A stretch of DNA of 64,000 bases. Source: Elusimicrobiales bacterium. Its GTDB lineage: Bacteria; Elusimicrobiota; Elusimicrobia; Elusimicrobiales; UBA9959. The first letter of the stretch is position 1; the number at the start of each line of letters is the position of its first letter. Made by a program: the position numbers and the translations under genes. Location of the stretch: the NCBI GenBank assembly GCA_028713125.1, contig JAQTOU010000002.1:398583-462582 (forward strand). The letters are read 5' to 3'. This document shows positions 1 to 64,000 of this stretch, one piece after another. The notes under the pieces were generated by a model, which saw only the letters and a program-made list of their open reading frames with translations, did no database searches and was not told the origin of the DNA.

Positions 1-19
1 ATTTCGAAGAATAAGCTAT

Positions 20-628
20 ATGAAAAACCATAAGGCCGAAGAGAAAAAGACCAAGGATAAAGCGCAAGAGCCCCCCTGCGAAGCGGAAGCGCAGGCCGTA
101 GATCTGGCCGGTACGGAACTGGAGAAGCAGAAGAAGCAGTCCGACGATTATTACAACCAGCTGCTGCGGCTGCAGGCGGATTTCGAGAATTACCGCAAGC
201 GCCAGGACAAGGAAAAGCCGGAATGGCTTAAGCTGGGCAAGGCGGATATCCTGCTCAGGCTCCTGCCGCTTTACGATATGCTGCTTTCGGCGCACGCGCA
301 CATCAATACCGCCAAAGAGAACGGCGGCGGCGATGAAACCCTGAAGGGCCTGGAGATGATCTTCAAGGAGTTCTCCAAAGTTTTCGACGCTGAGGGCCTG
401 CGCGCGATGGAGCCGGTGGGCAAACCCTACGATCCTATGGCTTCGGAGATCCTCGGCATAGTCGACGGTACCGACGAGAACGACGGGCTGGTGGTGGAGG
501 AGCTGCAGAAAGGCTTCTACTACGGCGAGAAGATCCTGCGCCCGGCGCGGGTGAAGATAGCGAAAAAGAAAGCGCAGGAGCCCCCGCAAGCGGAGGAAGC
601 TCCCGCGGCGGAAGAGGTAAAAGAATAA
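20..628 (+). CDS. grpE: nucleotide exchange factor GrpE
   Basis: 202-aa ORF with GrpE-type core LLRLQADFENYRKR; first gene of a grpE-dnaK-dnaJ array. Confidence 0.93.
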   Translation: MKNHKAEEKKTKDKAQEPPCEAEAQAVDLAGTELEKQKKQSDDYYNQLLRLQADFENYRKRQDKEKPEWLKLGKADILLRLLPLYDMLLSAHAHINTAKENGGGDETLKGLEMIFKEFSKVFDAEGLRAMEPVGKPYDPMASEILGIVDGTDENDGLVVEELQKGFYYGEKILRPARVKIAKKKAQEPPQAEEAPAAEEVKE

Positions 629-680
629 AGGATTTGCAGTAGCGTAAGTCAGACATAATTTAGACTGGAGGAAAAATAAA

Positions 681-2549
681 ATGGCAAAGATAATAGGCAT
701 AGACCTTGGAACTTCGAATACGGCGGCGGCGGTGATGGAAGGCGGAAAAGTCACCATCATCCCCTCGGCCGAAGGCACCAGCCTGGGCGGGAAAGCGTTC
801 CCGTCCTACGTGGCTTTCGCCAAAGACGGCCAGATGCTGGTAGGCGAGCCCGCCCGCAGGCAGGCCGTGGCCAACCCGGAAGGCACCGTTTCCGCCTTCA
901 AGCGGAAGATGGGCACCGACCACAAGTACAGCATCTCGGGCAAAGAGTTCACGCCCCAGCAGCTTGCGGCCTTCCTGCTGCAGAAAGTTAAGCGCGACGC
1001 CGAGGCTTTCCTGGGCGAGAAAGTGGAGAAAGCCGTCATCACCGTGCCGGCCTACTTCAACGACAACCAGCGCCAGGCCACCAAGGACGCCGGCACCATC
1101 GCCGGCCTCGAAGTGGTCCGCCTGGTCAATGAGCCCACCGCGGCGGCGCTGGCCTACGGCATAGACAAAGAGGGCAAGGACCAGAAAATAATGGTGTTCG
1201 ACCTGGGCGGCGGCACGCTCGACGTGACCATCATGGAGATGGGCAAAGAAGGAACCTTCGACGTCATTTCCACCTCCGGCGACACCCAGCTGGGCGGCAC
1301 CGACATGGACAAGGCCCTGGTGGAGTTCATCGCCGGCGAGTTCCGCAAGGACACCGGCATCGACCTGATGAAGGACGCCACTTCTACGCAGCGCATCAAG
1401 GAAGCCGCGGAAAAGGCCAAGATCGAGCTCTCCACTACGATGGAGACCGAGATCAACCTGCCTTTCATTTCGGCCGACGCCACCGGCCCCAAGCACATGG
1501 CCCTGAAGCTGTCCCGCGCGCGCCTTGAAAGCCTTGTGGAAGGCATCGTCAAGCGCTGCCAGAAGTCAATCGACACCGCCCTGACCGACGCGAAGCTCAA
1601 GACTTCCGACATCAGCCGCATCATCCTCGTCGGCGGCCCCACCCGCATGCCCATCGTGCAGAAGTTCATCGAGGACTTCGTCGGCAAGAAGATCGAGCAC
1701 GGCGTGGACCCGATGGAATGCGTCGCTTCCGGCGCGGCCGTGCAGGCCGCGGTGCTGACCGGCGACGTGAAGGACGTGCTCCTGCTGGACGTCACCCCGC
1801 TTACGCTCGGTATCGAGACGCTGGGCGGCGTGCGCACCCCGCTCATCGACAAGAACACCACCATCCCGGCCAAGAAGTCGCAGATCTTCTCGACCGCGGC
1901 CGATAACCAGCCCGCCGTCACCATCCACGTGATCCAGGGCGAGCGCGCCATGGCCATGGGCGAGGGTAATGTGTCGCTGGGCAAGTTCGACCTGGACGGC
2001 ATCCCCCCGGCGCCGCGCGGCATGCCGCAGATCGAGGTGTCCTTCGACATCGACGCCAACGGCATCCTGCAGGTGCACGCGAAAGACCTGGGCACCGGCA
2101 AGGCGCAGCATATCACCATCAGCGCGCCGAACAAACTGTCAAAGGACGACATCGACAAATTCGTCAAGCAGGCGGAAAAGTTCGCCGACGACGATAAAAA
2201 ATACAAGGAAAAGGTGGAGACCAAGAACGAGGCTGACACCGTCCTCTATACCACCGAGAAGGCGCTGAAAGAGCACGGGGACAAGATCTCCCAGGACGAC
2301 CGCCTGGCCGTAGACCGCGCCATCGGCGAGATGAAGGACGCGATGAAGGGCGACGACATGGAGAAGGTGAAGAAGGCGAAAGAAACCCTTATCCAGGTCT
2401 CCCAGAAACTCGGCGAGGCTGTCTATAAAGCCTCCCAGGCCAAGGCCAACCCGGCAGGCGCCGGTCCCGCGCCCGAGGGCGCCAAGGCGTCCGCCGGCGG
2501 CAAGGACGACGTCGTGGACGCGGAAGTCGTGGACGAAAAGAAGAAATAA
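681..2549 (+). CDS. dnaK: molecular chaperone DnaK (Hsp70)
   Basis: 622 aa; Hsp70 signatures [30 protein letters not shown]; GGAGG Shine-Dalgarno upstream. Confidence 0.98.
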
Positions 2550-2659
2550 GCTAAAATTGGGACTAGGGGTCGGGAATCGAGGATCGCGGAAACGCGCTTT
2601 CCGGTTCCCGGCCCTTTACCAAGTTCCCGGTTCTTGATTCTCGATTCTCGATCTATTTT

Positions 2660-3787
2660 ATGGCCTCAAACGATTATTACCGCACCCTGGGCGTGGCCCG
2701 TAACGCCAACCCGGACGAGATAAAGTCCGCTTACCGGAAACTCGCGATGAAGCACCATCCCGACCGGAACCCCGGGAACAACGATTCCGAGGCCGCTTTC
2801 AAAGAGATCAACGAGGCCTACGAAGTCCTGTCCACCCCTGAAAAACGCCAGGTCTACGACCAGTACGGCGCCGAGGGCCTCAAGGCCGGCGCTGGCGCCG
2901 GGCGCGGCGGTTTCGGCGGCTTCCAGGGCGCCGACCTGGGCGACATGTTCGGGGACCTTTTTGAAAATCTATTCACGCAGGGCCAGGGCGGGGGGCGCGG
3001 CAAGCCGCGCTCGCGCCGCGGAGCCGACTTAAAGGAAGAAGCGGAGATAACGCTTGAGGAGGCTTTCACGGGAGTGAAGGTCCCTCTCGACCTCGAGCGC
3101 ACCGAGGTCTGCCAGGAATGCGACGGAACCGGAGCGCGCGGCAAGACCGGCATCCGCAAATGTCCCGCCTGCCGCGGGGCGGGGCGGGTCCAGTATTCAC
3201 AGGGCTTTTTTTCCTTCAGCCAGGCTTGTCCCGAGTGCGGCGGCCAGGGCGAGGTCATCTCCACGCCGTGCAAGACCTGCGAAGGCGCCGGACGCCAGAA
3301 GAAGCGGGCCTCTATAAATATCAAGCTCCCGGCCGGCGTAGAGGAGGGAGCGGTGCTGCGCGTTTCAGGCGGCGGCGACGCCGGGCTGCGCGGCGGCGAC
3401 TCCGGGGACCTCTACATCCAGGTGAGGCTTAAGCATCACCCGCATTTCGAGCGGCAGGGCCGCGACCTGGTCTACGTCTGCCAGGTGGCGGTATGGCAGG
3501 CCGCGCTCGGCGGCGAGGTAGAAGTCCCGGTCATCGAAGGCGGCCGGATAAAGATCAAGATCCCGCAGGGGACCCAGCACGGCAAGGTCTTCCGGGTGCA
3601 CGGCCAGGGCATGCCTACGACCTCCGGCAAGGACCGCGGGGACCTGCTGGTGCAGGTAAAACTTGAAGTCCCCCACGAGCTTACCCCGCGCCAGCGCGAG
3701 CTTTTCGAAGAGCTCGCGAAGATAGCCGGCCACGAAGCGCCGGCCGAGGACAAAGAGAAAGGTTTTTTTAAGAAGATCCTGGGCTAG
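2660..3787 (+). CDS. dnaJ: co-chaperone DnaJ
   Basis: 375 aa; J-domain HPDRNP, G/F-rich linker, four zinc-finger repeats [32 protein letters not shown]. Confidence 0.97.
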
Positions 3788-3804
3788 CCGCGGCCTCTCC
3801 CTAT

Positions 3805-4515
3805 ATGCCCCAATACCTGATCCCGGCGGAAAATATGCGCGAAGGCGAATTCTTCGCCGGCCCCGAAGAGGCCGCCCATATAGCCAGGGCGGCGCGCGCC
3901 CGCGCCGGCGACGAGATAGAGATCTTCGACGGGAAAGGGAACCGCTACCGCGCGGTCCTCAAGTCCGTCATCGGCGACCGGGTCACCGGCTCGGTCAAAG
4001 AGAAGCTGCCCAGCCCCGAGTATAGAACAAAGCTCACTCTCTGTTTCGCCGTGGTGGCGAAGCCGGCCCTGGAGAGCATCCTGGAGCACTGCACCGAGGC
4101 CGGCGTGGAGATCTTTCAGCCGGTGATGGCCTCCCGCGTGCAGTTCGACCTTTTCAGCGACTGGGACAGGCGCGCCGGCCGGCTGGGCCAGATACTGGTA
4201 GCCGCGTCCAAGCAGTGCGGCCGCGGCGTCCTGCCCGAGCTGCGCAAGCCGGAGAAATTCGACGATCTCCTGACGGCGGGAGGCGCCTCCGTCCTCGCTT
4301 CGCCCGAAGGCCCGGCTCCTGACGAAGCGGTCAAGGGGCTTGCGGGCGCTGCCGGGCTGAAGCTTTTTGTGGGACCGGAGGGCGGCTTTACGAAAGGGGA
4401 GCTTGAATTCGCGCGGTCAAAAGGCGCGGCGTTCATGAATCTTGGACTCTATACTTTAAGGGCGGAAACGGCCTGTCTATCGGCCGCCTCCGCCCTTCTT
4501 ACCCGTCTCGGGTAA
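3805..4515 (+). CDS. rsmE: 16S rRNA (uracil1498-N3)-methyltransferase RsmE
   Basis: 236 aa; RsmE layout with PUA-like N-terminus (GDEIEIFDGKGNRY) and C-terminal SPOUT motifs LFVGPEGGF and LRAETA. Confidence 0.85.
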   Translation: MPQYLIPAENMREGEFFAGPEEAAHIARAARARAGDEIEIFDGKGNRYRAVLKSVIGDRVTGSVKEKLPSPEYRTKLTLCFAVVAKPALESILEHCTEAGVEIFQPVMASRVQFDLFSDWDRRAGRLGQILVAASKQCGRGVLPELRKPEKFDDLLTAGGASVLASPEGPAPDEAVKGLAGAAGLKLFVGPEGGFTKGELEFARSKGAAFMNLGLYTLRAETACLSAASALLTRLG

Positions 4516-4522
4516 TAAATAA

Positions 4523-4942
4523 TCAATCGAACCTGGTTCTTAAGGAATTGCGCAGCAGCAGTTTCTTCTTCGCCGCTTTCTCGAACATCATCGTCACGGC
4601 CTTCTTCAGGTCGTCCATGCTTATAGGCTTGTTCAGGAACAGGTCGGCATTCGCTTCCATATTGCCCTCTATCTTGGCATTGTTGGAGGTATTGCCGGTC
4701 AATATTATTATCGGGATGGACCTCGTCTTTGGATTGTCCTTGATGCTGCGGCAGACTTCGAAGCCGCTGATGTCCGGCAGTCCCAGGTCCACGATGGCCA
4801 GGTCCACGTGGATCTCCTTGATCCATTCGATGGCGGTTTTGCCCTTGTCCGTGGTGACGACCAGGTGGCCTTCCGACTCGAGATAGAGCTTCAGAAGCTC
4901 CGTAATGCTTTCTTCGTCCTCGACTACTAATATCTTGCTCAT
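4523..4942 (-). CDS. single-domain response regulator (CheY-like receiver)
   Basis: 139 aa; receiver pattern KILVVEDE ... LAIVDLGLPD ... IIILTG ... LNKP; no output domain and no adjacent histidine kinase. Confidence 0.85.
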   Translation of the reverse strand: MSKILVVEDEESITELLKLYLESEGHLVVTTDKGKTAIEWIKEIHVDLAIVDLGLPDISGFEVCRSIKDNPKTRSIPIIILTGNTSNNAKIEGNMEANADLFLNKPISMDDLKKAVTMMFEKAAKKKLLLRNSLRTRFD

Positions 4943-5015
4943 GATCGTTCCCCTGTAACCTTAAACAAAATATATCATAATTTGCGCGTTTTTATATTGA
5001 TTTTTTGTTAACTTT

Positions 5016-5037
5016 CGTCAATGTAACCAATGTTACA
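5016..5037 (-). promoter_or_regulatory. two tandem GTWACATT boxes abutting a TTGACG -35-like hexamer, upstream of the minus-strand receiver gene
   Basis: The plus strand reads CGTCAATGTAACCAATGTTACA. On the minus strand this is GTAACATT-G-GTTACATTGACG. It also forms the palindrome TGTAAC-CAAT-GTTACA (5022-5037). Confidence 0.35.
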
Positions 5038-5228
5038 ATATGGGCATTTAAAGCCGGCGCGCGGCGTAAACGGGTCACAAAGCCTGAATTCCCGGGGATT
5101 TTATAGAATTGAGCGAAGTTTATCTTGCTATGGGGACAGGCATTTGGTAAAAGATATATAGGGGTTTTGGCGTCCCATCAGCGCATCTTCGCGGCAGCTG
5201 CCCGCGGATTTAAAGGCAGAACGCAACT

Positions 5229-5537
5229 ATGATCGATCTAAAGCCGATTTTCCTGAAAAAAGTTAAGAATATCCTTGCCGGCCACGTTCCGGAGTTCGAC
5301 GTGCTCGTTTACGGCTCCCGCGCCGAGGGCACGGCGAAGAAGTTCTCCTACCTGGACCTCGCGGTGCTCACGGAGAAGCCTCTCGTGTCGCCGCGGCTCG
5401 AGAAGATGGCCGCCGCCTTTACCGCGGCCAGCCTCCCTTTCCGCGTTGAGACGATAGATTGGGCCGCCACCGGGACCTCCTTCCGCAAGGTCATTAAAAA
5501 GACGGGCGTCCTCATCCAGGAATCTCCCAAAAAATAG
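5229..5537 (+). CDS. minimal nucleotidyltransferase (MNT / Pol-beta superfamily, HI0073-like), copy 1
   Basis: 102 aa; YGSRAEGTAKKFSYLDLAV matches the GS-x9-10-[DS]DxDL NTase motif, but the first Asp is Tyr; C-terminal LPFRVETIDW. Confidence 0.75.
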   Translation: MIDLKPIFLKKVKNILAGHVPEFDVLVYGSRAEGTAKKFSYLDLAVLTEKPLVSPRLEKMAAAFTAASLPFRVETIDWAATGTSFRKVIKKTGVLIQESPKK

Positions 5538-5550
5538 GATAATCGCGTTC

Positions 5551-5859
5551 ATGATAGACCTGAAGCCGGCTTACCTGAAAAAAGTCAAAACTATCCTCGC
5601 CGCCAACGTGGGGGAATTCGACGTGCTTGTCTACGGCGCGCGCGCCGCCGGCGTCAATAAGAAGCATTCCTACCTCGACCTGGTCGTGATGTCGGATAAG
5701 CCGCTCGCGGCGGCGAGGCTGGAAAAACTTGAGGCCGCGTTCAGGGAGGCCTGCTTCCCTTTCCGCGTAGAGACCATCTGCTGGGCCGCCACCGGCGCCA
5801 ATTACCGAAAAGAGATGAAAAAGACCGGCGTCCTGATCCAGGAAACAAAGAAGAAGTAG
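5551..5859 (+). CDS. minimal nucleotidyltransferase (MNT / Pol-beta superfamily), copy 2 (tandem paralog)
   Basis: 102 aa; 70/102 residues identical to the upstream ORF in my hand alignment; same SYLDL and FPFRVETICW motifs. Confidence 0.75.
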   Translation: MIDLKPAYLKKVKTILAANVGEFDVLVYGARAAGVNKKHSYLDLVVMSDKPLAAARLEKLEAAFREACFPFRVETICWAATGANYRKEMKKTGVLIQETKKK

Positions 5860-5952
5860 CGGTTACCCTTTCTCATCCTTCCCTCTATAAAATATTTTTT
5901 ACCCAGGAGCGTTCCGGGGCCGGTTCTATTTATTATTCCTGCATTTGGAAAA

Positions 5953-5961
5953 TGGTAAAAT
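5953..5961 (+). promoter_or_regulatory. extended -10 element TGgTAAAAT, 6 nt upstream of the nadC GTG start
   Basis: TGGTAAAAT at 5953-5961; GTG start at 5968; no Shine-Dalgarno can fit between them. Confidence 0.4.
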
Positions 5962-5967
5962 TGGGGG

Positions 5968-6816
5968 GTGAGAGAATTTGATCTAGTCATCAGGGCGGCC
6001 TTAAAGGAAGACATCGGGACCGGGGATGTTACTACCCGGTTCTTTGTGCCTCTGGGAACTCGGTTTTACGGAGAGATGCGGGCCAAGGACAGCGGCGTGG
6101 TCTGCGGCCTGGAAGTGGTCAAACGGGTGTTCAACCTGGCGGCGCCCGGCTCCAAAGTCAAAGCCCTGGTCAAAGACGGCTCCCGCATCGGGAAAGGCGC
6201 TGTCCTCATGAAGGTAGAGGGACCGGCCTCCATCCTTACCGCCGAGCGCACGGCATTGAATTTTCTGCAGCATATGAGCGGCGTGGCCACCAGGGCCGCG
6301 CTTTTTTCTTCCGTCATAAAGAACGGCCGCACCAGGATCTATGACACCCGCAAGACCCTGCCCGGCCTCCGGGCCGTGGAAAAGTACGCTTCGGCCTGCG
6401 GGGGGGCGGTTAACCACCGCATGGGGCTTTACGATATGGCCATGATAAAGGATAACCATGTCGCCCTGGCGGGCGGCAGCCCGGCCAAACTCGCCGGCAG
6501 GATAGCCGCGATGAGGAAGGCCAAGCCTGGGCTGAAGATAGAAATAGAAGCGCAGAGCCTGGCTCAGGTAAAAGCTTTCCTGCCGCTGGGCGCGGACGTC
6601 CTGATGCTGGATAATATGGATTTTGCCGTAATGAAGAAAGCGATAGCGCTTATCAGGGCGCATAAAGGCAAAAAGCCGGAGACGGAAATCTCCGGGGGCG
6701 TGGACCTGGCGAAGGCCGCGCGCTATTCCAGGCTGGGCGCGGACCGTATTTCCGTAGGGTCTATAACCAGCGGGGCGAAGCCCCTGGACATCTCTTTCGA
6801 GGTAAAAACAAAATGA
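5968..6816 (+). CDS. nadC: nicotinate-nucleotide pyrophosphorylase (carboxylating)
   Basis: 282 aa; NadC motifs EDIGTGDVTT, LTAERTALNFLQHMSGVAT, DTRKT, MLDNM. Confidence 0.93.
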   Translation: MREFDLVIRAALKEDIGTGDVTTRFFVPLGTRFYGEMRAKDSGVVCGLEVVKRVFNLAAPGSKVKALVKDGSRIGKGAVLMKVEGPASILTAERTALNFLQHMSGVATRAALFSSVIKNGRTRIYDTRKTLPGLRAVEKYASACGGAVNHRMGLYDMAMIKDNHVALAGGSPAKLAGRIAAMRKAKPGLKIEIEAQSLAQVKAFLPLGADVLMLDNMDFAVMKKAIALIRAHKGKKPETEISGGVDLAKAARYSRLGADRISVGSITSGAKPLDISFEVKTK

Positions 6817-7421
6817 AAAAATGTTATTGCGAAAATTTAGATCTTGAGACCCTGCCCGGCATAAGCAAGATAGTCTGCCTGGACGAGGTCGATTCCACCC
6901 AGTCGGTGGCCCGCGAGCTGGCCCTGGAAGGCACGGCGGAGAAAACCCTGGTCCTGGCCGAGACCCAAAGCGGCGGCAGGGGCCAGCAGGACCGCGAATG
7001 GGAATCCGGCCGCGGCGGTCTTTATATGACGCTCCTGATGAAGCCTGAGACCGAGATCAAGTTCCTGCCGGAGCTGAGCGTGCTCAGCGGCGAGGCCGTG
7101 GCCGAAGCTTTAACTTCACTTTACGGGATAAAGACCCGCATAAAGAAGCCCAATGACGTCTACGCCTGGCATCCCCGCCGCCGCAAGTGGCTCAAGATCT
7201 CGGGGATCCTTACCGAATCCTCCTCCGTAAGCGGCGACGTAAGCTGGCTGCTGGTCGGCGTCGGCGTGAATCTTAACAATACCGTGAAGCTCGATACCGC
7301 TGTCAGCGTCCAGGCTATCAAGGGCGCTAATGTTTCAAGGGAAGAATTTCTGAAGGAATTCCTCAAGATCTTCTGGCTCCGCTACTCGGCCTGGGTCTAC
7401 GGAAGTCAGGCCAAGTCGTGA
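6813..7421 (+). CDS. birA: biotin--[acetyl-CoA-carboxylase] ligase (short, no DNA-binding domain)
   Basis: 202 aa; LDEVDSTQS, QSGGRGQQDREWES..GGLYMTLL (variant of GRGRxGRxW), KKPNDVY; ATGA overlap with nadC. Confidence 0.75.
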   Translation: MKKCYCENLDLETLPGISKIVCLDEVDSTQSVARELALEGTAEKTLVLAETQSGGRGQQDREWESGRGGLYMTLLMKPETEIKFLPELSVLSGEAVAEALTSLYGIKTRIKKPNDVYAWHPRRRKWLKISGILTESSSVSGDVSWLLVGVGVNLNNTVKLDTAVSVQAIKGANVSREEFLKEFLKIFWLRYSAWVYGSQAKS

Positions 7422-8230
7422 ACAAAGCGCGGGTAAAGGCCATAGCGCTGGCCTGCGGCGCGTCCGCGGCCGGTATAGCCGGCGCGGCGGACCTGGAAGA
7501 GTTCGAAAGATTTTCTGAAACCGTAAAGGCCGCGCCCGGCGGCCTTGCCTACCTCGGCCGCGATCCTCTCAAAAGGAAAAATATAAAGAACTGGTTTCCC
7601 GCCGCGGGTTCCGTCCTCGTCTGCGCTTTCAGGTACTGGGAGCCGGGCATGGACTATGCCGCGGAGCTGGCCAAAGCCGGAGAACCGGCATCTTACCTTA
7701 AGCGCACAGGCAGAAAGGCGCACCAACCGGAGCTCCTGGCCGCGCCAGGCGCCAAAATTTCCCGCTACGCTCTTTGCCGCGACTATCACCTGACCGTAAA
7801 AGAAAAACTTGCGGCCGCGCTTGAAGCGATAAAGAAAGAATTCCCGGCCTCTGAAGGAAAGAGCTTCTGCGACACTTCCCCCGTGATGGAAAAAGAACTG
7901 GCCCGCCTGGCCGGCCTGGGTTTCAGGGGGAAGAACACCCTCCTGCTTTCGCGTGAACTCGGGAGTTACTTATTCCTGGGCGGCATCGCCCTGAACATTG
8001 AACTTGAACCGGACGCCCCCATAGTGGACTCCTGCGGCGCCTGCGACCTCTGCCTCAAAGCCTGCCCCACCGGCGCCCTGAAAGCCGGCGCCCTGGACGC
8101 CGGCCTCTGCCTCTCCTACTGGACCACCCAATCCAAAGAAAAGATCCCGCCCGCCATCGCCGCTAAAACCTGCGGCTACGCCTACGGCTGCGACCTCTGC
8201 CAGGAAGCCTGCCCGCTGAATAAGAAATAG
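7418..8230 (+). CDS. queG: epoxyqueuosine reductase QueG (short form)
   Basis: 270 aa; QueG-like N-terminus and two ferredoxin-type clusters CGACDLCLKACP and CDLCQEACP; ends right after the second cluster. Confidence 0.8.
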   Translation: MNKARVKAIALACGASAAGIAGAADLEEFERFSETVKAAPGGLAYLGRDPLKRKNIKNWFPAAGSVLVCAFRYWEPGMDYAAELAKAGEPASYLKRTGRKAHQPELLAAPGAKISRYALCRDYHLTVKEKLAAALEAIKKEFPASEGKSFCDTSPVMEKELARLAGLGFRGKNTLLLSRELGSYLFLGGIALNIELEPDAPIVDSCGACDLCLKACPTGALKAGALDAGLCLSYWTTQSKEKIPPAIAAKTCGYAYGCDLCQEACPLNKK

Positions 8231-8261
8231 AGGTCTATTGAGGTTGAGCCTCGATATAAAT

Positions 8262-8293
8262 AAAAAAGGGAAGCTTTTGGGCTTCCCTTTTTT
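8262..8293. terminator. bidirectional intrinsic terminator between convergent queG and receiver gene
   Basis: A-run, GGGAAGC (8268-8274), loop TTTTGG, GCTTCCC (8281-8287), T-run TTTTTT (8288-8293). Confidence 0.8.
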
Positions 8294-8311
8294 GTTAGGC
8301 CTGGGCGGTTT

Positions 8312-8680
8312 TTACTTTTTCGCGAGGCCGTTCTTGACGGCTTCCATCAGGTCGTCGGTATTGAAAGGCTTGGTGAGGAAAGCGGCTACCTGGGAGAAGC
8401 GCTGGAACATGGTGCGGGATGGTTCGAGAGCGGAGAGGACCACGATGGGGAGCTTGCTCAGCTCTTCGTCCTCGGAGATCTGGGTGGCAAGCGAGTAGCC
8501 GTCTATGCCGGGCAGCATCACGTCCAGGACGAGCAGCTCGGGCTTATAGGACTTGAGCATGTCCATCACTTCGCGGCCGTTGTCGCAGACTTTTACGGTG
8601 TGGCCAAGCGATTCGAGCGTGTACTGCACCAGGCTCGAGATTTCAGGATCGTCATCGACTACAAGAATTTTGTTCCCCAT
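8312..8680 (-). CDS. single-domain response regulator (CheY-like receiver)
   Basis: ATG at 8680 (MGNKILVVDDD) preferred over the track's GTG at 8698; LLVLDVMLPGIDG ... VVLSA ... LTKP. Confidence 0.85.
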   Translation of the reverse strand: MGNKILVVDDDPEISSLVQYTLESLGHTVKVCDNGREVMDMLKSYKPELLVLDVMLPGIDGYSLATQISEDEELSKLPIVVLSALEPSRTMFQRFSQVAAFLTKPFNTDDLMEAVKNGLAKK

Positions 8681-8700
8681 ATATATCAAATCTAACACAT

Positions 8701-8863
8701 TAGTGTAGTATTCGTCAAATAAACGAACAATTGAAAGCCCATCTTTGGCCGGCTGCTTCGTTGCTCCTCACTCGCATACCACCAGTATGCTCGCTCGTCA
8801 CGCCTCGCATCCGTCTCAAATCTGGACTTCCACTTATCCGGTTATTTGACGGACACTACACTA
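8701..8863 (-). repeat. 163-nt element with 47-nt imperfect inverted-repeat arms (8701-8747 / 8817-8863); candidate minus-strand RNA hairpin
   Basis: Hand pairing gives 37/47 Watson-Crick pairs. Five further positions become G-U wobbles only if read on the minus strand, against one on the plus strand. It fills the gap between the DUF1343 stop and the receiver start. Confidence 0.5.
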
Positions 8864-8867
8864 GCCG

Positions 8868-10079
8868 CTATTTGTAAAGCAGGAATTTCTCCGCGCGGGC
8901 CCTGAAATCCGCGTTGTTTTTCTGGAAAGCCGCTATTATTTCAGCTGGCTTCGCTCCGGCCTCGAGCATATTGTAAAGGTCCGATGAACCGGTCATCTTC
9001 CGGATCTCCACGGGGTTAAGTTTGAACTCCGCGCCATTGTATTTCCTGAGCAGGTACGCCGCATTGGCGAAAATATCGAGCGCCCTTACCGCGGATTTGT
9101 CGGTAATTTCTATGTTTATTCCTTCGCAGGGCTTGCCCTCGAAGACGTCTTTATCGGGGGTCAGTTTCAGCACTGTGAATTTAACGCCCTTCAGCCCGGC
9201 CCTATTGAGCCTTTTTGCTATCTTCCCGGCTTTCATCCACGGCGCCCCGAACCAGCGGAAAGGCCTGTCCGTGCCGCGGCCCACCGAGATATTTGAAGCT
9301 TCGAAGCAACCGAGACCCGGGTAAAGGACCTCGGCGTTCACGTCCCTTATGTTCGGCGAAGGATTGGTCCAGACCACGCCGGTCTGGTCGAAGAACATGT
9401 CCCGCGTCCAGTTCTCCAGGGGGACCACCGTCAGGTTCAGGTTTAAATTAAGATTCGCTTTGTGGAAAAGCGCCATCTCGCCGGCGGTAAAGCCGTGGCG
9501 CGCCGGCACCGGGAAATAAGCGGTGAAGAAGCTTATGCCCGGCTCGAGCACCGGGCCTTCCACCAGGCCGCCTATCGGGTTCGGGCGGTCCAGGACCATG
9601 AAAGGCAGGCCCGCTTTAGCCGCCTCTTCCATAGCGTAGCCCATGGTGGTCAGGTAAGTATAAAACCGCGCGCCTATATCCTGTATATCGAAGACCAGGA
9701 CGTCCAGGTCTTTCATCATTTCAGGGGTCGGCCGCTGCTTGTTCTTCCCGTAAAGGCTGAAGACCGGGACCCCGGTGACAGGGTCCGAAGAGCTCGCTAT
9801 GTAAACTCCGCCCTCCTCGGTGCCGCGGAAGCCGTGCTCGGGCGAGAAGATCGCCGCAAGTTTGAAGTTACCGGCTTTGTGGAAAGCGTCCACGGCGTTC
9901 ACCCCGTTCAGGTCCACCGAAGTGTGATTGGTGATAAGCCCGACCCGTTTACCCTCCAGCTGTTTGAAACCGTCGCGTTCGAGGACGTCGAGGCCGCTCA
10001 TTGTCAGTTCGGATGCTTTGAGCGGGGCGAGAAGCATACAGAGGGCGGATAGTAAAAAGCAGCCTGTCCCTTTTTTCAT
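8868..10079 (-). CDS. DUF1343 family protein (YbbC/NamZ-like exo-beta-N-acetylmuramidase)
   Basis: 403 aa; signal peptide; family motifs GLITNHTSVD, IFSPEHGFRG, VFDIQDIGARFYTYLTTM, VLDRPNP. Confidence 0.85.
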   Translation of the reverse strand: MKKGTGCFLLSALCMLLAPLKASELTMSGLDVLERDGFKQLEGKRVGLITNHTSVDLNGVNAVDAFHKAGNFKLAAIFSPEHGFRGTEEGGVYIASSSDPVTGVPVFSLYGKNKQRPTPEMMKDLDVLVFDIQDIGARFYTYLTTMGYAMEEAAKAGLPFMVLDRPNPIGGLVEGPVLEPGISFFTAYFPVPARHGFTAGEMALFHKANLNLNLNLTVVPLENWTRDMFFDQTGVVWTNPSPNIRDVNAEVLYPGLGCFEASNISVGRGTDRPFRWFGAPWMKAGKIAKRLNRAGLKGVKFTVLKLTPDKDVFEGKPCEGINIEITDKSAVRALDIFANAAYLLRKYNGAEFKLNPVEIRKMTGSSDLYNMLEAGAKPAEIIAAFQKNNADFRARAEKFLLYK

Positions 10080-11347
10080 TGTTTGCTCTCTTTCAGGACG
10101 AGGAGGTGCATGGTTCCCTGGTCCCAGAGCTTGAAGGCGAAGGTGCGGGCTTTTTTGCCGTTGCCGGCGAAGAAGTCCACCCGGCCGGGGCCTTTGATCG
10201 CGCCGCCGGTATCCTGGCAGAAAACGAAGCGGCTGTTCAGTTTGCGGCCGAGCAAATTCCCTTCCTCGTCCACGTCCGGCATGGTCGTGCGCATGAAGGC
10301 TATGGTTCCCATGGGGACCAGATTATTGTCCATGGCTACCGAGCGCCAGCCGGTGAGCGGCAGGCCGTAGGTCCCGGCCGGGCCTTCTTCCGGGTCCCCG
10401 TCCATTTTCAGCTTGAAGAAAGTGTAGCGGCGGTTGGCGCTCATTATCTTCCGCTCCTGGTCCGGATGGTCCAGCAGGTACTGCTTGCCTTTCTCATGGC
10501 TGATGCCTTCGCGCGGCATCGCGCCGGCTTCCACCAGCGCGCTCAGCCACCCCTTGAACTTCAGGCTGTTGGTGGAGGCGAAATTCGCTTTTATCTGGCG
10601 CCCGTCCGTAAGTTGAAGGCGCCCGGAGCCCTCTATATGCAGGTCCATGATGTCGGCCCTGTCCTTGAACCAGGCGAGCTCAAGGCCTTTTCCGTCCAGG
10701 GCTCCTTCGAAATCTATCTTTTCGCGGTCGATATAAGGAACCAGCGCTCCGCTCTTGAGCTGCCCGGTCAATTTCTCGCCTTTGAATTTCTCATTGAAAT
10801 CCTCGAGGTTTATGGTGATCAGGTCCTCCGGTTTGGCGTAGATGGGATATTTGTATTCTTTGGTCTTGGTAAGGCTGGCCTCGAGCGTGGGCTCATAGTA
10901 AGAGCTGAAAACCACCGTGCCTGTGGAATCCCGGCCGGCCATCTGGTATACGTCGAATCTTTCCTTTACAAGGCGGTCGAAGTCCTGGGCGGTGGGGGAC
11001 GACTGGAGTATCTTTATGAATTCCTCATTGCTGGCCGCCAGCTCCTTAGGGGTTATTTTGCGGGTTCCGAAAGTGTAGGGGGGGGCTCCGTTCTTCAGGC
11101 CCTGGAAATAAGCGCGGTTAAGCAGGGCGGCTTTCATAAGGGGCTTCAGGTCGTCGCCGTCCTCGAAGACGGGAAGGTTTTCCGGAGACGCCAGGAACAT
11201 CGGGGCGGCTTCAGGGGCTTTGGTGGAAACAGCCACTGCCGGGCAGACGGGGCAGGGGGGGCAGGTCCCGGCCGTTTCAGGCTTCATCGGGGCGGTGGCG
11301 CAACCGGCCAGGCCCAGCGCGAATATAACAAAAGTTAACTTATTCAT
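10076..11347 (-). CDS. mltA: membrane-bound lytic murein transglycosylase A
   Basis: 423 aa; lipobox LAGC; MltA insert and 3D domain ending CQDTGGAIKGPGRVDFFAGNG; 4-nt overlap with the DUF1343 gene. Confidence 0.85.
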   Translation of the reverse strand: MNKLTFVIFALGLAGCATAPMKPETAGTCPPCPVCPAVAVSTKAPEAAPMFLASPENLPVFEDGDDLKPLMKAALLNRAYFQGLKNGAPPYTFGTRKITPKELAASNEEFIKILQSSPTAQDFDRLVKERFDVYQMAGRDSTGTVVFSSYYEPTLEASLTKTKEYKYPIYAKPEDLITINLEDFNEKFKGEKLTGQLKSGALVPYIDREKIDFEGALDGKGLELAWFKDRADIMDLHIEGSGRLQLTDGRQIKANFASTNSLKFKGWLSALVEAGAMPREGISHEKGKQYLLDHPDQERKIMSANRRYTFFKLKMDGDPEEGPAGTYGLPLTGWRSVAMDNNLVPMGTIAFMRTTMPDVDEEGNLLGRKLNSRFVFCQDTGGAIKGPGRVDFFAGNGKKARTFAFKLWDQGTMHLLVLKESKQ

Positions 11348-11464
11348 GGTGTATCTCCCGTGACTTTTATGCCTGAAATAGGACCGTCTCCATCCTTATC
11401 CGTCGTGGCCGGCGCCGGCGCGCCGGCCGCCGCCGGCAGGGCGAGTGACCCTTATCACACTTGA

Positions 11465-11488
11465 CCGCGGTTACAGCCGCGGCTTTTT
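11465..11488 (+). terminator. orphan terminator-like hairpin in the mltA / FecR-like divergent spacer
   Basis: CCGCGG (11465-11470), loop TTACAG, CCGCGG (11477-11482), then CTTTTT; no plus-strand gene upstream. Confidence 0.3.
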
Positions 11489-11538
11489 CATAGGGGAAAA
11501 GCCTCTCCCGCTGTTCCAATTATCCCAAAAAAGCCATG

Positions 11539-11567
11539 TTGACACAAGGCGGATTTTCTAATAAACT
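11539..11567 (+). promoter_or_regulatory. sigma70-like promoter TTGACA-N17-TAAACT ending 6 nt before the ATG at 11574
   Basis: TTGACA 11539-11544, TAAACT 11562-11567, ATG at 11574, no Shine-Dalgarno between. Confidence 0.45.
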
Positions 11568-11573
11568 CTCACT

Positions 11574-13427
11574 ATGAGGACAAATATTCTTTCATTACTG
11601 CTTTTTATAGCGCTGCCGGGGGCAGTTTTGGCCGAGGAAGCCAAAATTCTCTCCATGAGCGGCGAAGTGGAAGTGCGGCCTACACGCGAGGGGATCTGGA
11701 TCCCGGCCAAAGACGGGATGGAGATAGCCGAGGGCGGCGCCGTCCGCACCGGGGCCAAAGGCGGGGCCGTAGTGCTGATGCCGAACAAGACCAAGGTCTG
11801 GTTCAGAAAATCCACCACGCTGGAGATAGAGCAGCGTCAGACCCTGGCTTCGCGCCTGATGCTGGTGTTCGGCAAGGTCAAGATCCGCGTGCCGCATTTG
11901 ATGCGAAGGGAAAAATTCGAGGTACGCACCCCGGTGGCCGTCTGCGCCGTGCGCGGCACGGAATTTACCATGGGCGCGACCGAAGACGGGAAGATGGACC
12001 TGCAGGTCCTCTTCGGCGAGGTCAAGCTTAAATTTACTATCCCGCCCCAGAAAGGCAGCTCGGAATTCAATATCCCGCAGGGCCAGGGCCTTAGCACCGC
12101 CGAAACCGGCAAGGCCGTGACGCCCGTCCTTCTTACCGCGAAGTCGGAGAGGGACGCCCTGGAAAACTGGAACCCGGGCCTGAAGCCCGAAGAGCGGCAG
12201 AAAGAGCTGCAGCAGAAAGACACCGATCGGGCGCAGATCAAGGATTTCGCCCGCGCCACGAACAACGCTGAAGACTCGGTGAAAAGTTTCCTCAACGTGG
12301 TAAAGGAATCCGACCTTGAAGCCGGCCGCACCCTCAGCGACGTCCACGGCAATTTGGTCCGCGTGGACCAGCGCATGGTGCGCCCCGACGGAAGGACTAT
12401 ACAGTTCATGAACCTGGTGAAGAGGCCGACCTACGCCAACTATTCCCAGGCGCCTCATGGCTTCGTTTATAACGGCGGCGCGGTCGCCAACCGCCTGGAC
12501 CTGGCGCAGATGAGCATGGGCTTCAATAAAGACCTGCCGGCCCGCATAGAGGAATGGCCCTCTTTCTTCAACGGCAATACCGTTAACCCGGTCTATGCTT
12601 CCTTCATACTTGCGAACAGGACCAATATCGCTGCCGACGGCATCTTCTTCGTGGCGGAAGGTTACCGCTACGACGCCACCCGTGACGAACTGGTTGATAA
12701 CTTGGCCGTTTTCGCGCCGGGGCTGAGTATCGCCAGCACAAATCCTAATGACAGGCATACTATGATGACCGGCGTCCTCAAGGACGGTGGCGATATTAAT
12801 TCTGGTCTTCTGGCCCAGGATATGTTCAATGCCATCTCCAGGCTTAAAATACGCGATGCTGACCCGCTGCTCCGAAACGGGACTAATAGCACTTCGGCCG
12901 GTAATCTCGAATATTTAAATCCAAAGACCGGTCTTTACATAGCGATGGATAACGCCGGAACCAGCGCAACCAATGTGGACTGGGGGATGCGCCTGACCGA
13001 GACCGTTAACTCCGGCAAGGGTTACAAATATGACGTTAGCGGCGCCAACGCGCCCCTGATGCAGTTCCAGGCCGACCCCTATGCCATCGGAAACGTACAG
13101 GGTCAGGGCGTAATGTGGTACGCCAGGGAAGACTATGTGATAGGGAACGGCGGCGGGATTAAGAGCGCCGACAGCATAACCAATTCCTCCCAGGACCCTT
13201 TCACGCTGCTGAAGGGCCTCGCTGTGCAGAGCATCGTTTATGTGAAACAGTCGAACGCGAACAGCGCGGCGGCGCTTACCAATAGCGCGGCCGCCTACAG
13301 CGATATAAAAGCGACGGATCACATGACGGCTCTGACCAACAGGAACATCGACGTGGTGTTCATTCCCGACCTGATGATAGCCGCGGTGCAGCGCATGCTG
13401 CCGGCGATCACGAATCTTGGCAACTAA
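11574..13427 (+). CDS. secreted FecR-domain protein (paralog 1 of 3)
   Basis: 617 aa; signal peptide MRTNILSLLLFIALPGAVLA; FecR-type core FEVRTPVAVCAVRGTEF. It shares VHGNLVRVDQRMVRP and a C-terminal RNIDVVF with the ORFs at 52989 and 54759. Confidence 0.7.
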   Translation: MRTNILSLLLFIALPGAVLAEEAKILSMSGEVEVRPTREGIWIPAKDGMEIAEGGAVRTGAKGGAVVLMPNKTKVWFRKSTTLEIEQRQTLASRLMLVFGKVKIRVPHLMRREKFEVRTPVAVCAVRGTEFTMGATEDGKMDLQVLFGEVKLKFTIPPQKGSSEFNIPQGQGLSTAETGKAVTPVLLTAKSERDALENWNPGLKPEERQKELQQKDTDRAQIKDFARATNNAEDSVKSFLNVVKESDLEAGRTLSDVHGNLVRVDQRMVRPDGRTIQFMNLVKRPTYANYSQAPHGFVYNGGAVANRLDLAQMSMGFNKDLPARIEEWPSFFNGNTVNPVYASFILANRTNIAADGIFFVAEGYRYDATRDELVDNLAVFAPGLSIASTNPNDRHTMMTGVLKDGGDINSGLLAQDMFNAISRLKIRDADPLLRNGTNSTSAGNLEYLNPKTGLYIAMDNAGTSATNVDWGMRLTETVNSGKGYKYDVSGANAPLMQFQADPYAIGNVQGQGVMWYAREDYVIGNGGGIKSADSITNSSQDPFTLLKGLAVQSIVYVKQSNANSAAALTNSAAAYSDIKATDHMTALTNRNIDVVFIPDLMIAAVQRMLPAITNLGN

Positions 13428-13437
13428 TATGGAACAA

Positions 13438-14184
13438 AAAATGAAAAGGCTGACCTTGATCCTTTTGGCGCTTTTCCTGGTAAAAAGCCCCGCTTTCGCT
13501 TCGGTGGACTGGGAATCCAAAGGGATGCAGATAGCCGGTGAAATTATTGCCAACCCGGCGGGTTTCTTCTACGACTTCCAGCAGGACCTGGAGGGAACCA
13601 CGCCGCTTCCGCCAGGCAAGAGCTTCGGTTTCCAGATGGGACTTTTTCCCACGCTCATCCCGGTGACCTATACCAATATCTCCGGCAAGTACAGGCTGCA
13701 TGCCGAGGGCCGCATAGCCCCGGGCGTGCCGCAGCTGGACCTGATAGGCGGCTACTGGGACATGCTGGCCGCCAAGATGGCGACCAAGGATTCCAAGAGC
13801 ATAGACAGCGCGAAGTTCGGCGGCTACTATATGGGCGCGATCATGAGCACCTCGGTGAGCCCGCGCGTGCGCACTTTCTGGGGCTACAAGCACAGCCAGC
13901 TCGACGCAAAGCTGAAGTTCAAGGCCGGCGAGCAGCCGACCCTGCTTGGCACTACGGTCAATAGTTTCGATACCGGCTTCAAGGACGACTTTTTCATAGC
14001 CGGCATAGAGACGCCCAGGAGCATCGGCAAGCTTTGGAGCATCCAGCTTAATTACGGCCTGAAGACGCAGACCTTCTCGAGCAAGGTTAGCTGGTACGGG
14101 AAGTATTTTGAGCTGGGCCTGAATATTTACCCCGAGGGCGTGCTGGTGGTGCACCCGGTGTGGAATTTCCACCTGAATTTCTAA
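13438..14184 (+). CDS. hypothetical secreted / outer-membrane protein
   Basis: Start at MKRL (13438) preferred over 13417, which overlaps the upstream stop; signal peptide LILLALFLVKSPAFA; Y/G/S/T-rich; C-terminal NFHLNF (terminal Phe typical of OM barrels). Confidence 0.45.
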   Translation, partial: KMKRLTLILLALFLVKSPAFASVDWESKGMQIAGEIIANPAGFFYDFQQDLEGTTPLPPGKSFGFQMGLFPTLIPVTYTNISGKYRLHAEGRIAPGVPQLDLIGGYWDMLAAKMATKDSKSIDSAKFGGYYMGAIMSTSVSPRVRTFWGYKHSQLDAKLKFKAGEQPTLLGTTVNSFDTGFKDDFFIAGIETPRSIGKLWSIQLNYGLKTQTFSSKVSWYGKYFELGLNIYPEGVLVVHPVWNFHLNF

Positions 14185-14196
14185 GGAATAATAACG

Positions 14197-15399
14197 ATGA
14201 AAAAAATAATTTTAGGCGCTTTAATAACGGCGGGCATGGCCGGGAGGCTCTGCGCGGCCGTGGCGGAGGATTCGAAGATCTTCACTCCTTTCTTCGACAT
14301 GACCCTGTCCGAGGCGGCTTTCCTGCCTTCCGAAGGCAATATCTTCAGCGGCGGAAATATGAATACCCAGGTGGGCCTGCTGACCAAGGTAACGCAGAAG
14401 GACCATATCTTCGGCCTTTATAACTTCAACTATACCGGCCAGGGCTTCACGCCGCAGGATTCAAAGCAGTTCACCGACCGGTCAATGTCGCACGGCTTCA
14501 ATATCGAATACCGCCGCTCTATAACCGACCGCATCCGCGTCCGCCCCGGAGTGGCGCTGACCCGGGAATACCGCCGCACGGGGGCTAACGAGGTCTGGAA
14601 GAACGGTCTTTACAATATGAATTCCTCCGGCGCGCAGCTCGCGGCCGACTACACCTTCAGCGAGGAGAAGAACGGCTATGTCACGGTGCAGTACCTTTTC
14701 CGGAACGTGAAGTTCCCTAACTATACCGACCTCCTGAGCGAGTTCCAGAACGCCGGGAACACCGCCGAGACCTCCGGCGGGCTGCAGGACCAGAGCATGA
14801 CCCAGTTCAGCCTGCGCCCGAGCTGGAACCAGTTCTTCGCCGGGCTGACCCTGACCGCTCAGAATTACAAGAACCAGAAAGTGGTGGCCAATACCGGCGT
14901 CTACGGCGCTTCCAAGCAGAAGGACAGCGACACGGCGCTTGATTTCGGCTTCCACCATACGCTTTGGATCTTCGAGCTGTCCCCGATGGTCTCCTATACC
15001 ATGCATACCTCGAACCAGAACTTCATGCTGTACAAATTCCTGGGCGATACCAGCCCGCAGTTCGGGGAGAAATATTACGATTTCAAGGAACTCGCCCTCA
15101 GCGTGCCGCTGGACCTGAACGTCACCAGCAAGTGGGCCGTGGGCGGCGCCCTGAACATGACGCGGCGCGCCTACGACAAGCGCACGGCCCGCGACGCCAA
15201 TAATAATTTCACCTCCTCCAAACAGGTCAATACCATGACCACGCTTACCGGCTCGATCCGCAAGCGCATAAACGAGGTGGCCATGGTGCGCCTGTTCGCC
15301 TCCATCATGGTGGCGAACTCGAATAATAAGTTCGAGAAATACCTGCCCTACAGCTATACCGGCAAAAGCTTCGGCCTTGCCTACCAGCTGTCCTATTAA
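14197..15399 (+). CDS. putative outer-membrane beta-barrel protein, uncharacterised family (paralog 1 of 3)
   Basis: 400 aa; signal peptide; alternating-polarity Y/N/T/S-rich sequence; C-terminal aromatic (..AYQLSY); VKFPNYTDLLSEFQ aligns with VTYPNYSTLLSQSQ in the ORF at 56237. Confidence 0.55.
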   Translation: MKKIILGALITAGMAGRLCAAVAEDSKIFTPFFDMTLSEAAFLPSEGNIFSGGNMNTQVGLLTKVTQKDHIFGLYNFNYTGQGFTPQDSKQFTDRSMSHGFNIEYRRSITDRIRVRPGVALTREYRRTGANEVWKNGLYNMNSSGAQLAADYTFSEEKNGYVTVQYLFRNVKFPNYTDLLSEFQNAGNTAETSGGLQDQSMTQFSLRPSWNQFFAGLTLTAQNYKNQKVVANTGVYGASKQKDSDTALDFGFHHTLWIFELSPMVSYTMHTSNQNFMLYKFLGDTSPQFGEKYYDFKELALSVPLDLNVTSKWAVGGALNMTRRAYDKRTARDANNNFTSSKQVNTMTTLTGSIRKRINEVAMVRLFASIMVANSNNKFEKYLPYSYTGKSFGLAYQLSY

Positions 15400-15422
15400 A
15401 GAGCGAAGGCCATGCGAAGCGG

Positions 15423-15453
15423 AGGCCCGGGTTCCCCGGGCCTTTGTTTTTTT
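15423..15453 (+). terminator. intrinsic terminator
   Basis: 9-bp stem AGGCCCGGG / CCCGGGCCT with TTC loop, followed by TTGTTTTTTT. Confidence 0.8.
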
Positions 15454-15535
15454 ATACCGTTGAAACAAAATTGAAATCGGGGTATGTTTTAATACTTTAT
15501 ATGGCGTATTGGCGTTCTAACCAGGAATAAAAGAT

Positions 15536-16978
15536 ATGCGGGCCGGATCTTTACGCGTACAATTTATCGGTTTTATCCTGTGCTTAACTGCGCCGGCGGC
15601 GGCTTTTGCCTCGGGGCCGGGAACTTCCGCCGCTAATTTCATGAAGATCCCGGTGGGGGCGCGCGAGACTTCGCTTGGGGGGGCTTTTACGGCGGTAGCC
15701 GATAATGCGGACGCCGTATTTTATAATCCGGCCGGCCTCGGCCTGCTCGCGGTTCCGGAGATCTCCTACGCTTATAATAACTACCTGTCCGGGGTTTCAC
15801 AGCAGTGGGTGGCGGCGGCCTATCCCGCCGCATTCGGGACTTTGGGCCTGGGCGTGAATTACCTCGGCGTGAAGGCTTTCGAATCCTACGACAATTCCGA
15901 CAGGAGGACCGGGTCGGTCTCCGCCTATGACCTGGCCGCCTATCTGGGCTGGGGCGACGGCCTGGAGACAAACAATAAATTCCTGCCGTCCGTCCGGTAC
16001 GGAGCGACGGTGAAATTTATTTCAGAGAAGCTGGACAGCAGCGAGGCTTCGGGCTACGGGCTGGACGCCGGCCTGCTGCTCCTGCCGGCCGTAAAAAACC
16101 TCAGGTTCGGGCTCGGGGCGGAAAACCTGGCCGCGAGCCGCCTCTCTTTCATCAGCGGCGGGGCCAGGCCCGCGATGAAAGTGAAAACCGGGGTTTCTTA
16201 CCGGCTGGGGTCCGCCCTGAGGCCCGTCGCGGCGCTGGTTTCCTTGGACCTTAATTTCCCGCAGGACGGGCCCCGCTATCTTTCGGCCGGGATAGAGACC
16301 ACTCTCTACGGCGCATTGGCGCTGAGGGCCGGCTACAGTTCCTTCGGAGATATTTCTAACGGCGTGAGTTTCGGCCTCGGTTTGGGCCTGCCTTCGCGCG
16401 GCGGCAGGGAGCTCCGGCTCGATTACTCCTATGGCGCCACCTATGACCTGGGGAGCGTTCATAAATTCGGCCTCGCCTACAAATTCGCCGCTTTCTCCGC
16501 CGCGCCTCCGGCAGGGCCGCCCCCGGCGGCGGCGCCCGTGCCGGCGCGCCCTGCCGCGCAGCCTGCGCCGGAGCCGGTAATGAAAGCCGACTCCGAATTC
16601 GAACGGCAGGTCGCCTGGCTTTACAGCGACAGCCCCGACGATTCCCGCGCCGCGGCCGAATACCTGGCCGGCCTGGACAGCCCGTTGGTGCTCGAGCATT
16701 TTATAGCCCTGCTGTCCTCCGGTAAAGCCTGGTGGAAGCAGGCCGCCGTTCGCGGCCTGGCCCTGATGAAGGACGGCAGCTCGCTGAAGGTCCTGGAGGG
16801 CGCTTTGACCCATGAGGACCAGGAAGTGAGGCGGCAGGCGGCGCTGGCTATCGGCAGCCGCGGGGAGGCCGGGTCGGCCGCCGCGCTGCAGAACGCGCTG
16901 AAAGGGGAAGAGTCCGACAGCGTGAAAAGCGCGATCATAGAGGCCCTGGGCAAACTGCCCGTACCCGCGGAGGAATGA
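15536..16978 (+). CDS. PorV/PorQ-like (UPF0164-like) barrel fused to a C-terminal HEAT-repeat domain
   Basis: 480 aa; signal peptide; GPGTSAANFMKIPVGARETSLGGAFTAVADNADAVFYNPAGLG is the PorV/PorQ-family N-terminal signature; Pro/Ala linker APPAGPPPAAAPVPARPAAQPAPEP; then HEAT/PBS-lyase-like repeats (EDQEVRRQAALAIGSRG, DSVKSAIIEALGKL). Confidence 0.65.
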   Translation: MRAGSLRVQFIGFILCLTAPAAAFASGPGTSAANFMKIPVGARETSLGGAFTAVADNADAVFYNPAGLGLLAVPEISYAYNNYLSGVSQQWVAAAYPAAFGTLGLGVNYLGVKAFESYDNSDRRTGSVSAYDLAAYLGWGDGLETNNKFLPSVRYGATVKFISEKLDSSEASGYGLDAGLLLLPAVKNLRFGLGAENLAASRLSFISGGARPAMKVKTGVSYRLGSALRPVAALVSLDLNFPQDGPRYLSAGIETTLYGALALRAGYSSFGDISNGVSFGLGLGLPSRGGRELRLDYSYGATYDLGSVHKFGLAYKFAAFSAAPPAGPPPAAAPVPARPAAQPAPEPVMKADSEFERQVAWLYSDSPDDSRAAAEYLAGLDSPLVLEHFIALLSSGKAWWKQAAVRGLALMKDGSSLKVLEGALTHEDQEVRRQAALAIGSRGEAGSAAALQNALKGEESDSVKSAIIEALGKLPVPAEE

Positions 16979-17017
16979 ATTTAGCGGCCTTCAAGAACGG
17001 CACGGAGATGTTTTCTT

Positions 17018-18373
17018 ATGAAAAAACCTATCACTTGTTTAAAGCTGGCCCTTATAGCCTTAAGTCTTTATTTTTCAGCCCTCGCCCCTCTTAACGCGGG
17101 GGCCCCGCTGAAGATAAATTTCCAGGGCCGCCTTGAGGAAAGCGGGCAGCCGGCGGAGGGAACGAAGACTTTTATCTTCAAGATCTATACGGCCATGTCC
17201 GGCGGGAGCCTGGTGTGGACCAGCCAGGCGCAGAACGTGGCCCTGACCAACGGGGTCTTCAGCGTCGTCCTGGCGACCGGGTCGCCGGTAAACTTGTCCA
17301 CGGCCACTTTCTCGGGGGCGAGGTACGTAGAAATTATCGTGAACGGTTATCCGCTGTCGCCCCGCCAGGAGATGGTCTCGGCGCCGTACGCCCTGGTGGC
17401 GCAGGCGCTGTCTTCGGACGCCAGGATCTCCCTCGCGAACCTGGAGAAAGACCCGTCCTCGGCTTCGACCATAAATACCGCGACTAACGCCGTGGACTGG
17501 ACCCAGCTTAAGAACGTGCCCGCCGCGTTCGCGGACGGGACCGACGACGTGGTCGCGGCGGTGCTTTCGACCGCGGCTATAACTTCCGGAAAATTCGGGG
17601 ACGAGCGGGTCGCTATCTCCACAGGCGCTTTTTACGGGGGCTTCAATGCCCCGGACCAGCTGGTGCAGCTGGACGGCGCAGGCAAGCTTCCAGCCTCCCT
17701 GCTCTCCGGGCCGCTGCCGGCCCTGGACGGCGCGGCGCTTACCGGCGTTACCGCCTCTTCGATAGCCGCGGTAAATGTCAGTTCGGGGGCGCTGGGAAAC
17801 TCGGTGATCGCCTCCTCCATAGCGGTGGGAGGGGTCTATTCCGCCTCATTGCAGGCGGGGTCGGTGACGGACCTGAAGGTTCTGCTCACTACCGCGGCCA
17901 TAAGCTCGGGCAAATTCGGGGACGAGCGCGTGTCTATTTCTACCGGCGCTTTCTATGGAGGCTTCAACGCGGCCGGCCAGCTGGTCAGGCTGGACGCCTC
18001 CGGCAGGCTGCCGGCCGGGACTTCTATTGCGGGGGCTATAGCGCTGCCGGTCAAGCGGATAACGGCCGCCGACTTCCCTTACACGGTTACGGAAAACGAC
18101 AGTACGGTTCTGATCGACGCGAGCGCGGCCGGCGCCGGCGCCAATGTGGTCATCGAGCTGCCGGACGCGGCCGGAATTGCCGGAAGGATCTACACTTTCA
18201 AGCGCCTGGACAATCTCGCGGGTTTACAGGTTGTAAATCTTATCCCGGCGCTCGGGGGCAATTCCATAGACGGCAGTTTTCTCTTCGACCTGTATCTTAA
18301 CGGTCTGCAGGGCGAAGCTATAACTTTGCAGAGCGACGGGTCTAATTGGATGATCCTGTCCTGGTATAAGTAG
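17018..18373 (+). CDS. secreted tail-fibre-like protein with internal 42-aa duplication
   Basis: 451 aa; signal peptide; N-terminal FQGRLEESGQP..FKIY....LVWTS...V.LTNGVFSVVL and DWTQLKNVPAAFADGTDD resemble the N-terminal modules of tail-fibre-domain proteins; C-terminal small beta domain ..ITLQSDGSNWMILSWYK. Confidence 0.55.
   Translation: MKKPITCLKLALIALSLYFSALAPLNAGAPLKINFQGRLEESGQPAEGTKTFIFKIYTAMSGGSLVWTSQAQNVALTNGVFSVVLATGSPVNLSTATFSGARYVEIIVNGYPLSPRQEMVSAPYALVAQALSSDARISLANLEKDPSSASTINTATNAVDWTQLKNVPAAFADGTDDVVAAVLSTAAITSGKFGDERVAISTGAFYGGFNAPDQLVQLDGAGKLPASLLSGPLPALDGAALTGVTASSIAAVNVSSGALGNSVIASSIAVGGVYSASLQAGSVTDLKVLLTTAAISSGKFGDERVSISTGAFYGGFNAAGQLVRLDASGRLPAGTSIAGAIALPVKRITAADFPYTVTENDSTVLIDASAAGAGANVVIELPDAAGIAGRIYTFKRLDNLAGLQVVNLIPALGGNSIDGSFLFDLYLNGLQGEAITLQSDGSNWMILSWYK
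17570..18016 (+). repeat. intragenic duplication: 42-codon repeat at 17570-17695 and 17891-18016 (period 321 nt)
   Basis: TAAITSGKFGDERVAISTGAFYGGFNAPDQLVQLDGAGKLPA vs TAAISSGKFGDERVSISTGAFYGGFNAAGQLVRLDASGRLPA, 35/42 identical. Confidence 0.9.
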
Positions 18374-18401
18374 CGTCCGCCGCAATTATCGTAAGGCCTG
18401 A

Positions 18402-18430
18402 CCCCGGTCAAGACACCCGGGGCCTTTTAT
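18402..18430 (+). terminator. intrinsic terminator-like hairpin
   Basis: CCCCGG (18402-18407), 9-nt loop, CCGGGG (18417-18422), then CCTTTTATT. Confidence 0.5.
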
Positions 18431-18501
18431 TCATATAATTATAGTTCGCCCCACCCGCGCCGCGGGCGGCTTCTATTTTATTTTCATCCCAGGGGAATCT
18501 A

Positions 18502-21500
18502 ATGTACCTCAAAGAGCTCGAGATCTACGGTTTTAAATCTTTCGCCAACAAGGTCAAGCTGCCGCTCAAACCCGGCATCACCTGCATAGTCGGCCCCAAC
18601 GGCTGCGGCAAATCAAACGTGGTGGACTCCCTTAAGTGGTGCATAGGCGAAATGTCCTGGAAGTCCCTGCGCATGCCATCCATGATGGACGTGATCTTCG
18701 CGGGCACCACCAAGCGCCAGGCCCTGAACATGGGCGAAGTGGCCATGACCTTCGACAACGAGAGCCGCAAGCTCCCGCTGGACTTCAGCGAAGTCACCGT
18801 CACCCGGAAGATCTACCGCTCTGAAGAAAGCGAATATTTCATCAATAAAGTGCAGTGCCGCCTCAAGGACATCCGCGAGATGTTCCTGGACACCGGCATC
18901 GGCACGGAAGGCTACGCCATCATCGACCAGGGCGAGGTGGAGCATGTGCTGAGCGCGACCCCCGAAGAGCGGCGCGAGCTGTTCGAAGAGGCCGCCGGCG
19001 TCTCCAAGTACAAAGCCAAGCGCGACGAGGCCACCCGCAAGCTCGAAAAAGTCGAGATAGACCTGAACCGCCTCGCGGACTCCATGGTGCTGCTCGACGA
19101 GCAGATAAAGAAGCTCGACAAAGAAGCCGCCAAGGCCCGCCTGGGGCAGAAATACAAGGAAGAGCTGACCGGCGCCGAGATAGCGCTGCTGCTGAAGGAC
19201 GGGGAAACTTTCGCCGCCCGCAGCGCCGAAGCCGCCGCGCGCCTCGAGCCTATCAAAAAAGAGCTGGCCGAGACCGCCGTGGCCATCACCAGCCTGGAAG
19301 GCGAGATCGCCGCTATCAATCTTACCCTTACGCAGAAAGCCGAAGACCAGCGCGTTCTGAAAGAGGCCATGAGCACCGTGAAGACCGACAAGGTCCAGGC
19401 CGAGGGCCGGATAGTCGCCGGCGGCACGATGCTCGGCGAGATAGCCAGCCAGCGCGAGGTCCTTTCCTCCTCCGAAAGGCGCAATGCCGAAAAACTGGCC
19501 GTCACCGGCCCCAGGATAGAGGAGCTTCGGATGAAGCTGTCCTCGGACGAAGGCGGGCTGCCCGCCCTGCAGGCCGAGTACGAGACCGCGGCCGCCGCGC
19601 TCGCCGGCGTGACCGACCAGATGCGCGCCGCCGACGAGGCCGCCGAGAATATCGCCCGCGAAATGAACGAGGCCTATTCCCGCGAGATGAAGATCTCCAA
19701 CGATATCGCCGTGACCAGCTCAAATATCGGCCATTTCAACGACGCCAAGGCCGGGCTGGAAAAAGACATCAACGACATGACTTCCGCCGTGGCCGCCATG
19801 GAGGCCCGCATAGCCGAGCTTAAAGCGCGCTCCGCCGCGCTGGGCGCCGAGCTGGCCGCCGAGAACGAGAAGGCCGCCGCCGCCGAAACGCAGTCCAAGG
19901 CTTTCGCCGCCAGGCTGGGGGAGATAGACGCCCGCCAGTCGGAGATACGCGAGAAAAAAGCCTGGAACGCGGCCCGGCTTCAGGCCATCCTGGCCCAGGG
20001 CGAGCACGACACTTACTGGGTAGGCATCAACGGCGTCCTGAATTCCGGCGTGGCCGGCGTGAAGGGCACGCTCAGGCATCTTCTTACCATCCGCAAAGAG
20101 GACCGCGTGGCAGTGGACGACGCTCTTGGCCGCTTCCTCGACTCCGTGGTCTGTGAAACCGCCGCTTCCGCCCAGGAAGCCATAGAATATCTTAAGCATG
20201 TGGGCAAGGGCCGCTGCCGCTTCCTGATCCTGGAGCGCGCGCCCGCGGCGCCGGCGCAGGAAGGCTGGACCGCCCCCGGCGCTCAGCGGGTGCTTGAGAA
20301 ACTTTCCTGCGAGCCGCAGTACCTGCCGCTGGTGAGCGGCCTGCTGTCGGGCGTTTACGCCGCCGGCGGCTCCGTGTACGGGTCCTTCTGGGTGACCGGC
20401 GGAGTGGACGAAGTGGTCTCCAACGAGCCCTACTGGGAAGAGGAAGGCGACCTTAAGGAACAGATAAAGAAGCTGGACGAGGAAAGCGCCGCCCTGGACA
20501 CCGAGAAGGCTTCGCTGCTGCCGCAGCTCGAGGGCTCCCGCGCCGCCGCCGACGCCGCCGAAGACAAGGCCGTCGCGCTTAACATAGATTTCCACAAGAA
20601 CGGGACCGAGGCCGCCGGGGCCGAGAGCGAGCTGGGCCTGAAGCGCGGGAACCTCGACTTCTCCCGGTCCGAGATGGAAAAGGCCGATGCCGGGATCAGG
20701 CAGGCCGAGGAAGAATTCAGCCGCCTGATAGAGGCGAAGGCCGCCGCCGGCTCCGCCACGGAAACCAAGAAGGCCGAGCAGGCCGCGCTGGGCGAAAGGA
20801 AGAACGCGCTGCACGAAGATTTCGCCCGCCAGAAGGAAGAGCTGGGCGGCCGCAAGGCCAACCTGGACAATTACCGCCAGAACCTCGAGGCCGCAAGGGG
20901 CGAGCTGAACCGGGCCGAGAGCGACCTGTCCTCGCTGACCGACGAGAAATCCCATTTCGAGGAGCGCCGCGCCGAGCTGTCCGCCCGCGAGGTCAAGTAC
21001 AGCGGCGAGATAGCGGTTTCGAAGGCCCGCCTGGCGGAGCTGATGCACGACCTGGCCGAGAAAGAGATCATGGACAGGGCGATGGAAGACGAGCTCAACG
21101 AGCTGCGCGGCAGCCTGTCCCGCCTCAACGCCAATCTTAAGGACAGCCGCGACGTCTCCCTGGAAAACGACAAGATGCGCTACCAGATAGAGACCGAGCT
21201 GGCCACGATAGCCGCCCGCGCCGACGAGACCGCCAAGCGCATGGCCGACGAGTGGAACATCACGCCCGCCGAGGCGAAAGAGCGGTACGCCGGCGTGGAG
21301 TCCAACCACGAGCGCGTGCAGTTCCTGCGCCGCCGCATAGCGGACCTGGGCAACGTCAATATGACCGCCCCCGAGGAATACGAGGCCCTTACCCAGCGCT
21401 TCAACTTCATGAACTCGCAGGTGGAGGACCTCAACCACGCGAAGGCGGACCTCCGTTCCGCGATCAACAAGATCAACGACACCACCCGCGAGAACTTCAA

Positions 21501-21978
21501 GGCCACCTTCGACAAAGTGCACGGCTATTTCAAGGAGATCTACTCGCTGCTGTTCAACGGCGGCGAGGCGGACCTGATCCTGACCATGCCGGACAATCTG
21601 CTGGAGACCGGCGTGGAGATCCTGGCGCACCCGCCCGGCAAGAAGCTGGTCAGCATCACCCAGCTCTCCGGCGGAGAAAAGGCCCTGACGGCGCTCGCGC
21701 TGCTGTTCAGCTTCTTCCGCGTGAACCCGTCCCCGTTCTGCGTGATGGACGAGGCCGACGCCCCGCTGGACGAAGCGAACGTGGAGCGCTTCGTGCGCCT
21801 GATAAAAGAATTCTCGGCCACCACCCAGTTCATAGTCATCACCCATAACAAGCGCACCATGGAAGCCGCAGACACGCTGTACGGCGTCACCATGGAGGAG
21901 CTTGGGGTGAGCAAGCTGATCTCGGTGGACCTGAAGCGCGCGACCGGCATGGTCGAGCAGAAAGCGGTGGGAGTATAG
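18502..21978 (+). CDS. smc: chromosome segregation protein SMC
   Basis: 1158 aa; Walker A GPNGCGKSN, long coiled coils flanking a hinge, signature LSGGEK, Walker B CVMDEADAPLD. Confidence 0.95.
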   Translation: MYLKELEIYGFKSFANKVKLPLKPGITCIVGPNGCGKSNVVDSLKWCIGEMSWKSLRMPSMMDVIFAGTTKRQALNMGEVAMTFDNESRKLPLDFSEVTVTRKIYRSEESEYFINKVQCRLKDIREMFLDTGIGTEGYAIIDQGEVEHVLSATPEERRELFEEAAGVSKYKAKRDEATRKLEKVEIDLNRLADSMVLLDEQIKKLDKEAAKARLGQKYKEELTGAEIALLLKDGETFAARSAEAAARLEPIKKELAETAVAITSLEGEIAAINLTLTQKAEDQRVLKEAMSTVKTDKVQAEGRIVAGGTMLGEIASQREVLSSSERRNAEKLAVTGPRIEELRMKLSSDEGGLPALQAEYETAAAALAGVTDQMRAADEAAENIAREMNEAYSREMKISNDIAVTSSNIGHFNDAKAGLEKDINDMTSAVAAMEARIAELKARSAALGAELAAENEKAAAAETQSKAFAARLGEIDARQSEIREKKAWNAARLQAILAQGEHDTYWVGINGVLNSGVAGVKGTLRHLLTIRKEDRVAVDDALGRFLDSVVCETAASAQEAIEYLKHVGKGRCRFLILERAPAAPAQEGWTAPGAQRVLEKLSCEPQYLPLVSGLLSGVYAAGGSVYGSFWVTGGVDEVVSNEPYWEEEGDLKEQIKKLDEESAALDTEKASLLPQLEGSRAAADAAEDKAVALNIDFHKNGTEAAGAESELGLKRGNLDFSRSEMEKADAGIRQAEEEFSRLIEAKAAAGSATETKKAEQAALGERKNALHEDFARQKEELGGRKANLDNYRQNLEAARGELNRAESDLSSLTDEKSHFEERRAELSAREVKYSGEIAVSKARLAELMHDLAEKEIMDRAMEDELNELRGSLSRLNANLKDSRDVSLENDKMRYQIETELATIAARADETAKRMADEWNITPAEAKERYAGVESNHERVQFLRRRIADLGNVNMTAPEEYEALTQRFNFMNSQVEDLNHAKADLRSAINKINDTTRENFKATFDKVHGYFKEIYSLLFNGGEADLILTMPDNLLETGVEILAHPPGKKLVSITQLSGGEKALTALALLFSFFRVNPSPFCVMDEADAPLDEANVERFVRLIKEFSATTQFIVITHNKRTMEAADTLYGVTMEELGVSKLISVDLKRATGMVEQKAVGV

Positions 21979-21988
21979 TCAAAAGATA

Positions 21989-22723
21989 TTGATGAAATAC
22001 GGCATTTTCTCCGACGTACACGGCAATCACGTGGCCCTCAAGGCCGTGCTTGATTTCTACCGGAAGAACGGCGTGGAGAATTTCGTCTGCTGCGGCGATA
22101 TTGTGGGCTACGGGCCGCAGCCCCTGGAATGCGCCGAGACGCTGCGCGGCCTGAAGAACCTGGTGACGGTCATGGGCAACCACGACGCCGCGGCGGTGGG
22201 CAAGATGGAGCTTAAGTGGTTCAACGCCAACGCGGCCTGGGCCATAGATTTCGCCCGCACCCAGCTTACCGGCCAGGCCCTGGATTTCATAGCGCGCCTG
22301 CCCGAAAGGGCGGAGACGGAGCATTTTACCGCGGTCCACGGCTCCCCGCGCAAGCCGCTTACGGAATACCTGCTGAGCGAGGGTCAGTTCCTGGACAATA
22401 CAAAGAACTGGTCCGTCTCTCCCTGCTTTATCGGCCACAGCCATATGCCGCTTTACTTCAGGGAGGGCGAGGCCGGCGTGCCGGAAACCGATTTCCTCAA
22501 GCCCGCGGTCAAAGTCTTCGTCACCGGGAAGAACATGTTCAACCCCGGCTCGGTGGGGCAGCCGCGCGACGGCGATACCCGGGCCTCCTGCGGCATTTAC
22601 GATTCGGACAAGAAATATTTCGAGCTTTACCGGGTTTTTTACGATGTCGAGGCCGTGCAGAAAATGATGGCCGCCCTCAAGATGCCCGCCATCCTGGCGG
22701 AGCGCCTCAGCTTCGGATTCTAG
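21989..22723 (+). CDS. metallophosphoesterase (YfcE/MJ0936-like)
   Basis: 244 aa; SDVHGN, CCGDIVGYGPQP, MGNHD, GHSH calcineurin-like phosphoesterase motifs. Confidence 0.85.
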   Translation: MMKYGIFSDVHGNHVALKAVLDFYRKNGVENFVCCGDIVGYGPQPLECAETLRGLKNLVTVMGNHDAAAVGKMELKWFNANAAWAIDFARTQLTGQALDFIARLPERAETEHFTAVHGSPRKPLTEYLLSEGQFLDNTKNWSVSPCFIGHSHMPLYFREGEAGVPETDFLKPAVKVFVTGKNMFNPGSVGQPRDGDTRASCGIYDSDKKYFELYRVFYDVEAVQKMMAALKMPAILAERLSFGF

Positions 22724-22733
22724 GTCTCTAATT

Positions 22734-23117
22734 ATGCCAATGAACATCCTGATAGTCGACGACGATAAGAATTTCATAGATACGCTCAGGGACGGCCTTA
22801 AGCTTAAGAACGTGGACGCCGAGATCAACGTGGCCGAGACCGCCCGCGAGGCGCTGGACGCGCTTACCGCGGCGGTGCCCTCCGCCATCATCCTGGACAT
22901 CCAGCTGCCGGATATGCACGGCGTGGAGTTCCTGCGCGTCATCCGCGAATCCGAAAGGCTTAAGAAAGTGCCAGTTATTTTCATCTCCGCCAGGTACACC
23001 GAGCCGGCCGACCGCTCGGAGGCCATGCTGGCCGGGGCGGCGGCTTTCTTCTCCAAGCCGGTGCAGGTGGAGGAGCTCTGGAAGGAACTTAATTACCTTC
23101 TTGACAAGAAAAAGTAA
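22734..23117 (+). CDS. single-domain response regulator (CheY-like receiver)
   Basis: 127 aa; ILIVDDD ... AIILDIQLPDMHG ... VIFISA ... FSKP. Confidence 0.85.
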   Translation: MPMNILIVDDDKNFIDTLRDGLKLKNVDAEINVAETAREALDALTAAVPSAIILDIQLPDMHGVEFLRVIRESERLKKVPVIFISARYTEPADRSEAMLAGAAAFFSKPVQVEELWKELNYLLDKKK

Positions 23118-23192
23118 GTCTTATAGTATAAAGTTAAGCGGCGGGGAAGTGAGGCTCAACCTCGATAATTCGGGCCGGATAAGGATAATAAT

Positions 23193-23519
23193 ATGTCAAA
23201 CGAGATACAGCTGACGGATGCTACTTTCGACCAGGAAGTTATAAAGAGCGACCTCCCGGTGCTTGTCGATTTCTGGGCCCCCTGGTGCGGCCCCTGCCGG
23301 ATGCTGGGCCCCGTCATCGACGAGCTGGCCAAAGAATACGCCGGCAAGGTGAAGGTCTGCAAGCTTAACACCGACGAGGCGCAGGACGTCGCCGGCAAAT
23401 ACCAGATCTCCGCCATCCCCACCATCCTCCTGTTCAAGGGCGGCAAGCTGGCGCAGCAGCTGGTGGGCCTGCAGCCCAAGGAAGAACTTAAAAAACAACT
23501 GGACGAACTGATAGCTTAA
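23193..23519 (+). CDS. trxA: thioredoxin
   Basis: 108 aa; active site WAPWCGPC and typical thioredoxin length. Confidence 0.95.
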   Translation: MSNEIQLTDATFDQEVIKSDLPVLVDFWAPWCGPCRMLGPVIDELAKEYAGKVKVCKLNTDEAQDVAGKYQISAIPTILLFKGGKLAQQLVGLQPKEELKKQLDELIA

Positions 23520-23534
23520 TTTCCAGGCCATAAA

Positions 23535-23572
23535 GCGGTCAGGCCGGCCGGGGAAACCGGCAGCCTGGCCGC
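23535..23572 (+). terminator. long GC hairpin after trxA (no U-tract)
   Basis: GCGGTCAGGC (23535-23544) pairs with GCCTGGCCGC (23563-23572) with one G-U; inner CCGG-GGAAA-CCGG. Confidence 0.35.
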
Positions 23573-23606
23573 ATAAATCCTGCCCTCCGCGATCCTCCCA
23601 AAATAA

Positions 23607-26180
23607 ATGTCAACCAAGCGCGTTTTCATCATAGACGCACACGCCTTTCTTCACAGGAGCTATCATGCGCTCCCCAAGTTCTCGACCTCCAAGGGCGAGG
23701 AGGTAGGGGCGCTTTACGGTTTTATGCGCGTGCTCCTGAAGCTGCTGCGCGAGCGGCGGCCGGACTATGTGGCGGTTTGTTTCGATTCTAAAGGCGGGAC
23801 TTTCAGGGACGATCTTTATTCTGAGTATAAAGCTAACCGCTCTGAGACGGAGCCGGGGCTTATCGGCCAGCTCAATACCGCGCGCGAGCTGGTAAAGGCT
23901 TTGGGGCTGAAAGGCGTTTATCTTAAAGGCTTCGAGGCGGACGATATCATAGCCACCCTGGCCCGCCGCGCCGTAGACGCCGGCCTGGAGGCCGTGATAG
24001 TTTCAGGGGACAAGGACGCCGCCCAGCTGGCCAATGAAAAGGTCAGCCTCTGGGACGGTTCCTCGCCAGATTTCTCGGGTCCGGAAGCCGTGACTAAAAA
24101 ATACGGGGTTCCGCCCGGGCTGCTTCCCGACTATTTCGCCCTTACCGGGGATTCTTCGGATAATGTGCCGGGCGTGGCGGGCGTAGGCCCCAAGAGCGCA
24201 GCGAAGCTGGTGCAGACTTACGGGCCGCTTGAAAAGATACTTGCCGCGGCCATGGACCCGACCCTTGTCGCTTCCGACAAGGCTCTGGCCAAAGTGGCCA
24301 AAGACATGGAGAATGCGCGCCTCTCGCGCCGCCTGGTTACGCTCGAAGCTGACGCGCCTTTGGAGGAGGGTTTGGAGATATTCAAGCCCGCCGCCCTCGG
24401 AGGCCCCGGGCTGGAAGAAATGGCGCGGCGTCTTGAATTCAAGGAACTGCTGGCCCTGGCCGGCTCCGCTCCGTCCGAGCATAAGCCGGTAGAACTGCCC
24501 CCGCTGAAAACTCCAGAAGAAATCCTTCCCGGCCTGCCGGGGACCGCATGTTTCGCCGCTTTCGAAGACGGGCTGGCCATAGGTTCTAAAGAAGGCGTCT
24601 GCATATTGAAGCCCGGCCTGTTCAGGCCTGAAACCGCCAAAGCAGCGGCGGCAATACTCAAGGACAGCAAGGTCCGCAAATTAACTTTCGGGATAAAATC
24701 GGTCCTGCGCCTTTTGGACCTGCCCTCAGGCTTCGAGCCGGTCAATTTCTTCGAAGCCGAAGCGGCCGCCGCGCTTCTCTCGGCAGGGGCGCGCCGCCAG
24801 GAACTGCCCCAGATGGCCTTCGAGCGCCTCAGCCTGCCTATGCAGCTGCCCGGCTCCGACGAGGAGAAGGCCCAGGCCTGCGCCGCGCTTGCAGGGCTTA
24901 GCGAACTGCTGGAAGCCGAGCTGGGAAAAACCGGCATGACCGGGGTTTATTCCGAACTTGAGCTGCCGCTTCTGCCCGCCGTTTATTCCATGGAACAGCA
25001 CGGCAGCGCCGTGGATACCGGCCTGCTCGGCGAGCTTTCCTCCCGCTTCGAGAAAAGGCTGGCCGAACTGCAGGCCGAGTGCGAGCGGCTTACCGGCGCG
25101 GAGATCAACCTTAATTCACCCAAGCAGGTGGCTTTCCTGCTTTATGAAAAGCTGAATTTGGGCCTTGAAGAGGCGCAGAAAAAGCAGTTCAAGAACAAGG
25201 ACGGCTACTCCACCGGGGAAGAAGCGCTGCAATATTTGAAAGCGTCCCACCCGGTCGTTCCGCTCATCATGGAATTCAGGGAGGTCTCGAAGCTGAAGTC
25301 CTCTTTCGTGGACAACTTGCTCGCCGCCGCCGGCGCCGACGGCCGCCTGCACACCACTTTCGACCAGCTCGGCGCGGCCACCGGCCGGTTCTCCAGCCGG
25401 AATCCCAATCTCCAGAATATCCCGGTGCGCTCGGAGTCCGGCCTGCTGGTCAGGAAATGCTTCATCGCCCGGGAAGGCTTTACGCTTCTGAGCGCCGACT
25501 ACTCGCAGATAGACCTGCGCGTTCTGGCGCATCTTTCGGGGGACCGCAACCTGAGCGAGGCTTTCAGGAACGACGAGGATATCCACCTGCGCACGGCGTC
25601 CGAAGTCTTCCATTGCGCCCCGGGGTTCGTGACCCCCGAAATGCGCCGTGCCGCCAAGGCCATTAATTTCGGCATAGTCTACGGCCAGACGCCCACGGGG
25701 CTTTCGCGGGAGCTCGGGATAAGCCGCGGCGAGGCCGCCAATTATATAAAGCATTATTTCGAAGCTTACCCCGGCGTCAAAGAGTGGAGCGACAAGACCA
25801 TGGCCGAGGCGAAAAAGACGGGTTTTGTGGCCACTTTCGCCGGGCGGCGGCGGCTGCTGCCCGAGCTGAAAGCCTCGAACCCGCATTTGCGGAGTTTCGC
25901 CGAACGCGCCGCGGTGAATACGCCGGTGCAGGGCGGCTCCGCGGACATTATCAAGAAAGCCATGGTAAATCTTTTCTCCGGGCTTAAACATTCAAAAGAT
26001 ATCTTCATGCTGCTGCAGGTGCACGACGAACTCGTTTTCGAAGTGAGGCGCGGCAAGCTGCCTGAGGCCGCCGCCCTTATAAGGAAAGAGATGGAGACGG
26101 CCTATAAGCTGGAAGTTCCTTTAAAGGCCGACCTGAAGACCGGGGCTAACTGGCGCGATATGGAAAAGTATGCGCCTTAG
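23607..26180 (+). CDS. polA: DNA polymerase I
   Basis: 857 aa; 5-prime nuclease domain, polymerase motifs DYSQIDLRVLAH, RRAAKAINFGIVYG, QVHDELVFE. Confidence 0.95.
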   Translation: MSTKRVFIIDAHAFLHRSYHALPKFSTSKGEEVGALYGFMRVLLKLLRERRPDYVAVCFDSKGGTFRDDLYSEYKANRSETEPGLIGQLNTARELVKALGLKGVYLKGFEADDIIATLARRAVDAGLEAVIVSGDKDAAQLANEKVSLWDGSSPDFSGPEAVTKKYGVPPGLLPDYFALTGDSSDNVPGVAGVGPKSAAKLVQTYGPLEKILAAAMDPTLVASDKALAKVAKDMENARLSRRLVTLEADAPLEEGLEIFKPAALGGPGLEEMARRLEFKELLALAGSAPSEHKPVELPPLKTPEEILPGLPGTACFAAFEDGLAIGSKEGVCILKPGLFRPETAKAAAAILKDSKVRKLTFGIKSVLRLLDLPSGFEPVNFFEAEAAAALLSAGARRQELPQMAFERLSLPMQLPGSDEEKAQACAALAGLSELLEAELGKTGMTGVYSELELPLLPAVYSMEQHGSAVDTGLLGELSSRFEKRLAELQAECERLTGAEINLNSPKQVAFLLYEKLNLGLEEAQKKQFKNKDGYSTGEEALQYLKASHPVVPLIMEFREVSKLKSSFVDNLLAAAGADGRLHTTFDQLGAATGRFSSRNPNLQNIPVRSESGLLVRKCFIAREGFTLLSADYSQIDLRVLAHLSGDRNLSEAFRNDEDIHLRTASEVFHCAPGFVTPEMRRAAKAINFGIVYGQTPTGLSRELGISRGEAANYIKHYFEAYPGVKEWSDKTMAEAKKTGFVATFAGRRRLLPELKASNPHLRSFAERAAVNTPVQGGSADIIKKAMVNLFSGLKHSKDIFMLLQVHDELVFEVRRGKLPEAAALIRKEMETAYKLEVPLKADLKTGANWRDMEKYAP

Positions 26181-26919
26181 CGCCTCGCCGCTGAACGAAC
26201 TGCCGCCGGTCACAAAGACTCTGGTGGCGCTGATCTTCGCCGGCTGGCTGGCCGAACTGCTCTTCGGCGCCAGGCTGAACGTAAGCCTCGGGCTTGTTCC
26301 TTACCTGGTAACTAAACAGTTCTGGCTTTGGCAGACCTTAACCTATCTTTTCATCCACGCCGATTTCCTGCATTTCTTTTTTAACGCCCTGATGCTCTGG
26401 ATGCTCGGCCGCATCCTTGAGCCGGAGATGGGGTCGAGGAAATTCCTGACCTATTTCCTGGCCTGCGGCGCCGCTGCTGCCTTCTTTACCGCGGCCTGGA
26501 CCCCGGAGTCGCTGATCCCGGTTATAGGCGCCTCGGGGGCCGTGTTCGGCCTGCTCGGGGCTTTCGCCTTCCTCCATCCTGATACCACCGTGTATTTTTA
26601 CTTTATTTTCCCGATGAGCGCCCGGATGATGGCTTTCCTGCTTGGAGCCTTGGAGCTTGTGATGACGGTTTCCAGGACAGGCTCCAAAATCTCAAGCGTT
26701 ACCCACCTGGGCGGGCTGGCCGCCGGCATGCTCTGGCTCTGGGCGGAGCGCCGCTGGAGGGAAAGGCCTGTCACGGAAGAGCCGGACCCGGAAGTTCTGG
26801 AAAAGGCGGAGGTGGACCGGCTGCTGGAGAAGATCTCCGTGAAAGGGCAGGTCTCGCTGAGCCGTTCCGAGCTCGCCAGGCTTGACGAATACGCGAAGAG
26901 GAAAGGGGGGAGGGCGTGA
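26170..26919 (+). CDS. rhomboid family intramembrane serine protease
   Basis: 249 aa; multi-TM; catalytic GASGAVFGL and HLGG motifs; short soluble C-terminal tail. Confidence 0.85.
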   Translation: MRLSASPLNELPPVTKTLVALIFAGWLAELLFGARLNVSLGLVPYLVTKQFWLWQTLTYLFIHADFLHFFFNALMLWMLGRILEPEMGSRKFLTYFLACGAAAAFFTAAWTPESLIPVIGASGAVFGLLGAFAFLHPDTTVYFYFIFPMSARMMAFLLGALELVMTVSRTGSKISSVTHLGGLAAGMLWLWAERRWRERPVTEEPDPEVLEKAEVDRLLEKISVKGQVSLSRSELARLDEYAKRKGGRA

Positions 26920-27542
26920 AATCCGGTAAAGGTTTTTTTACCGCTGGCGGCAGGACCGTCATAGGCCTGACCGGGCCCATAGCCTCGGGCAAGAGCCTGG
27001 CGCTGAAGTGTTTTCAGGAAGAGGGCGCCTTTACGGTCTCCGCCGACTCTGTATCCGGAGAACTATTGACAACCCCCGGGATTTACCATACAATAGTTAG
27101 GAAGTTTGGTTCCGATAAAATCCTTACAAACGGTTTACTGGACAAAAAAAAGCTTGCGGCCGAGGTCTTTAGCTCGCCCGCAAAGCGGGAATGGCTTGAA
27201 AGCCTGCTGCACCCGCAAATCCTTAAAAGAATCCACTCTCTAATAACCAGATCCAATAAAAAAATATCGGTTGTCGAGGCGCCCCTCCTGTTCGAGGCGG
27301 GACTCGCGGAGTGTTTCACTATTACGGTCTGCCTGGCGGCGCCGGAGAAGACGCTGGAAGCCAGGGCCCTGAAGCGGGGCTGGAGCCGGGCGCAGTACCG
27401 GGGCAGGGCTAAAGCCCAGCTGAGCGCCGCGGAAAAGTACGCAAGGGCCGATGTGGTGCTGGAAAACTCCGGCAAACCCGGCGAGCTGGCCGGGAAGATA
27501 AAATTTTTATGCCGCTTCCTTGAAGGGACGGCCAAGAGCTAA
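26916..27542 (+). CDS. coaE: dephospho-CoA kinase
   Basis: 208 aa; P-loop [11 protein letters not shown]; CoaE-length protein; overlaps the upstream stop. Confidence 0.88.
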
Positions 27543-27552
27543 AAGAGGAAAA

Positions 27553-29085
<1,533 letters not shown>

Positions 29086-29092
29086 GTAAACT

Positions 29093-30019
29093 ATGATCCG
29101 GGGGCGCTGGAAGATAACCGCGGGGCTGGGAGTGCTGCTGGGAACGGCGGCGCTCTCTTCCGCGGTGGCCCCCGGGATCTCCCCGTTCTACTACGCCAGG
29201 TTCTCAGTGCTGACCCCTCCCGGCCCGTCCGAGCCGCCGCCCGAGGCTTTCCGGCTAATCCCCAGGCTGATACACGCGCGCCATAAGGTGGCCAAGGGCG
29301 AGAACGTCCGCTCCCTGGCTACGGATTACGGCACGGACGTCCGCTCTCTCCAGAGCACTAATTCCAACGAATTCATCTTCATGTCGCGCGGCGGCTATAT
29401 CCGGGTGTATAACGGCAAAGGGCTGCTTTATGAGGTGACCTCGAACGGGGAGACGCTGAACGGGATAGCCTCCCGCTTCGCGGTAAAAGGCAGGGACCTG
29501 AGAGTTTTCAAGTCGGAGATAGTGGAGGACAACGGGCTGCCGCCTTCAGCCCTCCTGGTCAACTATAAGTTCGTCAAGGGCGACAGGGTGTACCTGCCCG
29601 CGGTCTATATCGACCTGGATACTTACCGGATGCCGCTTCGCAGCTTCGGGCGCATCAGCTCCAGCTTCGGCAACCGCTACCACCCGGTGCTTAAAAGAAA
29701 GATCTTCCATAACGGCTGCGATATTCCGATGCCGCTTGGCACGCCGGTCTACCCGTCCCGCTCCGGCACGGTGACTTATTCAGGCTGGAAGGGCGGCTAC
29801 GGGAATACCGTGGAGGTAAAGCACAAGGACGGCTCTATGTGCCGCTACGGCCACCTTTCCCACCTGAACGTCACGGTGGGCGAGGTAGTCCAGAAGTCGA
29901 AGACCATGCTGGGGAAGGTTGGTTCGACAGGCATGTCCACCGGGCCGCATTTGCATTTCGAAATAATCACGCCCTCCGGCAAGTCGGTGAACCCGATGGC
30001 GAAGATAGGGAAGAAATAG
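29093..30019 (+). CDS. M23 family peptidase with LysM repeats
   Basis: 308 aa; N-terminal hydrophobic segment; LysM-like HKVAKGENVRSLATDYG and GETLNGIASRF; M23 motifs HNGCDIPMPLGTPVY and GPHLHFEI. Confidence 0.85.
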   Translation: MIRGRWKITAGLGVLLGTAALSSAVAPGISPFYYARFSVLTPPGPSEPPPEAFRLIPRLIHARHKVAKGENVRSLATDYGTDVRSLQSTNSNEFIFMSRGGYIRVYNGKGLLYEVTSNGETLNGIASRFAVKGRDLRVFKSEIVEDNGLPPSALLVNYKFVKGDRVYLPAVYIDLDTYRMPLRSFGRISSSFGNRYHPVLKRKIFHNGCDIPMPLGTPVYPSRSGTVTYSGWKGGYGNTVEVKHKDGSMCRYGHLSHLNVTVGEVVQKSKTMLGKVGSTGMSTGPHLHFEIITPSGKSVNPMAKIGKK

Positions 30020-30028
30020 CGGTTTTTA

Positions 30029-30037
30029 TGCTATAAT
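30029..30037 (+). promoter_or_regulatory. extended -10 element TGcTATAAT upstream of rpmE
   Basis: TGCTATAAT at 30029-30037, about 37 nt before the ATG; AGAGGA Shine-Dalgarno follows. Confidence 0.5.
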
Positions 30038-30074
30038 TGATATTCATTCTTAATATTTTTTAGAGGAAAAGACA

Positions 30075-30449
30075 ATGAAAAACGACACCCACCCCACTTA
30101 CGATATCTGCGAGGTTACCTGCGTCTGCGGAAACGCTTTCCAGACCCGCTCCATAAAGCCCATTATAAAAGTTGAAGTCTGCAATGCCTGCCACCCTTTC
30201 TTCACCGGCAAGCAGAAGGTGCTCGACACCGCCGGCCGCATCGAGAAATTCAAGATGAAGTTCGCCTCCACCGACGGCAAGATGGTGGAGCGCAAGATGA
30301 AGAAGGTCGTCGTGAAGTCCGTGACGCCCAAGCACACCGCCAAGCGCAAAGTGCTCACTTCCGCCCCCGCCAAGAAGGACGAGAAGAAAGCCGCGGCCGC
30401 CGCGCCCAAAGTCGCGCCCAAAGCCGAAACGAAACCCGAAGCGAAGTAG
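30075..30449 (+). CDS. rpmE: 50S ribosomal protein L31 with Lys/Ala-rich C-terminal extension
   Basis: 124 aa; L31 core [32 protein letters not shown] in the first ~63 aa, then a K/A/P-rich tail. Confidence 0.9.
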
Positions 30450-30462
30450 CCAGGCTCCTGAA

Positions 30463-30497
30463 ACGGGCGCTCCTATGTAATGGAGCGCCCGTTTTTT
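30463..30497 (+). terminator. intrinsic terminator after rpmE
   Basis: ACGGGCGCTCC (30463-30473), loop, GGAGCGCCCGT (30482-30492), T-run to 30497. Confidence 0.85.
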
Positions 30498-30512
30498 CAT
30501 GTATAGGCCCTT

Positions 30513-31562
30513 ATGCTCGAAGAAGACTTAAGCGCTATTAGACGGGAATTCGCCGAGATAGAGGCACGCCTCTCTTCCGGCGGCCTCAAGCCCGAAGAGA
30601 TAGAAAAATTCTCCCGGCGCCACGCCGTCTGCCGGCAGCTCCTGGACACTTCCGCCGCGCTGGATAAAGCGCTGAAAGAAGTAGAAGACACCCGGCAGAT
30701 GCTTTCCAGCACCGACAAGGACATCGCGGAGATGGCCGCCGCCGAGCTCCCCGCTCTCGAAGCCGCCGCGGCGTCGCTGGGCAAGAAACTCAAGATCCTC
30801 ATTATACCGCCCGATCCGGCGGACTCCAAGAACATATTCCTGGAAATACGCGCCGGCGTGGGCGGCGACGAAAGCGCACTTTTCGCCGCCGACCTGCTGC
30901 GCATGTACACCCGCTTCGCCCAGACCATGGGCTGGAAAGCGGAGCTGCGCGACCTTTCCTCCACCGGCCTCAAAGGCATAAAGAACGCCGTGCTTTATAT
31001 CTCCGGCCAGGACGTCTACGCCCTTATGAAATACGAGGGCGGGGTGCACCGGGTTCAGCGCGTTCCGCTGACCGAGGCTTCCGGCCGCATCCACACTTCC
31101 ACCGTCACCGTGGCTATCATGCACGAAGTGGACGAAGTGGAGATAAAGATAGAGGCCAAAGACCTCAAGATGGATACCTACCGCTCCAGCGGCGCCGGCG
31201 GCCAGAACGTGAACAAAGTGGAAACCGCCGTGCGCATCACGCATATCCCCTCCGGCATAATCACGGCCTGCCAGGAGGAGCGCTCCCAGGGCAAGAACCG
31301 CGCGAAAGCCATGGCCATGCTCGCGGCCAAGCTCGCCCAGGCGAGCGAGGAGGCCCAGGCCAAAGCCAATGCCGGCGCGCGCAACAGCCAGGTCGGGACC
31401 GGGGACCGGTCGGAAAAGATCCGTACCTATAATTTCCCCCAGAACCGGGTGACCGACCACAGGGTACAGATTTCCTGGCACAACCTCGAAGCTATCATGG
31501 AAGGCGAGATCAAAGATATGCTGGAAGAAATAAGGCTCGAGCTCACCAAGGAAAAAGAATGA
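30513..31562 (+). CDS. prfA: peptide chain release factor 1
   Basis: 349 aa; GGQ motif SGAGGQNVNKVETAVRITHIPSG; RF1-type PxT tripeptide present as P-L-T (QRVPLTEASGRIHTS). Confidence 0.95.
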   Translation: MLEEDLSAIRREFAEIEARLSSGGLKPEEIEKFSRRHAVCRQLLDTSAALDKALKEVEDTRQMLSSTDKDIAEMAAAELPALEAAAASLGKKLKILIIPPDPADSKNIFLEIRAGVGGDESALFAADLLRMYTRFAQTMGWKAELRDLSSTGLKGIKNAVLYISGQDVYALMKYEGGVHRVQRVPLTEASGRIHTSTVTVAIMHEVDEVEIKIEAKDLKMDTYRSSGAGGQNVNKVETAVRITHIPSGIITACQEERSQGKNRAKAMAMLAAKLAQASEEAQAKANAGARNSQVGTGDRSEKIRTYNFPQNRVTDHRVQISWHNLEAIMEGEIKDMLEEIRLELTKEKE

Positions 31563-32401
31563 CAGCCGGAAAAACACTTAAAGAAGCCCTCTCACGTCTC
31601 GCAGCCGCCGGGGTGGACGAAGCCGAACTGAACTCCCAGTGGCTGCTTGCTGAAGCGATGGGCGTGCCGCGCCTGAACCTCCTCGCCGACCCCTCCCTCC
31701 CGGTCCCCGCCGCCGCGCTTCGCAAATTTAATAAAGGCCTCGCCCTCAAAGAGCAGGGCCTGCCTCTGGCCTATATCCTCGGCTGGCAGGATTTCCGCGA
31801 TATCCGGATAAAAGTGGATAAAAGAGTCCTCGTCCCGCGCCCGGAGACGGAAGAGCTGGCCGGGTTCGCCGCCGATTTCCTGCGGACCCGCAAAGGCGAG
31901 CTCTCGGTGATGGATTACGGCGCCGGCAGCGGGGCCATCGGCCTCTGGTTAACTAAAGAATTTCCCAAGCTTCGCGTTAAAGCCGTAGAAAAATCCGCCA
32001 GGGCCCTCGCCTGCGCCGCCGAGAACGCCGCCGCATTGGGCCTCGCGGCGCGGATGGAATTCATAAGGGCCTCCACGCTGCAAGGCCTGAGCGCGAACGT
32101 CGACCTCATAGTTTCAAACCCGCCCTATATCCCCACCGGAGTCATCCCCGGCCTCGCCCCCGAGGTCCTGAGCGAGCCTCGCATGTCCCTGGACGGCGGC
32201 GGGGACGGCCTCGACGTGGCCCGTATGCTGGTGAACCTCGCGCCGTCGAAGCTGAAGAAAGGCGGAGCGCTACTCCTTGAGCTGAGCGGCGGCCAGGCTA
32301 AAAAACTTATGGACGCCCTGCCTGGGAAAGTCTGGAAAGAAAAGCGTACCCATAAAGATCTCAACGGCATCGAAAGATTCGTTTTCGCGCGGATTAAATA
32401 G
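31559..32401 (+). CDS. prmC: release factor glutamine methyltransferase
   Basis: 280 aa; SAM-binding MDYGAGSGAIG and catalytic NPPY; 4-nt overlap with prfA. Confidence 0.88.
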   Translation: MTAGKTLKEALSRLAAAGVDEAELNSQWLLAEAMGVPRLNLLADPSLPVPAAALRKFNKGLALKEQGLPLAYILGWQDFRDIRIKVDKRVLVPRPETEELAGFAADFLRTRKGELSVMDYGAGSGAIGLWLTKEFPKLRVKAVEKSARALACAAENAAALGLAARMEFIRASTLQGLSANVDLIVSNPPYIPTGVIPGLAPEVLSEPRMSLDGGGDGLDVARMLVNLAPSKLKKGGALLLELSGGQAKKLMDALPGKVWKEKRTHKDLNGIERFVFARIK

Positions 32402-32418
32402 GCGCAAAAGAGGGACCC

Positions 32419-33675
32419 ATGGATAATTTTATTATACGCGGCGGCAGGCCACTGAACGGGCAGACCATGATCAGCGGCTCCAAGAACGCCGCCCTGCCCA
32501 TACTCGCCGCGACCCTGCTCACCAGGGAAAAGTGCGAAATAAAGAACGTCCCCGAGCTTATGGACATCAGGTCCACCTTCGAGCTCCTGAATTACCTCGG
32601 GAAGAACTGCTTTTACGGCTACGGGAATTTCGTGGCCGAGGAACACGTGCAGCTCAAGCTTCACGCGCCTTACGACCTGGTGCGCAAGATGCGCGCCTCC
32701 ATGCTGGTGTCCGGGCCCCTGCTCGCCCGGTTTAAAAAAGTCCGCTTCTCGCTGCCGGGCGGCTGTTCCATCGGCATGCGGCCCATCGACATACACCTCG
32801 AAGGTTTTAAAAAGCTCGGCGCCAAAGTCACTTATGAAAAGGGCGACGTTATCCTTTCCGCGAAAAAATTGAAGCCCGGCACAGTTAAATTCCGTTTCCC
32901 CAGCGTCGGGGCCACCGAGAACCTGATGATGTGCGCCGCCCTGATAGAGGGGACCACCACCCTGGAGAACTGCGCCCGCGAGCCGGAGATAGAAGATCTT
33001 GCCGCCGCGCTGACAAAAATGGGCGCTCCTGTAGAAGGCGCCGGCACCCCGACGATAAAGATCCACGGCGCGGCCTCGCTTAAAGGCCTGAAATATACCG
33101 TAATGCCCGACCGCATCGAGGCCGGGACCTTCATGCTCCTCTGCGCCGCCGTGGGGGGGAAGATAAAACTTCTCAACGCCGCCCCTAAGAACCTGGACGC
33201 TTTGATACGCTCGATGAAGAAAGCCGGCGTCAAGATCACCTCCTATAAAGATTCCATCGAGGTCGAGGCGCCCCGCGGGCGGCCCAGGCCCGTTAACGTC
33301 GTGACCAAGCCGCACCCCGGCTTCCCCACCGACCTGCAGGCGCCCTGGATGGCTTTTATGGCGCGCGCCAACGGCGTGAGCGAAGTGCAGGAACATATTT
33401 TCGAGAACCGCTTCATGCACGCGCCCGAGCTGGTGCGCATGGGCGCGGATATCACGGTGATGGACAAGAAGGCCGTGATCCGCGGCGTGCCGGAACTCCT
33501 GGGCGCCCCGGTAATGGCCTCCGATCTCAGGGCCGGCGCGGCCCTGGTGCTGGCCGCCGCCGCCGCGAAAGGCAAGACCGTGATACGCCGCATCTACCAT
33601 ATAGACCGCGGCTACGAGAAGCTGGAGCATAAGCTTAAGGACCTTGGAGTGGACGTGTCGCGGGTAAAAGCTTAA
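32419..33675 (+). CDS. murA: UDP-N-acetylglucosamine 1-carboxyvinyltransferase
   Basis: 418 aa; GSKNAALPILAA and the catalytic-Cys loop LPGGCSIGMRPID. Confidence 0.96.
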   Translation: MDNFIIRGGRPLNGQTMISGSKNAALPILAATLLTREKCEIKNVPELMDIRSTFELLNYLGKNCFYGYGNFVAEEHVQLKLHAPYDLVRKMRASMLVSGPLLARFKKVRFSLPGGCSIGMRPIDIHLEGFKKLGAKVTYEKGDVILSAKKLKPGTVKFRFPSVGATENLMMCAALIEGTTTLENCAREPEIEDLAAALTKMGAPVEGAGTPTIKIHGAASLKGLKYTVMPDRIEAGTFMLLCAAVGGKIKLLNAAPKNLDALIRSMKKAGVKITSYKDSIEVEAPRGRPRPVNVVTKPHPGFPTDLQAPWMAFMARANGVSEVQEHIFENRFMHAPELVRMGADITVMDKKAVIRGVPELLGAPVMASDLRAGAALVLAAAAAKGKTVIRRIYHIDRGYEKLEHKLKDLGVDVSRVKA

Positions 33676-33700
33676 GTCCGGGGGCGCGAAGAAGACGCAA

Positions 33701-34975
33701 ATGACCTCTTTTGAAGAAGCGCAGAGAATACTTAATTCCAGGCAGGACTTCGTTAAGAAGGACGGGCTGGACCGCGTCCTCGCCTGCCTGAAAAAGCTTG
33801 GAGACCCCCATCTCGGCCTTAAGACCATCCATGTCACCGGAACCAACGGGAAAGGCTCGGCCTGCGCGGCTTTCGAGGCCGCGGCCAGGGCCGCCGGGCT
33901 GAAGACGGGCCTGTTCATTTCGCCGCACTTGGTAAGCCCGACGGAAAGGATAAGGTTTTGCGGTGACTGCGTAAGCGAGAAAGATTTCGCCGCCCTCTTC
34001 GAAGAAATTTTCGCCGCCGGCCCGGACCTCGGCTTTTTCGAGCTTGTGACCTGCATGGCTTTTCTTTATTTCAAAAGGCGGAAAACGGACCTTGCGATCA
34101 TAGAAGTGGGGATAGGCGGCCGCTTCGACACCACAAATGTCCTGCCCAGGCCGGAGCTGAGCGTCATAACTTCAGTGGACTACGACCATAAGAAGTACCT
34201 CGGCAATACCCTGGCGGAAATAGCTTCGCAGAAGGCCGGGATAATAAAGCAGGGCGGGATCTGCGTCGCGCCCATACTGCCGCCCGAAGCGAGGGCCGAA
34301 ATTTCTAAAGAGGCGGCTGAAAAAGGGGCCCAGTGCCATTTCTTCGCCCCAATTTTCGAGATCACCGGCAGGGACTGGGAAAAGAACCGCATAACCCTGC
34401 GCCATAAAAAAACCGGTGAAGTTTACCCTTTCGGCATATCCGGCGAGGCGCAGGCCTCCAATGCGACGCTGGTGTGGGAAGGCCTGGAGATAATGCGCGG
34501 CCTGGGCTGGCCCATTAGCCGCGCTCACGCCGCGGCCGGCTTCGCTTCGGTGCGGTGGCCCGCCCGGTTCCAGGTCATAGCCGCGTCCGGAAAAAATATT
34601 TTTATAGTCGACGGGGCTCATAACGAGGAGGCCGCGCGGGCCTTCGCCGCCACGTGGAAAATCTCCCCTTTCGCCGTCAAGCCGGCCGTTTTCGTGGTCG
34701 GCATGCTGCAGGACAAGGAGCGGCGCGGCATACTCGAGCTCCTCGCCCCGCTAGTGAAAAAATTCGTTTTTACCAGGCCGTCCTCCCCGCGCGCGGCCGA
34801 CCCCTGCGCGCTTGCCGACGAGCTTTCCTCCATCGATCCCGCCGCCGAAGTAGAGGTGCAGGAGGACATAGGCGCGGCGCTTACCGCGGCGTCCAGGGGC
34901 GGGACCGTAGCCGTGCTTGGGTCGTTCTACCTGGCGGGCTCCGTACTGAGAATTTTAGGAGAAAGCTCGAACTGA
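33701..34975 (+). CDS. folC: bifunctional folylpolyglutamate synthase / dihydrofolate synthase
   Basis: 424 aa; Mur-ligase P-loop HVTGTNGKGS; typical FolC length and layout. Confidence 0.9.
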   Translation: MTSFEEAQRILNSRQDFVKKDGLDRVLACLKKLGDPHLGLKTIHVTGTNGKGSACAAFEAAARAAGLKTGLFISPHLVSPTERIRFCGDCVSEKDFAALFEEIFAAGPDLGFFELVTCMAFLYFKRRKTDLAIIEVGIGGRFDTTNVLPRPELSVITSVDYDHKKYLGNTLAEIASQKAGIIKQGGICVAPILPPEARAEISKEAAEKGAQCHFFAPIFEITGRDWEKNRITLRHKKTGEVYPFGISGEAQASNATLVWEGLEIMRGLGWPISRAHAAAGFASVRWPARFQVIAASGKNIFIVDGAHNEEAARAFAATWKISPFAVKPAVFVVGMLQDKERRGILELLAPLVKKFVFTRPSSPRAADPCALADELSSIDPAAEVEVQEDIGAALTAASRGGTVAVLGSFYLAGSVLRILGESSN

Positions 34976-34994
34976 CTTTCATTTAGGAGACCTT

Positions 34995-35939
34995 ATGCTT
35001 GGAATCGGCATAGATATCGGCGGTACTAATACTAAACTGGTGGTCGTGACCCGCGCCGGCAAGCTGCTTGCGCACGAGCGGTTCCGCACCGAGGCCTCGA
35101 ACGGGCCCGCCTCTTTTTTAAAGCGCCTCGCCGCCGCGGTGTCCTGCTTCAGGCGGGACTACGGCCGCCAGCTCGTCTCCATCGGCATCGGCGCCGCGGG
35201 CGACGTGGACCCCGAGCGCGGCGTGCTCCGCTTCTCGCCCAACCTGGCCTGGCGCTCGGTTAAGCTGGCCGGACCGCTGGAAAAACTTACCGGCCTGCCC
35301 TGCGCCATGGAGAACGACGCGAACATGGCCGCCTGGGGCGCTTACGAGGTGGAGATGCGTCGTAAAACGGAAGATATACTGACTTTGACGCTTGGTACGG
35401 GGATAGGCTCCGGGATGATCCTGGGGGGGAAGCTTTACCACGGCGCCAGCGGCACCGCCGGAGAGGCCGGCCATCTTAAAATAGTGCCGGACGGGCGCCC
35501 CTGCCATTGCGGCGCCAACGGCTGCCTCGAGGCCTACTGCGGCAGCTATTCCATCCTGGCCCGGGCCCGCGAACTTATAAAGAACGAGGCGGCCTTCGTC
35601 AAAAAATTCGGCGCTCCCGGGCGCGAGAAATTCAATACTATCTGCCTTACCAATGCCGCGGCCGCCGGCCATGCCGGCGCGCGCAGGGTCTGGGCCGAGA
35701 CCGGCCACTACCTCGGGATGGGGCTGGCGGGGCTGATACTGGTGCTCAATCCCGGCTGCGTGGTCCTGACGGGAGGGGTTTCCAGGGCGCGCAAATGGTT
35801 CATGCCGGCCATGCAGAAGATCCTGAGCCACCAGCAGATCAAGACGCCTTTTCAGAAGGTGAAGATCCGGATCTCCGACAATGCCGACCTCGGCTCCTAC
35901 GGCGCCGCGCTGTTCGGGCTCGAACACGGATTAAAATAA
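34995..35939 (+). CDS. ROK family sugar kinase (glucokinase-like)
   Basis: 314 aa; GIDIGGTNTK, ENDANMAAWGE-like segment, ROK zinc motif CHCGANGCLEAY. Confidence 0.8.
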   Translation: MLGIGIDIGGTNTKLVVVTRAGKLLAHERFRTEASNGPASFLKRLAAAVSCFRRDYGRQLVSIGIGAAGDVDPERGVLRFSPNLAWRSVKLAGPLEKLTGLPCAMENDANMAAWGAYEVEMRRKTEDILTLTLGTGIGSGMILGGKLYHGASGTAGEAGHLKIVPDGRPCHCGANGCLEAYCGSYSILARARELIKNEAAFVKKFGAPGREKFNTICLTNAAAAGHAGARRVWAETGHYLGMGLAGLILVLNPGCVVLTGGVSRARKWFMPAMQKILSHQQIKTPFQKVKIRISDNADLGSYGAALFGLEHGLK

Positions 35940-36017
35940 AATAGAAGATCGAAAGTATGGGATCGGGGAGCGGGACTGTGCTTGTCGGGAAGAAGCGGAG
36001 AGAGAATTTAACGGTAA

Positions 36018-38105
36018 TTGATGCTAAATAAGGTTTTAATTGCGCTTTTTGTGTGGACGGCGACGGCTCTCAGCGCCGCCGCCTACGACCTGCCTTCTTC
36101 GACCGGCACGCACAGGGTGTACTTCGAGGCGGACTCGGCCGGCTTTAACGAGTATTCCCGCGCCATAGACCTGGAGGGGAACGTCCGGCTGGAGGAGTTT
36201 TCCGAGAGCGGCAAGCAGCAGAAGCTTATAAGGGCCAGGAACCTTTCCGTGAATATGGCCAGCCGCACCGTCGTCGCCCCTTCCGATTTCGTGATGGACG
36301 ACGACACGGGCACGGTTTACGGCAAGAGCGGCTTCGTCGATTACGGCTCTGAAAAGGGCAGGATAAACGACGGGCGCTTCGCCTATAAGAATTTTATCAT
36401 CAAGGGGCGGGTGGTGGAGTTCGACAAGTCGGAATATACCTATAAGAAGGCCAGCATAACCAGCTGCGACGAGGAGCCCCCGCATTACAGGCTCAGGGCT
36501 TCGCGCCTTTACCTGGTCCCGGACCGCTATTTCCTCGCCTACAATACCGTATTTTTCGTGGGAAAGATCCCGGTGTTCTACTTCCCGGTGGTTTACCGGC
36601 CTATAGGCGGCGGAACGCCTTTCGTCAGCATTTTCCGCCCCGGCTACGATCAGCGCAACGGCTTTTTCGTCAAGTCCAGCTACATCTTCCGCGTTAACCG
36701 GGAGACGCGCGCCAAGCTGTACCTGGATTATTTCGCGAAGCGCGGTTTCGGCACGGGGGGCGAGCTGGATTACCGCCGCCCCGAAAAAAACATCACTAAC
36801 GTGTCCGTTTACCGCATCCGCGAGTACAGCGGCGTCAGGGACCGGTGGGGCGTGAACGGGGGCTACTGGCATTTGTTCAACCGCTTCAACGAGTCCGACC
36901 CGGCCCAGTATTACAGCCAGGGCTTTTTCCGCCTGCTTTCGGACCCCAAGGTGAACAATAATTTCTTCAGGACCAACCCTTTCGCCGTAAGCCCGGACGA
37001 GCAGGCCAGCGTGGCCCTCACCCGCAAGACCAACTATACCGTGACCCGCCTGAGCGCTTACGGCAGGGAGACTCACACGCCGGATTTCGAGAAATTCCGG
37101 AAAGCCAACAGCTCCCTCCCGAGGCTGGATTTTAACACGGTGCCTTTCAGCGTCCTGCGCCTGCCTGTGCTGAACTCTTTTTCAGGGTATTTCGAGAACG
37201 GCAGGGATGAGGGCAGGGACTACGCGCAAAAGCGGGGGAACGGGGTCTGGACCGTATCCAAGTCCGTGCCGCTGGTCAGGCGTGTCACGCTGTCTCCGTC
37301 CGTGTACTACGACCAGTCCGTCTTTATCTCGACTAATGCCGGCGGCAACGATACGTGGACGGGTCGCTACGGCGGGGGGGCTACGCTGCGCTACGACAGG
37401 TTCTGGGGCTCCTTCGACCTGGGCTACGCTTACAGGCGCCGCCTGCGCGATAATAAGCTGCGGGAAGACCTGGGGGCGGCGGATAAAGGGCAGGAGACAA
37501 GCTCGCTTTCCTCGCAGCTGTTCGTGATGCCGCGGTTCAATACTTATTACAAGCTGTCCACGGCGTACGATATGCGCGACTATTTCAGGGCTTCGTTCAC
37601 GAAGCGGCTGGCGCCCCTTATCGCCGAGGTTTATTACGCGCCGCGGCCTAATGTGGATTTTTTCGCGACCGAGACCTACAGCCTGTCCGGCGGGAGCAAG
37701 AGCTTCGTTACGCAGATAAATTTCGGCGGCAAGGAGAATTACATCGGCGGCGGCATCGCTAATTACAGCAGCGCCCCCCGGGAGTGGGTTTTCAGCAATG
37801 TCCTCGGCTTCCGTCCGTGGCGCGGGTCCGGCTGGCGCGCCGAGACCGTGCTGCGCTACCGGCTCAAGTCGGAGGGACATTTCAATTACAGCGATTTTAA
37901 ATTCTTCGAAAAAGGGATCACTCTTTACCGGGATTTCCACGATTTCCGCACCAAGTGGGATTACAGGGAGCGCTCCGGAGGCGTCAGGGAGTTTTATTTC
38001 TACCTGAACCTGAAAATAAGCGAGCCCGCGCGCAAGGACGACCTGGAGGAGAGGTCCCGGCAGTACTGGCACCCCTGGCGGAAGGACGGCGAGGTCAGGG
38101 ACTGA
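36018..38105 (+). CDS. lptD: LPS-assembly protein LptD
   Basis: 695 aa; signal peptide; OstA-like N-domain followed by ITSCDEEPPHYRLRASRLYLVPDRY..FFVGKIPVFYFP and a long Y/R/F-rich barrel region. Confidence 0.75.
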   Translation: MMLNKVLIALFVWTATALSAAAYDLPSSTGTHRVYFEADSAGFNEYSRAIDLEGNVRLEEFSESGKQQKLIRARNLSVNMASRTVVAPSDFVMDDDTGTVYGKSGFVDYGSEKGRINDGRFAYKNFIIKGRVVEFDKSEYTYKKASITSCDEEPPHYRLRASRLYLVPDRYFLAYNTVFFVGKIPVFYFPVVYRPIGGGTPFVSIFRPGYDQRNGFFVKSSYIFRVNRETRAKLYLDYFAKRGFGTGGELDYRRPEKNITNVSVYRIREYSGVRDRWGVNGGYWHLFNRFNESDPAQYYSQGFFRLLSDPKVNNNFFRTNPFAVSPDEQASVALTRKTNYTVTRLSAYGRETHTPDFEKFRKANSSLPRLDFNTVPFSVLRLPVLNSFSGYFENGRDEGRDYAQKRGNGVWTVSKSVPLVRRVTLSPSVYYDQSVFISTNAGGNDTWTGRYGGGATLRYDRFWGSFDLGYAYRRRLRDNKLREDLGAADKGQETSSLSSQLFVMPRFNTYYKLSTAYDMRDYFRASFTKRLAPLIAEVYYAPRPNVDFFATETYSLSGGSKSFVTQINFGGKENYIGGGIANYSSAPREWVFSNVLGFRPWRGSGWRAETVLRYRLKSEGHFNYSDFKFFEKGITLYRDFHDFRTKWDYRERSGGVREFYFYLNLKISEPARKDDLEERSRQYWHPWRKDGEVRD

Positions 38106-38151
38106 GGAATTTAAAGTTTAATTCTAAAATGATAAACTATTATTTACAGGG

Positions 38152-39120
38152 ATGGAAAATATGAAAAAACCGCTTTGGCTTGTTACCGGGGGGGCCGGGT
38201 TCATCGGCTCCAATATCGTCGAAGAGCTCGTACGCAGGAAATACCGCGTGCGGGTGTTCGATAATCTTTCCACTGGTTTTAAAGAGAACCTGGAGCTGTT
38301 CAAGGGTAAGATAGAATTTATAAAAGGCGACCTCCGCGAGCCGCGGGACCTGGTCAAGGCCATGAAGGGCGTCACCTACGTGCTGCACCAGGCGGCATTC
38401 CGCTCGGTTCCCAAGTCGGTGGATAATCCCCGCGCGGCCCATGATAATAACGCCACCGGAACCCTTAACGCCCTGATGGCGGCCAAGGCAGCGGGGGTGA
38501 AGCGCTTCGTTTACGCCGCTACCAGCTCCGCCTACGGGGAATGCCCGATCTTCCCTCAGAAGGAGACGCTGCCCACCGCCCCCATCTCGCCCTATGCCGT
38601 CAGCAAGCTGGCGGGGGAGCATTACTGCCATGTTTTCGCCAAGACCTACGGGCTCGAGACCGTGGCGCTGCGCTATTTCAATGTTTTCGGCCCGAGGCAG
38701 AACCCCGAGTCGGTCTACTCCGCCGTGATCCCGCGCTTCATGGAACTGGTGATGCAGGGCAAGCCGCTCGAGATCCACTGGGACGGGAAGCAGTCCCGCG
38801 ATTTCACCTACGTGAGCAATGTGGTGGACGGCAATATCCGCGCGGCGCTGGCGCCGTCCAGGGTTTCCGGGCTGACCATCAATGTCGCCACCGGCACGAA
38901 TATTTCGCTGCTGGACATCGCGAACCAGCTGGAAAAAATAACCGGCAAAAAGATAGAGAAGAAATTTTCCCCGAAGCGCCAGGGCGACATCAGGAAGACC
39001 TATTCCGATATCTCGCGCGCCCGCAGGGAGCTGGGTTATAAGACCCTGGTCACTTTCCCCGAAGGACTTAAGTTCACGTGGGATTATTTCTCGTCTAAAT
39101 TCCGGGGGGAAAGGAAATGA
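38152..39120 (+). CDS. SDR-family NAD-dependent sugar-nucleotide 4-epimerase (WbpP/TviC-like)
   Basis: 322 aa; Rossmann VTGGAGFIGSN and catalytic YAVSKLAGE; the start could be 38161. Confidence 0.85.
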   Translation: MENMKKPLWLVTGGAGFIGSNIVEELVRRKYRVRVFDNLSTGFKENLELFKGKIEFIKGDLREPRDLVKAMKGVTYVLHQAAFRSVPKSVDNPRAAHDNNATGTLNALMAAKAAGVKRFVYAATSSAYGECPIFPQKETLPTAPISPYAVSKLAGEHYCHVFAKTYGLETVALRYFNVFGPRQNPESVYSAVIPRFMELVMQGKPLEIHWDGKQSRDFTYVSNVVDGNIRAALAPSRVSGLTINVATGTNISLLDIANQLEKITGKKIEKKFSPKRQGDIRKTYSDISRARRELGYKTLVTFPEGLKFTWDYFSSKFRGERK

Positions 39121-39680
39121 TATTCAATGTCTCGTCTTCTTCGGGCTGGATAGAAGTGGTCTGCGGAAGCATGTTCTCGGGCAAGACCCAGGAGCTGATA
39201 CGCCGCCTTAAGCTCGCAAGCATAGCCAAGCAGAAAGTCCAGGTCTTCAACTCGCACCTGGACGTGCGCTATTCCAAGGAGCACCTCGTTTCCCACGATA
39301 AATCGACGCTGGCCGCCCGCCCGGTCAAGACCGGCAAAGAGATCCTGAAAGAGGTCGCCAAGGACACCCAGGTTGTGGGCATAGACGAAGCGCATTTCTT
39401 CGGCGACGAGATAGTGGAAGTGGCCCAGAAGCTGGCCGATTCAGGCCGCCGCGTCATCGTGGCGGGTCTGGACCAGGATTACCGGGGCGAGGCTTTCGCC
39501 AACATGGCGAAGCTCATGGCGGTCTCGGAGTTCGTCACCAAGAACCTGGCTATCTGCATGGTCTGCGGCAATCCCGCGCATTACAGTCAGCGCCTGACCG
39601 ATTCCGGACGCCGCATCGAAGTGGGGGCCGGCGATAAATACGAGGCCCGCTGCCGCAAGTGCTTCCAGCCGGAAAAGTAA
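39117..39680 (+). CDS. tdk: thymidine kinase
   Basis: 187 aa; P-loop GSMFSGKT; DEAHFF; C-terminal zinc ribbon CMVCG..A....C..C. Confidence 0.93.
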   Translation: MIFNVSSSSGWIEVVCGSMFSGKTQELIRRLKLASIAKQKVQVFNSHLDVRYSKEHLVSHDKSTLAARPVKTGKEILKEVAKDTQVVGIDEAHFFGDEIVEVAQKLADSGRRVIVAGLDQDYRGEAFANMAKLMAVSEFVTKNLAICMVCGNPAHYSQRLTDSGRRIEVGAGDKYEARCRKCFQPEK

Positions 39681-39737
39681 GGCCGGCCGGGGCATATTCC
39701 CGTCGGGCGATTAGAAATTCTCGATTCCTGATAACTT

Positions 39738-40238
39738 ATGTATAGATCCGAAAAATTCAACCCAACCTTGTTCGGGAAGTTGTTCCACCTGGGCGGCAAG
39801 CTCGCCGATGGCAACCGCTGGCTTAAGCTGGCCGAGGTCCTGCCCTGGGAAAAGCTAGACGCCGAATACGGCCGCTCCTTCTCGGCGGGCTACGGGCGCC
39901 CCGCGAAGGATTCCCGCCTGGTCTGCGGCCTGCTGGTGGTCAAGCGGCTTAAGGACCTGTCTGACGAGGACGCCGTGGCCGAGTTCATGGAGAGCCCGTA
40001 CCTGCAGGCTTTCTGCGGCCTTGAATATTTCTCGCTCGAGGACGTTATAAACCCGGGCATACTTTCGGAGCGCCGCAAGCGCCTGGGCCCCGAATTCCTC
40101 GCCCTGCTGGACGCGGAGCTTTCATCCGCGCTCAAAGCCAATAAGGACCTGAAGTTCCACCTGGCGCGCCCCGAAGCCAAAGGATCCTGCTTTTTCTGCT
40201 CCCTTCTCGAGAAAGCAGGCTCTCTCTTCTCCAAATAA
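39738..40238 (+). mobile_element. truncated IS5/IS1182-like transposase fragment (N-terminal DUF772-type region only)
   Basis: 166-aa ORF; GRPAKDSRLVCGLLVVKRLKDLSDEDAVAEFMESPYLQAFCGLEYF matches the InsH-type N-terminal domain; no DDE catalytic domain follows, and the ORF tail is unrelated sequence running into the tolB terminator. Confidence 0.6.
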
Positions 40239-40261
40239 AAAAGCGGAACAAGTGTTCCGCT
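40236..40261 (-). terminator. intrinsic terminator of the pal-cpoB-tolB unit
   Basis: The minus strand reads AGCGGAACA-CT-TGTTCCGCT followed by TTTTTTATTT, about 30 nt after the tolB stop. Confidence 0.8.
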
Positions 40262-40289
40262 GGCCTCTTCGATCCCCGACTCCCGATCG

Positions 40290-41582
40290 CTACGGCGACC
40301 AGTTCGGCGTGAACGACTGCCCCTTCATCTCGGCAAGCGGGTGGGGGGCGCTGCCGTCTGAGTCCATGATAAAGATCTCCCTGCGCCCGCCGCGCGTCGA
40401 GGTGAAGGCCACGAACCTGCCGTCCGGAGACCAGGAGGGGTCCTCATTGTCTCCGGCCTTGTAGGTCAGGCGCCGTATCTGGCTGCCGGTCAGGTCGGTT
40501 ATGAAAATATTGAAGTTTTCTCTGGGCGTTTCTCGCCCGGCGAACACGATCCACTCACCCGACGGGGACCACGAGGGCGAGTCGCACCAGTTAAAGCGCG
40601 TTAGCTTGCGGGTGGTGCCGGAGGCGACGTCCAGCACGTAAAGCTGCGGGTTGCCGGAGCGGTCGGAGACGAAAGCCACCTGCTTGCCGTCGGGAGCCCA
40701 GGTGGGGGAGGAGCTGACGCCGTAGCCGTTCAGCAGCTTCTTCACCGCCTTGGTCACTACGTTAAGGGTGTAGATGCCGGGGTCGTCGCCGCGGGAAAGC
40801 GTCATCACCATGGTCATCCCGTCCGGAGAGAAGCCGCCGGGGATATTGAGCCCCTGGAAGGTGGTGAAAGGCTTTATCTTGCCGGCCTTCAGGTCTATCT
40901 CGAACATGTCCGGGTTGCCCCAGCGGTAGGTGGTGTAGTAGATCCTGGAGGCGTCCACCGACCAGCGCGGGAGCAGGGTGATGCTGTTGTCCGAGGTAAG
41001 GCGGGACAGGTTCTCTCCGTCGTAGTCCGCCATGTAGATCTCTTTGCGTCCGGTGGCGTTGTTGGCGAAGGCCAGCTTGGAGTGAGCTATCCCCTTGCGC
41101 CCGGTCAGCTTCATCACCACGTCGTCGGCGAACAGGTGCGCCGCGCGGCGCCTCGCCCGGGGATCTTTCCCCTGGTAGAATTTCTCCATTACCGCTTTCC
41201 CGGTGGAAAGATCGTACAGGCTGGCGGCGAAGGTCCAGGCCGTTCCGGAATCCTGCGCCCTGCCCGTTACCAGGTGGGCGGCCATGGCCTTCCAGTAGTC
41301 GAGCGACTCTTTGCCCGTGTCCAGGTTGGCCTGGGCCATGGGATCCTCTTTGACGTCGAAATAGCGGGAATACATGAGGTCCGCGCGGATCACGCCGCGC
41401 ATCTCCTCGGCAAGATTGAGGTCTTCGGGAGTCTGGGGTCTTGAGGGGTGGAACTGGGCGATGGCCACGCCGGTCTTTTTGGCTTCGATCTGCGGCGAGA
41501 CGCCTATATAAACTTCGGTGCCGGCAATGGCGCGGGGCGCCAGCGCGAATATCGCGGCTGCCAGTACCGAAGTCTTGAGCAT
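40290..41582 (-). CDS. tolB: Tol-Pal system beta-propeller protein TolB
   Basis: 430 aa; signal peptide; N-terminal TolB domain and repeated propeller motifs P.WSPDG..IAF.S.R.G...IY. Confidence 0.92.
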   Translation of the reverse strand: MLKTSVLAAAIFALAPRAIAGTEVYIGVSPQIEAKKTGVAIAQFHPSRPQTPEDLNLAEEMRGVIRADLMYSRYFDVKEDPMAQANLDTGKESLDYWKAMAAHLVTGRAQDSGTAWTFAASLYDLSTGKAVMEKFYQGKDPRARRRAAHLFADDVVMKLTGRKGIAHSKLAFANNATGRKEIYMADYDGENLSRLTSDNSITLLPRWSVDASRIYYTTYRWGNPDMFEIDLKAGKIKPFTTFQGLNIPGGFSPDGMTMVMTLSRGDDPGIYTLNVVTKAVKKLLNGYGVSSSPTWAPDGKQVAFVSDRSGNPQLYVLDVASGTTRKLTRFNWCDSPSWSPSGEWIVFAGRETPRENFNIFITDLTGSQIRRLTYKAGDNEDPSWSPDGRFVAFTSTRGGRREIFIMDSDGSAPHPLAEMKGQSFTPNWSP

Positions 41583-42362
41583 TTAACGGCCTTTTTTTAT
41601 CGGGGCTTTGGCCGGCTTGGCGGCGGCTTTCGCGGGGGCGGCCGGCGGCTTAGGCATAAGCCGGTCTATGTAGTCTTTGGCCGTTTTGGCTTCCTGCGAC
41701 TGGGGGAAATCCTTTACCACGGACTGCAGGTATTTAAGCGCCTCGGCCTTTTTGTCTTCCGGCAGCTTAAGCAGCGCCATGGCGTATTTAAGCCTCGCGG
41801 CGGGCACGCGCGCGCTCTGAGGGAATTTTTCCAGCACGTTGGCGTAGGCCAGCGCGGCGTCCTGCCAGCGCTCCTTGAGGTAGAGCGACTCGCCGAGGTA
41901 GAAATAAGAACCTTCCGCCATTTCTCCGGCGGGGAACTTGGAAAGGTAGGACTTGAAGCCGGTGGCGGCGCCGTCGAAGTTGTTGTTGAGGTAAGCGTTG
42001 TAGGCGTCGTTGTAGATCTTCGCGGGGAGGAGCGAGGTCTCCACGGCCTCCTGCTGCTTGCGGATGGTGGCGCCGATGGCGTTGACGCGCTTGTTCATGG
42101 AATTGTCTATCTCGTCGAGCCTGGTGGTAAGGCGGTCCATCTGGCCGGAGATGTCCTTCATGCTCTCGGAGGAAGAATTGAGGTTCTTGGAGAGGTCCTC
42201 CATCTTCACGGCGAGCTCGGCCTGGTTCTTCTGCATGTTGGTCAGGCTGGTGTTCAGGTCGTCCATCTGGCTCTGCATCTGCAGCATATCCTGCTGCGTG
42301 GCCACGCAGCCGGAGGCGAACAGGCAGGCGGGCAGCAAAAAGAATATTTTTTTAAGAGCCAT
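41583..42362 (-). CDS. cpoB: Tol-Pal system protein CpoB/YbgF (coiled coil + TPR)
   Basis: 259 aa; lipobox-like LFASGC; N-terminal coiled coil; C-terminal TPR region YLGESLYLKERWQDAALAYANVLEKFPQS. Confidence 0.8.
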   Translation of the reverse strand: MALKKIFFLLPACLFASGCVATQQDMLQMQSQMDDLNTSLTNMQKNQAELAVKMEDLSKNLNSSSESMKDISGQMDRLTTRLDEIDNSMNKRVNAIGATIRKQQEAVETSLLPAKIYNDAYNAYLNNNFDGAATGFKSYLSKFPAGEMAEGSYFYLGESLYLKERWQDAALAYANVLEKFPQSARVPAARLKYAMALLKLPEDKKAEALKYLQSVVKDFPQSQEAKTAKDYIDRLMPKPPAAPAKAAAKPAKAPIKKGR

Positions 42363-42366
42363 TTTT

Positions 42367-42909
42367 TTATTTGCCCTTCACTTTCGTCTCGGCCCGGCGG
42401 TTCTGCATCCAGCAGGCGTCGGTCTGCTCGGAGCAGAGCGGCTTTTCCTCGCCGTAGGAGATGGTTCCCATCACGCTTTCCGGCACGCCCAGTCTCACGT
42501 AGTAGTCGCGCACCGACTTGGCGCGCTTCTGGCCCAGCGCAAGGTTATATTCCACGGTTCCGCGGTCGTCGCAGTGGCCTTCCACCAGCACGGTCCAGTC
42601 CTTGCGGGCTTTTATCAGCGCCGCGTTGGCCTGCAGAGCCGCGCGGGATTCTTCGGAAAGCTCGTAGCGGTCGTAGTCGAAATTGACGGTTTTTATGGTC
42701 GCCAGGCTCTGGAATTCAGTGCCGCGGATATCGCCCTCTGTGGAGGCGGCGGAGCCTTCCTGAATGTCCAGGGCGGGGATAGTTTCGGTCGCGGTGGTCA
42801 TGTCCACGGCCGTCTCGTCGGCTTTTTTATTCTTATTGCCGCAGGACGAAAGCGTGAAGGCGACGAACAGCGGCAGGACAAAAGCGGAGAGCAAAGTGTG
42901 TTTCTTCAT
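42367..42909 (-). CDS. pal: peptidoglycan-associated lipoprotein Pal (OmpA-like)
   Basis: Start at MKKHTLL (42909) preferred over 43008; lipobox LSSC; OmpA-like GHCDDRGTVEYNLALGQKRA; AGGGAGG Shine-Dalgarno. Confidence 0.9.
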   Translation of the reverse strand: MKKHTLLSAFVLPLFVAFTLSSCGNKNKKADETAVDMTTATETIPALDIQEGSAASTEGDIRGTEFQSLATIKTVNFDYDRYELSEESRAALQANAALIKARKDWTVLVEGHCDDRGTVEYNLALGQKRAKSVRDYYVRLGVPESVMGTISYGEEKPLCSEQTDACWMQNRRAETKVKGK

Positions 42910-42945
42910 TAACTGAACCTCCCTGATACTATCATAACCTATATA

Positions 42946-42973
42946 ATTTATAAAAATTCCCGCGTCTTTACAA
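42946..42973 (-). promoter_or_regulatory. candidate pal promoter (TTGTAA ... TATAAAT on the minus strand)
   Basis: The minus strand reads TTGTAAagacgcgggaatttTTATAAAT about 35 nt upstream of the pal ATG. Confidence 0.35.
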
Positions 42974-42977
42974 TAGG

Positions 42978-43006
42978 AATAAAAACGCAGGCCTGAAATG
43001 CCTGCC
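42978..43006 (-). terminator. minus-strand intrinsic terminator between the polyprenyl synthase gene and pal
   Basis: The minus strand reads GCAGGC-atttcag-GCCTGC followed by GTTTTTATT. Confidence 0.7.
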
Positions 43007-43042
43007 AAATGTTCTTTCGGAGGGGTGGCAGGGGTTACGCTT

Positions 43043-43130
43043 CGCGAACCCTTTGGGGATGGGGGGCCCCGCCATGAATTCCCAAAGGCGGGGGGAAACC
43101 GCGCAACGGTTTCCTCTTCCAGGGTTCGCG
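43043..43130 (-). other. GC-rich nested-hairpin element (three-way-junction-like); candidate structured RNA or 3-prime UTR
   Basis: Outer 10-bp helix CGCGAACCCT (43043-43052) / AGGGTTCGCG (43121-43130) encloses TTTGGG/CCCAAA around a near-palindrome ATGGGGGGCCCCGCCAT, and an 8-bp hairpin GGAAACCG-cgcaa-CGGTTTCC (43094-43114). Confidence 0.3.
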
Positions 43131-43189
43131 GGGCGGAATCCCTGACAGGACCCCGACTTTACTTCCCGCGGTTCTGAATCGGAAATAAA

Positions 43190-44155
43190 TTAAGCTGTGC
43201 GGGTGCCGAGGGTGAGGAGGAAGTCCTTGAGCGCGGCGGCTTCATCCTGGCGGGGGAATTTATCCACCAGCAGGAAAAGCTCCTTAAGCTTATCCGAAGC
43301 GATCTTCCTGGCCGTGCCGGAGAAGCCGCCCTTTCTTACAAGCCCGGCAAGATCGAGCGCGGGGGCAAGGTCCGCTTCGGGCCCGGCTTTAACGGCCGCA
43401 AGCAGTTTCTCGGCCGCGGGGCCGGCCTGCGGGTCGTTCAGGGCCAAAATGAGGGGGAGCGTGAATTTTCCTTCTTTTATATCTTTCAAAGTTTCTTTGC
43501 CGCAAGCACCGGCGTCGCCCTCGAAATCCAGCACGTCGTCGATTATCTGGAAGGCCGCGCCGGCCTCTTCGCCGAGGCGGGCGCAGTCCGCGAGAAGCTG
43601 GGGCTTTTCAGAAAGCCGGCAGGCCGCCAGCCCGCACCAGCGGAAAAGCGCGCCGGTCTTTAAAGTCACTATTTTCTCGGCCGCGGCGGCCGAGATCTTT
43701 TTGCCCCTGGAGTTCTCCTCTATCAGGGCGCCTTCGGCCATGCGCTTTACGGCTCCCGCCAGGCTTTCCTGCAGGTCGGGGGCGGCGCGGCCGGCGCATT
43801 CGATGGCCAGGGCGAACAAAATATCTCCAACCAGGATCGCGGAGTTCACCCCGAGCTGGTCATAGAGGGTCGGCAGGCCCCTGCGGTAGCGGGCCAGGTC
43901 GATGCAGTCGTCGTGCAGGAGGGAGGCTGTGTGGGTAAGCTCGGCCGCGGCCGCGGCTTTTTCAGCGCCGGCCTGCCCGGCGCCCAGCGCGCCGGCCGTC
44001 AGCAGGGTGAAGCGGGCCCTGGCCGCCTTGCCCATGAAGCTGAAAGGGTATTTTTTAAAATCAAAAACCTCGGAGTCTATGGCGCCGAGCTGGTCCGCGA
44101 TATAATCGTTAACCGTGCGCAGGGAGTTATCAATGTTCGGGGCGGTTTTTTCCAT
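43190..44155 (-). CDS. polyprenyl diphosphate synthase (IspB-like, long chain)
   Basis: 321 aa; first and second Asp-rich motifs LLHDDCIDL and FQIIDDVLD. Confidence 0.88.
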   Translation of the reverse strand: MEKTAPNIDNSLRTVNDYIADQLGAIDSEVFDFKKYPFSFMGKAARARFTLLTAGALGAGQAGAEKAAAAAELTHTASLLHDDCIDLARYRRGLPTLYDQLGVNSAILVGDILFALAIECAGRAAPDLQESLAGAVKRMAEGALIEENSRGKKISAAAAEKIVTLKTGALFRWCGLAACRLSEKPQLLADCARLGEEAGAAFQIIDDVLDFEGDAGACGKETLKDIKEGKFTLPLILALNDPQAGPAAEKLLAAVKAGPEADLAPALDLAGLVRKGGFSGTARKIASDKLKELFLLVDKFPRQDEAAALKDFLLTLGTRTA

Positions 44156-44168
44156 ATAAAATCAAAAT

Positions 44169-44174
44169 ATTATA
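44169..44174 (-). promoter_or_regulatory. minus-strand TATAAT box 13 nt upstream of the polyprenyl synthase ATG
   Basis: Plus-strand ATTATA at 44169-44174; ATG at 44155; no Shine-Dalgarno between. Confidence 0.3.
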
Positions 44175-44200
44175 GCATTTCCGGAAGACGGCTAGCCTGA

Positions 44201-44322
44201 AAGTTGCTGCTGCAACTTCCCGCCCGCATAGCGGGCGCCCTTCGGGAGGCATACACCTCCTCGGTCCTGGCGCGCATAGCGCTTGGCCCTCGGCCCGCTT
44301 CGCGGGGAATCCTGCTGGATTC
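44201..44322. repeat. array of six consecutive short GC-rich hairpins in the divergent spacer
   Basis: AAGTTGC-tgct-GCAACTT (44201-44218); CGCCCG-catag-CGGGCG (44221-44237); GGAGG-cataca-CCTCC (44245-44260); CCTGGCGC-gcata-GCGCTTGG (44266-44286); CCCGC-ttc-GCGGG (44294-44306); GAATCC-tgct-GGATTC (44307-44322). Confidence 0.6.
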
Positions 44323-44349
44323 AGGTTAAAGCGGCGCGCGCAAAAGTAA

Positions 44350-44355
44350 TATAAT
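44350..44355 (+). promoter_or_regulatory. consensus TATAAT box 6 nt upstream of the CDF transporter ATG
   Basis: TATAAT 44350-44355, ATG 44362, no Shine-Dalgarno. Confidence 0.4.
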
Positions 44356-44361
44356 CTTTGT

Positions 44362-45339
44362 ATGGGACACGACCACGAACACGGAGATCCTTCAAAGCAC
44401 GGTCATGAACACGGCCCGGACTGCGCCCACGGCCATGAGCATAGCCACGGGCACGGGCATCACGGCGCCCATTCCCAGCGCAGGGCCCTCACTATCGCTT
44501 TCTTCATAACGGCCGGCTTCATGGTGGTCGAGGCCGCCGGCGGCCTGCTCACCGGCAGCATGGCCCTCCTCAGCGATTCGATGCATATGATGACTGACGC
44601 GGCCGCGCTGGGGATGAGCTTTTTCGCGTCCCGCCTGGCCGCCCTGAAGCCGGACTCCTCCCGCACCTTCGGCTACCGGCGGGCCGAGGTTGTGGCGGCT
44701 TTAGCCAACGCCATGCTTCTGTGGATCCTGTCCGGCTATATGCTGCGCGAGGTTTATGACAGGTTCAACAGCCCGGTGCCGATACTTTACGGACCCATGC
44801 TCGTGGTCGCGGTGCTCGGCCTGCTGGCCAATTTGGCCAGCGCCTGGATACTGCACGGCCACAGCGAGGAGAATATAAATATACGGGGCGCTTTCCTGCA
44901 CGTGGTCAGCGACCTGGCCGGTTCCGTAGCCGCCATCATAGCCGGCGTCGTGATCTATTTCAGCGGCTGGTACCTTGCGGATACCATAGTCTCCCTCCTT
45001 ATAATAATCCTTATACTGTTCAGCTCCACCAGGCTGCTCCTGGAAGCTTTCCATATAATAATGGAAGGAGCCCCGAAGGGCCTTTCGCTGAAAAAGCTGG
45101 AAAAAGACCTGCGCGCGATAGACGGGGTCTCGGACGTGCATGAGCTTCACGCCTGGAGCCTGTCCTCCGGGTTCAACGCCCTGAGCGCGCACCTGGTGGT
45201 AAAGGACCCCTCCAAGCAGCAGTCGGCCCTTAAAACAGCCGCCGGCGGAGTGGCCCCGGCCTTCGGCATCCGCCACAGCGTGTTCCAGGTGGAGAGCGAG
45301 CCGGTGGAGAATTCCTCCTGCGATACCTGCGCCCAATAA
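44362..45339 (+). CDS. cation diffusion facilitator family metal efflux transporter (CzcD/ZitB-like)
   Basis: 325 aa; His-rich N-terminus HDHEHGDPSKHGHEHG..HGHEHSHGHGHHG; six TM segments with the CDF signature (LLSDSMHMMTDA, HVVSDLAGS); C-terminal cytoplasmic domain. Confidence 0.9.
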   Translation: MGHDHEHGDPSKHGHEHGPDCAHGHEHSHGHGHHGAHSQRRALTIAFFITAGFMVVEAAGGLLTGSMALLSDSMHMMTDAAALGMSFFASRLAALKPDSSRTFGYRRAEVVAALANAMLLWILSGYMLREVYDRFNSPVPILYGPMLVVAVLGLLANLASAWILHGHSEENINIRGAFLHVVSDLAGSVAAIIAGVVIYFSGWYLADTIVSLLIIILILFSSTRLLLEAFHIIMEGAPKGLSLKKLEKDLRAIDGVSDVHELHAWSLSSGFNALSAHLVVKDPSKQQSALKTAAGGVAPAFGIRHSVFQVESEPVENSSCDTCAQ

Positions 45340-45362
45340 ACTTCCTCCGCAACTTCCCAAAG

Positions 45363-45568
45363 AATGTAACTTAGGTCAAGTGTTACTTCATTGCCATGGC
45401 GCGGGCGGCCTTCATGCATTAGACTATCGGAAGTGTTGTTCGCGTGGCTACGAGCTGAGCAGTCACAGGTTTGAAGTAAATATGAAGTTTTCCGGAGATT
45501 CTTCACAGCAGGACCCTGTAGACTATACTTGAGGAGTGGCGCCGGTTTTATGTATCCTAAGTTACATT
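45363..45568. repeat. perfect 13-bp inverted repeat AATGTAACTTAGG (45363-45375) / CCTAAGTTACATT (45556-45568) flanking 180 nt of lower-GC non-coding sequence
   Basis: Read directly from the sequence; the interior contains complementary ACTTCA/TGAAGT and CTTCAT/ATGAAG pairs. Confidence 0.85.
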
Positions 45569-45607
45569 AAAACTTTGTTGACATGCGTCAAGTCTATTTA
45601 GTATTTT
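45556..45607 (+). promoter_or_regulatory. CCTAAGTTACATT box, 9 nt, TTGACA-N18-TATTTT promoter for the 1669-aa surface protein gene
   Basis: TTGACA at 45578-45583 (also part of the palindrome TTGAC-atgc-GTCAA), TATTTT at 45602-45607; about 90-nt leader with GGAGGG Shine-Dalgarno before the ATG at 45706. Confidence 0.45.
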
Positions 45608-45705
45608 TGCTAAGTGCCGTGTTTTTAGAATAGGCGGGGTCTTAATTTAAATATCGTTCATCGTCGGGGCGGCCGTGTAGTAACGGTCAATTAACGGAGG
45701 GTAAT

Positions 45706-48700
45706 ATGAGCTCATTCACCAAAATAATCCTTGCGGCGGTCCTGTTCGCCGCTTCTTCTGGCTTGGTCTCGGCGGCTCCTCCCACGCTGAAGGTTCATAT
45801 CCAAAAATCTGACTTGAGCCCCGTCCAGTACGTGACGGTCGCCGCGATAGAATTCGGCATGAACGGCCCTTCGACTTACACCCAAGTAGGGCTTACCGAC
45901 ATCGGCGGCGATGTGACCTTTACTCTCTCCAGCGGAACATACGGAAGGAGCTATAACCTCTACTACAGCTCCCACGGCTTTTCTCCTTCCATCTCCGATC
46001 AGTTCAATAACCCGGAATACGACCCTAACAGGTATGTGTGGGCTATGGGTTCTCAGGCGTATTTTTCCACTTTTACTATAACCCAGCTCGCTCCGTCCGA
46101 AGTAGGCGGAAGGCTGATACAGCAGTTTATAGGCGCTTCTACGGGTACGGTGCTGTTCGGCGGCGTTTACAATATGGTCTCCCAGATGCAGGGTGGTTCG
46201 GGTATTGTTCTTACAAATTCCGTTGCCGGATCCACCGATACCCTGGTGGTTGATAACGTGCCGTTCGCTGACGCTAACACTTACAATATCGGCCTTTACG
46301 ACCCGAAAAAGAATAAAGGTATCGGCCGAAACGTTATGACGGCCTTGAGCGCGGGGACTCCCGTGATCGCCTATCTTGCCGCCAGCAATGCCGCCCTTAA
46401 CTTTGACCAGTCGGTCCCCCCTGCCAGGGTAGAAACCAAGACGCAGCAGGGCGGGGAACCTACCGCCGGCGCGAGCGTAGAGGGCGTGCTGATGAGCACC
46501 AATTCCACGCCTATAGGCTATATGGGCCTTGAAGTGAAAGGCTGCGGCGGGTCGTACAATTGGCAGACTTGGGCGCATGCCGACCAGAACGGCCGCTTCC
46601 AGCTTTACGGCCTTACCCCCGGCGTCACCTACTACGTCAACGCCATGGGCGGCTGCACCTGGAACAATGACACGCACGAAAGCAAATGCTATGCACCTTT
46701 CAGCAGCCCCAATTATAAATTGAACGATATGTGCACCGGGGTAGATAATTCCCTGGCAACGCCGAATGACATCGTTTACAGCGTGGCCAACAGTTCGGAA
46801 GTTATATATAAGATAATTACCCTTGATGAAATGCCCAGGAGCATAGGGCAGATCCGTGTTTACGTCAGGTCCACCTCGGGCGTCCCGATGCCCAATTCCA
46901 ATGTGAATATAAACCCGGACGGCTCGCCGTGGCCCAATAACCCGACCAGCTGCCAGAGCACCAACTTCTTCAATAACTATAGTTCCAGCGCCGGTTACTC
47001 CAACCTTAATGTAAATACCTCTGCCACCGGCTACGCCCTTTTGGACGGGCTGCCCAGCGGTAACTACACCCTGAACGTAAATACTCCTTTCTCTAATAAT
47101 AGCGGCGGCCCTTCCGCGCCCTTCAACGGGAACGGCGACGACTTTACCGCCTTCGGCATGAATGGCGGCGGCCCCGGGATGGATTGGACCCAGGCCCACT
47201 GTTCCGGCACCGGCAAGAACGATTACCGTATTACCATTGATACCGACCCGGTCACCAATGGCGGGCAGACTTTCCATATTTACAATAGCAGCGGCAGCCA
47301 CGTTCAGTTCGCCGCCGGCGGCGCTATCGTAACCGATGGAAGCGGCGTCAATATGTCCTCTATTACCTATATAGTGGAAGCCGGCGCCATCAATATGTCC
47401 GGACTGGTCAGGGGCACGCTCCGTTTCCCCGGTATAACCGATCTCAGCAACAACCCGGTAACGATATCCGTGTTCCCGCAGTGCATGAATATGGGCCCCG
47501 GCAGCAGCTGCCCTCCCGGCAACTTATATTCCGAGGTCCGCAGCGGAGCAAGCAGCTACGATTACTCCATAAATGTCTCCAGCGGCTACTCCTATTATAT
47601 GAATGTGACCGCCAGCGGCTGGGGCCGCGTAAACCGCGGCGGGGGTAATAATAATATCAACCTCGCTTCGACCGGTACGGCCGTAGTAGACATGGACTTC
47701 GTCCCGGCCGGCTCGATCTCCGGAACCGTTTATAAACCCGGCGGGACGGAGATCTTTACTCCATCCTCCAACCAGTGGGTCTGGATAGACGCTAACAGCA
47801 ATAACGGCTGGACCGGCACGCAGCTTCAGAAGGACGGGACTTTCGCCATGAACGACGTCCTGCCCGGAGTGAACCGGATCAGGATAAACGTCAGCGGCGG
47901 CGGTCCGGGCGTTACCACTTTTAACTACGCCCTTCCGAATCCCGCTCCTTCCGTTATGGTTACCGCGAACTCTTCGACCACGCTTAACCTTAACCTTGTT
48001 AAGGCCAATTATGTGGGCGTCGATGTTTTCATATCCTCTTTGCCGGCGCGGAGCATGATGAAAACCGGCAGGGAAACCGTGCTCGGGTTCAAGGTAATTC
48101 CCCTGCCTTCCGGCACCGTGCTTAAGGGCGAAACTATAGCCAAAATGCTTACCGGCGGAGACGAGGAAGAGATGCGTATGAACTATTCTTCCGCGACCCT
48201 CCCCGGCGATGAGACCGGGCGCTGCGGCAGCCCCTGGCCCGGCGGTTTCTGCGCGATGAGTTTCCCGTCGCCGGCTGTTTATGACTTCTACCTGATGCGC
48301 GCCGGCGATATGGGCAAAGGGGAAGGAGCCTCGGCTGACAGCCCTTATCCTCACTTCACGCTTATCAGTTCTTCCAAGAACGTTGTGATAGATGACGCCC
48401 ATGCAAAGGGCCTCGTTCGCCCCGGGCAGGGCGTAGGTTTATCCAGCGGCGTTGTTGTAAATCTTACCCCGTCTACGAACCAGCATGACAGGGGCAATGC
48501 GACCCTTGCCGGGCGCGTCACTGCCGCGAACTTCTTCAGGAAAACGGACTATGAAGCCACCGGCGGAGACTTCGAGAACTTTGTAAAGTATCTCCCTGTC
48601 CTTTCGCTCTACGACGCTAACGGAGTTTTTGCCGCGGCGGGCGTAGTGCTGCCGCCTCCCGACTATATAGCCACGCATGACCTGAACAACGACTTCCAGA

Positions 48701-50715
48701 CCAAATACGCCGAGAGCTACGAAGCGTTCTCAGCGCTATTAGGCGGATCTCCGACCGGCTACGGCTTCGAGATCCGCGCGCTTGCCCCGTCGACCTGTTA
48801 TACCGCAGTACTGACTACCCCCAACTACCCGCCCTACCAGGAAAAGGTCTGTATGGGAGTTAACGGTTCGACAAAAACAGTGACCACCATAAACATGGAT
48901 ACCGCTGTGGGCGCGGGCGCCACGCTTTCGGGCGTGGTGACCACCACCGGAACTCCGGTGAAGCTGGCCAATGCCGAGATACAGATCTCCGGCGAAGGCG
49001 TAGATACCCGGTCGGTAGTTACCAGCTCGGTCGGCTACTACAAGTTCGAGGGTCTGCCCGAGGGCGCGGTAAGGATAAAGGTTTCGCTGAGCGGCTACTC
49101 CGCGAGCGAAGCCGAGGAAAGCCTTGTCGGCCATAATACCTATACGCAGAACTTCGCGCTGTTCCCTGCCGACGGCTCAATAACCGGCACGGTCTACTCG
49201 CAGAAGCTGCCTTTCTCCAAGGTACAGCCGGGAGCCATCATAGTGGCCTATGACGATACTTATAACGTCAATAACCCGACCAAGCCGCTGCCCCTGATGA
49301 AGACCATGACGGGCTCGGACGGAACGTACAAACTGGAAAACCTGATCGCCGGCGACGTCTATAAAGTGTTCCTTAAAGTCCCCGGCAAGTATACGCTGAA
49401 CCAGACGACTACGGCCGCGGCCGGTATTGTCGCCGGGGTTGACTTCACCATGCTGGCGAAGCCCCTGGACCTGGAGATATTCGCCAAAAAGGTCGGCGAT
49501 GATGCCACGGGCTCTTATGAGTTCACGGTACTCAACCCGCAGGACTTCAAGCAGGGCGAGGCAAGGTGGGCGCCCCAGACCGGTTTCTCGTTCGGCGCGG
49601 CTACCGTGCTCAACCTGGAGAAGCTCTCCAGCGGCGAACTGCGCGGCTCGATACCGCTTAGCTCGCTCGCCTCTAACATAACTTACATCCTGCAGGGCAA
49701 TGCCACGTCTTATTCCAATAAGACCGTTTCCAGGCAGATCCTGTTCGGTAAAGCCTACAAAGGCAGCGCCGAGCAGCATATCGACGACACTATCCTGGGT
49801 GACGACTCCGACGACGGTTTCGGCCGCAAGAGCAATGAGGCCCCCATGGATAAGAGCGGTGACGACGCCTCGGCCCTGATGTTCCCGGCCGGCGCTGTGC
49901 AGGTGATCTCTTCCGGGGCGATCCCGACCTGCTCTTTCAAGGGCGAGGGCAAGGATTCCCCCGCGGTGGCCGATAAAGTAGCGGCGCTGGGCGCGGACGC
50001 CTTCGCCGGCAACCTTTATACCGTGGACATGACCAGCGCGGTCATCAATACCGGCAAGGAAATAGAGCTGACGCTGGCTTATGACAAGAGCACGTCCAAC
50101 CTTAACGACCTGTCAGTGTCTCAGTATAATGACACCACCGCCAAGTGGGAACAGGTCCCCGGCGTGGCTACTATTAACCCGGTGAAAGGCACGGTGAAAG
50201 TAAAGCTCAAGAAGCTTGCCTCGGTGCTTTCCAGGCCTAACGGCTATGTGAGCGTCTCCGATGGCCGTCAGTACGTGGTGAGGCCGCAGTCGGGCGGGAG
50301 CAGCAGCTCCGCCGGCACGTTCGCGGTGGTCAGGCCCTCCATCGCCGGGAACGCTTTCGCCGGCAAAAAGATAAAGGTGTTCAACTACCCGAACCCCTTC
50401 AACCTGAAGGACAAGGCCATCTCCAATAATAACGGCGCGGCCCTGCCCGGCACGGTCAACGGCACGGTGATACACGTAGAGGTTCCCGCCGGTAACGGCG
50501 GCGCGGGCCATGTGAAGATCTACACCCTGTCCGGCGAGCTTGTGAAGGATATTAAAGTGGACTTCACGGACGGCGCCTACAACTACGTGGGCTGGGACGG
50601 CCACAATGCCGGCGGCCAGGAAGTCGCCAACGGCGTGTATTACGGCGTCGTGGAGATGTCCGGCAAGTCCGTCAAACGCGAAGACGCCACCTTCAAGATG
50701 GCCGTGATAAAGTAG
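45706..50715 (+). CDS. giant secreted surface protein with CarboxypepD_reg-like beta-sandwich repeats and a T9SS-type (FlgD-Ig-like) C-terminal domain
   Basis: 1669 aa; signal peptide MSSFTKIILAAVLFAASSGLVSA; several modules of the type G.V....G.P...A.I......T.SDG.Y.L..L..G.Y.V (e.g. GVVTTTGTPVKLANAEIQISGEGVDTRSVVTSSVGYYKFEGLPEGAVRIKVSLSGY); S/T/N/G-rich. Confidence 0.8.
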   Translation: MSSFTKIILAAVLFAASSGLVSAAPPTLKVHIQKSDLSPVQYVTVAAIEFGMNGPSTYTQVGLTDIGGDVTFTLSSGTYGRSYNLYYSSHGFSPSISDQFNNPEYDPNRYVWAMGSQAYFSTFTITQLAPSEVGGRLIQQFIGASTGTVLFGGVYNMVSQMQGGSGIVLTNSVAGSTDTLVVDNVPFADANTYNIGLYDPKKNKGIGRNVMTALSAGTPVIAYLAASNAALNFDQSVPPARVETKTQQGGEPTAGASVEGVLMSTNSTPIGYMGLEVKGCGGSYNWQTWAHADQNGRFQLYGLTPGVTYYVNAMGGCTWNNDTHESKCYAPFSSPNYKLNDMCTGVDNSLATPNDIVYSVANSSEVIYKIITLDEMPRSIGQIRVYVRSTSGVPMPNSNVNINPDGSPWPNNPTSCQSTNFFNNYSSSAGYSNLNVNTSATGYALLDGLPSGNYTLNVNTPFSNNSGGPSAPFNGNGDDFTAFGMNGGGPGMDWTQAHCSGTGKNDYRITIDTDPVTNGGQTFHIYNSSGSHVQFAAGGAIVTDGSGVNMSSITYIVEAGAINMSGLVRGTLRFPGITDLSNNPVTISVFPQCMNMGPGSSCPPGNLYSEVRSGASSYDYSINVSSGYSYYMNVTASGWGRVNRGGGNNNINLASTGTAVVDMDFVPAGSISGTVYKPGGTEIFTPSSNQWVWIDANSNNGWTGTQLQKDGTFAMNDVLPGVNRIRINVSGGGPGVTTFNYALPNPAPSVMVTANSSTTLNLNLVKANYVGVDVFISSLPARSMMKTGRETVLGFKVIPLPSGTVLKGETIAKMLTGGDEEEMRMNYSSATLPGDETGRCGSPWPGGFCAMSFPSPAVYDFYLMRAGDMGKGEGASADSPYPHFTLISSSKNVVIDDAHAKGLVRPGQGVGLSSGVVVNLTPSTNQHDRGNATLAGRVTAANFFRKTDYEATGGDFENFVKYLPVLSLYDANGVFAAAGVVLPPPDYIATHDLNNDFQTKYAESYEAFSALLGGSPTGYGFEIRALAPSTCYTAVLTTPNYPPYQEKVCMGVNGSTKTVTTINMDTAVGAGATLSGVVTTTGTPVKLANAEIQISGEGVDTRSVVTSSVGYYKFEGLPEGAVRIKVSLSGYSASEAEESLVGHNTYTQNFALFPADGSITGTVYSQKLPFSKVQPGAIIVAYDDTYNVNNPTKPLPLMKTMTGSDGTYKLENLIAGDVYKVFLKVPGKYTLNQTTTAAAGIVAGVDFTMLAKPLDLEIFAKKVGDDATGSYEFTVLNPQDFKQGEARWAPQTGFSFGAATVLNLEKLSSGELRGSIPLSSLASNITYILQGNATSYSNKTVSRQILFGKAYKGSAEQHIDDTILGDDSDDGFGRKSNEAPMDKSGDDASALMFPAGAVQVISSGAIPTCSFKGEGKDSPAVADKVAALGADAFAGNLYTVDMTSAVINTGKEIELTLAYDKSTSNLNDLSVSQYNDTTAKWEQVPGVATINPVKGTVKVKLKKLASVLSRPNGYVSVSDGRQYVVRPQSGGSSSSAGTFAVVRPSIAGNAFAGKKIKVFNYPNPFNLKDKAISNNNGAALPGTVNGTVIHVEVPAGNGGAGHVKIYTLSGELVKDIKVDFTDGAYNYVGWDGHNAGGQEVANGVYYGVVEMSGKSVKREDATFKMAVIK
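50368..50712 (+). other. C-terminal sorting-type domain (T9SS type-A CTD / FlgD Ig-like pattern)
   Basis: KIKVFNYPNPFN....HVKIYTLSGELVKDIKV......YNYVGWDGHNAGGQEVANGVYYGVVEMSGKS...FKMAVIK matches the YPNPF ... IYd..G..V ... WDG.n..G..v.sGVY pattern of Por-secretion C-terminal domains. Confidence 0.6.
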
Positions 50716-50741
50716 GACCAGATTAAGACTGAGGAGAGACT

Positions 50742-51650
50742 ATGAAATATAAAATATGGCTTTCAGCGGCTTTAATGCTGGCAAATACGGCGGCTTACGC
50801 CTCCGGCCCCGGGACCACCGGCGCTGCGTTCCTCAAAGTGGGAGTGGGGGCCAGGGAACTGGCCCTCGGGTCCGCGGCGAGCGTGCTTACCGAGGGCGCG
50901 AACGCGGCTAACTGGAACCCCGGCAAACTCGCCGAGGTGAAGGGCAAGAACCTGAGCGCGAGCTACAATATGCTCTTCATCGACGAGTCTCAGGGCGCGC
51001 TCGCCTACGCTACCCCGCTCAGCGGCGGGAGCGCGGTGGTCGGCGCGGGTATCAACTACCTGACCGTCTCGAATATCGAAAAGCGGGCCAGCGATACCAA
51101 TACCCCTGATTCGAAGTTCAGCAATAATAACATGGCCTTCACTCTGTCCTATGCCCGGCCCGAAGTAAAGCCCGGCCTGGCCCTGGGCGCGAACCTGAAG
51201 TACATCTCGCAGAAACTGGACACGGCGGACGATAAAGCCATAGCGCTGGACCTCGGCTCCACCTACAAGGTTAACGACACCTGGACCGCCGCTTTCGTCA
51301 TGCAGAACCTTGGCAGCAGCATAGGTCCGGATAAACTGCCGCTTACCTTCAAGGGCGGCGCGGCCAGGAGTTTCCTGGACGGGAAGCTGGCCGCCGGGGC
51401 GGACCTGGACTGGCTGGCCCAGGACGAGCGGTTCTACCTGTCTTTGGGCGGGGAGTACCTGCTGAACAAGAATTTCGCCTTCAGGGCGGGCTACCAGTTC
51501 GGCCACAGCGCGGATAAGCTGGGCAGCGGCCTGGTGGGGCTCGGCGCAGGCATCGGCCTCAAGTTCGACCGCTTCGCGCTCGATTACGCCTATGTGCCTT
51601 TCGGCGACCTGGGCGATACGCACAGGATGACGCTTGGATTTAACTTTTAG
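50742..51650 (+). CDS. PorV/PorQ-like (UPF0164-like) outer-membrane barrel
   Basis: 302 aa; signal peptide; GPGTTGAAFLKVGVGARELALGSAAS......NWNPGKLA N-terminal signature; C-terminal ..HRMTLGFNF; starts 27 nt after the CTD-bearing gene. Confidence 0.7.
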   Translation: MKYKIWLSAALMLANTAAYASGPGTTGAAFLKVGVGARELALGSAASVLTEGANAANWNPGKLAEVKGKNLSASYNMLFIDESQGALAYATPLSGGSAVVGAGINYLTVSNIEKRASDTNTPDSKFSNNNMAFTLSYARPEVKPGLALGANLKYISQKLDTADDKAIALDLGSTYKVNDTWTAAFVMQNLGSSIGPDKLPLTFKGGAARSFLDGKLAAGADLDWLAQDERFYLSLGGEYLLNKNFAFRAGYQFGHSADKLGSGLVGLGAGIGLKFDRFALDYAYVPFGDLGDTHRMTLGFNF

Positions 51651-51761
51651 TCCGTAGTTTGGCGGCAGCAGGCAGGTTTCCCGCGCTTTCCCTTAAAGGG
51701 GCCAGTGCGGGATTCTGCCGTTCAGGGTCTGGATTCTAACTCAATAAATATAGGACAAATC

Positions 51762-52985
51762 GTGAAAAAAATATTACTTTCAGCGCTTTTGCTCGCGCCG
51801 GCCTGCGCCGGGGCCAAAGGTTTCGAACTCCAGGGCAAGCTCGATCTTTTCGGGGGCCAGTACTTTTTTCAGAACCAAAACGGAGCTTTTAACGGCTACG
51901 GCGTGCTGGACGCCCAACTGGCCAAAAGCCAATCGTCCAGTTCCGGTTATTTCATCAGCCTCCGTTCGATGTACACCGGCTTCAAGCAGGTGAACGAACT
52001 GGCCGGCGGCGGAACGCTTTTCCAGCAGAGCCTGGACAATTCCCTCGGCTTCAAATGGATAAGGCGCTATGAAGGCGGCTATTCCTTCAAGCCGCGCGTC
52101 GGGATAAAGAGCCAGCTTTTCAGGGAGACCAAGGACGAGAAATGGGGCAAAGGCCTTTACGACCTTACCCGCTACGAGGCCGGCCTGACGCTGGAGCGCA
52201 AGACGCGCCTCGGCCTGTCCACGCCGTGGATCTACCAGTTCTCCTGGGACGTCTATTATAACCGCTATACCCGCTTCAAGACCCTGGCCAGCCAGTACGG
52301 GCAGGAACTCGCCGCGCCCAATCCCGGCAGCCGTACCCTCGACACCGTCACCAACCAGTTCTCTTACGACAGCGAGTTCGACCTGCCGAACTTCGTCCGC
52401 CTGGACCTCTTCGCAGCCGTATCCCTGGTCGGCTACCAGGACCAGAAAGTCATAAACGCGGACGGCAACTACCTCTCCTCCATGCGCTCGGATTCCTACC
52501 AGGCGCTTAATGTAGGGCTCAGCAAGCGCTATAACGATATAGACTTCCTCGGAGGGGTGCGCCCTGTGATGAGCGTCCGCCTCGGCCTGGCCAATAATTT
52601 CTCCAACCAGAGCCACCTGGATACGGACCCGGCCCACCTCAGGTTCACGCGCGCTTATTACGATTACTGGGAGGAGCGGCTTTCTCCCGGCGCCCAGTTT
52701 ACTTTTATAGATTCCGGCCTCATCGCCCGCCTGAATTATGAATTCGCCATCCGGCGCTATACCGGCAGGCTGGCCCAGAAATCAGACGGCGCTTACAGCC
52801 GCGACAAGCTCGGCCAGTATTCGGGGAGCTTCACCGCCGAAGCCGCCTACCCGCTGTTCCGCCACATTGATATCAAGCTTCAGGGCACCTGGGCGAACTC
52901 GAGCTCCAACAACCACTACGAGCAGGTCTACCGGTACAATTATTACAGTTCGATGTATTTCGCGGGTCTGGAATGGAGGTTTTAA
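51762..52985 (+). CDS. putative outer-membrane beta-barrel protein, uncharacterised family (paralog 2 of 3)
   Basis: GTG start at 51762 (VKKILLSALLLAPACAGA signal peptide) preferred over the ATG at 51705; ETKDEKWGKGLYDLTRYEAG aligns with ETKDEKWGDGLFDYTTLSFG in the ORF at 56237; ends ..YFAGLEWRF. Confidence 0.55.
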   Translation: MKKILLSALLLAPACAGAKGFELQGKLDLFGGQYFFQNQNGAFNGYGVLDAQLAKSQSSSSGYFISLRSMYTGFKQVNELAGGGTLFQQSLDNSLGFKWIRRYEGGYSFKPRVGIKSQLFRETKDEKWGKGLYDLTRYEAGLTLERKTRLGLSTPWIYQFSWDVYYNRYTRFKTLASQYGQELAAPNPGSRTLDTVTNQFSYDSEFDLPNFVRLDLFAAVSLVGYQDQKVINADGNYLSSMRSDSYQALNVGLSKRYNDIDFLGGVRPVMSVRLGLANNFSNQSHLDTDPAHLRFTRAYYDYWEERLSPGAQFTFIDSGLIARLNYEFAIRRYTGRLAQKSDGAYSRDKLGQYSGSFTAEAAYPLFRHIDIKLQGTWANSSSNNHYEQVYRYNYYSSMYFAGLEWRF

Positions 52986-52988
52986 ATT

Positions 52989-54617
52989 ATGAAATCCATA
53001 TACTTTTTCACCGTCCTTTTTTTAGCCGCGCAGACCGCGAGCGCCTCCGCTCCCAGGGAAATAGTATTGGTTCCGGAAGGCGCCGTTGAAGCCCGCCAGG
53101 GAGCTGCCTCCGCCTGGGCCCCGGTCCAGGGCCGGACCAGGCTGGCGGAAGGCTCCGAGATCCGCACCGGCAAAAATTCAAAAGCCGCCGTTTTCTTTTC
53201 TGACGGCTCCACTTTCCTTCTCGGCAACAGCAGCATTTTCGCCGTAGAGGACACCAGCAAGAAGAAAGCCGGCTTCAGCCTTAAGGTAGGCCGCCTCAAA
53301 GCCATCGTTTCCGGCTATTTCGCCAGCCGTTTCCAGGTGCGCACCCCGGCGGCCGTTTGCGCCGTGCGCGGCACCGAATTCGATATCGAAGTGGGCAAAG
53401 ACGGCGCCACCGGGATGAACGTCACCGAAGGCCTCGTGGAAGTGAACGATTCCAAGGGCGCGATGGCCGTGGTTTCTTCGGAAGAAAAGATAAAGATAGG
53501 CATGGACGGGATGTCCAGGCCGGAAGGTATTTCGCTTAATGACGAGCGCGCCGGCGAGGCCGCCCGCCCTATGGCCGTGCGCCAGGAAACGGCCCGCGAG
53601 CGCACCCGCACCATGCTGGAAGAGCTGCGCAACCGCGAGCTCAAGGCCAATGAGTCGCAGCTGGGCAAAGATTCCATAGACGCTTTCGGCCGCCGCGTGC
53701 GCCTCGAGGAATACCTCCTGAGGCCCAGCGACAGCGAGTTCAAACTTCTGTTCCTGAGCCGCCGCGAGGAGTCCCACAGGCTTGACTGGGGCCACCTGAT
53801 AGAGCGGTTCAACTCAAAGATCCCGGACGATATCAACGAAGTGGGCAAGGTGATAGACAGCATGTATTTCTCCGCTACCGCCCCGACCAACTGGATGAAA
53901 TATTTCGAAGTCTATATGACCAATACGGTGGACAGCATAAAGGAAACCATAGACTTCACCGCGCCCGTAGCTATTAACTTCGCCGGCTACGGAGCCGGAA
54001 CGCGCTATTATCCCGGCTCCATAGACTACAGGCAGATCCTTTCCGGGCCCGGGGTGGCGGTGGCTGCAGGCGCCGGCTCGCTCACTAATACCGGCCTGAC
54101 CTCGCTGGCCGCTGACGAGCGCGTCCAGTTCAGGCAGATACAGGACTACAATACCACTACCGCCGGCCAGTTCACGTTTACCCAGAAAGTCGTGAACGCT
54201 TCCGGTATCCTGAACGATATGTACCAGGTTACTTTGAACCAGGCCAGCCTGGCAGATGTAGGGGCAGGCGGGACAGCGACTCTTTATAACGCCGCTATAG
54301 ACCCGGAAGCCCTTACGCCGGCGTACAGCAACTACCCGAGCGGCCCCGGGAAAGCGGACTTCCTCGCTTACTCGCTCTACGCGGACGGCTCTTCCGTTTC
54401 CTCGCGCAAACTGCTGGTGTCGAACGAAGGGGATATCCTTAATATCGGCGGCTCGGCCAACTCGAACACTTTCCTTAAAGAGGGCAGTTTCAACCTTGAA
54501 CTGGTTTTAGGTTCCAGCCTCTTCCAGGGCCGGAACATAGATATTCTGTTCGCCCCTGAAATACTTACCCAGAAGAAGGACGCGACCACGACAGCCGACA
54601 GTTTTGCTATAAATTAG
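52989..54617 (+). CDS. secreted FecR-domain protein (paralog 2 of 3)
   Basis: 542 aa; signal peptide MKSIYFFTVLFLAAQTASASA; FQVRTPAAVCAVRGTEFDIE; DAFGRRVRLEEYLLRP; C-terminal GRNIDILF. Confidence 0.7.
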   Translation: MKSIYFFTVLFLAAQTASASAPREIVLVPEGAVEARQGAASAWAPVQGRTRLAEGSEIRTGKNSKAAVFFSDGSTFLLGNSSIFAVEDTSKKKAGFSLKVGRLKAIVSGYFASRFQVRTPAAVCAVRGTEFDIEVGKDGATGMNVTEGLVEVNDSKGAMAVVSSEEKIKIGMDGMSRPEGISLNDERAGEAARPMAVRQETARERTRTMLEELRNRELKANESQLGKDSIDAFGRRVRLEEYLLRPSDSEFKLLFLSRREESHRLDWGHLIERFNSKIPDDINEVGKVIDSMYFSATAPTNWMKYFEVYMTNTVDSIKETIDFTAPVAINFAGYGAGTRYYPGSIDYRQILSGPGVAVAAGAGSLTNTGLTSLAADERVQFRQIQDYNTTTAGQFTFTQKVVNASGILNDMYQVTLNQASLADVGAGGTATLYNAAIDPEALTPAYSNYPSGPGKADFLAYSLYADGSSVSSRKLLVSNEGDILNIGGSANSNTFLKEGSFNLELVLGSSLFQGRNIDILFAPEILTQKKDATTTADSFAIN

Positions 54618-54629
54618 GGAGGAAAGTTA

Positions 54630-54685
54630 CCTTAGTAACATTTACCGTTGGTCATCTTGACATTGGCCGGCTCATATCTTAAGAT
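54630..54685 (+). promoter_or_regulatory. CCTTAGTAACATT box, 14 nt, TTGACA-N17-TAAGAT promoter for the third FecR-domain gene
   Basis: Box at 54630-54642 (11/13 identical to the box at 45556-45568) lies within the palindrome GTTAC-ctta-GTAAC (54626-54639); TTGACA 54657-54662; TAAGAT 54680-54685; AAGGAG Shine-Dalgarno at 54748. Confidence 0.5.
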
Positions 54686-54758
54686 ATGCGCTGAAGCTAT
54701 TGTTTGTTTTTTCACTTATCCCGGGGGCCGGTCAATGGCTTTATTTCAAGGAGTTTCT

Positions 54759-56198
54759 ATGAGACTGATAATTGTTTCAGCGGCTCTGCTTTTTGCCTGC
54801 CGCTACTGCGACGCCGCCTATGTTTACTCGCTGCGCGGCGACGTGGATATCAAGAAAAGCGGCTCCACCGAATGGACGCGCATAGATGCGGACCAGAATA
54901 AAACTCCGCTGAAGCAGGGCGACGAAATGCGCACTTCCAGGGCTTCCACGGTGGAGATCTTCATGGACGACGGCTCGAAGGTGAAACTGGCGCCTCTTTC
55001 GGCCTTCAGGATGTCCGCGGAGGACAAAGAGACCGTTTCTCTGGGGCTCTATTTCGGCCGGGTGCGCTCCTGGGTAAAGAAATTCTCCAAAAAATTCGAA
55101 GTCCGGACCCCGTCGGCCGTCTGCGCCGTGCGCGGCACTGATTTCATGGTCTCGGCGGACGCGGAAGGGAACAGCCGCGTCGAAGTTTACGAGGGCAGCG
55201 TGCTTACCGGGGACTCCCGGGGCAATTCCTCCCTCGTGAGGGAGGGCCAGTTCTCCGAGATCCCCAGCGGCGGCAAGATGAAAGACCCCGACTCCAATCC
55301 CAATGAGCCCGCCGACATGAACTCCTCGCTCGGAGACGCGAGGCAGATAGCCAGGGCCGAGATCTACGGCGAAATTTCCAAGGAGGACGTGCTGGCGCGG
55401 GCGCAGGAGGAGATGCAGTCGGCGGAGTACCAGAGCCGCAAGGTGGCGATAGACGCTTTCGGCAACCGGGTCCGCATGGAGGAATACACTATCAGGCCCG
55501 CCGCCGACCAGTTCAAGTACGTGGTGCTGAACACCCGCGGGGACCGCTTCGATTTCGGCAAGATCCTGTTCACTTTCGACACTGACCTGCCGGCCGACCT
55601 CTCGCAGGCCACGCAGAATATGATCTCCTCTCCCGGCTCCGCCGCGCCGCAGTGGCAGCTTATCGCCATGAACAGCGTGATGAGCAATACCACCGATAAA
55701 GTTACCGAGGATGCCAGCGGCGGCAGCATGGCCTATAACGGCAGCCTGACCGACCCGCGCTATAATTTGGTTTTCGGGAATTATTCATTCTACGCGGCCG
55801 GCCCCGCGGAGGCCAATGATAACGGCGGCCTTGGGAAACTGCTCTGGGCCAAGACGAATTATAATGTGCCGCTGAACACGGAAAGCTCCATCTCCTACCT
55901 GGGCGGTTCGGCGCCGGCGCTCGAATCCTCCAACCCGGCCGATTTCCATTCTATCTCTAAGAATACCTACAGCGACGGGACCTGGATAGCTGCGGAGGAC
56001 TTCGTGCTTTTTAACGACGGGAGCATCCTCTCGCCCGGGGATTTCAGCAGCGGCCTGAGCGCCGGGAACAGCCTGGACGCAATAACCGACAAGCTCAATT
56101 TCCAGCGGGTTTACACCAGCTCACTTTTCGGCGGGCGCAAGATAGACCTGATATACTCCGCCAAGCTGCTCAAGGAGATCGGCCTGCTGCGCTTCTAG
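54759..56198 (+). CDS. secreted FecR-domain protein (paralog 3 of 3)
   Basis: ATG at 54759 (MRLIIVSAALLFACRYCDA, preceded by AAGGAG) preferred over 54648; FEVRTPSAVCAVRGTDFMVS; DAFGNRVRMEEYTIRP; C-terminal GRKIDLIY. Confidence 0.7.
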   Translation: MRLIIVSAALLFACRYCDAAYVYSLRGDVDIKKSGSTEWTRIDADQNKTPLKQGDEMRTSRASTVEIFMDDGSKVKLAPLSAFRMSAEDKETVSLGLYFGRVRSWVKKFSKKFEVRTPSAVCAVRGTDFMVSADAEGNSRVEVYEGSVLTGDSRGNSSLVREGQFSEIPSGGKMKDPDSNPNEPADMNSSLGDARQIARAEIYGEISKEDVLARAQEEMQSAEYQSRKVAIDAFGNRVRMEEYTIRPAADQFKYVVLNTRGDRFDFGKILFTFDTDLPADLSQATQNMISSPGSAAPQWQLIAMNSVMSNTTDKVTEDASGGSMAYNGSLTDPRYNLVFGNYSFYAAGPAEANDNGGLGKLLWAKTNYNVPLNTESSISYLGGSAPALESSNPADFHSISKNTYSDGTWIAAEDFVLFNDGSILSPGDFSSGLSAGNSLDAITDKLNFQRVYTSSLFGGRKIDLIYSAKLLKEIGLLRF

Positions 56199-56236
56199 AG
56201 GTTTTGCGCTGAACAAAAAAATGGAACGAATAATTT

Positions 56237-57472
56237 ATGGTAAATAAACATAATCCCTTTATAGTGCCGTCCCTGATCCTTCTTTCACTTTTAGGCCCTG
56301 CCGCGCCGCTCTACCCGGCGTCGAAGATCCTTACCGTCGCCGACGTCTCCCTCCTGGGCGGGAAATATTTCCTCGATTCCCAGGCCGCTTCTTTCCAGGG
56401 CCGGGTGGACGCTTTTGTGTCCCCGACTATCAAGCTGTCGGAGAACAGCGATCTTATCCCGGTTTACTCCGGCAACTATTCCGGTACCCAGGACATACAG
56501 GAGCTCGCCGGCGGCGGCGTGCTTACCCGGAAGCGGATGACCAATACTTTTTCCCTTAAATATATCTACACAGACGAGTTCAACAAGTACAAGCCGCGCC
56601 TCTCCTACTCGAAGGCGGGCATAAAGGAAACCAAGGACGAGAAGTGGGGGGACGGCCTTTTCGACTATACCACCCTGTCCTTCGGTTTCGAGGCCGAGCA
56701 GGAGCGCCCGCGCGGGACCTTTACCGAATCCTACGACTATTACAAGGTGACCTACCCCAATTACAGCACACTGCTCTCGCAGTCGCAGTCCGTCTTCAAC
56801 GACACCACTACCTTTAACCAGCTTTCCACCAATGCCGGCGCGAACCCGCTGGACAATACCAGCCACCGCCTGGGCTTCGTTTACTCCTGGTTCCCGGAGC
56901 CGCTCAATATGAAGGCCGGCTACGATTTCACCTACCGCACCTACGGCGACCAGGCCGTGGCGGCCAGGCCCGTCACGGGGCAATCTCCTTTCAAGAGCGA
57001 CAAGCGCGCCGATATCATGCAGAACTTCAGCCTCAGGGCCAGCCGCGCCCTTAAGCCGCTTTTCCTCAGTGCCGGGGCGCGCCTGGGCTGGCTCAGCTCC
57101 AACCAAGGCTCGTACGATTCCACCCGCAGCAAGTATATGGAAGATTATTACAGCTATGTGGACCTTTCTTTAAGCCCGGCGATGACGCTCGCCCTCCCGA
57201 GCGGCGCGCAGTTCAATTTCGGCGTGGACTGGCGGCAGGTCTGGTACCAGGGCCGCCCGGCTCAGGCCGATACCGGCACCTACGGAAAAGCGGAGATCAA
57301 GCAGACCTGCTGGCTTACCTCCCTTTCCGTCCGCTACCCGCTGGCCAACAGGTTCTTCGCGCGCGCGGCCTATAACTACCAGGTTTCGAGCTCGAACATG
57401 CATTACGAGGAGAGCTACCGGTACAATTACCGGGCCAGCACCTATCTGATGGGGATAGAGTGGGAGTTCTGA
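56237..57472 (+). CDS. putative outer-membrane beta-barrel protein, uncharacterised family (paralog 3 of 3)
   Basis: 411 aa; signal peptide; paralogous to the ORFs at 51762 and 14197; ends ..YLMGIEWEF. Confidence 0.55.
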   Translation: MVNKHNPFIVPSLILLSLLGPAAPLYPASKILTVADVSLLGGKYFLDSQAASFQGRVDAFVSPTIKLSENSDLIPVYSGNYSGTQDIQELAGGGVLTRKRMTNTFSLKYIYTDEFNKYKPRLSYSKAGIKETKDEKWGDGLFDYTTLSFGFEAEQERPRGTFTESYDYYKVTYPNYSTLLSQSQSVFNDTTTFNQLSTNAGANPLDNTSHRLGFVYSWFPEPLNMKAGYDFTYRTYGDQAVAARPVTGQSPFKSDKRADIMQNFSLRASRALKPLFLSAGARLGWLSSNQGSYDSTRSKYMEDYYSYVDLSLSPAMTLALPSGAQFNFGVDWRQVWYQGRPAQADTGTYGKAEIKQTCWLTSLSVRYPLANRFFARAAYNYQVSSSNMHYEESYRYNYRASTYLMGIEWEF

Positions 57473-57531
57473 GCGGGGGAGTCTGAGGAAATAAATTTAT
57501 CGGTACCGTAAGTTTCAGCCGGAGAATAATT

Positions 57532-60500
57532 ATGCGAAAGATAAAAAACATTTTCATCAACCTGCTGGGGGCGGCGCTTTTCGCCGCCGGCTCCGCCGGG
57601 CTGGCCCAGGCCCAAAGCCCCTTTACCGGGAATTTCGCCGCCGGCGGCGTAACCTATGACGGCGGCCCCTACCAGATCGGGATGATGCAGCGCGGCGCCG
57701 GGATCGCCGTGGATACTATAACGATAAACGGTCCCTATACTTACACCGTAGCGGTTTCTTCGAACGGCGGCTCGGCCGACTACCTTATAGCGAAGTACGA
57801 TCCCGCCGGTGTGGTGCTTTCTTCCGTTTCTTTCTCCAAGGGCCCGTCGAATATGGAGCAGCCGGCCATAGCTGTCGGACCTGACGGCTCCGTCTATGTC
57901 GCGGCTGACGTGGCCGAGCAGCCCATGACGTATTCTTATTCTTTTGACAGCCTCCTGCTTAAATTCAACCCCAGCCTGGGTTTCGTGTCCTCCACCACTT
58001 TCAGGGTCGCCGCTGGCGGCGCAAACGACGGCTTTTATGCCGTGGCCACCGACGCAGCAGGAAATGTTTACGCGACTGGAACCTCCAATAACGGGACAGG
58101 CGGCAGCGGGAACGGCGAGATAGTCACTTTGAAATACGATCCCGCCCTGGTCTTCATCTCGTCCGCCGTCTTTAATATCGAAGGGGCCGGCCTCCATGAT
58201 ATAGCCCGCGGCATCGCCGTAAATTCCGCGAACGTTTATGTGGCCGGGATGTCCTATACCGCGCCCGGGATCAATCCTGTCTGCACCATACTCAGGTACA
58301 CCCAGGCGATGACTTTCGTTTCCTCCGCCGCTTTTGCCGGCGGCTTCGGGGCCTGTAATGCCATAACGGCGGTGCAGAGCGCCGGGGCCGTCTTTGTGGC
58401 CGGTTATCTGGACGCCGGTTCTTTCAACACGGCTTCCATAGTGGCGAGATATACCAACACCCTGGTGTTCGAGTCCTCGGCCGGCTATAACGGCGGAGGC
58501 TATAACATAGCCAACGGCCTGGCGGCCGACGGGGCGGGCGGCGTTTACGTGACCGGCAGGTACGACGGCGTCACCGAGAACTTCGTCCTGTTCGCCTACG
58601 ACAATTACCTGAACTTTATCTCTTCCACCGGCTATGACAGCGGCTACTCCGATATAGGTTATGGCCTGGCCGCGGACGCCGCCCGGAACGTGTATGTCGC
58701 CGGTTATTCCAATAACGGCATTAACGACGTCGTGAAAACTATCAGGTACACCCAGGCGGACCTCGCACCCACGTTTCCCGCCGCGGCGACGCAGCGCGTC
58801 TGGATCGGCGGCGGCGCCGACCTGGCCAGCGAACCCGGTAACTGGCTGAACGGTCTGCCCCAGCCCGGCGACGGCATACTTTATGACGCGGCCTATATCC
58901 CGAATGCCAGCCTGACATGGGACCTCGGGGCCTCCGTCCCGCTTTCTTCCGTCACTGTCAGCGGCGCCCTTCCGAGCGGCACGCTGATAGTCGCTTCGCC
59001 GCTGCTTGTCACCGGCGATCTCGTTTTGAACTCGCCTAACGCTGCCGTGCTCTTCGATTCGGGGAGCGGGATCTCCAGCGTCAGCGGTGAGGTTAAGGTA
59101 GACGCCGGAGTTTTCTCCGTCACCGCCTCCACGTTCATCTCCGTCACGACCTTTACCGTAAACGGCGGGACCTTCGACCTGGCCTCGGCCTATTTCATGG
59201 GCAACAGGCTGACCGTCAACAGCGGGGCGGCCCTCTCTCTCCGCGTCGCCGACCCGCTCTTTAATACTGAGCCGCCGGTCCTTACCAGCACCAGCCCTAC
59301 CTCAGCGCTCAAACTGACCGTGGACGGAACGGTCGACGTTTCCAGCTGCGTCATCGGGAGGACCTGGCATAAGGGCATCGATTTCGGGCCCGCCGTTTCC
59401 TTCACTAATTTCTCCAACGTTCTTTTCCAGGGGCCCCTGCTCCCCGGAACCACGGCTATTTATTTCGAGGGCGGCGCGCCTTACGTCACTTTCAGCAGCG
59501 TAAGTTTCGCCGACGCCAATATCTATTTCAACGTGAACGCCAGCCTGCTGAGCCCCGGCGCGAGCATAACCATGCTGTACTTCTCCGGCCCCAGGGCCGG
59601 CGCCTCCTTCGAGAACGATCCCTTCAGCTACGTGCAGTGGGGGCCGCCGGTAGTATATATTTCCACCGCCGACGTTTCGCCGGCCGCCTATTTAGCCGGC
59701 CAGGAAGCCGCGGCGCTAAGGATAACGCCTTATACTCTTTCGGGTTCGGCAGCTTTCACCGGGATGCAGATAGCCGTAAATCCAGCCGGCGCCTACACCG
59801 ATATAGCCTCGGTCGCCGTCTATAAAGACACCGACCTGGACGGAATCTGGAACGGCCAGGTGGACCAACTCCTGGCCGGCGGCCCGGTCACCTCCGCCAC
59901 TTTCAATTTCGACCTCAGCGGCGGGCAGCCCCCGGCCGCGCCCGGGCGCAAGCCCGCGGGGTTCCCCGGCTCTCCGGGCGGGATCGTGGATACGAACCCT
60001 ATCGGTCTTTTCATAACCCTGACGCCCGCTGTCGCGGCCGTGGGCAATAATGTCAATGTTTCTGTGGTCTCTTCCAACTCCTTTACCACAGGCGGCGACA
60101 TGGCGCAGCAGGCTATCTACCCCGTGGTTTCGGCTCCCAAACTGGTCAACTACCTGGCCGGCGTGACGACCCTCGCCGCCCCTGCGGGCGCCAACCTCAA
60201 TACGCTCAGCCTGGCCTGGACCTATCCGCAGGACATCGCCGCCGGGCATTACATAGTCCGCTATAGCACTAACCCGGCTGACCTCGCCGACCCCGATTCG
60301 ACCGATAACCAGACGGTGACTGATATCAGCGGCGTGACGGCCGGCTCCGTGGACAGCCTCGATCTATACGAGCTTCCCGTGGTGACCGACGGGCTGCGCG
60401 TATTGCCGCGCTACGCCGCGGTCTGGCTCTATAACGGGACGAGCACGTCCTCGGTTTCAAATTTGGTGCGGAACCTTTATTTCCCCGTGTCTTCCGTGAG

Positions 60501-63500
60501 CGACCAGGACGCCAGGCTCCTTACCCGCTCCGGGATGTCCGCCCAGCCCGAGAACGGCCCCAGGTTCGCCCGCGGCCCCGCCGGGCTCTATTCAGCCCTC
60601 AGCTTCTACGGCGACGCGAACTATCTCGTCACCCTCAACACCCCGTACGGCGGCTCGCACTTCTATTACGACCCTTTCGCCCAGCTGGAGCTTAAGGACC
60701 TGGCCGCCGACCAGGACGGGAATGCTTACGGCTTTATCCAGAGGGGCGGCGACACGCCCCTGGTGGTCAAGTTCGGCCCCGGCGGCGCCGTGCTGTGGAC
60801 CAGGACTTTCATTACCGCCTCCACCGAAACCGCGAAGGCGCTGGTCTACGGCAATAACGCCGTATACGCGGCCACCGAATACGAGAACGGTTCCAACGGC
60901 CGGGACTATAAGATCCGCAAGCTCAGCGCCGCCGACGGCACCGGGGACGTGGAAGCCTCCTACGACAGCGCGCCGGGCACGGGCGTTTACGACGAGGTGG
61001 ATAGCCTCGCCTTCGCGGCGGATCCCTCGTTCCCTTCCGGCGGAAATATTTACGCCGCCGGCGCCAGCGGGCAGTACCCGCTGAACGGCAGGCTGCATAA
61101 ATTCACGGATAGCGGTTCGACCCTGGCCCCTTCCCTCGCCGGAACCTGGCCCGTGCAGTATTACAACCCGGGCGGCGGGGATTCCCGCGCCCTTTTCGTT
61201 AAAGAGGACGGGAACGGCAACCTGGTGGTGGCCGGCTCCGAGCAGCGCTATGACCTCAACCAGGGCCTCAATATCTGGCTGAACAGGTACAGCCCCTACG
61301 GCGGCCAGATGCTCGCCGCGCGCTATAATAACGCGCAGGCCAACGCCGACGACGTCCCCACCGGCCTGGACTTCGACAGCTTCGGCAATATCTACGTCTC
61401 CGGCTACACCGACATGTGGAACATGTCGCAGGGTTACAATATGCTTCTGGCCAAGTTCGCTCCCGGCGGCCAGCTTATTTCCGGGCGCGTCTACGATTCC
61501 GGCTCCGGCGGCTACGACTGGGGCATGGCCGTGCAGGTCTCAACCGACAATTACGCGCACGTTGCCGGCGTGTTCGACGGATCCTTCGGTGTCTACTCCG
61601 TGCCGCTGGGCGCGGCCAACGCGCAGTTCTTCACCGCCGCGGAAGGCCCCTATACGGCCACCGTGGACCTGACGTGGAACTACCCCGGGCGCCTGCCCGC
61701 CGGCTCGACTTTCTCCGTGCAGTACAGCACGGATGCGTCTCCGGCCTGGAACCGCGCTTCGGCGCAGATAGTCGCCAGCACCGGGCCCCTTTCCGCCGGT
61801 TCCGTGCAGCTTCGCCGCGTGGGAGAACTGACGGCGCTGCGCTACCCCGGCGCGGGTGGCGGCACCGCGGGACAGGAGACCCGCGGCAATCTCTACAAGT
61901 TCAAGGTCTGGATAACCAGCGGCGGCCTCACTACCGAACTGCCTGAGGCGCAGGCTTTCGCGAGGACGCCCTCCGCCTACGACAATACCCAGTATTTCGG
62001 GCGCGAGCGCCTTTCCTATATGAGCGGCCTGGGCGGCCCGGCCAGCGCCATAGCCGTGGACGGCCCCTATGTCTACCACGCCTTCGGCGGCTATTCCGAC
62101 GGCGGCTCGGCCGGTTTCGGCCTGCGCAAATATAACACCGACCAGTACCTGGAATGGACCAAGTTCTTCAATAACAGGAACAACCGGGCTTACTCTGTGG
62201 GCAATATGGCCCGCGACGCGGCCGGCAACTTCTACCTGGTGGGCAGCCAGAGAACCGTGGACGTCTCACCGACCGGGCCTGAATACCTGGTGGCCGGCAA
62301 GAACATGTGGATAGCCAAACTGAACGCGGACGGGGACTTCGTGTGGTCCTACGCCGTAGACGCCTCGGGCATAAACATGATGGACGAACTATACGACGTG
62401 GCCGTGCAGGGGAGCTCCCTTTACGTGGTCGGCGTCACCTCGACTTCCTCCAGCGGCATGAACGTGCTGGCGCGGAAGTACGATATCTCACCGTCGACCT
62501 ATCCGGCCCTGGTGTGGACCTACACCGAGAACGGGACCGGGAACGGCGACGACTTCGGCTACGGCATAGACGTGGGCACCGGCGCTGTTTACCTGTCCGG
62601 GACCGTGTTCAATACTGACAAGGATATCCTGGTGCGGGCCCTTGATAAGACCAGCGGAGCCGCCGCCGGCGGGTCCATAGTGATAGCTTCCGCGAGCGGC
62701 GACGATGAAGGCTACGACCTGGCCGTCACCACGACCGCGCCGGTTTACATCTACGTGGCCGGCTCCATAGCCGGCACGGCGAACGACGCGGCGCTCTTCA
62801 AATACACCCCCGCCGGCGCTTCCGTATGGAGCCGCTCTTATAACGGCAGGGCCGGCCTGGACGACGCCTACCAGGCGGTCAAGCTGGACGGCAGCGGGGT
62901 GCTGGTCGCCGGCTACGAAACCACTTACGACCAGGGCAGGAACAGCCTTTACCGCGAGTTCGACCATTCCGGAACCGAGGACTGGAGCCGCAGCTTCGAC
63001 TTCTCCTACAGCGGCGACGACGAGGCTTACTCCCTGGCCGTGGACGTTTCGGGACGGGTCTATTCGGCCGTTTCCCTGTGGAGCGACAAGCCCGGTTTCT
63101 ACTATTTCCCCGAGCCCAGTTTCAACCTCATGGCTTCGCAGAATTACGTGCCCGGCTCGGTGCGCCTGGACTGGATGAACCAGTACAACATGCCCGCCAG
63201 CATGCCCTTCGCCGTACAGTATTCCACCTACGACCTGGGCGTGGCCTGGAGCACGGCCGCCGCGCAGGTGCGGTACCTGTCGGACTCCGCCAAGCTGGAA
63301 GGCATGAACCTGTCCCGCGTGATCTACGGCCTCGACAGCGGCCGCGACGCGCAGGGCATGTCCACCGGCCCCCTCTATCACTTCAAAGTATGGTTCTCCA
63401 CGGAAGCCGGGGTCTATACGGCCGTGCCCGGGGCGGCCTCGGCCCGCGCCTCTGACGGCTGGGCAAATGAGAACATGGTGATGTATCCCAATGAAGCCAA

Positions 63501-64000
63501 GCTCTTCGTCATAAACAGCGGCCAGCAGTCGGCGGCGGCCTATTACGGCGAGAAAGAGTTCCCCGGCATAGCGCGCGACGCTTCCGGCAATATCTATACC
63601 GTGGCGAACATGGATTGGAACGGCAACGGCGGTTTCGCCGTTAAGAAGTTCAATTCCGCCTATATGCCGCTCTGGACCAAATATTACGCCCCCGGGGAAT
63701 GGTTCCAGGTAAAGGCCAACAGGCTGGACATAGACGCGGCCGGCGATCTCTATATAACCGGTTACGAGCGGGATCCTTACGGTTCTACCGGCAAGGACCT
63801 TTTCGTCATGAAGTTCGGCGCCACCGGGGTGGTCTGGAAATCGACCTATAACTTCATCGGCGGTGACGACACCGGCTACGGCGTGGCGGTCGGCGCTTCC
63901 GGCGACGTGTTCGTGGCCGGTTCAGTAGACGCCGGCGACGGCAATATAGACATCCTGGCGGCCAAATTCGGTCCCTCCGGCGCCCTTCTTTCCACCGCGA
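57532..64000 (+). CDS. giant secreted SBBP (beta-propeller) repeat protein, 3-prime partial (continues beyond the window)
   Basis: Not in the supplied track because it has no stop in the window. I translated the frame from the ATG at 57532 (GGAGA Shine-Dalgarno; signal peptide MRKIKNIFINLLGAALFAAGSAGLAQA) to 64000 and met no stop codon (more than 2150 codons). It has many SBBP-type repeats (D..GNVYVTG.....D....KY...G). All other-frame ORFs listed here look like GC-driven shadows. Confidence 0.75.
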   Translation, partial: MRKIKNIFINLLGAALFAAGSAGLAQAQSPFTGNFAAGGVTYDGGPYQIGMMQRGAGIAVDTITINGPYTYTVAVSSNGGSADYLIAKYDPAGVVLSSVSFSKGPSNMEQPAIAVGPDGSVYVAADVAEQPMTYSYSFDSLLLKFNPSLGFVSSTTFRVAAGGANDGFYAVATDAAGNVYATGTSNNGTGGSGNGEIVTLKYDPALVFISSAVFNIEGAGLHDIARGIAVNSANVYVAGMSYTAPGINPVCTILRYTQAMTFVSSAAFAGGFGACNAITAVQSAGAVFVAGYLDAGSFNTASIVARYTNTLVFESSAGYNGGGYNIANGLAADGAGGVYVTGRYDGVTENFVLFAYDNYLNFISSTGYDSGYSDIGYGLAADAARNVYVAGYSNNGINDVVKTIRYTQADLAPTFPAAATQRVWIGGGADLASEPGNWLNGLPQPGDGILYDAAYIPNASLTWDLGASVPLSSVTVSGALPSGTLIVASPLLVTGDLVLNSPNAAVLFDSGSGISSVSGEVKVDAGVFSVTASTFISVTTFTVNGGTFDLASAYFMGNRLTVNSGAALSLRVADPLFNTEPPVLTSTSPTSALKLTVDGTVDVSSCVIGRTWHKGIDFGPAVSFTNFSNVLFQGPLLPGTTAIYFEGGAPYVTFSSVSFADANIYFNVNASLLSPGASITMLYFSGPRAGASFENDPFSYVQWGPPVVYISTADVSPAAYLAGQEAAALRITPYTLSGSAAFTGMQIAVNPAGAYTDIASVAVYKDTDLDGIWNGQVDQLLAGGPVTSATFNFDLSGGQPPAAPGRKPAGFPGSPGGIVDTNPIGLFITLTPAVAAVGNNVNVSVVSSNSFTTGGDMAQQAIYPVVSAPKLVNYLAGVTTLAAPAGANLNTLSLAWTYPQDIAAGHYIVRYSTNPADLADPDSTDNQTVTDISGVTAGSVDSLDLYELPVVTDGLRVLPRYAAVWLYNGTSTSSVSNLVRNLYFPVSSVSDQDARLLTRSGMSAQPENGPRFARGPAGLYSALSFYGDANYLVTLNTPYGGSHFYYDPFAQLELKDLAADQDGNAYGFIQRGGDTPLVVKFGPGGAVLWTRTFITASTETAKALVYGNNAVYAATEYENGSNGRDYKIRKLSAADGTGDVEASYDSAPGTGVYDEVDSLAFAADPSFPSGGNIYAAGASGQYPLNGRLHKFTDSGSTLAPSLAGTWPVQYYNPGGGDSRALFVKEDGNGNLVVAGSEQRYDLNQGLNIWLNRYSPYGGQMLAARYNNAQANADDVPTGLDFDSFGNIYVSGYTDMWNMSQGYNMLLAKFAPGGQLISGRVYDSGSGGYDWGMAVQVSTDNYAHVAGVFDGSFGVYSVPLGAANAQFFTAAEGPYTATVDLTWNYPGRLPAGSTFSVQYSTDASPAWNRASAQIVASTGPLSAGSVQLRRVGELTALRYPGAGGGTAGQETRGNLYKFKVWITSGGLTTELPEAQAFARTPSAYDNTQYFGRERLSYMSGLGGPASAIAVDGPYVYHAFGGYSDGGSAGFGLRKYNTDQYLEWTKFFNNRNNRAYSVGNMARDAAGNFYLVGSQRTVDVSPTGPEYLVAGKNMWIAKLNADGDFVWSYAVDASGINMMDELYDVAVQGSSLYVVGVTSTSSSGMNVLARKYDISPSTYPALVWTYTENGTGNGDDFGYGIDVGTGAVYLSGTVFNTDKDILVRALDKTSGAAAGGSIVIASASGDDEGYDLAVTTTAPVYIYVAGSIAGTANDAALFKYTPAGASVWSRSYNGRAGLDDAYQAVKLDGSGVLVAGYETTYDQGRNSLYREFDHSGTEDWSRSFDFSYSGDDEAYSLAVDVSGRVYSAVSLWSDKPGFYYFPEPSFNLMASQNYVPGSVRLDWMNQYNMPASMPFAVQYSTYDLGVAWSTAAAQVRYLSDSAKLEGMNLSRVIYGLDSGRDAQGMSTGPLYHFKVWFSTEAGVYTAVPGAASARASDGWANENMVMYPNEAKLFVINSGQQSAAAYYGEKEFPGIARDASGNIYTVANMDWNGNGGFAVKKFNSAYMPLWTKYYAPGEWFQVKANRLDIDAAGDLYITGYERDPYGSTGKDLFVMKFGATGVVWKSTYNFIGGDDTGYGVAVGASGDVFVAGSVDAGDGNIDILAAKFGPSGALLSTA

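Follow-up and report, generated by a model that had tools for sequence, protein, structure and literature searches.

In Porphyromonas, the outer-membrane barrels PorQ and PorV anchor PorZ and PorU at the cell surface, and truncation of the C-terminal domain (CTD) of PorZ abolishes surface display (PMC5562754). The MAT fibres of Bdellovibrio bacteriovorus (Caulton et al. 2024, PMC10769870) have a signal peptide, a conserved beta-rich N-domain and a variable remainder with swappable tips; no surface receptor is named for them in that work. A FecR beta-sandwich is found in the FecR/PupR anti-sigma regulators as well as in the Leptospira lipoproteins LipL45 and Lsa33. Gorasia et al. 2022 reportedly describe gene pairs of a type B CTD protein and a PorP/SprF-like barrel in Bacteroidota (e.g., SprB-SprF).

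The window analyzed here, 64,000 nucleotides of contig JAQTOU010000002.1 from an Elusimicrobiales bacterium, contains genes for which these are the nearest known systems. At positions 11574-18373 the initial annotation placed five co-directional genes for signal-peptide proteins (A1 to A5) and read them as a single cassette of conserved machinery plus a passenger. All five ORFs are confirmed on the + strand, and each N-terminus shows the basic-hydrophobic-AxA pattern of a signal peptide (judged by eye). The single-cassette reading, however, is contradicted by the independent distribution of the genes in relatives. We hold instead, with moderate confidence, that the block consists of two units with separate histories, a core envelope triad (A1-A2-A3) and a PorQ/PorZ-like dock for a MAT-like fibre (A4-A5). 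The features are as follows.

11519..11530, + strand: conserved upstream element ATTATCCCAAAA, 8-9 nt 5' of the -35 hexamer
11539..11567, + strand: sigma-70-type promoter TTGACA-N17-TAAACT of the triad operon
11574..13427, + strand: A1, predicted secreted FecR-fold protein, 617 aa (Pfam FecR, AF2, Foldseek)
13441..14184, + strand: A2, predicted secreted orphan protein, 247 aa (conserved start; ORF 13417-14184)
14197..15399, + strand: A3, predicted outer-membrane beta-barrel, 400 aa (AF2 model; C-terminus ...AYQLSY)
15423..15453, + strand: intrinsic terminator closing the triad operon (hairpin of -27 kcal/mol, then T7)
15536..16978, + strand: A4, PorV/PorQ-family barrel with HEAT domain, 480 aa (NCBIfam PorV_fam, Pfam HEAT_2)
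16979..17017, + strand: A4-A5 junction, 39 nt, adaptor gene absent (alignment with relatives)
17018..18373, + strand: A5, MAT-like fibre protein, 451 aa (weak Bdello_MAT_N match, family comparison)
18398..18428, + strand: second, weaker hairpin and T run after A5 (-12.6 kcal/mol)

The triad is present and collinear in all 55 Elusimicrobia species loci that could be tested. It is followed directly by smc in 34 loci, by the PorV-HEAT and fibre unit after its terminator in only 10, and by other inserts in 7. Of the 51 species loci where this could be decided, at least 41 have the triad without PorV or fibre, and close relatives whose A3 is 98%, 94%, and 88% identical lack A4-A5. The PorV and fibre unit, for its part, occurs in at least five further genomic contexts whose visible flanks of ~6-9 kb contain no homologue of the triad. 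These include PorV-CTD-fibre trios in L067, L068, L087, L088, and L093, and trios in permuted order in L100 and L101 (absence of the triad was judged by tblastn only for L087, L088, and L093; L067, L068, L100, and L101 also lack a Pfam FecR gene). Two looser cases are L102, where the three families are neighbors but a kinase gene separates barrel from fibre, and L103, where a CTD-protein/PorV-like pair has no fibre. The site between the A3 terminator and smc also accepts a response regulator, a 444-aa protein, and a Cys-rich protein, and is best read as an insertion hotspot, in which the second unit (15536-18428) would be an inserted accessory module.

The promoter given in the initial annotation is the top site of the promoter scan (TTGACA from 11539, TAAACT up to 11567, 10 of 12 positions). 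It is conserved base for base across relatives as TTGACACAAG...TTTCTAnTA[AG]ACT-N6-8-ATG, and its 29-nt pattern is unique within the window, with a chance expectation of 0. Since the -10 hexamer ends 6 nt 5' of the A1 ATG (N6-8 in relatives) and no Shine-Dalgarno sequence was found upstream of A1, the A1 mRNA appears to be leaderless; GGAG- or AGGA-like sites precede the other genes of the block, not A1. The window has only a single exact match to the upstream element. Across ~38 species loci with A1 proteins just 50-80% identical, the element shows little or no variation; read from the other strand it is TGGGATAAT, which resembles an extended -10 site directed toward mltA. At the other end, the terminator noted earlier proved real (GGAGGCCCGGG-TTC-CCCGGGCCTTT, then T7), and a similar GGCCCGGG-loop-CCCGGGCC hairpin with a T run lies 3' of A3 in 44 of 63 loci, both with and without a downstream PorV module. 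The proposed split into two transcription units is supported, and the first (11519-15453) would be a three-gene operon found in Elusimicrobia wherever testable.

In A1, a signal peptide precedes a FecR beta-sandwich (residues 23-175, of which 57-151 match Pfam FecR at 50 bits, cut-off 24). A long helix (205-245) follows, and then a C-terminal domain of 370 residues. The AF2 model of A1 has a pLDDT of 80 overall and about 90 in the C-terminal domain. The FecR part is the only one matched by Foldseek (PupR 6ovk and BDI_1681 4m0h, E 1e-6); for the C-terminal domain, Foldseek and family searches gave no known or characterized relative. All 174 homologues of A1 that carry a name are from Elusimicrobia (174/174). 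The start of A2 conserved in orthologues, ATG 13441, yields a protein ending in ...HPVWNFHLNF that is 35-98% identical across relatives and without a relative in Pfam, PDB, and profile-profile searches; its aromatic content of 15% is similar to that of confirmed barrels, and we regard it as a candidate small outer-membrane barrel. A3 is 39-98% identical in 62 species loci and is modeled by AF2 as an all-beta barrel of ~16-18 strands (pLDDT 82.8, pTM 0.78), with generic barrel matches only in the PDB (TM 0.35-0.49). Profile searches assigned no family to A2 or A3, and A3 has no characterized relative.

The initial annotation also considered the family content of the block to mirror a second locus at 45.7-64 kb (locus B). 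This is true of the FecR-like, 400-aa barrel, and PorV-like families, which have paralogues 22-32% identical at 50.7-57.5 kb, and not of A2 and A5, for which BLASTP against that locus returned no paralogue. The matches are significant for A1 with B4 (2e-19) and B5 (4e-18), for A4 with B2 (3e-26), and for A3 with both barrels named as its paralogues, B6 (56237-57472; 7e-13) and B3 (51705-52985; 4e-7). Because identities are this low, gene order differs between the loci, and the B copies resemble each other more than the A copies, the two loci are not a recent block duplication and the paralogy is best taken as ancient. In total, FecR-like and A3-like paralogues number three each in the window; the two families share the same ((B,B),A) similarity pattern, and locus B is arranged as a barrel-FecR pair and a FecR-barrel pair. 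Solely from this co-duplication and adjacency we infer a pairing of A1 with A3, in which A1 would dock on its cognate barrel; with A2 included, the result would be an outer-membrane complex with a housekeeping role specific to this lineage, either a gated channel or a trans-envelope sensor.

In the second unit, A4 matches the NCBIfam PorV/PorQ family at 100.4 bits (cut-off 90) over the whole 326-position profile and scores nearer PorQ than PorV (84 and 12 bits, both under the cut-offs of their models); NCBI lists the identical protein, from an Elusimicrobiales MAG, as "PorV/PorQ family protein". With the FecR match of A1 and the barrel model of A3, this bears out the earlier family assignments. 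The barrel of A4 (~30-317) is followed by a Pro/Ala-rich linker (~320-350) and a HEAT-repeat domain (387-472, Pfam HEAT_2 at 55 bits), which is probably periplasmic. In relatives, the junction between the PorV-HEAT and fibre genes holds a gene for a protein of ~175-196 aa with a T9SS type A sorting domain (TIGR04183, 31-32 bits, cut-off 23). This adaptor gene is present in nine genome loci and in 26 of 27 closely related loci (24 metagenome contigs and L067-L069), in the latter directly 5' of the fibre gene. The adaptor, of about 180 aa, is little beyond the CTD; its best matches are the C-termini of PorZ (E 3e-13) and PorU. Aligned with relatives, the window shows a clean absence of ~560 nt at the junction, and the only CTD-like sequence within it is the end of B1 (50503-50712), where, as in L103, a CTD-bearing protein lies directly beside a PorV-like gene (B1-B2). 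The CTD protein escaped the initial annotation because this genome lacks its gene.

A5 starts with a signal peptide, followed by an N-terminal domain (residues 28-133; nt 17099-17416). The stalk behind this domain contains a 134-nt repeat in two copies (17562-17695 and 17883-18016) and leads to a C-terminal knob (~340-451); A5 has no CTD of its own. Its match to Bdello_MAT_N is weak (27 bits, cut-off 60), and we therefore place A5 as a distant relative of MAT fibres outside the Bdellovibrio subfamily. The model also matches 5 of 5 close A5 homologues and 21 of 50 distant family members (best E 7e-15). Among relatives, the N-domain (~105 residues, against ~130 in MATs) is 48-65% identical, and the remainder varies, ranging from 300 to 2332 aa, which upholds the earlier view of A5 as a variable fibre-like passenger. 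The family, of 25,292 clusters, bears Peptidase_S74, C1q (C1q/TNF-like), and pectate-lyase tips, and its architecture of signal peptide, conserved N-domain, variable stalk, and swappable tips matches that published for MATs (PMC10769870). It differs in that A5 has 451 aa rather than ~1000 and no S74 domain, that the host is not a known predator, and that the fixed PorV-like/CTD gene neighborhood is unreported for Bdellovibrio.

A full module comprises a PorV/PorQ barrel whose HEAT (or TPR) domain we read as periplasmic, the ~180-aa CTD protein, and a MAT-like mosaic fibre; its probable role, by analogy, is to tether a variable adhesive fibre to the cell surface. The barrel would keep the CTD protein at the surface as PorQ does PorZ and PorV does PorU; the CTD protein, or the barrel itself, would grip the conserved N-domain of the fibre, and the variable tip would then point outward and act as an adhesin. 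As in the P. gingivalis type IX attachment complex, a FadL-like barrel is combined with a type A CTD partner expected on the surface. The system here, however, belongs to the phylum Elusimicrobiota; its barrel has the C-terminal Pro/Ala linker and HEAT (or TPR) extension, its adaptor lacks an enzymatic or beta-propeller body, and the adjacent barrel and adaptor genes travel with a fibre gene. The SprB-SprF-type pairs share the logic of encoding an outer-membrane barrel next to its cognate CTD-bearing surface protein, which the barrel anchors, but here the barrel is PorV/PorQ rather than PorP/SprF, the CTD is type A, and the fibre is a third component.

The window copy has no partner gene at all, so the dock model cannot apply unchanged here. 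Of about 35 modules, this one, also present on the identical contig L001, is alone in lacking a CTD gene, and gene loss in this genome is the best reading; A5 may be docked directly, docked through an adaptor encoded elsewhere, or orphaned. That the loss ended function and left two intact ORFs yet to degrade would fit this solitary exception, but we find such a decaying remnant unlikely: neither ORF is truncated, each keeps its signal peptide and conserved domains and has a plausible ribosome-binding site, an independent assembly carries the same A4-A5 arrangement, the rest of the 729-kb contig could encode an adaptor, and fibre genes are also found on their own (L091).

The triad and its FecR-like/barrel paralogues could also serve CTD proteins and fibres encoded anywhere in the genome as a general outer-membrane translocon or assembly factor, with the PorV modules as its clients; the two units would then be linked in function though inherited separately. 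The triad is universal, the site after it holds the module in many genomes, and the literature searched describes no T9SS for this phylum. PorV modules adjoin FecR-like/barrel genes at two separate places in the window, so the two units may be functionally linked. We nevertheless consider this quite improbable, as a single subclade insertion (A3 at least 74% identical, except L090 at 65%) explains the adjacency at locus A, the insertion site also takes unrelated genes, at least six PorV contexts lack any FecR or barrel neighbor, the A3 fold is generic, and the operon has no energy-coupling component.

Still less probable is the single cassette, in which the FecR-like protein, A2, A3, and PorV-HEAT would form one secretion/display machine, with the fibre as passenger and the 45.7-64 kb locus as a larger copy. 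The co-directional signal-peptide genes, the recurrence of three families beside large surface proteins in locus B, and the variability of the fibre agree with it; the triad without the module in most loci, the module without the triad in several contexts, the conserved terminator between the units, and the PorV-CTD pair on its own in L103 do not.

An anti-sigma role for A1 in cell-surface signalling, with A3 as its transducer, is hardly credible despite the Pfam FecR domain and the PupR and BDI_1681 matches, and is contradicted by the domain architecture: A1 has a cleavable signal peptide and neither a cytoplasmic anti-sigma domain nor a transmembrane helix, no ECF sigma factor or TonB-dependent receptor was found nearby, and the A3 model has no plug or signalling domain. 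A1, B4, and B5 share the beta-sandwich of FecR/PupR and LipL45/Lsa33 and, like LipL45, appear secreted and not membrane-spanning, but they differ in lacking an anti-sigma domain, an ECF sigma/TonB-dependent partner, and a lipobox, in the attached 370-residue domain without known relative, and in being encoded one-to-one with an orphan barrel family. Equally far-fetched is a prophage origin of A5, with A4-A5 as phage debris, since its repeats and fibre-like composition, a weak match of its C-terminal 95 residues to Ralstonia podophage hypothetical proteins (E 5e-3), and the integrase, Prim-Pol, and TrwC genes adjoining the L067 trio are outweighed by its Sec signal peptide, 0 matches in the PHROG search, no phage genes in the window neighborhood, and the linkage of the fibre gene to a PorV-like barrel and CTD protein in those 26 of 27 loci.

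The second hairpin, which lies after A5 (18398..18428), resembles the ancestral A3 terminator of relatives with its CAGACA loop (...CAAGACACCCGGGGCCTTTT here, ...CAGACACCCGGGCCTTTTT at the A3 terminator of L018, L021, and L052).

The five open reading frames that the initial annotation described between 11574 and 18373 are present on the + strand as described, except that A2 probably starts at the ATG at 13441, which is kept among orthologues in a sequence comparison and gives a protein of 247 aa. The promoter and terminator reported for the block are also genuine sequence features. The reading of the five genes as one cassette fell, because in relatives the first three genes (the triad A1-A3) and the PorV-fibre unit (the module A4-A5) are distributed independently of each other. 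The features of the block are:

11464-11482, + strand: GC-rich hairpin with CTTTTT behind it, between mltA and A1 and 5' of the A1 promoter
11574-13427, + strand: A1, FecR-like protein
13441-14184, + strand: A2, orphan
14197-15399, + strand: A3, 400-aa barrel
15423-15453: GGCC(C)GGG-type hairpin with a T run, 5' flank of the A4-A5 pair
15536-16978, + strand: A4, PorV-HEAT protein
17018-18373, + strand: A5, fibre
18398-18428: related GGCC(C)GGG hairpin with a T run, 3' flank of the A4-A5 pair

A scan with an A3 alignment, using one genome per species, gave 62 Elusimicrobia loci, and eight neighbouring proteins were mapped onto each of them. A1, A2 and A3 are collinear in 55 of the 55 loci with enough flanking sequence, at A3 identities from 39% to 98%, and almost always lie between the divergent mltA-namZ genes and smc, which follows A3 at a distance of less than 450 nt in 34 loci. 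PorV-HEAT and fibre genes come after the triad in only 10 loci, all with an A3 identity of at least 78%, and are absent from relatives whose A3 is 98%, 94% and 88% identical; in seven further loci this post-triad site is occupied by unrelated inserts. Adjacency here marks an insertion hotspot and not a single machine, which corrects a tempting over-reading. The block belongs to no described system and is best filed as known kinds of genes in a new arrangement, adjoining an uncharacterised conserved operon.

The hotspot lies between the terminator of the triad and smc (L014 7317-7988, L028 10117-10509, L032 7142-10439, L048 8881-10215 and L051 11594-12898 in relatives), and its contents across species include a Cys-rich secreted protein, a response regulator, a 3.3-kb insert, a 444-aa protein and the PorV module. 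It is not a tRNA site, because Rfam and tRNA scans of 11-18.7 kb in the window were empty. The most distant triads (L060-L063) have other flanks, namely PanD, Nrf-like and biotin genes, which give no functional hint. That the triad is tied to the divergent mltA-namZ pair (muropeptide uptake) is a weak idea, since distant members have lost the synteny but kept the triad.

Upstream of A1 the arrangement ATTATCCCAAAA-N7-9-TTGACACAAG-N6-TTTCTAnTA[AG]ACT-N6-8-ATG is kept nearly base for base in about 38 species, the A1 proteins of which are only 50-80% identical, and the 29-nt promoter core occurs a single time within the window. The end of the -10 hexamer lies 6-8 nt from the A1 ATG (window 11519-11576), and A1 has no Shine-Dalgarno sequence, while the other genes of the locus have one; these two properties suggest that the triad mRNA is leaderless. 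Distant triad members that lack the conserved promoter have GGAGG-like sites instead. On the opposite strand, ATTATCCCAAAA reads as an extended -10 (TGGGATAAT) facing mltA. At the other end, a GGCCCGGG-loop-CCCGGGCC hairpin with a T run is found 3' of A3 in 44 of 63 loci, irrespective of the module. By these sequence features the triad is an operon complete in itself, its promoter and terminator both conserved. The hairpin at 18398-18428 resembles the A3 terminator of insert-free relatives (loop CAGACA), which would fit an insertion of the module between A3 and the original A3 terminator. The hairpin at 11464-11482 has no + strand gene before it, and the Rfam family Collinsella-1 overlaps it on the - strand with 20 bits, below the gathering score of 35.

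A1 matches the Pfam family FecR (PF04773) with 50.3 bits against a cut-off of 24, and in its AlphaFold2 model a FecR sandwich is followed by a long helix and then by a confidently predicted C-terminal domain of 370 residues. In a Foldseek search against PDB the FecR part alone was matched, by PupR (6ovk) and BDI_1681 (4m0h); the 'cell surface anchoring domain' 5ix9 gave a small match to A1 at E 0.02. Profile searches against PDB sequences found no characterised relative of the C-terminal domain, and the searched literature on LipL45 and FecR yielded nothing of use. A1 shares the periplasmic FecR domain with the FecR-type anti-sigma regulators but lacks their cytoplasmic and transmembrane part, its FecR domain beginning at about residue 23, right after a cleavable signal peptide. 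A1 is not an anti-sigma factor of this cell-surface signalling type, because it has neither a cytoplasmic anti-sigma domain nor a transmembrane helix and adjoins no ECF sigma factor or TonB-dependent transducer, the neighbours being MltA, NamZ, A2, A3 and SMC in the relatives too.

A2 and A3 matched no family in the family-assignment profile scans. The AlphaFold2 model of A3 (45 sequences, pLDDT 82.8) is a closed all-beta barrel, for which Foldseek returned 388 PDB barrels at E<=1e-3 that are generic and point to no specific family; its neighbours there include V. cholerae OmpT, FadL, BcsC, AlgE and OprP, with TM 0.35-0.49. Because these matches are generic, A3 is left unassigned to the porin, FadL and exopolysaccharide-export families. 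It has the generic features of an outer-membrane beta-barrel, namely a signal peptide, an antiparallel closed barrel and a C-terminal aromatic residue (...LSY), and is predicted to be one. A2, a barrel candidate, starts with a signal peptide and ends in Phe, and 15% of its residues are aromatic; hhalign aligned its family with those of A3 and A1 over the signal peptide alone. The A1, A2 and A3 family profiles found nothing relevant among PDB sequences, and profile, PDB and profile-profile searches gave no characterised relative of A2 or A3. A beta-amphipathicity score did not tell barrels from soluble proteins and was dropped. Within the same loci A2 and A3 are conserved at least as well as SMC and MltA. 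Such high conservation is unusual for outer-membrane proteins and suggests that A2 and A3 are constrained by a housekeeping role.

The family content of the block was said to mirror that of the locus at 45.7-64 kb (locus B). This is correct for three families in BLASTP, namely the FecR-like proteins (A1 to B4, 2e-19; A1 to B5, 4e-18), the A3-like barrels (A3 to B6, 7e-13; A3 to B3, 4e-7) and the PorV-like barrels (A4 to B2, 3e-26), but A2 and A5 are not represented in locus B. The paralogues of the two loci are 22-32% identical and stand in a different gene order, and the copies within locus B are closer to each other (FecR-like 1e-40, barrel 7e-36) than to the A copy. Judged from these alignments, the two loci show an old paralogy with co-duplication of FecR-like/barrel pairs and do not stem from a recent block duplication. 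FecR domains are known to dock on outer-membrane barrels. Given this habit, and the way FecR-like and barrel genes have duplicated together one to one, we tentatively propose that A1 and A3, perhaps with A2, could form an outer-membrane complex. The triad is a strictly conserved Elusimicrobia outer-membrane operon and a good target for studying the envelope of a poorly known phylum, because two of its products and a 370-residue domain lack relatives of known function.

The description of A4 as a PorV/PorQ-like barrel with a HEAT extension is borne out. It passes the NCBIfam PorV/PorQ family model NF033709 with 100.4 bits against a cut-off of 90 (residues 30-317, profile 1-326 of 326) and carries a HEAT_2 domain behind a Pro/Ala-rich linker. 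On the equivalog models of PorV (NF033710) and PorQ (NF033711) it scores 12.4 and 83.9 bits, below the cut-offs of 250 and 220, respectively, and by these scores it is a family member that is the orthologue of neither. NCBI lists a protein identical to A4 as 'PorV/PorQ family protein', encoded on a 729,573-bp MAG contig, and the named homologues of A1, A3 and A4 are all from Elusimicrobia. Some other Elusimicrobia PorV-like barrels are fused to TPR and not to HEAT (L102 2875-4509; P0338, P0341), and a helical-repeat extension, presumably periplasmic, seems to recur in this barrel family within Elusimicrobia.

In every relative with the module at genome loci, a gene for a protein of about 175-196 aa lies between the PorV-HEAT and fibre genes. 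This mini-protein scores 31-32 bits on the T9SS type A sorting-domain model, above the cut-off of 23, and its C-terminal domain (CTD) best matches those of PorZ (E 3e-13) and PorU. A metagenome scan with the fibre N-domain yielded 29 loci; with L067-L069 added, 27 loci have an N-domain of at least 50% identity. The CTD gene is immediately 5' of the fibre gene in 26 of these 27, at the triad-smc site and elsewhere, and the order PorV(-HEAT), CTD mini-protein, fibre holds wherever the contig extends far enough upstream. The sole exception is a fibre gene that stands by itself; it is the second one on a contig that also has a full module, 15 kb away. Among the contexts independent of the triad, the module in L068 follows a glycosyltransferase and that in L067 (2060-6500) adjoins integrase, Prim-Pol and TrwC-like genes, a hint that integrative elements may carry the module along. 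In three distant loci the gene order is as follows:

L100: CTD mini-protein, PorV/Q barrel (166 bits), then two fibres
L101: PorV/Q barrel, fibre, CTD mini-protein
L102: type B CTD protein, PorV-TPR fusion, kinase, 2332-aa fibre with PTL_trimer and C1q

That barrel, CTD protein and fibre stay together although their order changes is good reason to regard them as a functional unit.

The label 'tail-fibre-like' is fair for A5, and 'distant MAT-like fibre' is a better one. Residues 28-133 (17099-17416) are 48-65% identical across relatives, the remainder aligns poorly and ranges from 300 to 2332 aa, and the A5 stalk contains two 134-nt repeats. MAT fibres have a conserved, about 130-aa domain rich in beta structure behind the signal peptide and swappable tips with or without S74, and the surface receptor of their N-domain was left unidentified (PMC10769870). 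The A5 family resembles them in its architecture of signal peptide, conserved N-domain and variable tip; A5 itself lacks an S74 domain. The N-domain (proteins P0357-P0506) was searched for over 1.84 billion cluster representatives (E<=1e-3) and found in 25,292 clusters at 50% identity, 1,786 of them at E<=1e-10, in proteins of 106-2467 aa and almost always directly behind the signal peptide. Among 50 sampled members, 21 match Bdello_MAT_N (best E 7e-15), and the tips include Peptidase_S74 (6/50), C1q (2/50) and pectate-lyase beta-helices (2/50). A5 reaches E 3e-6 on Bdello_MAT_N with 27 bits, below the cut-off of 60, and five of five close relatives match as well, which suggests that A5 belongs to the same superfamily as the MAT N-domain, outside the Bdellovibrio subfamily. 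Scanned individually, A5 and nine other family members gave no Pfam match for the N-domain. One member is annotated in Candidatus Paceibacterota, a group not known to have an outer membrane, so the N-domain may not be restricted to diderms.

A5 had also been taken for a variable passenger. The family is indeed variable beyond the N-domain. A5 is no T9SS cargo because it has no CTD (TIGR04183, Por_Secre_tail and CHU_C all without a match), the domain residing on the separate protein of about 180 aa in relatives and on B1. A prophage origin of A5 was rejected for want of supporting evidence, PHROGs giving no matches for A2, A4 or A5 and tblastn against phage genomes only a weak one. The latter concerns the C-terminal A5 knob (residues 355-447, 18080-18358; L070 3001-3258), which shares 35% identity (E 5e-3) with a hypothetical protein of Ralstonia phages RSK1, Firinga and Hennie; the gene for that protein stands right behind the one for the major head protein.

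In P. gingivalis the outer-membrane barrels PorQ and PorV hold PorZ and PorU at the surface, and truncation of the CTD abolishes surface display of PorZ (PMC5562754). Because A4-type barrels score closest to PorQ and the mini-protein CTD closest to those of PorZ and PorU, we propose by analogy that the barrel would anchor the CTD mini-protein at the cell surface, and that the mini-protein and/or the barrel would bind the invariant fibre N-domain. The HEAT/TPR extension would be periplasmic and contact some partner there, since an even-stranded barrel has its two ends on the periplasmic side. The recurrent trio of PorV/PorQ-like barrel, near-bare type A CTD mini-protein and MAT-like fibre represents parts of a type IX attachment complex outside Bacteroidota, and no link between Elusimicrobia and T9SS components or PorV was found in the searched literature. 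It is a concrete candidate for the surface anchor of MAT-type fibres, a point left open by the Bdellovibrio work (PMC10769870).

The copy of the module in the window is incomplete, although trio and triad are still clear leads. The CTD gene is missing only here and in the identical Logan contig L001, the gap between A4 and A5 being 39 nt, and no other mini-protein is encoded in the 64-kb window. Since the adaptor is missing, the A4-A5 pair may work in a different mode, depend on an adaptor encoded at a distance, or be in decay, against which the intact ORFs argue weakly.

Two adjacencies of triad-type and PorV-type genes within one window could be taken to mean that the triad is functionally linked to PorV modules; we disfavour this in view of the independent distributions of both units. 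Still further reaching, and in our estimate quite improbable, is a T9SS-like sorting layer for surface proteins of Elusimicrobia that operates without the Bacteroidota translocon, with PorV/PorQ-like barrels each beside its own type A CTD client, the triad and the FecR-like/barrel paralogues as the missing outer-membrane export or assembly machine, and, as a corollary, the PorQ/PorZ-like barrel-CTD pair as the surface receptor class that has long been sought for the N-domain of MAT-type fibres.

In locus B, the 1669-aa protein B1 is encoded directly 5' of B2, which scores 156.6 bits on the PorV/PorQ family model (NF033709), and the last 70 or so residues of B1 are T9SS-CTD-like. The B1 CTD is 41-45% identical to those of the mini-proteins, and B2 begins 26 nt on (window 50503-51650). 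A CTD protein followed by a PorV-like barrel is also seen in L103 (920 aa and 302 aa), beside a transposase and type I CRISPR-Cas. Directly 3' of B6, a reading frame that starts with a signal peptide extends over more than 2150 aa and past the window end (57532-64000). It contains SBBP/LipL53-like beta-propeller repeats, the delta-60 repeat model remaining sub-threshold at 28 bits against a cut-off of 76.5, and is a further giant surface protein of locus B.

Follow-up and report, generated by a model that had tools for sequence, protein, structure and literature searches.

The gene located at positions 15536..16978 of the window, i.e., the whole 64-kb stretch of Elusimicrobiales DNA analysed here, raises the question of what an outer-membrane β-barrel of the PorV/PorQ type does with a HEAT-repeat domain linked to its C-terminal end. 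The initial annotation had recognized in this gene a PorV-like barrel, a Pro/Ala linker and a HEAT domain, a reading borne out by the subfamily profile NF033709, the HEAT_2 profile and an AlphaFold2 model. With respect to function, roughly an even chance is given to the explanation that the protein would dock a surface fibre at the outer membrane in the style of PorQ/PorV, the HEAT domain serving as a periplasmic tether or adaptor. [quoted passage not shown] The features of the locus are collected in Table 1.

Table 1. Features of the barrel-HEAT locus and of related genes in the window.
Feature	Positions	Strand	Description and basis
FecR-domain protein	11574-13427	+	617 aa; Pfam FecR, 50 bits
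p255	13417-14184	+	small, barrel-like; part of the upstream block 11574..15399
p400	14197-15399	+	porin-like barrel, ~16-18 strands; AlphaFold2 pLDDT 83
Putative terminator	15426..15453	+	GC-rich hairpin GGCCCGGG-TTCC-CCGGGCC, then T-run; consensus scan and direct reading
Promoter-like match	15460-15488 (element 15460..15527)	+	TTGAAA-17-TATGTT, sigma-70-like, weak; consensus match only
Ribosome-binding site	within 15460..15527	+	AGGAA, ~8 nt 5' of the barrel-HEAT ATG; consensus match only
Barrel-HEAT ORF	15536..16978	+	single continuous ORF, ATG start, 480 aa
Signal peptide	15536..15610	+	residues 1-25, MRAGSLRVQFIGFILCLTAPAAAFA; read from sequence, predicted cleavage after AFA
N-terminal plug/hatch-like segment	15611..15751	+	residues 26-72, highly conserved; alignment A1, short helices in model
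Outer-membrane β-barrel	15758..16486	+	residues 75-316, 14 strands; NF033709, AlphaFold2, Foldseek
Flexible Pro/Ala-rich linker	16487..16585	+	residues 318-350; low pLDDT, variable among orthologs
HEAT-repeat domain	16586..16954	+	residues 351-473, 8 helices = 4 repeats; HEAT_2, AlphaFold2, Foldseek
Deletion junction	16975..17082	+	relatives have a ~180-aa type-A sorting-domain gene here
Fibre-like protein	17018..18373	+	451 aa, signal peptide, third gene of the trio; NF053851 sub-threshold
1669-aa protein	45706-50715	+	CTD-like tail; first of the paralogous pair 45706..51650
Plain PorV/PorQ-family barrel	50742-51650	+	302 aa, without HEAT; directly 3' of the 1669-aa gene

Conservation of the Fusion

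The fusion of the barrel with the HEAT domain is real and conserved in Elusimicrobia. It is kept in ~90 protein clusters and 24 ortholog loci, every named one of which belongs to the Elusimicrobia, and purifying selection acts on each half of the gene (dN/dS ~0.2-0.3). Calculated against three relatives, dN/dS ranges from 0.18 to 0.32 across the barrel-HEAT and fibre genes, these pairwise values not isolating the branch that follows the loss of a small CTD gene from the window. The reading according to which an assembly or frameshift artefact joined a barrel gene to a HEAT gene is practically excluded and has been rejected, since the same architecture, in an unbroken reading frame, occurs in ~90 protein clusters (39-74% identity) from NCBI, JGI, ENA and Logan assemblies, in 11 loci from GTDB species representatives where the match spans both domains, and, as an identical gene, on a Logan contig of independent assembly (L001).

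The Barrel Domain

The signal peptide, as read from the sequence, is devoid of any lipobox, and residues 1-30 are modelled with a low pLDDT. The plug-like segment that follows contains a YNPAGL (NPA) motif of the FadL-family type, in which Y63, N64, G67 and L68 are invariant, many neighbouring residues being at least 90% conserved (alignment A1). The significance of the NPA motif is well established for FadL proteins. The AlphaFold2 model of the whole protein (mean pLDDT 83.5) displays 14 strands at residues 75-316, with very short extracellular loops, and the barrel closes on a β-signal-like stretch (...GLAYKF) with a near-invariant F317.

The PorV_fam profile NF033709 matches residues 30-317 along positions 1-326 of the profile, with 100.4 bits for a curated cutoff of 90 (E 1.4e-28), and by this full-length coverage of a subfamily model the protein is classified in the PorV/PorQ family. 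Other profiles stayed below their thresholds: the PorV equivalog NF033710 gave 12.4 bits for a cutoff of 250, with no match to the Pfam PorV profile PF19572 (cutoff 27 bits); the PorQ equivalog NF033711 reached 83.9 bits for a cutoff of 220, over residues 13-226 only; Toluene_X/FadL (PF03349) matched a short N-terminal stretch only, with 13.2 bits for a gathering score of 29.7; and UPF0164 (PF03687) scored 17.3 bits for a gathering score of 21.4, which is passed in relatives of the protein (L023, 31.8 bits; L030, 27.6; L027, 25.7).

The modelled barrel, with its 14 strands and its N-terminal plug bearing the NPA motif, has the predicted fold of the FadL superfamily. Foldseek matched it to FadL (2r88_A, E 1e-8), TbuX (TM 0.50) and TodX, and 9n2d_B, one of the chains of the BAM complex from Bacteroidota, also occurs among the matches. 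No solved PorV chain was retrieved, either by a PDB sequence-profile search with the family alignment (E<=1) or among the Foldseek top 50; the profile search matched the HEAT half only and no barrel chain.

The Linker and the HEAT Tail

The core of the linker (residues 322-347, AAPPAGPPPAAAPVPARPAAQPAPEP), exactly as quoted by the initial annotation, contains 11 Pro and 10 Ala among 26 residues. Residues 322-350 are modelled with a pLDDT of ~43, and the linker varies among orthologs both in sequence and in length (17-50 aa). Over 20-26 codons, the linker exceeds the two other segments in dN/dS when compared with the relatives L089 and L088 (0.33-0.45), but reaches only 0.12 with L090. Some barrel-only relatives (P0064) resemble frameshifts inside the GC-rich linker, which is the opposite type of error to a false fusion.

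The tail is modelled as 8 confident helices (residues 351-473, pLDDT >90) in a HEAT-like fold. HEAT_2 (PF13646) recognizes residues 387-472 with 55.2 bits for a cutoff of 27.7 (E 9e-15), and this score, taken together with the paired-helix solenoid of the model, identifies the predicted domain as HEAT repeats. Foldseek superposes the tail on alphaRep/PBS-type HEAT repeats with an rmsd of ~3 Å and 28-30% identity, and alphaRep, YibA and MTH187 are matched both by fold and by the PDB sequence profile. The domain is under purifying selection (dN/dS 0.19-0.30). Conservation within it falls on the canonical structural positions (D426, R432, A436 and leucines), and no distinctive surface patch is visible in the family alignment.

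The location of the tail in the periplasm, proposed from the outset, is very likely, because the number of predicted strands is even (14), because the barrel ends at F317, where the stand-alone paralogs terminate, and because an OmpA domain, which binds peptidoglycan, or a bacterial SH3 domain takes the place of the tail in family members. TPR, SH3, FN3 or OmpA tails occupy this position in relatives from other phyla, the TPR-tailed ones being found in Zixibacteria, Ignavibacteria and also other Elusimicrobia. The C-terminal tails of the barrel family are evolutionarily labile. Several orthologs which still possess the CTD gene have lost the HEAT domain or show it in a degraded form (e.g., the barrel-only L014, L019 and P0054), and the domain is therefore an accessory part of the barrel protein.

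The Genomic Context

The initial annotation had suggested that the tail may recruit either a FecR-like protein or the cargo. The first candidate was rejected as the leading partner: the FecR-like protein is a poor choice because a terminator-like hairpin with its T-run, lying directly 3' of the p400 stop, separates the upstream block from the barrel-HEAT unit, and because the block accompanies the barrel-HEAT gene in one syntenic clade only, being absent beside the other HEAT-bearing orthologs. The FecR-p255-p400 block is probably a separate, lineage-specific unit. The confident model of p400 returned generic porin matches only and no specific assignment. The second candidate, the cargo, fares better, owing to a CTD gene which is conserved in the relatives but absent from the window.

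In 22 of the 24 ortholog loci, the next gene 3' of the barrel-HEAT gene encodes a protein of 174-216 aa, with gaps ranging from -94 to +52 bp; the two other loci are a contig end and the present window, where the loss is genuine. These tiny proteins associate Gly-rich repeats with a sorting domain. In the four that were scanned, the C-terminus passes TIGR04183 with 25.8-32.2 bits for a cutoff of 23, and the closest local similarity is to the CTD of PorZ, followed by that of PorU. Members of the family are labelled by NCBI as 'T9SS type A sorting domain-containing protein'.

The third gene, matched by the fibN HMM in most of the ortholog loci whose contig reaches far enough, encodes the fibre-like protein (dN/dS 0.25-0.32). 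The N-terminal ~100 aa of the fibre of the window match NF053851, the N-terminal domain of the mosaic adhesive trimer (MAT) fibres of Bdellovibrio, with 27.1 bits (E 3e-6), and the ortholog of L002 reaches 31 bits; with matches of 27-31 bits overall (E 1e-6 to 1e-7) for a cutoff of 60, the protein is probably a distant relative of the MAT fibres and, by the curated cutoff, not a member. The idea that the 451-aa fibre could be a fused or extended version of the small CTD protein was rejected upon alignment to the latter. The barrel-CTD-fibre trio is kept behind at least 4 unrelated upstream contexts, and its gene order in the relatives suggests a surface-fibre anchor.

Beyond the orthologs, a CTD-tailed protein is encoded directly 5' of a PorV-like barrel in 25 of 66 distant loci, compared to ~1.6 expected (~15-fold enrichment). 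The same order, CTD protein then barrel, is found in the window itself for the 1669-aa protein and the 302-aa barrel, which scores 156.6 bits with NF033709 and is 31.6% identical to the barrel of 15536-16978.

As compared to L089, ~540 bp are absent from the window between flanks of 79% identity (blastn), and a 39-bp spacer is left at 16979-17017, ahead of the fibre gene. Neither a remnant nor a relocated copy of the small CTD gene was detected in the window by tblastn or by an HMM run over all six-frame ORFs, the sole match being the 1669-aa protein, through its CTD-like tail. Judging from this comparison, the window has lost the small partner gene cleanly, the barrel-HEAT and fibre ORFs remaining intact and full length. 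Lineages devoid of the HEAT domain and a lineage devoid of the CTD gene thus form a natural double dissociation, which offers a ready comparative experiment on the essential parts of the system.

Possible Functions of the Barrel-HEAT Protein

According to the explanation favoured here, the protein would be an outer-membrane member of the FadL superfamily, from its PorV/PorQ branch. Exported by the Sec pathway and freed of its signal peptide, it would form, with residues ~26-317, a barrel of 14 strands whose plug is N-terminal. The chain would then return to the periplasm, where the flexible linker of ~30 residues would bear the HEAT solenoid with its four repeats. [quoted passage not shown] A protein-binding tether or adaptor in the periplasm is the role proposed for the HEAT domain, which could brace or position the dock against a putative periplasmic partner; the OmpA and SH3 tails of the sister proteins may be comparable in function, connecting the barrel with the cell wall. 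In the present genome, the protein may work with the fibre directly, depend on a CTD partner encoded elsewhere, or be partly disabled.

The PorV_fam score above its curated cutoff, the association of an NPA plug with a 14-strand barrel, the BAM chain found among the fold matches, and the CTD genes that adjoin both the orthologs and the distant barrels all argue for a dock, as do the cohesion of the trio behind unrelated upstream contexts, the published anchoring of PorU and PorZ, the binding expected of the MAT N-terminal domain and, for the periplasmic tail, the domains found in sister proteins and the purifying selection on HEAT. Against it stand the failed PorV and PorQ equivalog cutoffs, the very short modelled loops, as opposed to the long loops by which PorV binds CTDs, the loss or degradation of the HEAT domain in several orthologs possessing the CTD gene, and the content of the window, which has no CTD partner gene and no T9SS core gene (SprA/Sov, PorKLMN, PorU), its remaining ~30 ORFs corresponding to housekeeping genes only. 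Nothing relevant was found in the literature linking Elusimicrobia with the T9SS or with Por_Secre_tail. Moreover, reports of the T9SS are confined to Bacteroidota/FCB (PMC4793230) and the Elusimicrobiota are placed outside FCB, so that the dock explanation provides no route for the CTD protein or the fibre across the outer membrane.

It is rather unlikely that the protein is instead a FadL-type channel for the uptake of hydrophobic small molecules, the HEAT domain handing the substrate to a periplasmic carrier, in the manner put forward for the TPR-tailed FadL-like proteins of Treponema pallidum, and the adjacency of the CTD and fibre genes being incidental. The top Foldseek matches (FadL, TbuX, TodX), the conserved plug with its NPA motif and the weak UPF0164 and Toluene_X matches, the former rising above the cutoff in relatives, would fit such a channel, as would the TPR tails of the Treponema pallidum FadL orthologs, which are assigned to the periplasm and consist of motifs that mediate protein-protein interactions (PMC8407342). 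However, Toluene_X (13 vs 29.7 bits) and UPF0164 (17 vs 21.4 bits) fall below their cutoffs in the protein itself whereas PorV_fam exceeds its own, other FadL-fold barrels such as PorV, PorQ and BamG are protein docks, and the near-universal, tight CTD gene order and the 15-fold enrichment in CTD neighbours would be left unexplained.

Another explanation, considered decidedly unlikely, has the HEAT domain receive or chaperone the CTD protein and/or the fibre in the periplasm and keep them at the barrel ahead of their export or in its course, the HEAT domain and the CTD protein being direct partners. HEAT repeats are generic protein-binding scaffolds, and the genes of the locus are co-oriented and nearly overlapping. 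In addition, the chaperone-like SkpA contacts the periplasmic face of PorV in the T9SS (PMC10994853). Such a partnership is disfavoured in both directions, by the barrel-only orthologs L014, L019 and P0054, which retain the CTD gene, and by the window, which has a HEAT domain under selection without the CTD gene; the residues conserved in the domain, moreover, are structural and delineate no distinctive surface patch in the alignment.

Finally, the locus could be a decaying remnant in which the loss of the CTD gene left the barrel-HEAT and fibre genes functionless, disruptions having not yet accumulated. Although the window is the sole true case of a missing small gene among the 24 loci, and the tails of the family are labile, this is very improbable in view of the two intact, full-length flanking ORFs, of a clean deletion followed by a normal spacer, and of the low dN/dS against the three relatives, even though these pairwise values do not isolate the post-deletion branch.

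Comparison with Known Systems

The closest architectural counterpart of the protein occurs in T. pallidum, where three of the five FadL-like (UPF0164) orthologs possess TPR-containing, α-helical and presumptively periplasmic C-terminal extensions (Hawley et al. 2021, PMC8407342). Both architectures combine a 14-strand FadL-fold barrel, a short linker and a domain of α-helical repeats, placed in the periplasm and supposed to serve protein-protein contacts, and UPF0164, weak on the protein of the window, is above the cutoff in its close architectural relatives. They differ by the phylum, by the nature of the tail (a TPR-containing helical bundle vs HEAT repeats), and by the role proposed for the treponemal proteins, i.e., the import of small molecules, with no CTD or fibre partner genes described. 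The suggestion of the initial annotation that an α-solenoid tail was not known from any described PorV-family protein is not borne out, in view of these treponemal proteins and of the TPR-tailed relatives; the present data also run counter to PMC8407342, where tails of this kind were reported for no further FadL member. The fusion alone is a modest addition to the known barrels with periplasmic TPR tails; it shows that barrels of the FadL/PorV fold with periplasmic α-solenoid tails are no peculiarity of Treponema and recur across uncultured phyla, HEAT replacing TPR in the present case.

[quoted passage not shown] The protein of the window belongs, by its profile, to the PorV/PorQ family, and the CTD of the small protein adjacent to its relatives is closest to those of PorZ and PorU. 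Unlike PorV and PorQ, it fails the equivalog thresholds, is devoid of long extracellular loops and carries a HEAT tail. It also comes from the Elusimicrobiota, where no T9SS has been reported, and from a window without the partner gene, the partner of its relatives being a tiny Gly-rich protein vs a sortase or an LPS-delivery protein.

Cargo with a type-B CTD reportedly has its cognate PorP/SprF-like barrel specified by a neighbouring gene (Gorasia et al. 2022, PMC9143113). These pairs have in common with the present genes one dedicated barrel gene beside each surface-protein gene, as seen for the 1669-aa and 302-aa pair and in the 25 of 66 distant loci, but consist of PorP/SprF barrels and a type-B CTD instead of PorV/PorQ barrels and a type-A-like CTD. 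BamG, the FadL-type subunit of the Bacteroidota BAM complex which holds the surface lipoprotein BamH (PMC12611786), is likewise a 14-strand barrel of the FadL family serving as a surface-protein holder and not as a transporter; it differs in being part of BAM and in having neither a HEAT tail nor a CTD partner.

The MAT fibres of Bdellovibrio are mosaic adhesive trimers exposed at the cell surface. According to Caulton et al. (2024, PMC10769870), their invariant N-terminal domain presumably attaches to a surface element yet to be identified, the cell-proximal anchor of the fibres being unknown. The downstream fibre resembles them through the significant, though sub-threshold, match of its N-terminal ~100 aa; its body and tip are unrelated, and its trimeric state and surface exposure are putative. 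The locus thus provides a handle on two questions, whether CTDs can dock on barrels without the canonical T9SS, and what anchors MAT-type fibres to the cell, a point which the Bdellovibrio work leaves open. It is tentatively proposed, as a possibility still open to considerable doubt, that Elusimicrobia possess a compact surface-display module combining a PorV/PorQ-like barrel with its periplasmic HEAT brace, a tiny Gly-rich adaptor with a PorZ/PorU-like CTD and a MAT-like fibre, without the canonical Bacteroidota T9SS. If so, CTD-to-barrel docking would be older or more widespread than the T9SS, and the barrel-plus-adaptor could represent the long-sought surface anchor of MAT-type fibres.

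Domain organization and modelled structure

The barrel-HEAT protein, a PorV/PorQ-type barrel followed by a Pro/Ala linker and a HEAT tail, is encoded by a single unbroken open reading frame with an ATG start. Residues 30-317 match the full length of NF033709, the NCBIfam model of the PorV/PorQ family (100.4 bits, curated cutoff 90), and residues 387-472 match Pfam HEAT_2 (55.2 bits, cutoff 27.7). Both domains proposed in the initial annotation are thus recovered above cutoff, and the linker quoted there is found at residues 322-347 (26 residues, 11 Pro and 10 Ala). In the AlphaFold2 model, computed with 52 homologs as input (mean pLDDT 83.5), a low-confidence signal peptide and short helices at residues 34-70 precede 14 β-strands within residues 75-316, a disordered stretch at residues 322-350 (pLDDT about 43) and 8 confident helices at residues 351-473, which form 4 HEAT pairs and bear out the HEAT character ascribed to the C-terminal region. 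Using Foldseek against the PDB, the barrel was matched to FadL, TbuX, TodX and OmpG, and the tail to alphaRep/PBS-type HEAT repeats (~3 Å rmsd, 28-30% identity). Matches in a profile search of PDB sequences were confined to the HEAT half (alphaRep, YibA, MTH187, bilin lyases), no PorV or FadL chain being matched.

Conservation is highest in the N-terminal segment, where the invariant motif YNPAGL is similar to the NPA motif carried by the hatch of FadL. The barrel terminates in ...GLAYKF with a nearly invariant F317, and stand-alone paralogs and barrel-only orthologs end within a few residues of this position, where other family members carry OmpA (peptidoglycan-binding), SH3, TPR or FN3 domains instead of HEAT. 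An even number of strands in a barrel of the PorV/PorQ-type family brings the C-terminus back into the periplasm. Taking into account the even-stranded modelled barrel, its end at F317 and the domains found at the same position in relatives, the HEAT domain is most likely periplasmic.

Authenticity and conservation of the fusion

An identical protein occurs in NCBI on a 729-kb contig, as 'PorV/PorQ family protein [Elusimicrobiales bacterium]', and also on an independently assembled Logan contig. The barrel plus HEAT_2 architecture recurs in ~90 further protein clusters from NCBI, JGI, ENA and Logan (39-74% identity, 89-100% coverage), the named ones all from Elusimicrobia, and 11 loci of GTDB species representatives match over both parts; the fusion noticed in the initial annotation is therefore no artefact. 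Against three relatives, the pairwise dN/dS of the barrel is 0.18-0.23 and that of the HEAT domain 0.19-0.30; the linker, with only 20-26 codons, gives 0.33-0.45 against two relatives and 0.12 against the third. Linker length ranges among orthologs from 17 to 50 residues, without sequence conservation, and in more distant ones a fifth HEAT pair takes over part of the linker.

The C-terminal tail is evolutionarily labile among orthologs: P0065 retains the last HEAT helix alone, P0064 resembles a frameshift inside the GC-rich linker, and P0075 carries Pro-rich repeats of the KKVIPEPA type in place of HEAT.

Genomic surroundings

Upstream of the barrel-HEAT gene, the genes of a FecR-domain protein and of the barrel-like p255 and p400 form a conserved block. 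The small apparent barrel p255 ends with an aromatic residue. The p400 protein, whose fold matches are generic porin-like only, is far better conserved than the barrel-HEAT protein (61-98% identity over 120+ clusters); it is Elusimicrobia-specific, all clusters being annotated as 'hypothetical'. The barrel-HEAT gene probably opens its own unit: the p400 stop codon is followed by a GC-rich hairpin and T-run, and 5' of the barrel-HEAT start lie a weak match to a promoter and the ribosome-binding site AGGAA. The N-terminal domain of the fibre-like protein encoded downstream matches the corresponding domain of Bdellovibrio MAT fibres, significantly though below the threshold.

Elsewhere the window encodes housekeeping proteins (DnaK/J, NadC, QueG, NamZ, MltA, SMC, PolA, Rho, TolB and others), with the exception of a second, paralogous PorV-type module at 45.7-64 kb, which holds two paralogs of p400 and two FecR-domain paralogs. 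Its FecR, p400-type and barrel proteins are paralogous to those near the barrel-HEAT gene.

Features of the window and of fetched loci of relatives (L-numbers)
Feature	Position	Strand	Size	Remark
FecR-domain protein	upstream of barrel-HEAT gene	+	617 aa	
p255	13417-14184	+	255 aa	upstream of barrel-HEAT gene
p400	14197-15399	+	400 aa	confident 16-18-strand barrel model
Barrel-HEAT protein	15536-16978	+	480 aa	
Fibre-like protein	starts 39 bases downstream of barrel-HEAT gene	+	451 aa	signal peptide
ORF	30528-31577	-	349 aa	no Pfam family at E<=0.001
ORF	32125-34056	-	643 aa	no Pfam family at E<=0.001
ORF	36018-38105		695 aa	weak LptC-related match only
ORF	42058-42912	+	284 aa	no Pfam family at E<=0.001
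Second module	45706-63999	+		
1669-aa protein	first gene of second module	+	1669 aa	CarboxypepD_reg domain, CTD-like tail
Plain PorV/PorQ barrel	directly after 1669-aa protein	+	302 aa	31.6% identical to barrel of barrel-HEAT protein
p426, two FecR-domain proteins, p411	after 302-aa barrel		542, 516 aa (FecR)	
Giant SBBP-repeat beta-propeller protein	end of second module	+	at least 2156 aa	extends beyond window
Small CTD proteins (examples)	L089:7446-7989, L004:9388-9924			three Gly-rich (L)SGGxFS(L/V) repeats
Stand-alone HEAT_2 protein	L003:7099-7839			precedes giant gene
Giant gene (gene caller)	L003:7916-9657	+	12,449 residues	beyond locus end; near trio of distant ortholog P0088
TPR/SH3_3/FN3-tailed barrels	L023:1525-3390, L030:9899-11722, L069:242-2284, L082:4553-6688, L007:14791-16515, L027:5243-6703, L074:10013-11581			
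Stand-alone HEAT_2 protein	L027:6749-7951	+	400 aa	67.7 bits; unclassified bacterium

A conserved gene trio and natural losses of its parts

Of more interest than the fusion itself are a conserved gene trio and its natural knock-outs. Screening of 94 fetched loci with custom HMMs revealed the order barrel(-HEAT) gene, 174-216-aa gene, fibre gene in 22 of 24 ortholog loci, with barrel-to-small-gene gaps of -94 to +52 bp. Only the copy in the window and one contig end, whose continuation opens with the small gene, depart from it; the window apart, the order holds wherever the contig continues past the barrel gene. In the four small proteins scanned, the C-terminal ~90 residues exceed the curated cutoff of TIGR04183 (25.8-32.2 bits, cutoff 23), and their best alignments are with the PorZ and PorU CTDs. 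The small CTD protein possesses a signal peptide and ends in GKLMIIR; its N-terminal half is rich in Gly and contains the repeat SGGxFS(L/V) three times, a number suggestive opposite a probably trimeric fibre. Its family comprises about 110 clusters, the named ones all from Elusimicrobia and several labelled 'T9SS type A sorting domain-containing protein' by NCBI. The trio stays intact behind at least 4 unrelated upstream contexts, the FecR-p255-p400 block lying beside it in one syntenic clade only. A further 66 loci hold more distant PorV-like barrels (27-32% identity), from Ignavibacteria, Zixibacteria, Calditrichota, Cloacimonadota and other Elusimicrobia; in 25 of them the gene immediately upstream of the barrel encodes a protein with a CTD tail, against a background expectation of about 1.6.

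Compared to L089, the closest relative with context (73% protein identity), the window lacks ~540 bp with the small CTD gene, cleanly missing between flanks 79% identical (window 16975-17082, L089 7437-8082), and no remnant of the gene occurs anywhere in the window. Another close relative (75% identity) also retains it, and several orthologs have lost or degraded HEAT and kept the CTD gene. Some lineages thus do without the HEAT tail, and that of the window does without the CTD partner, which argues against an obligate HEAT-CTD partnership.

Proposed role

In the T9SS of Bacteroidota, PorU and PorZ keep their CTDs, and the barrels PorV and PorQ anchor them at the cell surface (PMC10947112, PMC12365241); extracellular loops of PorV bind type-A CTDs, and SkpA contacts its periplasmic face (PMC10994853). 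BamG, another FadL-fold barrel, is a surface lipoprotein holder (PMC12611786). By analogy with PorV, PorQ and BamG, and from the gene order, the barrel would be a dock dedicated to the small CTD protein, which, probably as an adaptor, would carry the MAT-like fibre, the HEAT domain serving as periplasmic tether or adaptor. This reading is the best supported, at roughly even confidence. Its weak points are that the barrel-HEAT protein reaches neither the PorV nor the PorQ equivalog threshold of NCBIfam, that PorV binds CTDs with its extracellular loops whereas those of the model are short, and that the window has no CTD gene; furthermore, no T9SS translocon is known in Elusimicrobiota from the literature. 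A FadL-type small-molecule channel, to be set beside the fold matches on one side and the recurrent trio on the other, is unlikely; a periplasmic chaperone role for HEAT, to be weighed against its loss in some orthologs, is rather less likely still. That the locus is a decaying remnant, considering the missing CTD gene next to the unbroken frame and low dN/dS, is very doubtful.

Comparison with known systems

Caulton et al. state that some surface element, not identified by them, has to be bound by the N-terminal domain of MAT fibres (PMC10769870); the trio, read as dock, adaptor and fibre, provides a candidate for it. No paper linking CTD domains to Elusimicrobia, and no description of the HEAT version of a tailed barrel, was found in the literature.

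C-terminal extensions of the TPR, SH3_3 or FN3 type occur on PorV/UPF0164-like barrels of Zixibacteria, Ignavibacteriales and other Elusimicrobia; further tails are OmpA in P0112 and CarboxypepD_reg in P0105. In L027, a CTD-tailed protein is followed by an SH3-tailed PorV-like barrel and, directly downstream, by a stand-alone HEAT_2 protein, which may represent the pairing of barrel and HEAT in unfused form. Joining a barrel to an adaptor domain at its C-terminus is a design that is widespread and has gone undescribed.

Among published architectures, the nearest is that of three FadL-like proteins of Treponema pallidum, with alpha-helical, TPR-containing, presumptively periplasmic tails reported as having no similar counterparts elsewhere in the family (PMC8407342). 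TPR-tailed relatives occur in several phyla; the Treponema tails are of the TPR type, whereas those found throughout an Elusimicrobia clade are HEAT.

What the first reader, a model, noticed from the sequence alone, without database searches (positions are those of the whole stretch)
45706..64000. FecR-like / 400-aa barrel / PorV-like / giant-cargo cassette occurs twice: candidate undescribed surface-protein export or anchoring system (larger locus)
Seen in sequence: this co-directional block encodes seven proteins. They are a 1669-aa secreted protein with a T9SS-type C-terminal domain, a PorV/PorQ-like barrel, a ~400-aa barrel candidate, two tandem signal-peptide FecR-domain proteins, another ~400-aa barrel candidate, and an SBBP-repeat protein of more than 2150 aa that runs off the window. 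The same four families recur 30 kb away at 11574-18373. Paralogy is clear by eye in three families. The FecR-like proteins share F[EQ]VRTP.AVCAVRGT[ED]F, D.[FH]G..VR.[ED].....RP and a C-terminal GR[NK]ID motif. The barrels share ETKDEKWG.GL[YF]D and [VK][TF][YF]PNY[ST].LLS, and end in an aromatic residue. The PorV-likes share GPGT..A.F[LM]K..VGARE..LG. Established knowledge: classical FecR is a cytoplasmic-membrane anti-sigma factor that works with an ECF sigma and a TonB-dependent receptor, and PorV is the T9SS shuttle that binds cargo CTDs. Here the FecR-domain proteins carry cleavable signal peptides instead of an anti-sigma/TM part. No ECF sigma, TonB receptor or T9SS core gene (sprA/sov, porK/L/M/N, porU) is present in the 64 kb. 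Inference: the FecR-like protein and its partner barrel may form a module that, together with the PorV-like barrels, exports or anchors giant beta-rich surface proteins. I know of no described system with this gene content.
Basis: partly seen in the sequence, partly recalled or inferred. Interest (0 to 1): 0.8.

Follow-up and report, generated by a model that had tools for sequence, protein, structure and literature searches.

The report
Conserved Elusimicrobia outer-membrane fibre cassette
A four-gene set (a secreted FecR-like protein, a new 16-strand outer-membrane barrel, a very large surface-fibre protein with a T9SS-like tail, and a PorV-like barrel) is conserved in fixed order across the phylum Elusimicrobiota, where no known protein-secretion system has been detected, so it is a good candidate for an undescribed way of exporting or anchoring giant surface proteins.

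Summary
The genes are real. The window comes from an Elusimicrobiales MAG. It holds three FecR-like/barrel pairs, not two cassettes.

- Unit A is at 11574-15399.
- Unit B1 is at 45706-54617, in the order fibre, PorV-like, barrel, FecR-like.
- Unit B2 starts at 54759, in the order FecR-like, barrel, giant fibre; the PorV-like gene would lie beyond the window.

The ~400-aa proteins model as 16-strand barrels (pLDDT 84) with no Pfam or NCBIfam family. The FecR-like proteins have a PupR/FecR-type N-domain, a signal peptide in place of the anti-sigma/TM part, and a 250-aa C-domain with no fold match.

In 78 related loci, 81 of 85 barrels have a FecR-like gene adjacent. 47 of 48 complete fibre genes are followed by a PorV-like gene. 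Only these four families are conserved around each other. The "cargo" is itself a conserved ~1600-aa core family.

The barrel family looks phylum-restricted. TXSScan found no secretion system of any type in Elusimicrobium minutum.

An export/anchoring function is inferred, not shown. Locus A lacks the giant cargo. T9SS core absence could not be tested genome-wide here. No paper found describes the cassette.

The parts
45706..50715 (+). Unit B1 fibre protein, 1669 aa. It has a Sec signal peptide, several prealbumin/CarboxypepD_reg-like domains and a C-terminal FlgD-Ig/T9SS-type-A-like CTD ending KMAVIK.
   Evidence: Pfam. CTD scans. It aligns end-to-end with ~1600-aa orthologues and with the C-terminal 1600 aa of the giants. 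PGAP name: 'carboxypeptidase regulatory-like domain-containing protein'.
50742..51650 (+). Unit B1 PorV/PorQ-family outer-membrane barrel, 302 aa, ending in F.
   Evidence: NF033709 at 156.6 bits against cutoff 90, but below the PorV and PorQ equivalog cutoffs. PDB PorV 6H3I_F at E=4e-12.
51762..52985 (+). Unit B1 16-strand barrel paralogue, 407 aa. The ORF is open from 51705.
   Evidence: BLASTP to the 411-aa barrel at 5e-34. No Pfam or NCBIfam hit. The start comes from the called gene.
52989..54617 (+). Unit B1 secreted FecR-like protein, 542 aa. It starts 3 nt after the barrel gene.
   Evidence: PF04773 at 58 bits. LipL45/Lsa33-like by NCBIfam. The pairing of this barrel type with this FecR type recurs in 8 related loci.
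54759..56198 (+). Unit B2 secreted FecR-like protein, 479 aa. The ORF is open from 54648. It has an N-terminal FecR/PupR-type domain, a helical linker and a 250-aa C-domain with no fold match. G126-T127 is invariant.
   Evidence: P0101 is 100% identical. AF2 pLDDT is 86.8. Foldseek matches 6OVK_R and 4M0N for the N-domain only. Alignment A2. The profile aligns the GT to the corresponding position of the solved FecR-family domain 4M0N. A promoter-like site lies at 54657-54685.
56237..57472 (+). Unit B2 16-strand outer-membrane barrel, 411 aa. It belongs to a new family that looks phylum-restricted.
   Evidence: AF2 pLDDT 84.1 and pTM 0.78. Only generic OMP barrel hits, TM about 0.45. No Pfam hit in any of 27 members. 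515 representatives in 1.84 billion proteins. All named homologues are Elusimicrobiota.
57532..64000 (+). Unit B2 giant fibre protein, cut by the window end. It has N-terminal SBBP repeats. It is 3938 aa in the source genome, with CarboxypepD_reg and FlgD_ig at the C-terminus.
   Evidence: Pfam SBBP. Full gene in L079. In the closest relative, L001, a PorV-like gene follows the giant.
11574..13427 (+). Unit A secreted FecR-like protein, 617 aa.
   Evidence: PF04773 at 50 bits. BLASTP to the B paralogues at 1e-18 to 1e-19. A promoter-like site lies at 11539-11567.
13417..14184 (+). Unit A 255-aa exported protein of unknown family, ending in F. It is possibly a small barrel. Its start codon is uncertain.
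   Evidence: No Pfam or NCBIfam hit. Orthologues sit between FecR and barrel in L056, L059, L060 and L063.
14197..15399 (+). Unit A barrel paralogue, 400 aa.
   Evidence: BLASTP to the 411-aa barrel at 9e-13. It is a member of alignment A1. A terminator-like site lies at 15429-15443.
15536..16978 (+). PorV/PorQ-family barrel fused to a proline-rich linker and C-terminal HEAT repeats, 480 aa.
   Evidence: NF033709 at 100 bits. HEAT_2 at 55 bits. BLASTP to the 302-aa PorV-like protein at 4e-26.
17018..18373 (+). 451-aa exported fibre-like protein with an internal repeat. It is not a homologue of the giant cargo. Whether it belongs to the cassette is uncertain.
   Evidence: It has a weak N-terminal match to the Bdellovibrio MAT fibre N-domain (3e-6, below cutoff). 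It has no hit in related loci. The sequence is shown.

Best explanation
Each unit is a self-contained outer-membrane module that puts one large fibre protein on the cell surface.

**Proposed mechanism**
- All four products carry Sec signal peptides.
- The fibre is a conserved ~1600-aa string of prealbumin-like beta-sandwich domains. Giants carry SBBP extensions at the N-terminus. The fibre ends in a FlgD-Ig/T9SS-type-A-like C-terminal domain.
- That domain is bound by the PorV/PorQ-family barrel encoded immediately downstream. This holds the fibre on the surface, as PorQ holds PorZ and PorV holds PorU or shuttles cargo in T9SS.
- The new 16-strand barrel and its periplasmic FecR-like partner form a 1:1 complex. 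This complex acts as the dedicated conduit or assembly factor for that fibre.
- The FecR-like protein would play the periplasmic receptor/plug role that POTRA domains play in TpsB, or that SprF/PorP plays for SprB.

**Shown**
- Gene content and the predicted folds.
- Strict adjacency and fixed gene order.
- Co-duplication of partner lineages.
- Apparent restriction of the barrel family to the phylum.

**Inferred**
- The physical complexes.
- CTD binding by the PorV-like barrel.
- Translocation through the 16-strand barrel.
- Possible self-cleavage of the FecR-like protein at the conserved G-T.
For: **Co-localisation**
- 81 of 85 barrels have a FecR-like gene adjacent on the same strand, median gap 34 nt.
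- 47 of 48 fibre genes with a complete 3' end are followed by a PorV-like gene, median gap 43 nt.
- 58 of 78 barrels are followed directly by a fibre gene.
- Only these four families are conserved across the 78 loci.
- The same order occurs in other classes of the phylum, including the complete genome CP096137.1.

**Partner specificity**
- 411-type barrels pair with 516-type FecR upstream in 71 cases. 426-type barrels pair with 542-type FecR downstream in 8 cases.
- One protein, P0381, is a full FecR-like protein fused in frame to a barrel that lacks its own signal peptide.

**Folds**
- The barrel models as 16 strands with pLDDT 84. The last residue is F or Y in 80 of 85 barrels.
- The FecR-like N-domain matches the PupR cell-surface-signalling domain at rmsd 2.1 over 131 residues.
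- The PorV-like protein matches solved PorV.

**Fibre**
- The CTD motif is conserved in all fibres. It gives consistent weak hits to the CTDs of PorU and PorZ, to TIGR04183 and to FlgD.
- The fibre is a conserved core family.

**Context**
- TXSScan finds no T1-T6 or T9 system in E. minutum.
Against: - There is no experimental or multimer-model evidence for any of the proposed contacts.
- The CTD scores below the TIGR04183 cutoff.
- Fibre/PorV-like pairs also occur without an adjacent FecR-like/barrel pair. The pair is therefore not needed in cis for every CTD protein.
- Unit A has no core fibre next to it.
- A 16-strand barrel could only pass an unfolded chain, whereas T9SS-type CTD cargo is normally exported folded.
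- The FecR fusion is a single case and could be an assembly error.
- T9SS core genes were not searched for in the full source genome.
Confidence: 0.5

Rival explanations
1. These are ordinary T9SS cargo plus accessory genes. The genome would carry a canonical T9SS elsewhere. The PorV-like genes would be extra shuttles or anchors, and the FecR-like/barrel pair would be a lineage-specific accessory comparable to SprF/PorP next to sprB.
For: - A PorV-family barrel and a CTD-like tail are hallmark T9SS parts.
- One related locus, L077, is binned as Ignavibacteria, a T9SS-bearing group.
- The full source genome was not scanned.
Against: - TXSScan detected T9SS only in Bacteroidetes and scored E. 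minutum Pei191 and the termite group 1 genome as zero.
- Reviews restrict T9SS to the FCB superphylum.
- No T9SS core gene lies in the 64-kb window.
- Beyond the four families, no other family is conserved across the 78 related loci. Those loci were not scanned with T9SS models.
- The barrel has no similarity to PorP/SprF models.
Confidence: 0.17
2. This is a sensing or regulatory module. The FecR-like protein and barrel would act like a cell-surface-signalling pair, sensing an external cue or the state of the fibre and controlling it. They would not export it.
For: - The FecR domain fold is that of the PupR/FecR sensors that dock on outer-membrane receptors.
- The G-T site used for self-cleavage in that family is conserved in 76 of 83 proteins.
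- Single-domain response regulators occur near some loci.
Against: - There is no transmembrane helix or cytoplasmic anti-sigma domain, only a cleavable signal peptide.
- No ECF sigma factor lies in the window. No sigma-like family is conserved across the loci; one locus, L066, has a sigma-like ORF upstream.
- The partner barrel has no plug, STN domain or TonB-receptor signature.
- There is therefore no evident route for a signal to reach the cytoplasm.
Confidence: 0.1
3. This is a nutrient-capture or uptake unit. The barrel would be a substrate channel and the FecR-like protein its periplasmic partner. The fibre would be a surface capture protein, loosely like SusC/D-type surface complexes.
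For: - Foldseek's best hits are porins and substrate channels such as OmpT, CymA, OmpG, AlgE and the Occ family.
- CarboxypepD_reg domains also head SusC/Oar-type receptors.
Against: - The fold hits are generic, with TM about 0.45 and 7-12% identity.
- No enzyme or binding-protein genes are conserved in the loci.
- The strict one-to-one link with a conserved 1600-aa fibre and a PorV-like gene is not expected for a porin.
Confidence: 0.08

Closest known systems
T9SS shuttle/attachment parts: PorV, PorQ-PorZ, PorV-PorU and type-A CTD cargo (Bacteroidota)
   Same: - A PorV/PorQ-family 14-strand-type barrel scores above the family cutoff and is similar to solved PorV.
- The fibre ends in an Ig-like C-terminal domain with T9SS-CTD-like motifs, including a terminal K..(I/V)(I/V)K.
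- The likely logic is that a barrel holds a CTD protein on the surface.
   Different: - The phylum lies outside the FCB superphylum, and TXSScan found no T9SS.
- There is one PorV-like gene per fibre, encoded immediately downstream.
- The PorV-like proteins are below both the PorV and PorQ equivalog cutoffs.
- The CTD is below the TIGR04183 cutoff.
- A FecR-like protein and a new barrel are part of the unit.
sprC-sprD-sprB-sprF and type-B-CTD/PorP-like pairs (Flavobacterium, Porphyromonas). The operon details are from my own knowledge; the PorP-anchoring paper appears only as a reference.
   Same: A giant adhesin gene sits beside a dedicated outer-membrane barrel gene needed for its secretion or anchoring.
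   Different: - The barrel has no sequence similarity to PorP/SprF.
- The CTD is type-A-like, not type B.
- An additional FecR-like partner is present.
FecR/PupR/FoxR cell-surface-signalling anti-sigma regulators
   Same: - The PF04773 domain is present, and its fold matches the PupR C-terminal signalling domain and BDI_1681.
- The G-T motif is conserved at the family's self-cleavage position.
- The partner is an outer-membrane barrel encoded next door.
   Different: - A signal peptide replaces the anti-sigma domain and TM helix.
- There is no STN subdomain. The 250-aa C-domain has no fold match.
- There is no ECF sigma.
- The partner is a plug-less 16-strand barrel, not a TonB-dependent transducer.
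Leptospira LipL45/Lsa33/Lsa19 exported FecR-domain proteins
   Same: They are exported FecR-domain proteins without an anti-sigma part. They are the best NCBIfam hits for all three paralogues.
   Different: - All hits are far below the cutoffs, at 22-50 bits against 250-420.
- The proteins here have ordinary signal peptides rather than conserved lipoboxes.
- The C-terminal domains differ, and no barrel or PorV partner is known for LipL45.
Two-partner secretion (TpsB/FhaC with TpsA)
   Same: A 16-strand barrel is dedicated to one very large beta-rich exoprotein encoded beside it, and a periplasmic receptor element is required.
   Different: - The barrel has no POTRA domains or ShlB/FhaC signature.
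- The fibre has no conserved N-terminal TPS domain. The conserved part is C-terminal.
- TXSScan T5bSS is zero in E. minutum.

Membership tests
Type IX secretion system | PorV/PorQ-family outer-membrane barrel | tested here: met
   NF033709 scores 156.6 and 100.4 bits against a cutoff of 90. PDB 6H3I_F matches at E=4e-12. Both proteins fall below the PorV and PorQ equivalog cutoffs.
Type IX secretion system | Cargo with a type-A CTD (TIGR04183) or type-B CTD | tested here: inconclusive
   TIGR04183 scores 15-19 bits against a cutoff of 23 in five fibres. There are consistent weak hits to the CTDs of PorU, PorZ and M6i. The best PDB hits are the FlgD Ig domain at 5e-5 and the PorU CTD at 0.24.
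Type IX secretion system | Core machinery: SprA/Sov translocon, PorK/L/M/N, PorU sortase | not testable with these tools
   None lies in the 64-kb window. Beyond the four families, no other family is conserved across the 78 loci. Published TXSScan gives 0 for E. minutum Pei191.
FecR-type anti-sigma regulators (cell-surface signalling) | Periplasmic FecR domain (PF04773) with the PupR-like fold | tested here: met
   PF04773 scores 50-60 bits against a cutoff of 24. Foldseek matches 6OVK_R at rmsd 2.1 over 131 columns.
FecR-type anti-sigma regulators (cell-surface signalling) | N-terminal cytoplasmic anti-sigma domain plus a single TM helix | tested here: not met
   The proteins begin with a cleavable signal peptide directly followed by the FecR domain.
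FecR-type anti-sigma regulators (cell-surface signalling) | Cognate ECF sigma factor and a TonB-dependent transducer with an STN domain nearby | tested here: not met
   None lies in the window. Neither is conserved in related loci. The adjacent barrel has no plug or STN domain.
Two-partner secretion (T5bSS) | TpsB barrel with POTRA domains, and TpsA with an N-terminal TPS domain | tested here: not met
   No Pfam or NCBIfam hit was found for any of 27 barrels. The barrel starts right after the signal peptide. The conserved fibre region is C-terminal.
PorP/SprF family T9SS membrane proteins | Match to the PorP/SprF family models | tested here: not met
   No NCBIfam or Pfam family matched at E<=0.01 for the three window barrels. 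None matched at E<=5 for the 27 family members.
Outer-membrane beta-barrel proteins (general) | Signal peptide, closed antiparallel barrel, C-terminal aromatic residue | tested here: met
   The AF2 model has pLDDT 84.1 and about 16 strands. 421 PDB barrel matches have E<=0.001. The terminal residue is F or Y in 80 of 85 barrels.

The most novel reading that the evidence does not exclude
The FecR-like protein, the 16-strand barrel and the PorV-like barrel together form a previously undescribed, self-sufficient outer-membrane secretion and anchoring pathway for giant CTD-bearing fibres. It would work without SprA/Sov, the PorKLMN motor or PorU, in a phylum where no known secretion system is detectable. 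It would be either an evolutionary relative or precursor of T9SS cargo handling, or a new secretion type that reuses the FecR fold as a periplasmic receptor.
Probability: 0.3. Interest if true: 0.9.

Novelty: new variant of a known kind. Interest (0 to 1): 0.72.

Why it matters
- Elusimicrobiota are diderms that encode multi-thousand-residue surface proteins. Standard searches find no outer-membrane protein-secretion system in their cultivated representative. The TXSScan authors themselves noted that such clades may hide unknown systems.
- This cassette is a concrete, phylum-wide candidate for such a system.
- It shows the PorV/CTD pairing operating outside the FCB superphylum, which bears on how T9SS evolved.
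- It shows the FecR fold detached from sigma-factor signalling and coupled to a new barrel family.
- It defines at least two new protein families, the barrel and the FecR-like C-domain.
- It gives a testable four-gene unit small enough for heterologous reconstitution.

Tried and rejected
- **Family scans:** Pfam at E<=5 on 27 barrels and 24 FecR-like proteins gave nothing beyond PF04773. NCBIfam gave nothing for the barrels. It also gave nothing for the N-terminal repeat module fused to some barrels.
- **PDB sequence searches with the fibre:** only prealbumin-like and FlgD domains matched.
- **RNA:** Rfam found no RNA family in the window.
- **Literature:** searches for PorV+FecR, Elusimicrobia+T9SS/type IX, Elusimicrobia+FecR and LipL45+FecR found no description of the cassette.
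- **T9SS core genes:** I could not scan the source genome. No tool gives whole-genome access and I had no query sequences.
- **Complex models:** the structure-prediction cap (2 jobs) prevented any multimer-style test and any model of the fibre.
- **Rejected, chance co-occurrence:** the adjacency counts rule it out.
- **Rejected, classical FecR signalling:** there is no TM or anti-sigma part, no ECF sigma and no TonB receptor.
- **Rejected, LptD-like role for the barrel:** the window has its own LptD-like gene at 36018-38105.

Full report
**Origin and gene content**

The window has 59% G+C. It matches a 729,573-bp contig of an NCBI MAG named Elusimicrobiales bacterium, with locus tags PHV36_05xxx. 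PGAP names the proteins of interest 'carboxypeptidase regulatory-like domain-containing protein', 'PorV/PorQ family protein', 'FecR family protein' and 'hypothetical protein'.

Locus B holds seven co-directional genes.
- A 1669-aa protein has CarboxypepD_reg and a C-terminal FlgD_ig-like domain.
- A 302-aa protein is PorV/PorQ family. NF033709 scores 156.6 bits against a cutoff of 90, and PDB PorV 6H3I_F matches at 4e-12.
- A 407-aa and a 411-aa protein have no family hit.
- Two proteins carry the FecR domain, at 542 aa and 479 aa. The second starts at 54759, not 54648.
- An SBBP-repeat giant is 3938 aa in the source genome and carries CarboxypepD_reg and FlgD_ig at its C-terminus.

Locus A holds five genes.
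- A 617-aa FecR-domain protein.
- A 255-aa protein with no family hit.
- A 400-aa barrel paralogue.
- A 480-aa PorV-family barrel fused to HEAT repeats.
- A 451-aa fibre-like protein.

BLASTP confirms paralogy in three families. The 451-aa protein is not related to the giant cargo. 'Four families recur' is therefore only three-quarters right.

The rest of the window is housekeeping: GrpE/DnaK/DnaJ, SMC, PolA, Rho, RF, MurA, TolB and an LptD-like gene. No ECF sigma, TonB receptor or T9SS core gene is present.

**Structures**

The 411-aa protein was modelled with 27 homologues. The model is confident, with pLDDT 84.1 and pTM 0.78, and is an all-beta barrel. I count 16 strands from the DSSP string. 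Foldseek against PDB returns only generic porin, channel and receptor barrels at TM about 0.45 and 7-12% identity. The fold class is confirmed, but there is no specific relative.

The invariant motifs ETKDEKWG, YPNY, SNQ and SN..E fall in the odd-numbered connections. These are extracellular or lumen-facing loops. That placement is unusual for an OMP and suggests a conserved binding or constriction surface. This is an inference.

The 479-aa FecR-like protein also models confidently, with pLDDT 86.8.
- A beta N-domain spans residues 20-168. It superposes on the PupR cell-surface-signalling domain (6OVK_R, rmsd 2.1 over 131 columns) and on BDI_1681.
- A helical linker follows.
- A 250-aa beta-rich C-domain has no PDB or Pfam match.
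- G126-T127 is invariant. A profile search aligns it to the corresponding position of the solved FecR-family domain 4M0N. That this is the family's self-cleavage site is from my own knowledge. V[RK]GT.F is present in 76 of 83 homologues.

**Comparative genomics**

A profile-guided scan of one genome per GTDB species returned 78 loci. Almost all are Elusimicrobiota, including Elusimicrobium minutum and Endomicrobia. I searched the six-frame ORFs of these loci with HMMs built from the window paralogues. The order FecR-like, barrel, fibre, PorV-like appears on one strand in essentially every locus long enough to show it.

The counts are as follows.
- 81 of 85 barrels have a FecR-like gene adjacent: 70 upstream and 11 downstream, with a median gap of 34 nt.
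- 58 of 78 barrels are followed by a fibre gene.
- 47 of 48 fibre genes with a complete 3' end are followed by a PorV-like gene, with a median gap of 43 nt.

Clustering all ORFs shows that only these four families are conserved across the loci. All other clusters occur in 16 loci or fewer and reflect local synteny.

About ten loci carry, upstream, the second unit in the order fibre, PorV-like, barrel, FecR-like, exactly as at 45706-54617. Four loci carry the unit-A trio FecR-like, 255-aa, barrel.

Partner types are concordant. 411-type barrels always sit with 516-type FecR-like genes (71 pairs). 426-type barrels sit with 542-type genes (8 pairs). The window therefore holds three ancient, co-duplicated module lineages. 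Locus B is two abutting units. Promoter-like sites lie before 45706 and in the 54617-54759 gap, which is consistent with this parse but weak.

**The 'cargo' is a component**

The 1669-aa protein aligns end-to-end with ~1600-aa orthologues in distant lineages. It also aligns with the C-terminal ~1600 aa of the ~3000-aa giants. A 12-sequence alignment has 47% mean column identity. Its recognisable pieces are prealbumin/CarboxypepD_reg-like domains and the terminal FlgD-Ig-like domain.

The last ~100 residues are conserved in every fibre: NYPNPFNLK ... GT.IKY.LP ... IYNLAGELV ... WDG.N ... ASGVY ... K.A(I/V)(I/V)K. They give consistent sub-threshold hits to TIGR04183 and to the CTDs of PorU, PorZ and a T9SS-dependent protease. 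FlgD is the best PDB match. The tail is T9SS-type-A-like in form but fails the curated cutoff.

Other fibre/PorV-like pairs occur without a FecR-like/barrel pair.

**Family breadth**

An exhaustive HMMER search of 1.84 billion representatives found 515 barrel relatives, 240 of them at E<=1e-30. Every named homologue in two word-indexed searches is from Elusimicrobiota. Members from other classes of the phylum show the same neighbourhood, including the complete genome CP096137.1.

One representative, P0381, is a full FecR-like protein fused in frame to a barrel that lacks its own signal peptide. This is a single Rosetta-stone hint. It would place the FecR-like protein on the periplasmic side of the barrel.

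Some barrels carry an unrelated N-terminal ~270-aa repeat module, while a FecR-like gene remains upstream.

**Context in the literature**

TXSScan detected T9SS in 60 of 97 Bacteroidetes genomes and in no other clade. Its Table S3 lists Elusimicrobium minutum Pei191 and the termite group 1 genome as diderms with zero in every column, T1SS through T9SS including T5a/b/c. Reviews place T9SS in the FCB superphylum. No paper in the searchable library links PorV with FecR, or Elusimicrobia with T9SS or FecR.

**Interpretation**

The best-supported reading is a dedicated outer-membrane module for displaying one conserved giant fibre.
- The PorV-like barrel binds and retains the fibre's CTD. This follows from the homology and from strict one-to-one adjacency.
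- The 16-strand barrel with its periplasmic FecR-like partner serves as conduit or assembly factor. This follows from adjacency, translational-coupling-scale gaps, co-duplication, one fusion, and the lack of any other known secretion route in the phylum.
- By analogy, 16-strand TpsB barrels export multi-thousand-residue proteins unfolded.

None of the contacts is demonstrated. The fibre/PorV-like pairs without a local FecR-like/barrel pair, and unit A without a core fibre, show the picture is incomplete.

The main rival is that a canonical T9SS exists elsewhere in these genomes. Published data disfavour it, but it was not excluded here. Signalling and uptake readings lack the parts they would require.

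**Verdict**

The cassette appears undescribed. It combines two known part types (a PorV-family barrel with a CTD-like tail, and the FecR fold) with a new barrel family that looks phylum-restricted and a new C-domain. I classify it as a new variant of a known kind. There is a substantial chance (about 0.3) that it is a distinct secretion pathway.

Noticed in passing
window 15536-16978 (+): A PorV/PorQ-family barrel is fused through a proline/alanine-rich linker to C-terminal HEAT repeats (HEAT_2, 55 bits). The HEAT part would sit in the periplasm. This is an unusual architecture for this family. A ~500-aa PorV-like gene also occurs in L064.
   Followed up: partly
window 17018-18373 (+): A 451-aa exported protein has an internal tandem repeat (AAI(T/S)SGKFGDERV.ISTGAFYGGFNA). 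Its N-terminus weakly resembles the Bdellovibrio mosaic adhesive trimer fibre N-domain (3e-6, below cutoff). It had no relatives in the 78 related loci.
   Followed up: partly
window 36018-38105 (+): A 695-aa protein has an LptD-like N-terminal region (NCBIfam LptD at 1.5e-12, LptC-related Pfam hit, weak CT351-family barrel hit). It is probably the genome's short LptD.
   Followed up: no
window 5229-5537 and 5551-5859 (+): Two tandem paralogous 102-aa ORFs (MIDLKP...VLVYGSRA...LDL.V...) lie in an otherwise ORF-poor kilobase. By eye they look like minimal nucleotidyltransferase (MNT-type) proteins. They were not scanned.
   Followed up: no
window 39738-40238 (+): A 166-aa ORF has a DUF772 transposase domain (42 bits). 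It is probably a transposase fragment, lying between the thymidine kinase and TolB genes.
   Followed up: no
window 4523-4942 (-), 8312-8698 (-), 22734-23117 (+): Three stand-alone single-domain response regulators (Response_reg, 83-93 bits) are scattered among housekeeping genes. Similar small receiver genes sit near cassettes in L060, L064 and L066.
   Followed up: no
P0294, P0268, P0280 (barrel homologues from other Elusimicrobiota); locus L081 1851-3965: Some barrels carry one or two copies of a ~270-aa N-terminal module (W.G.G.T.KASEA.NW..G..P..GD.V.FG...). It has no Pfam or NCBIfam match and sits before the barrel, an autotransporter-like layout. A FecR-like gene is still upstream.
   Followed up: partly
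L056 17532-20972, L058 3-8203, L066 1-4956 (-): Additional large CTD-bearing proteins (829-2253 aa, ending ...K.(V/I)(L/I)..K) are each followed by their own PorV-like gene, without a FecR-like/barrel pair. One PorV-like gene per CTD protein may be a general rule in this phylum.
   Followed up: partly
window 34495-34588 (+): ARAGORN calls a 94-nt tRNA-Val(CAC) inside the Mur-ligase-like ORF (33701-34975). Rfam finds no tRNA there, so it is probably a false positive.
   Followed up: no
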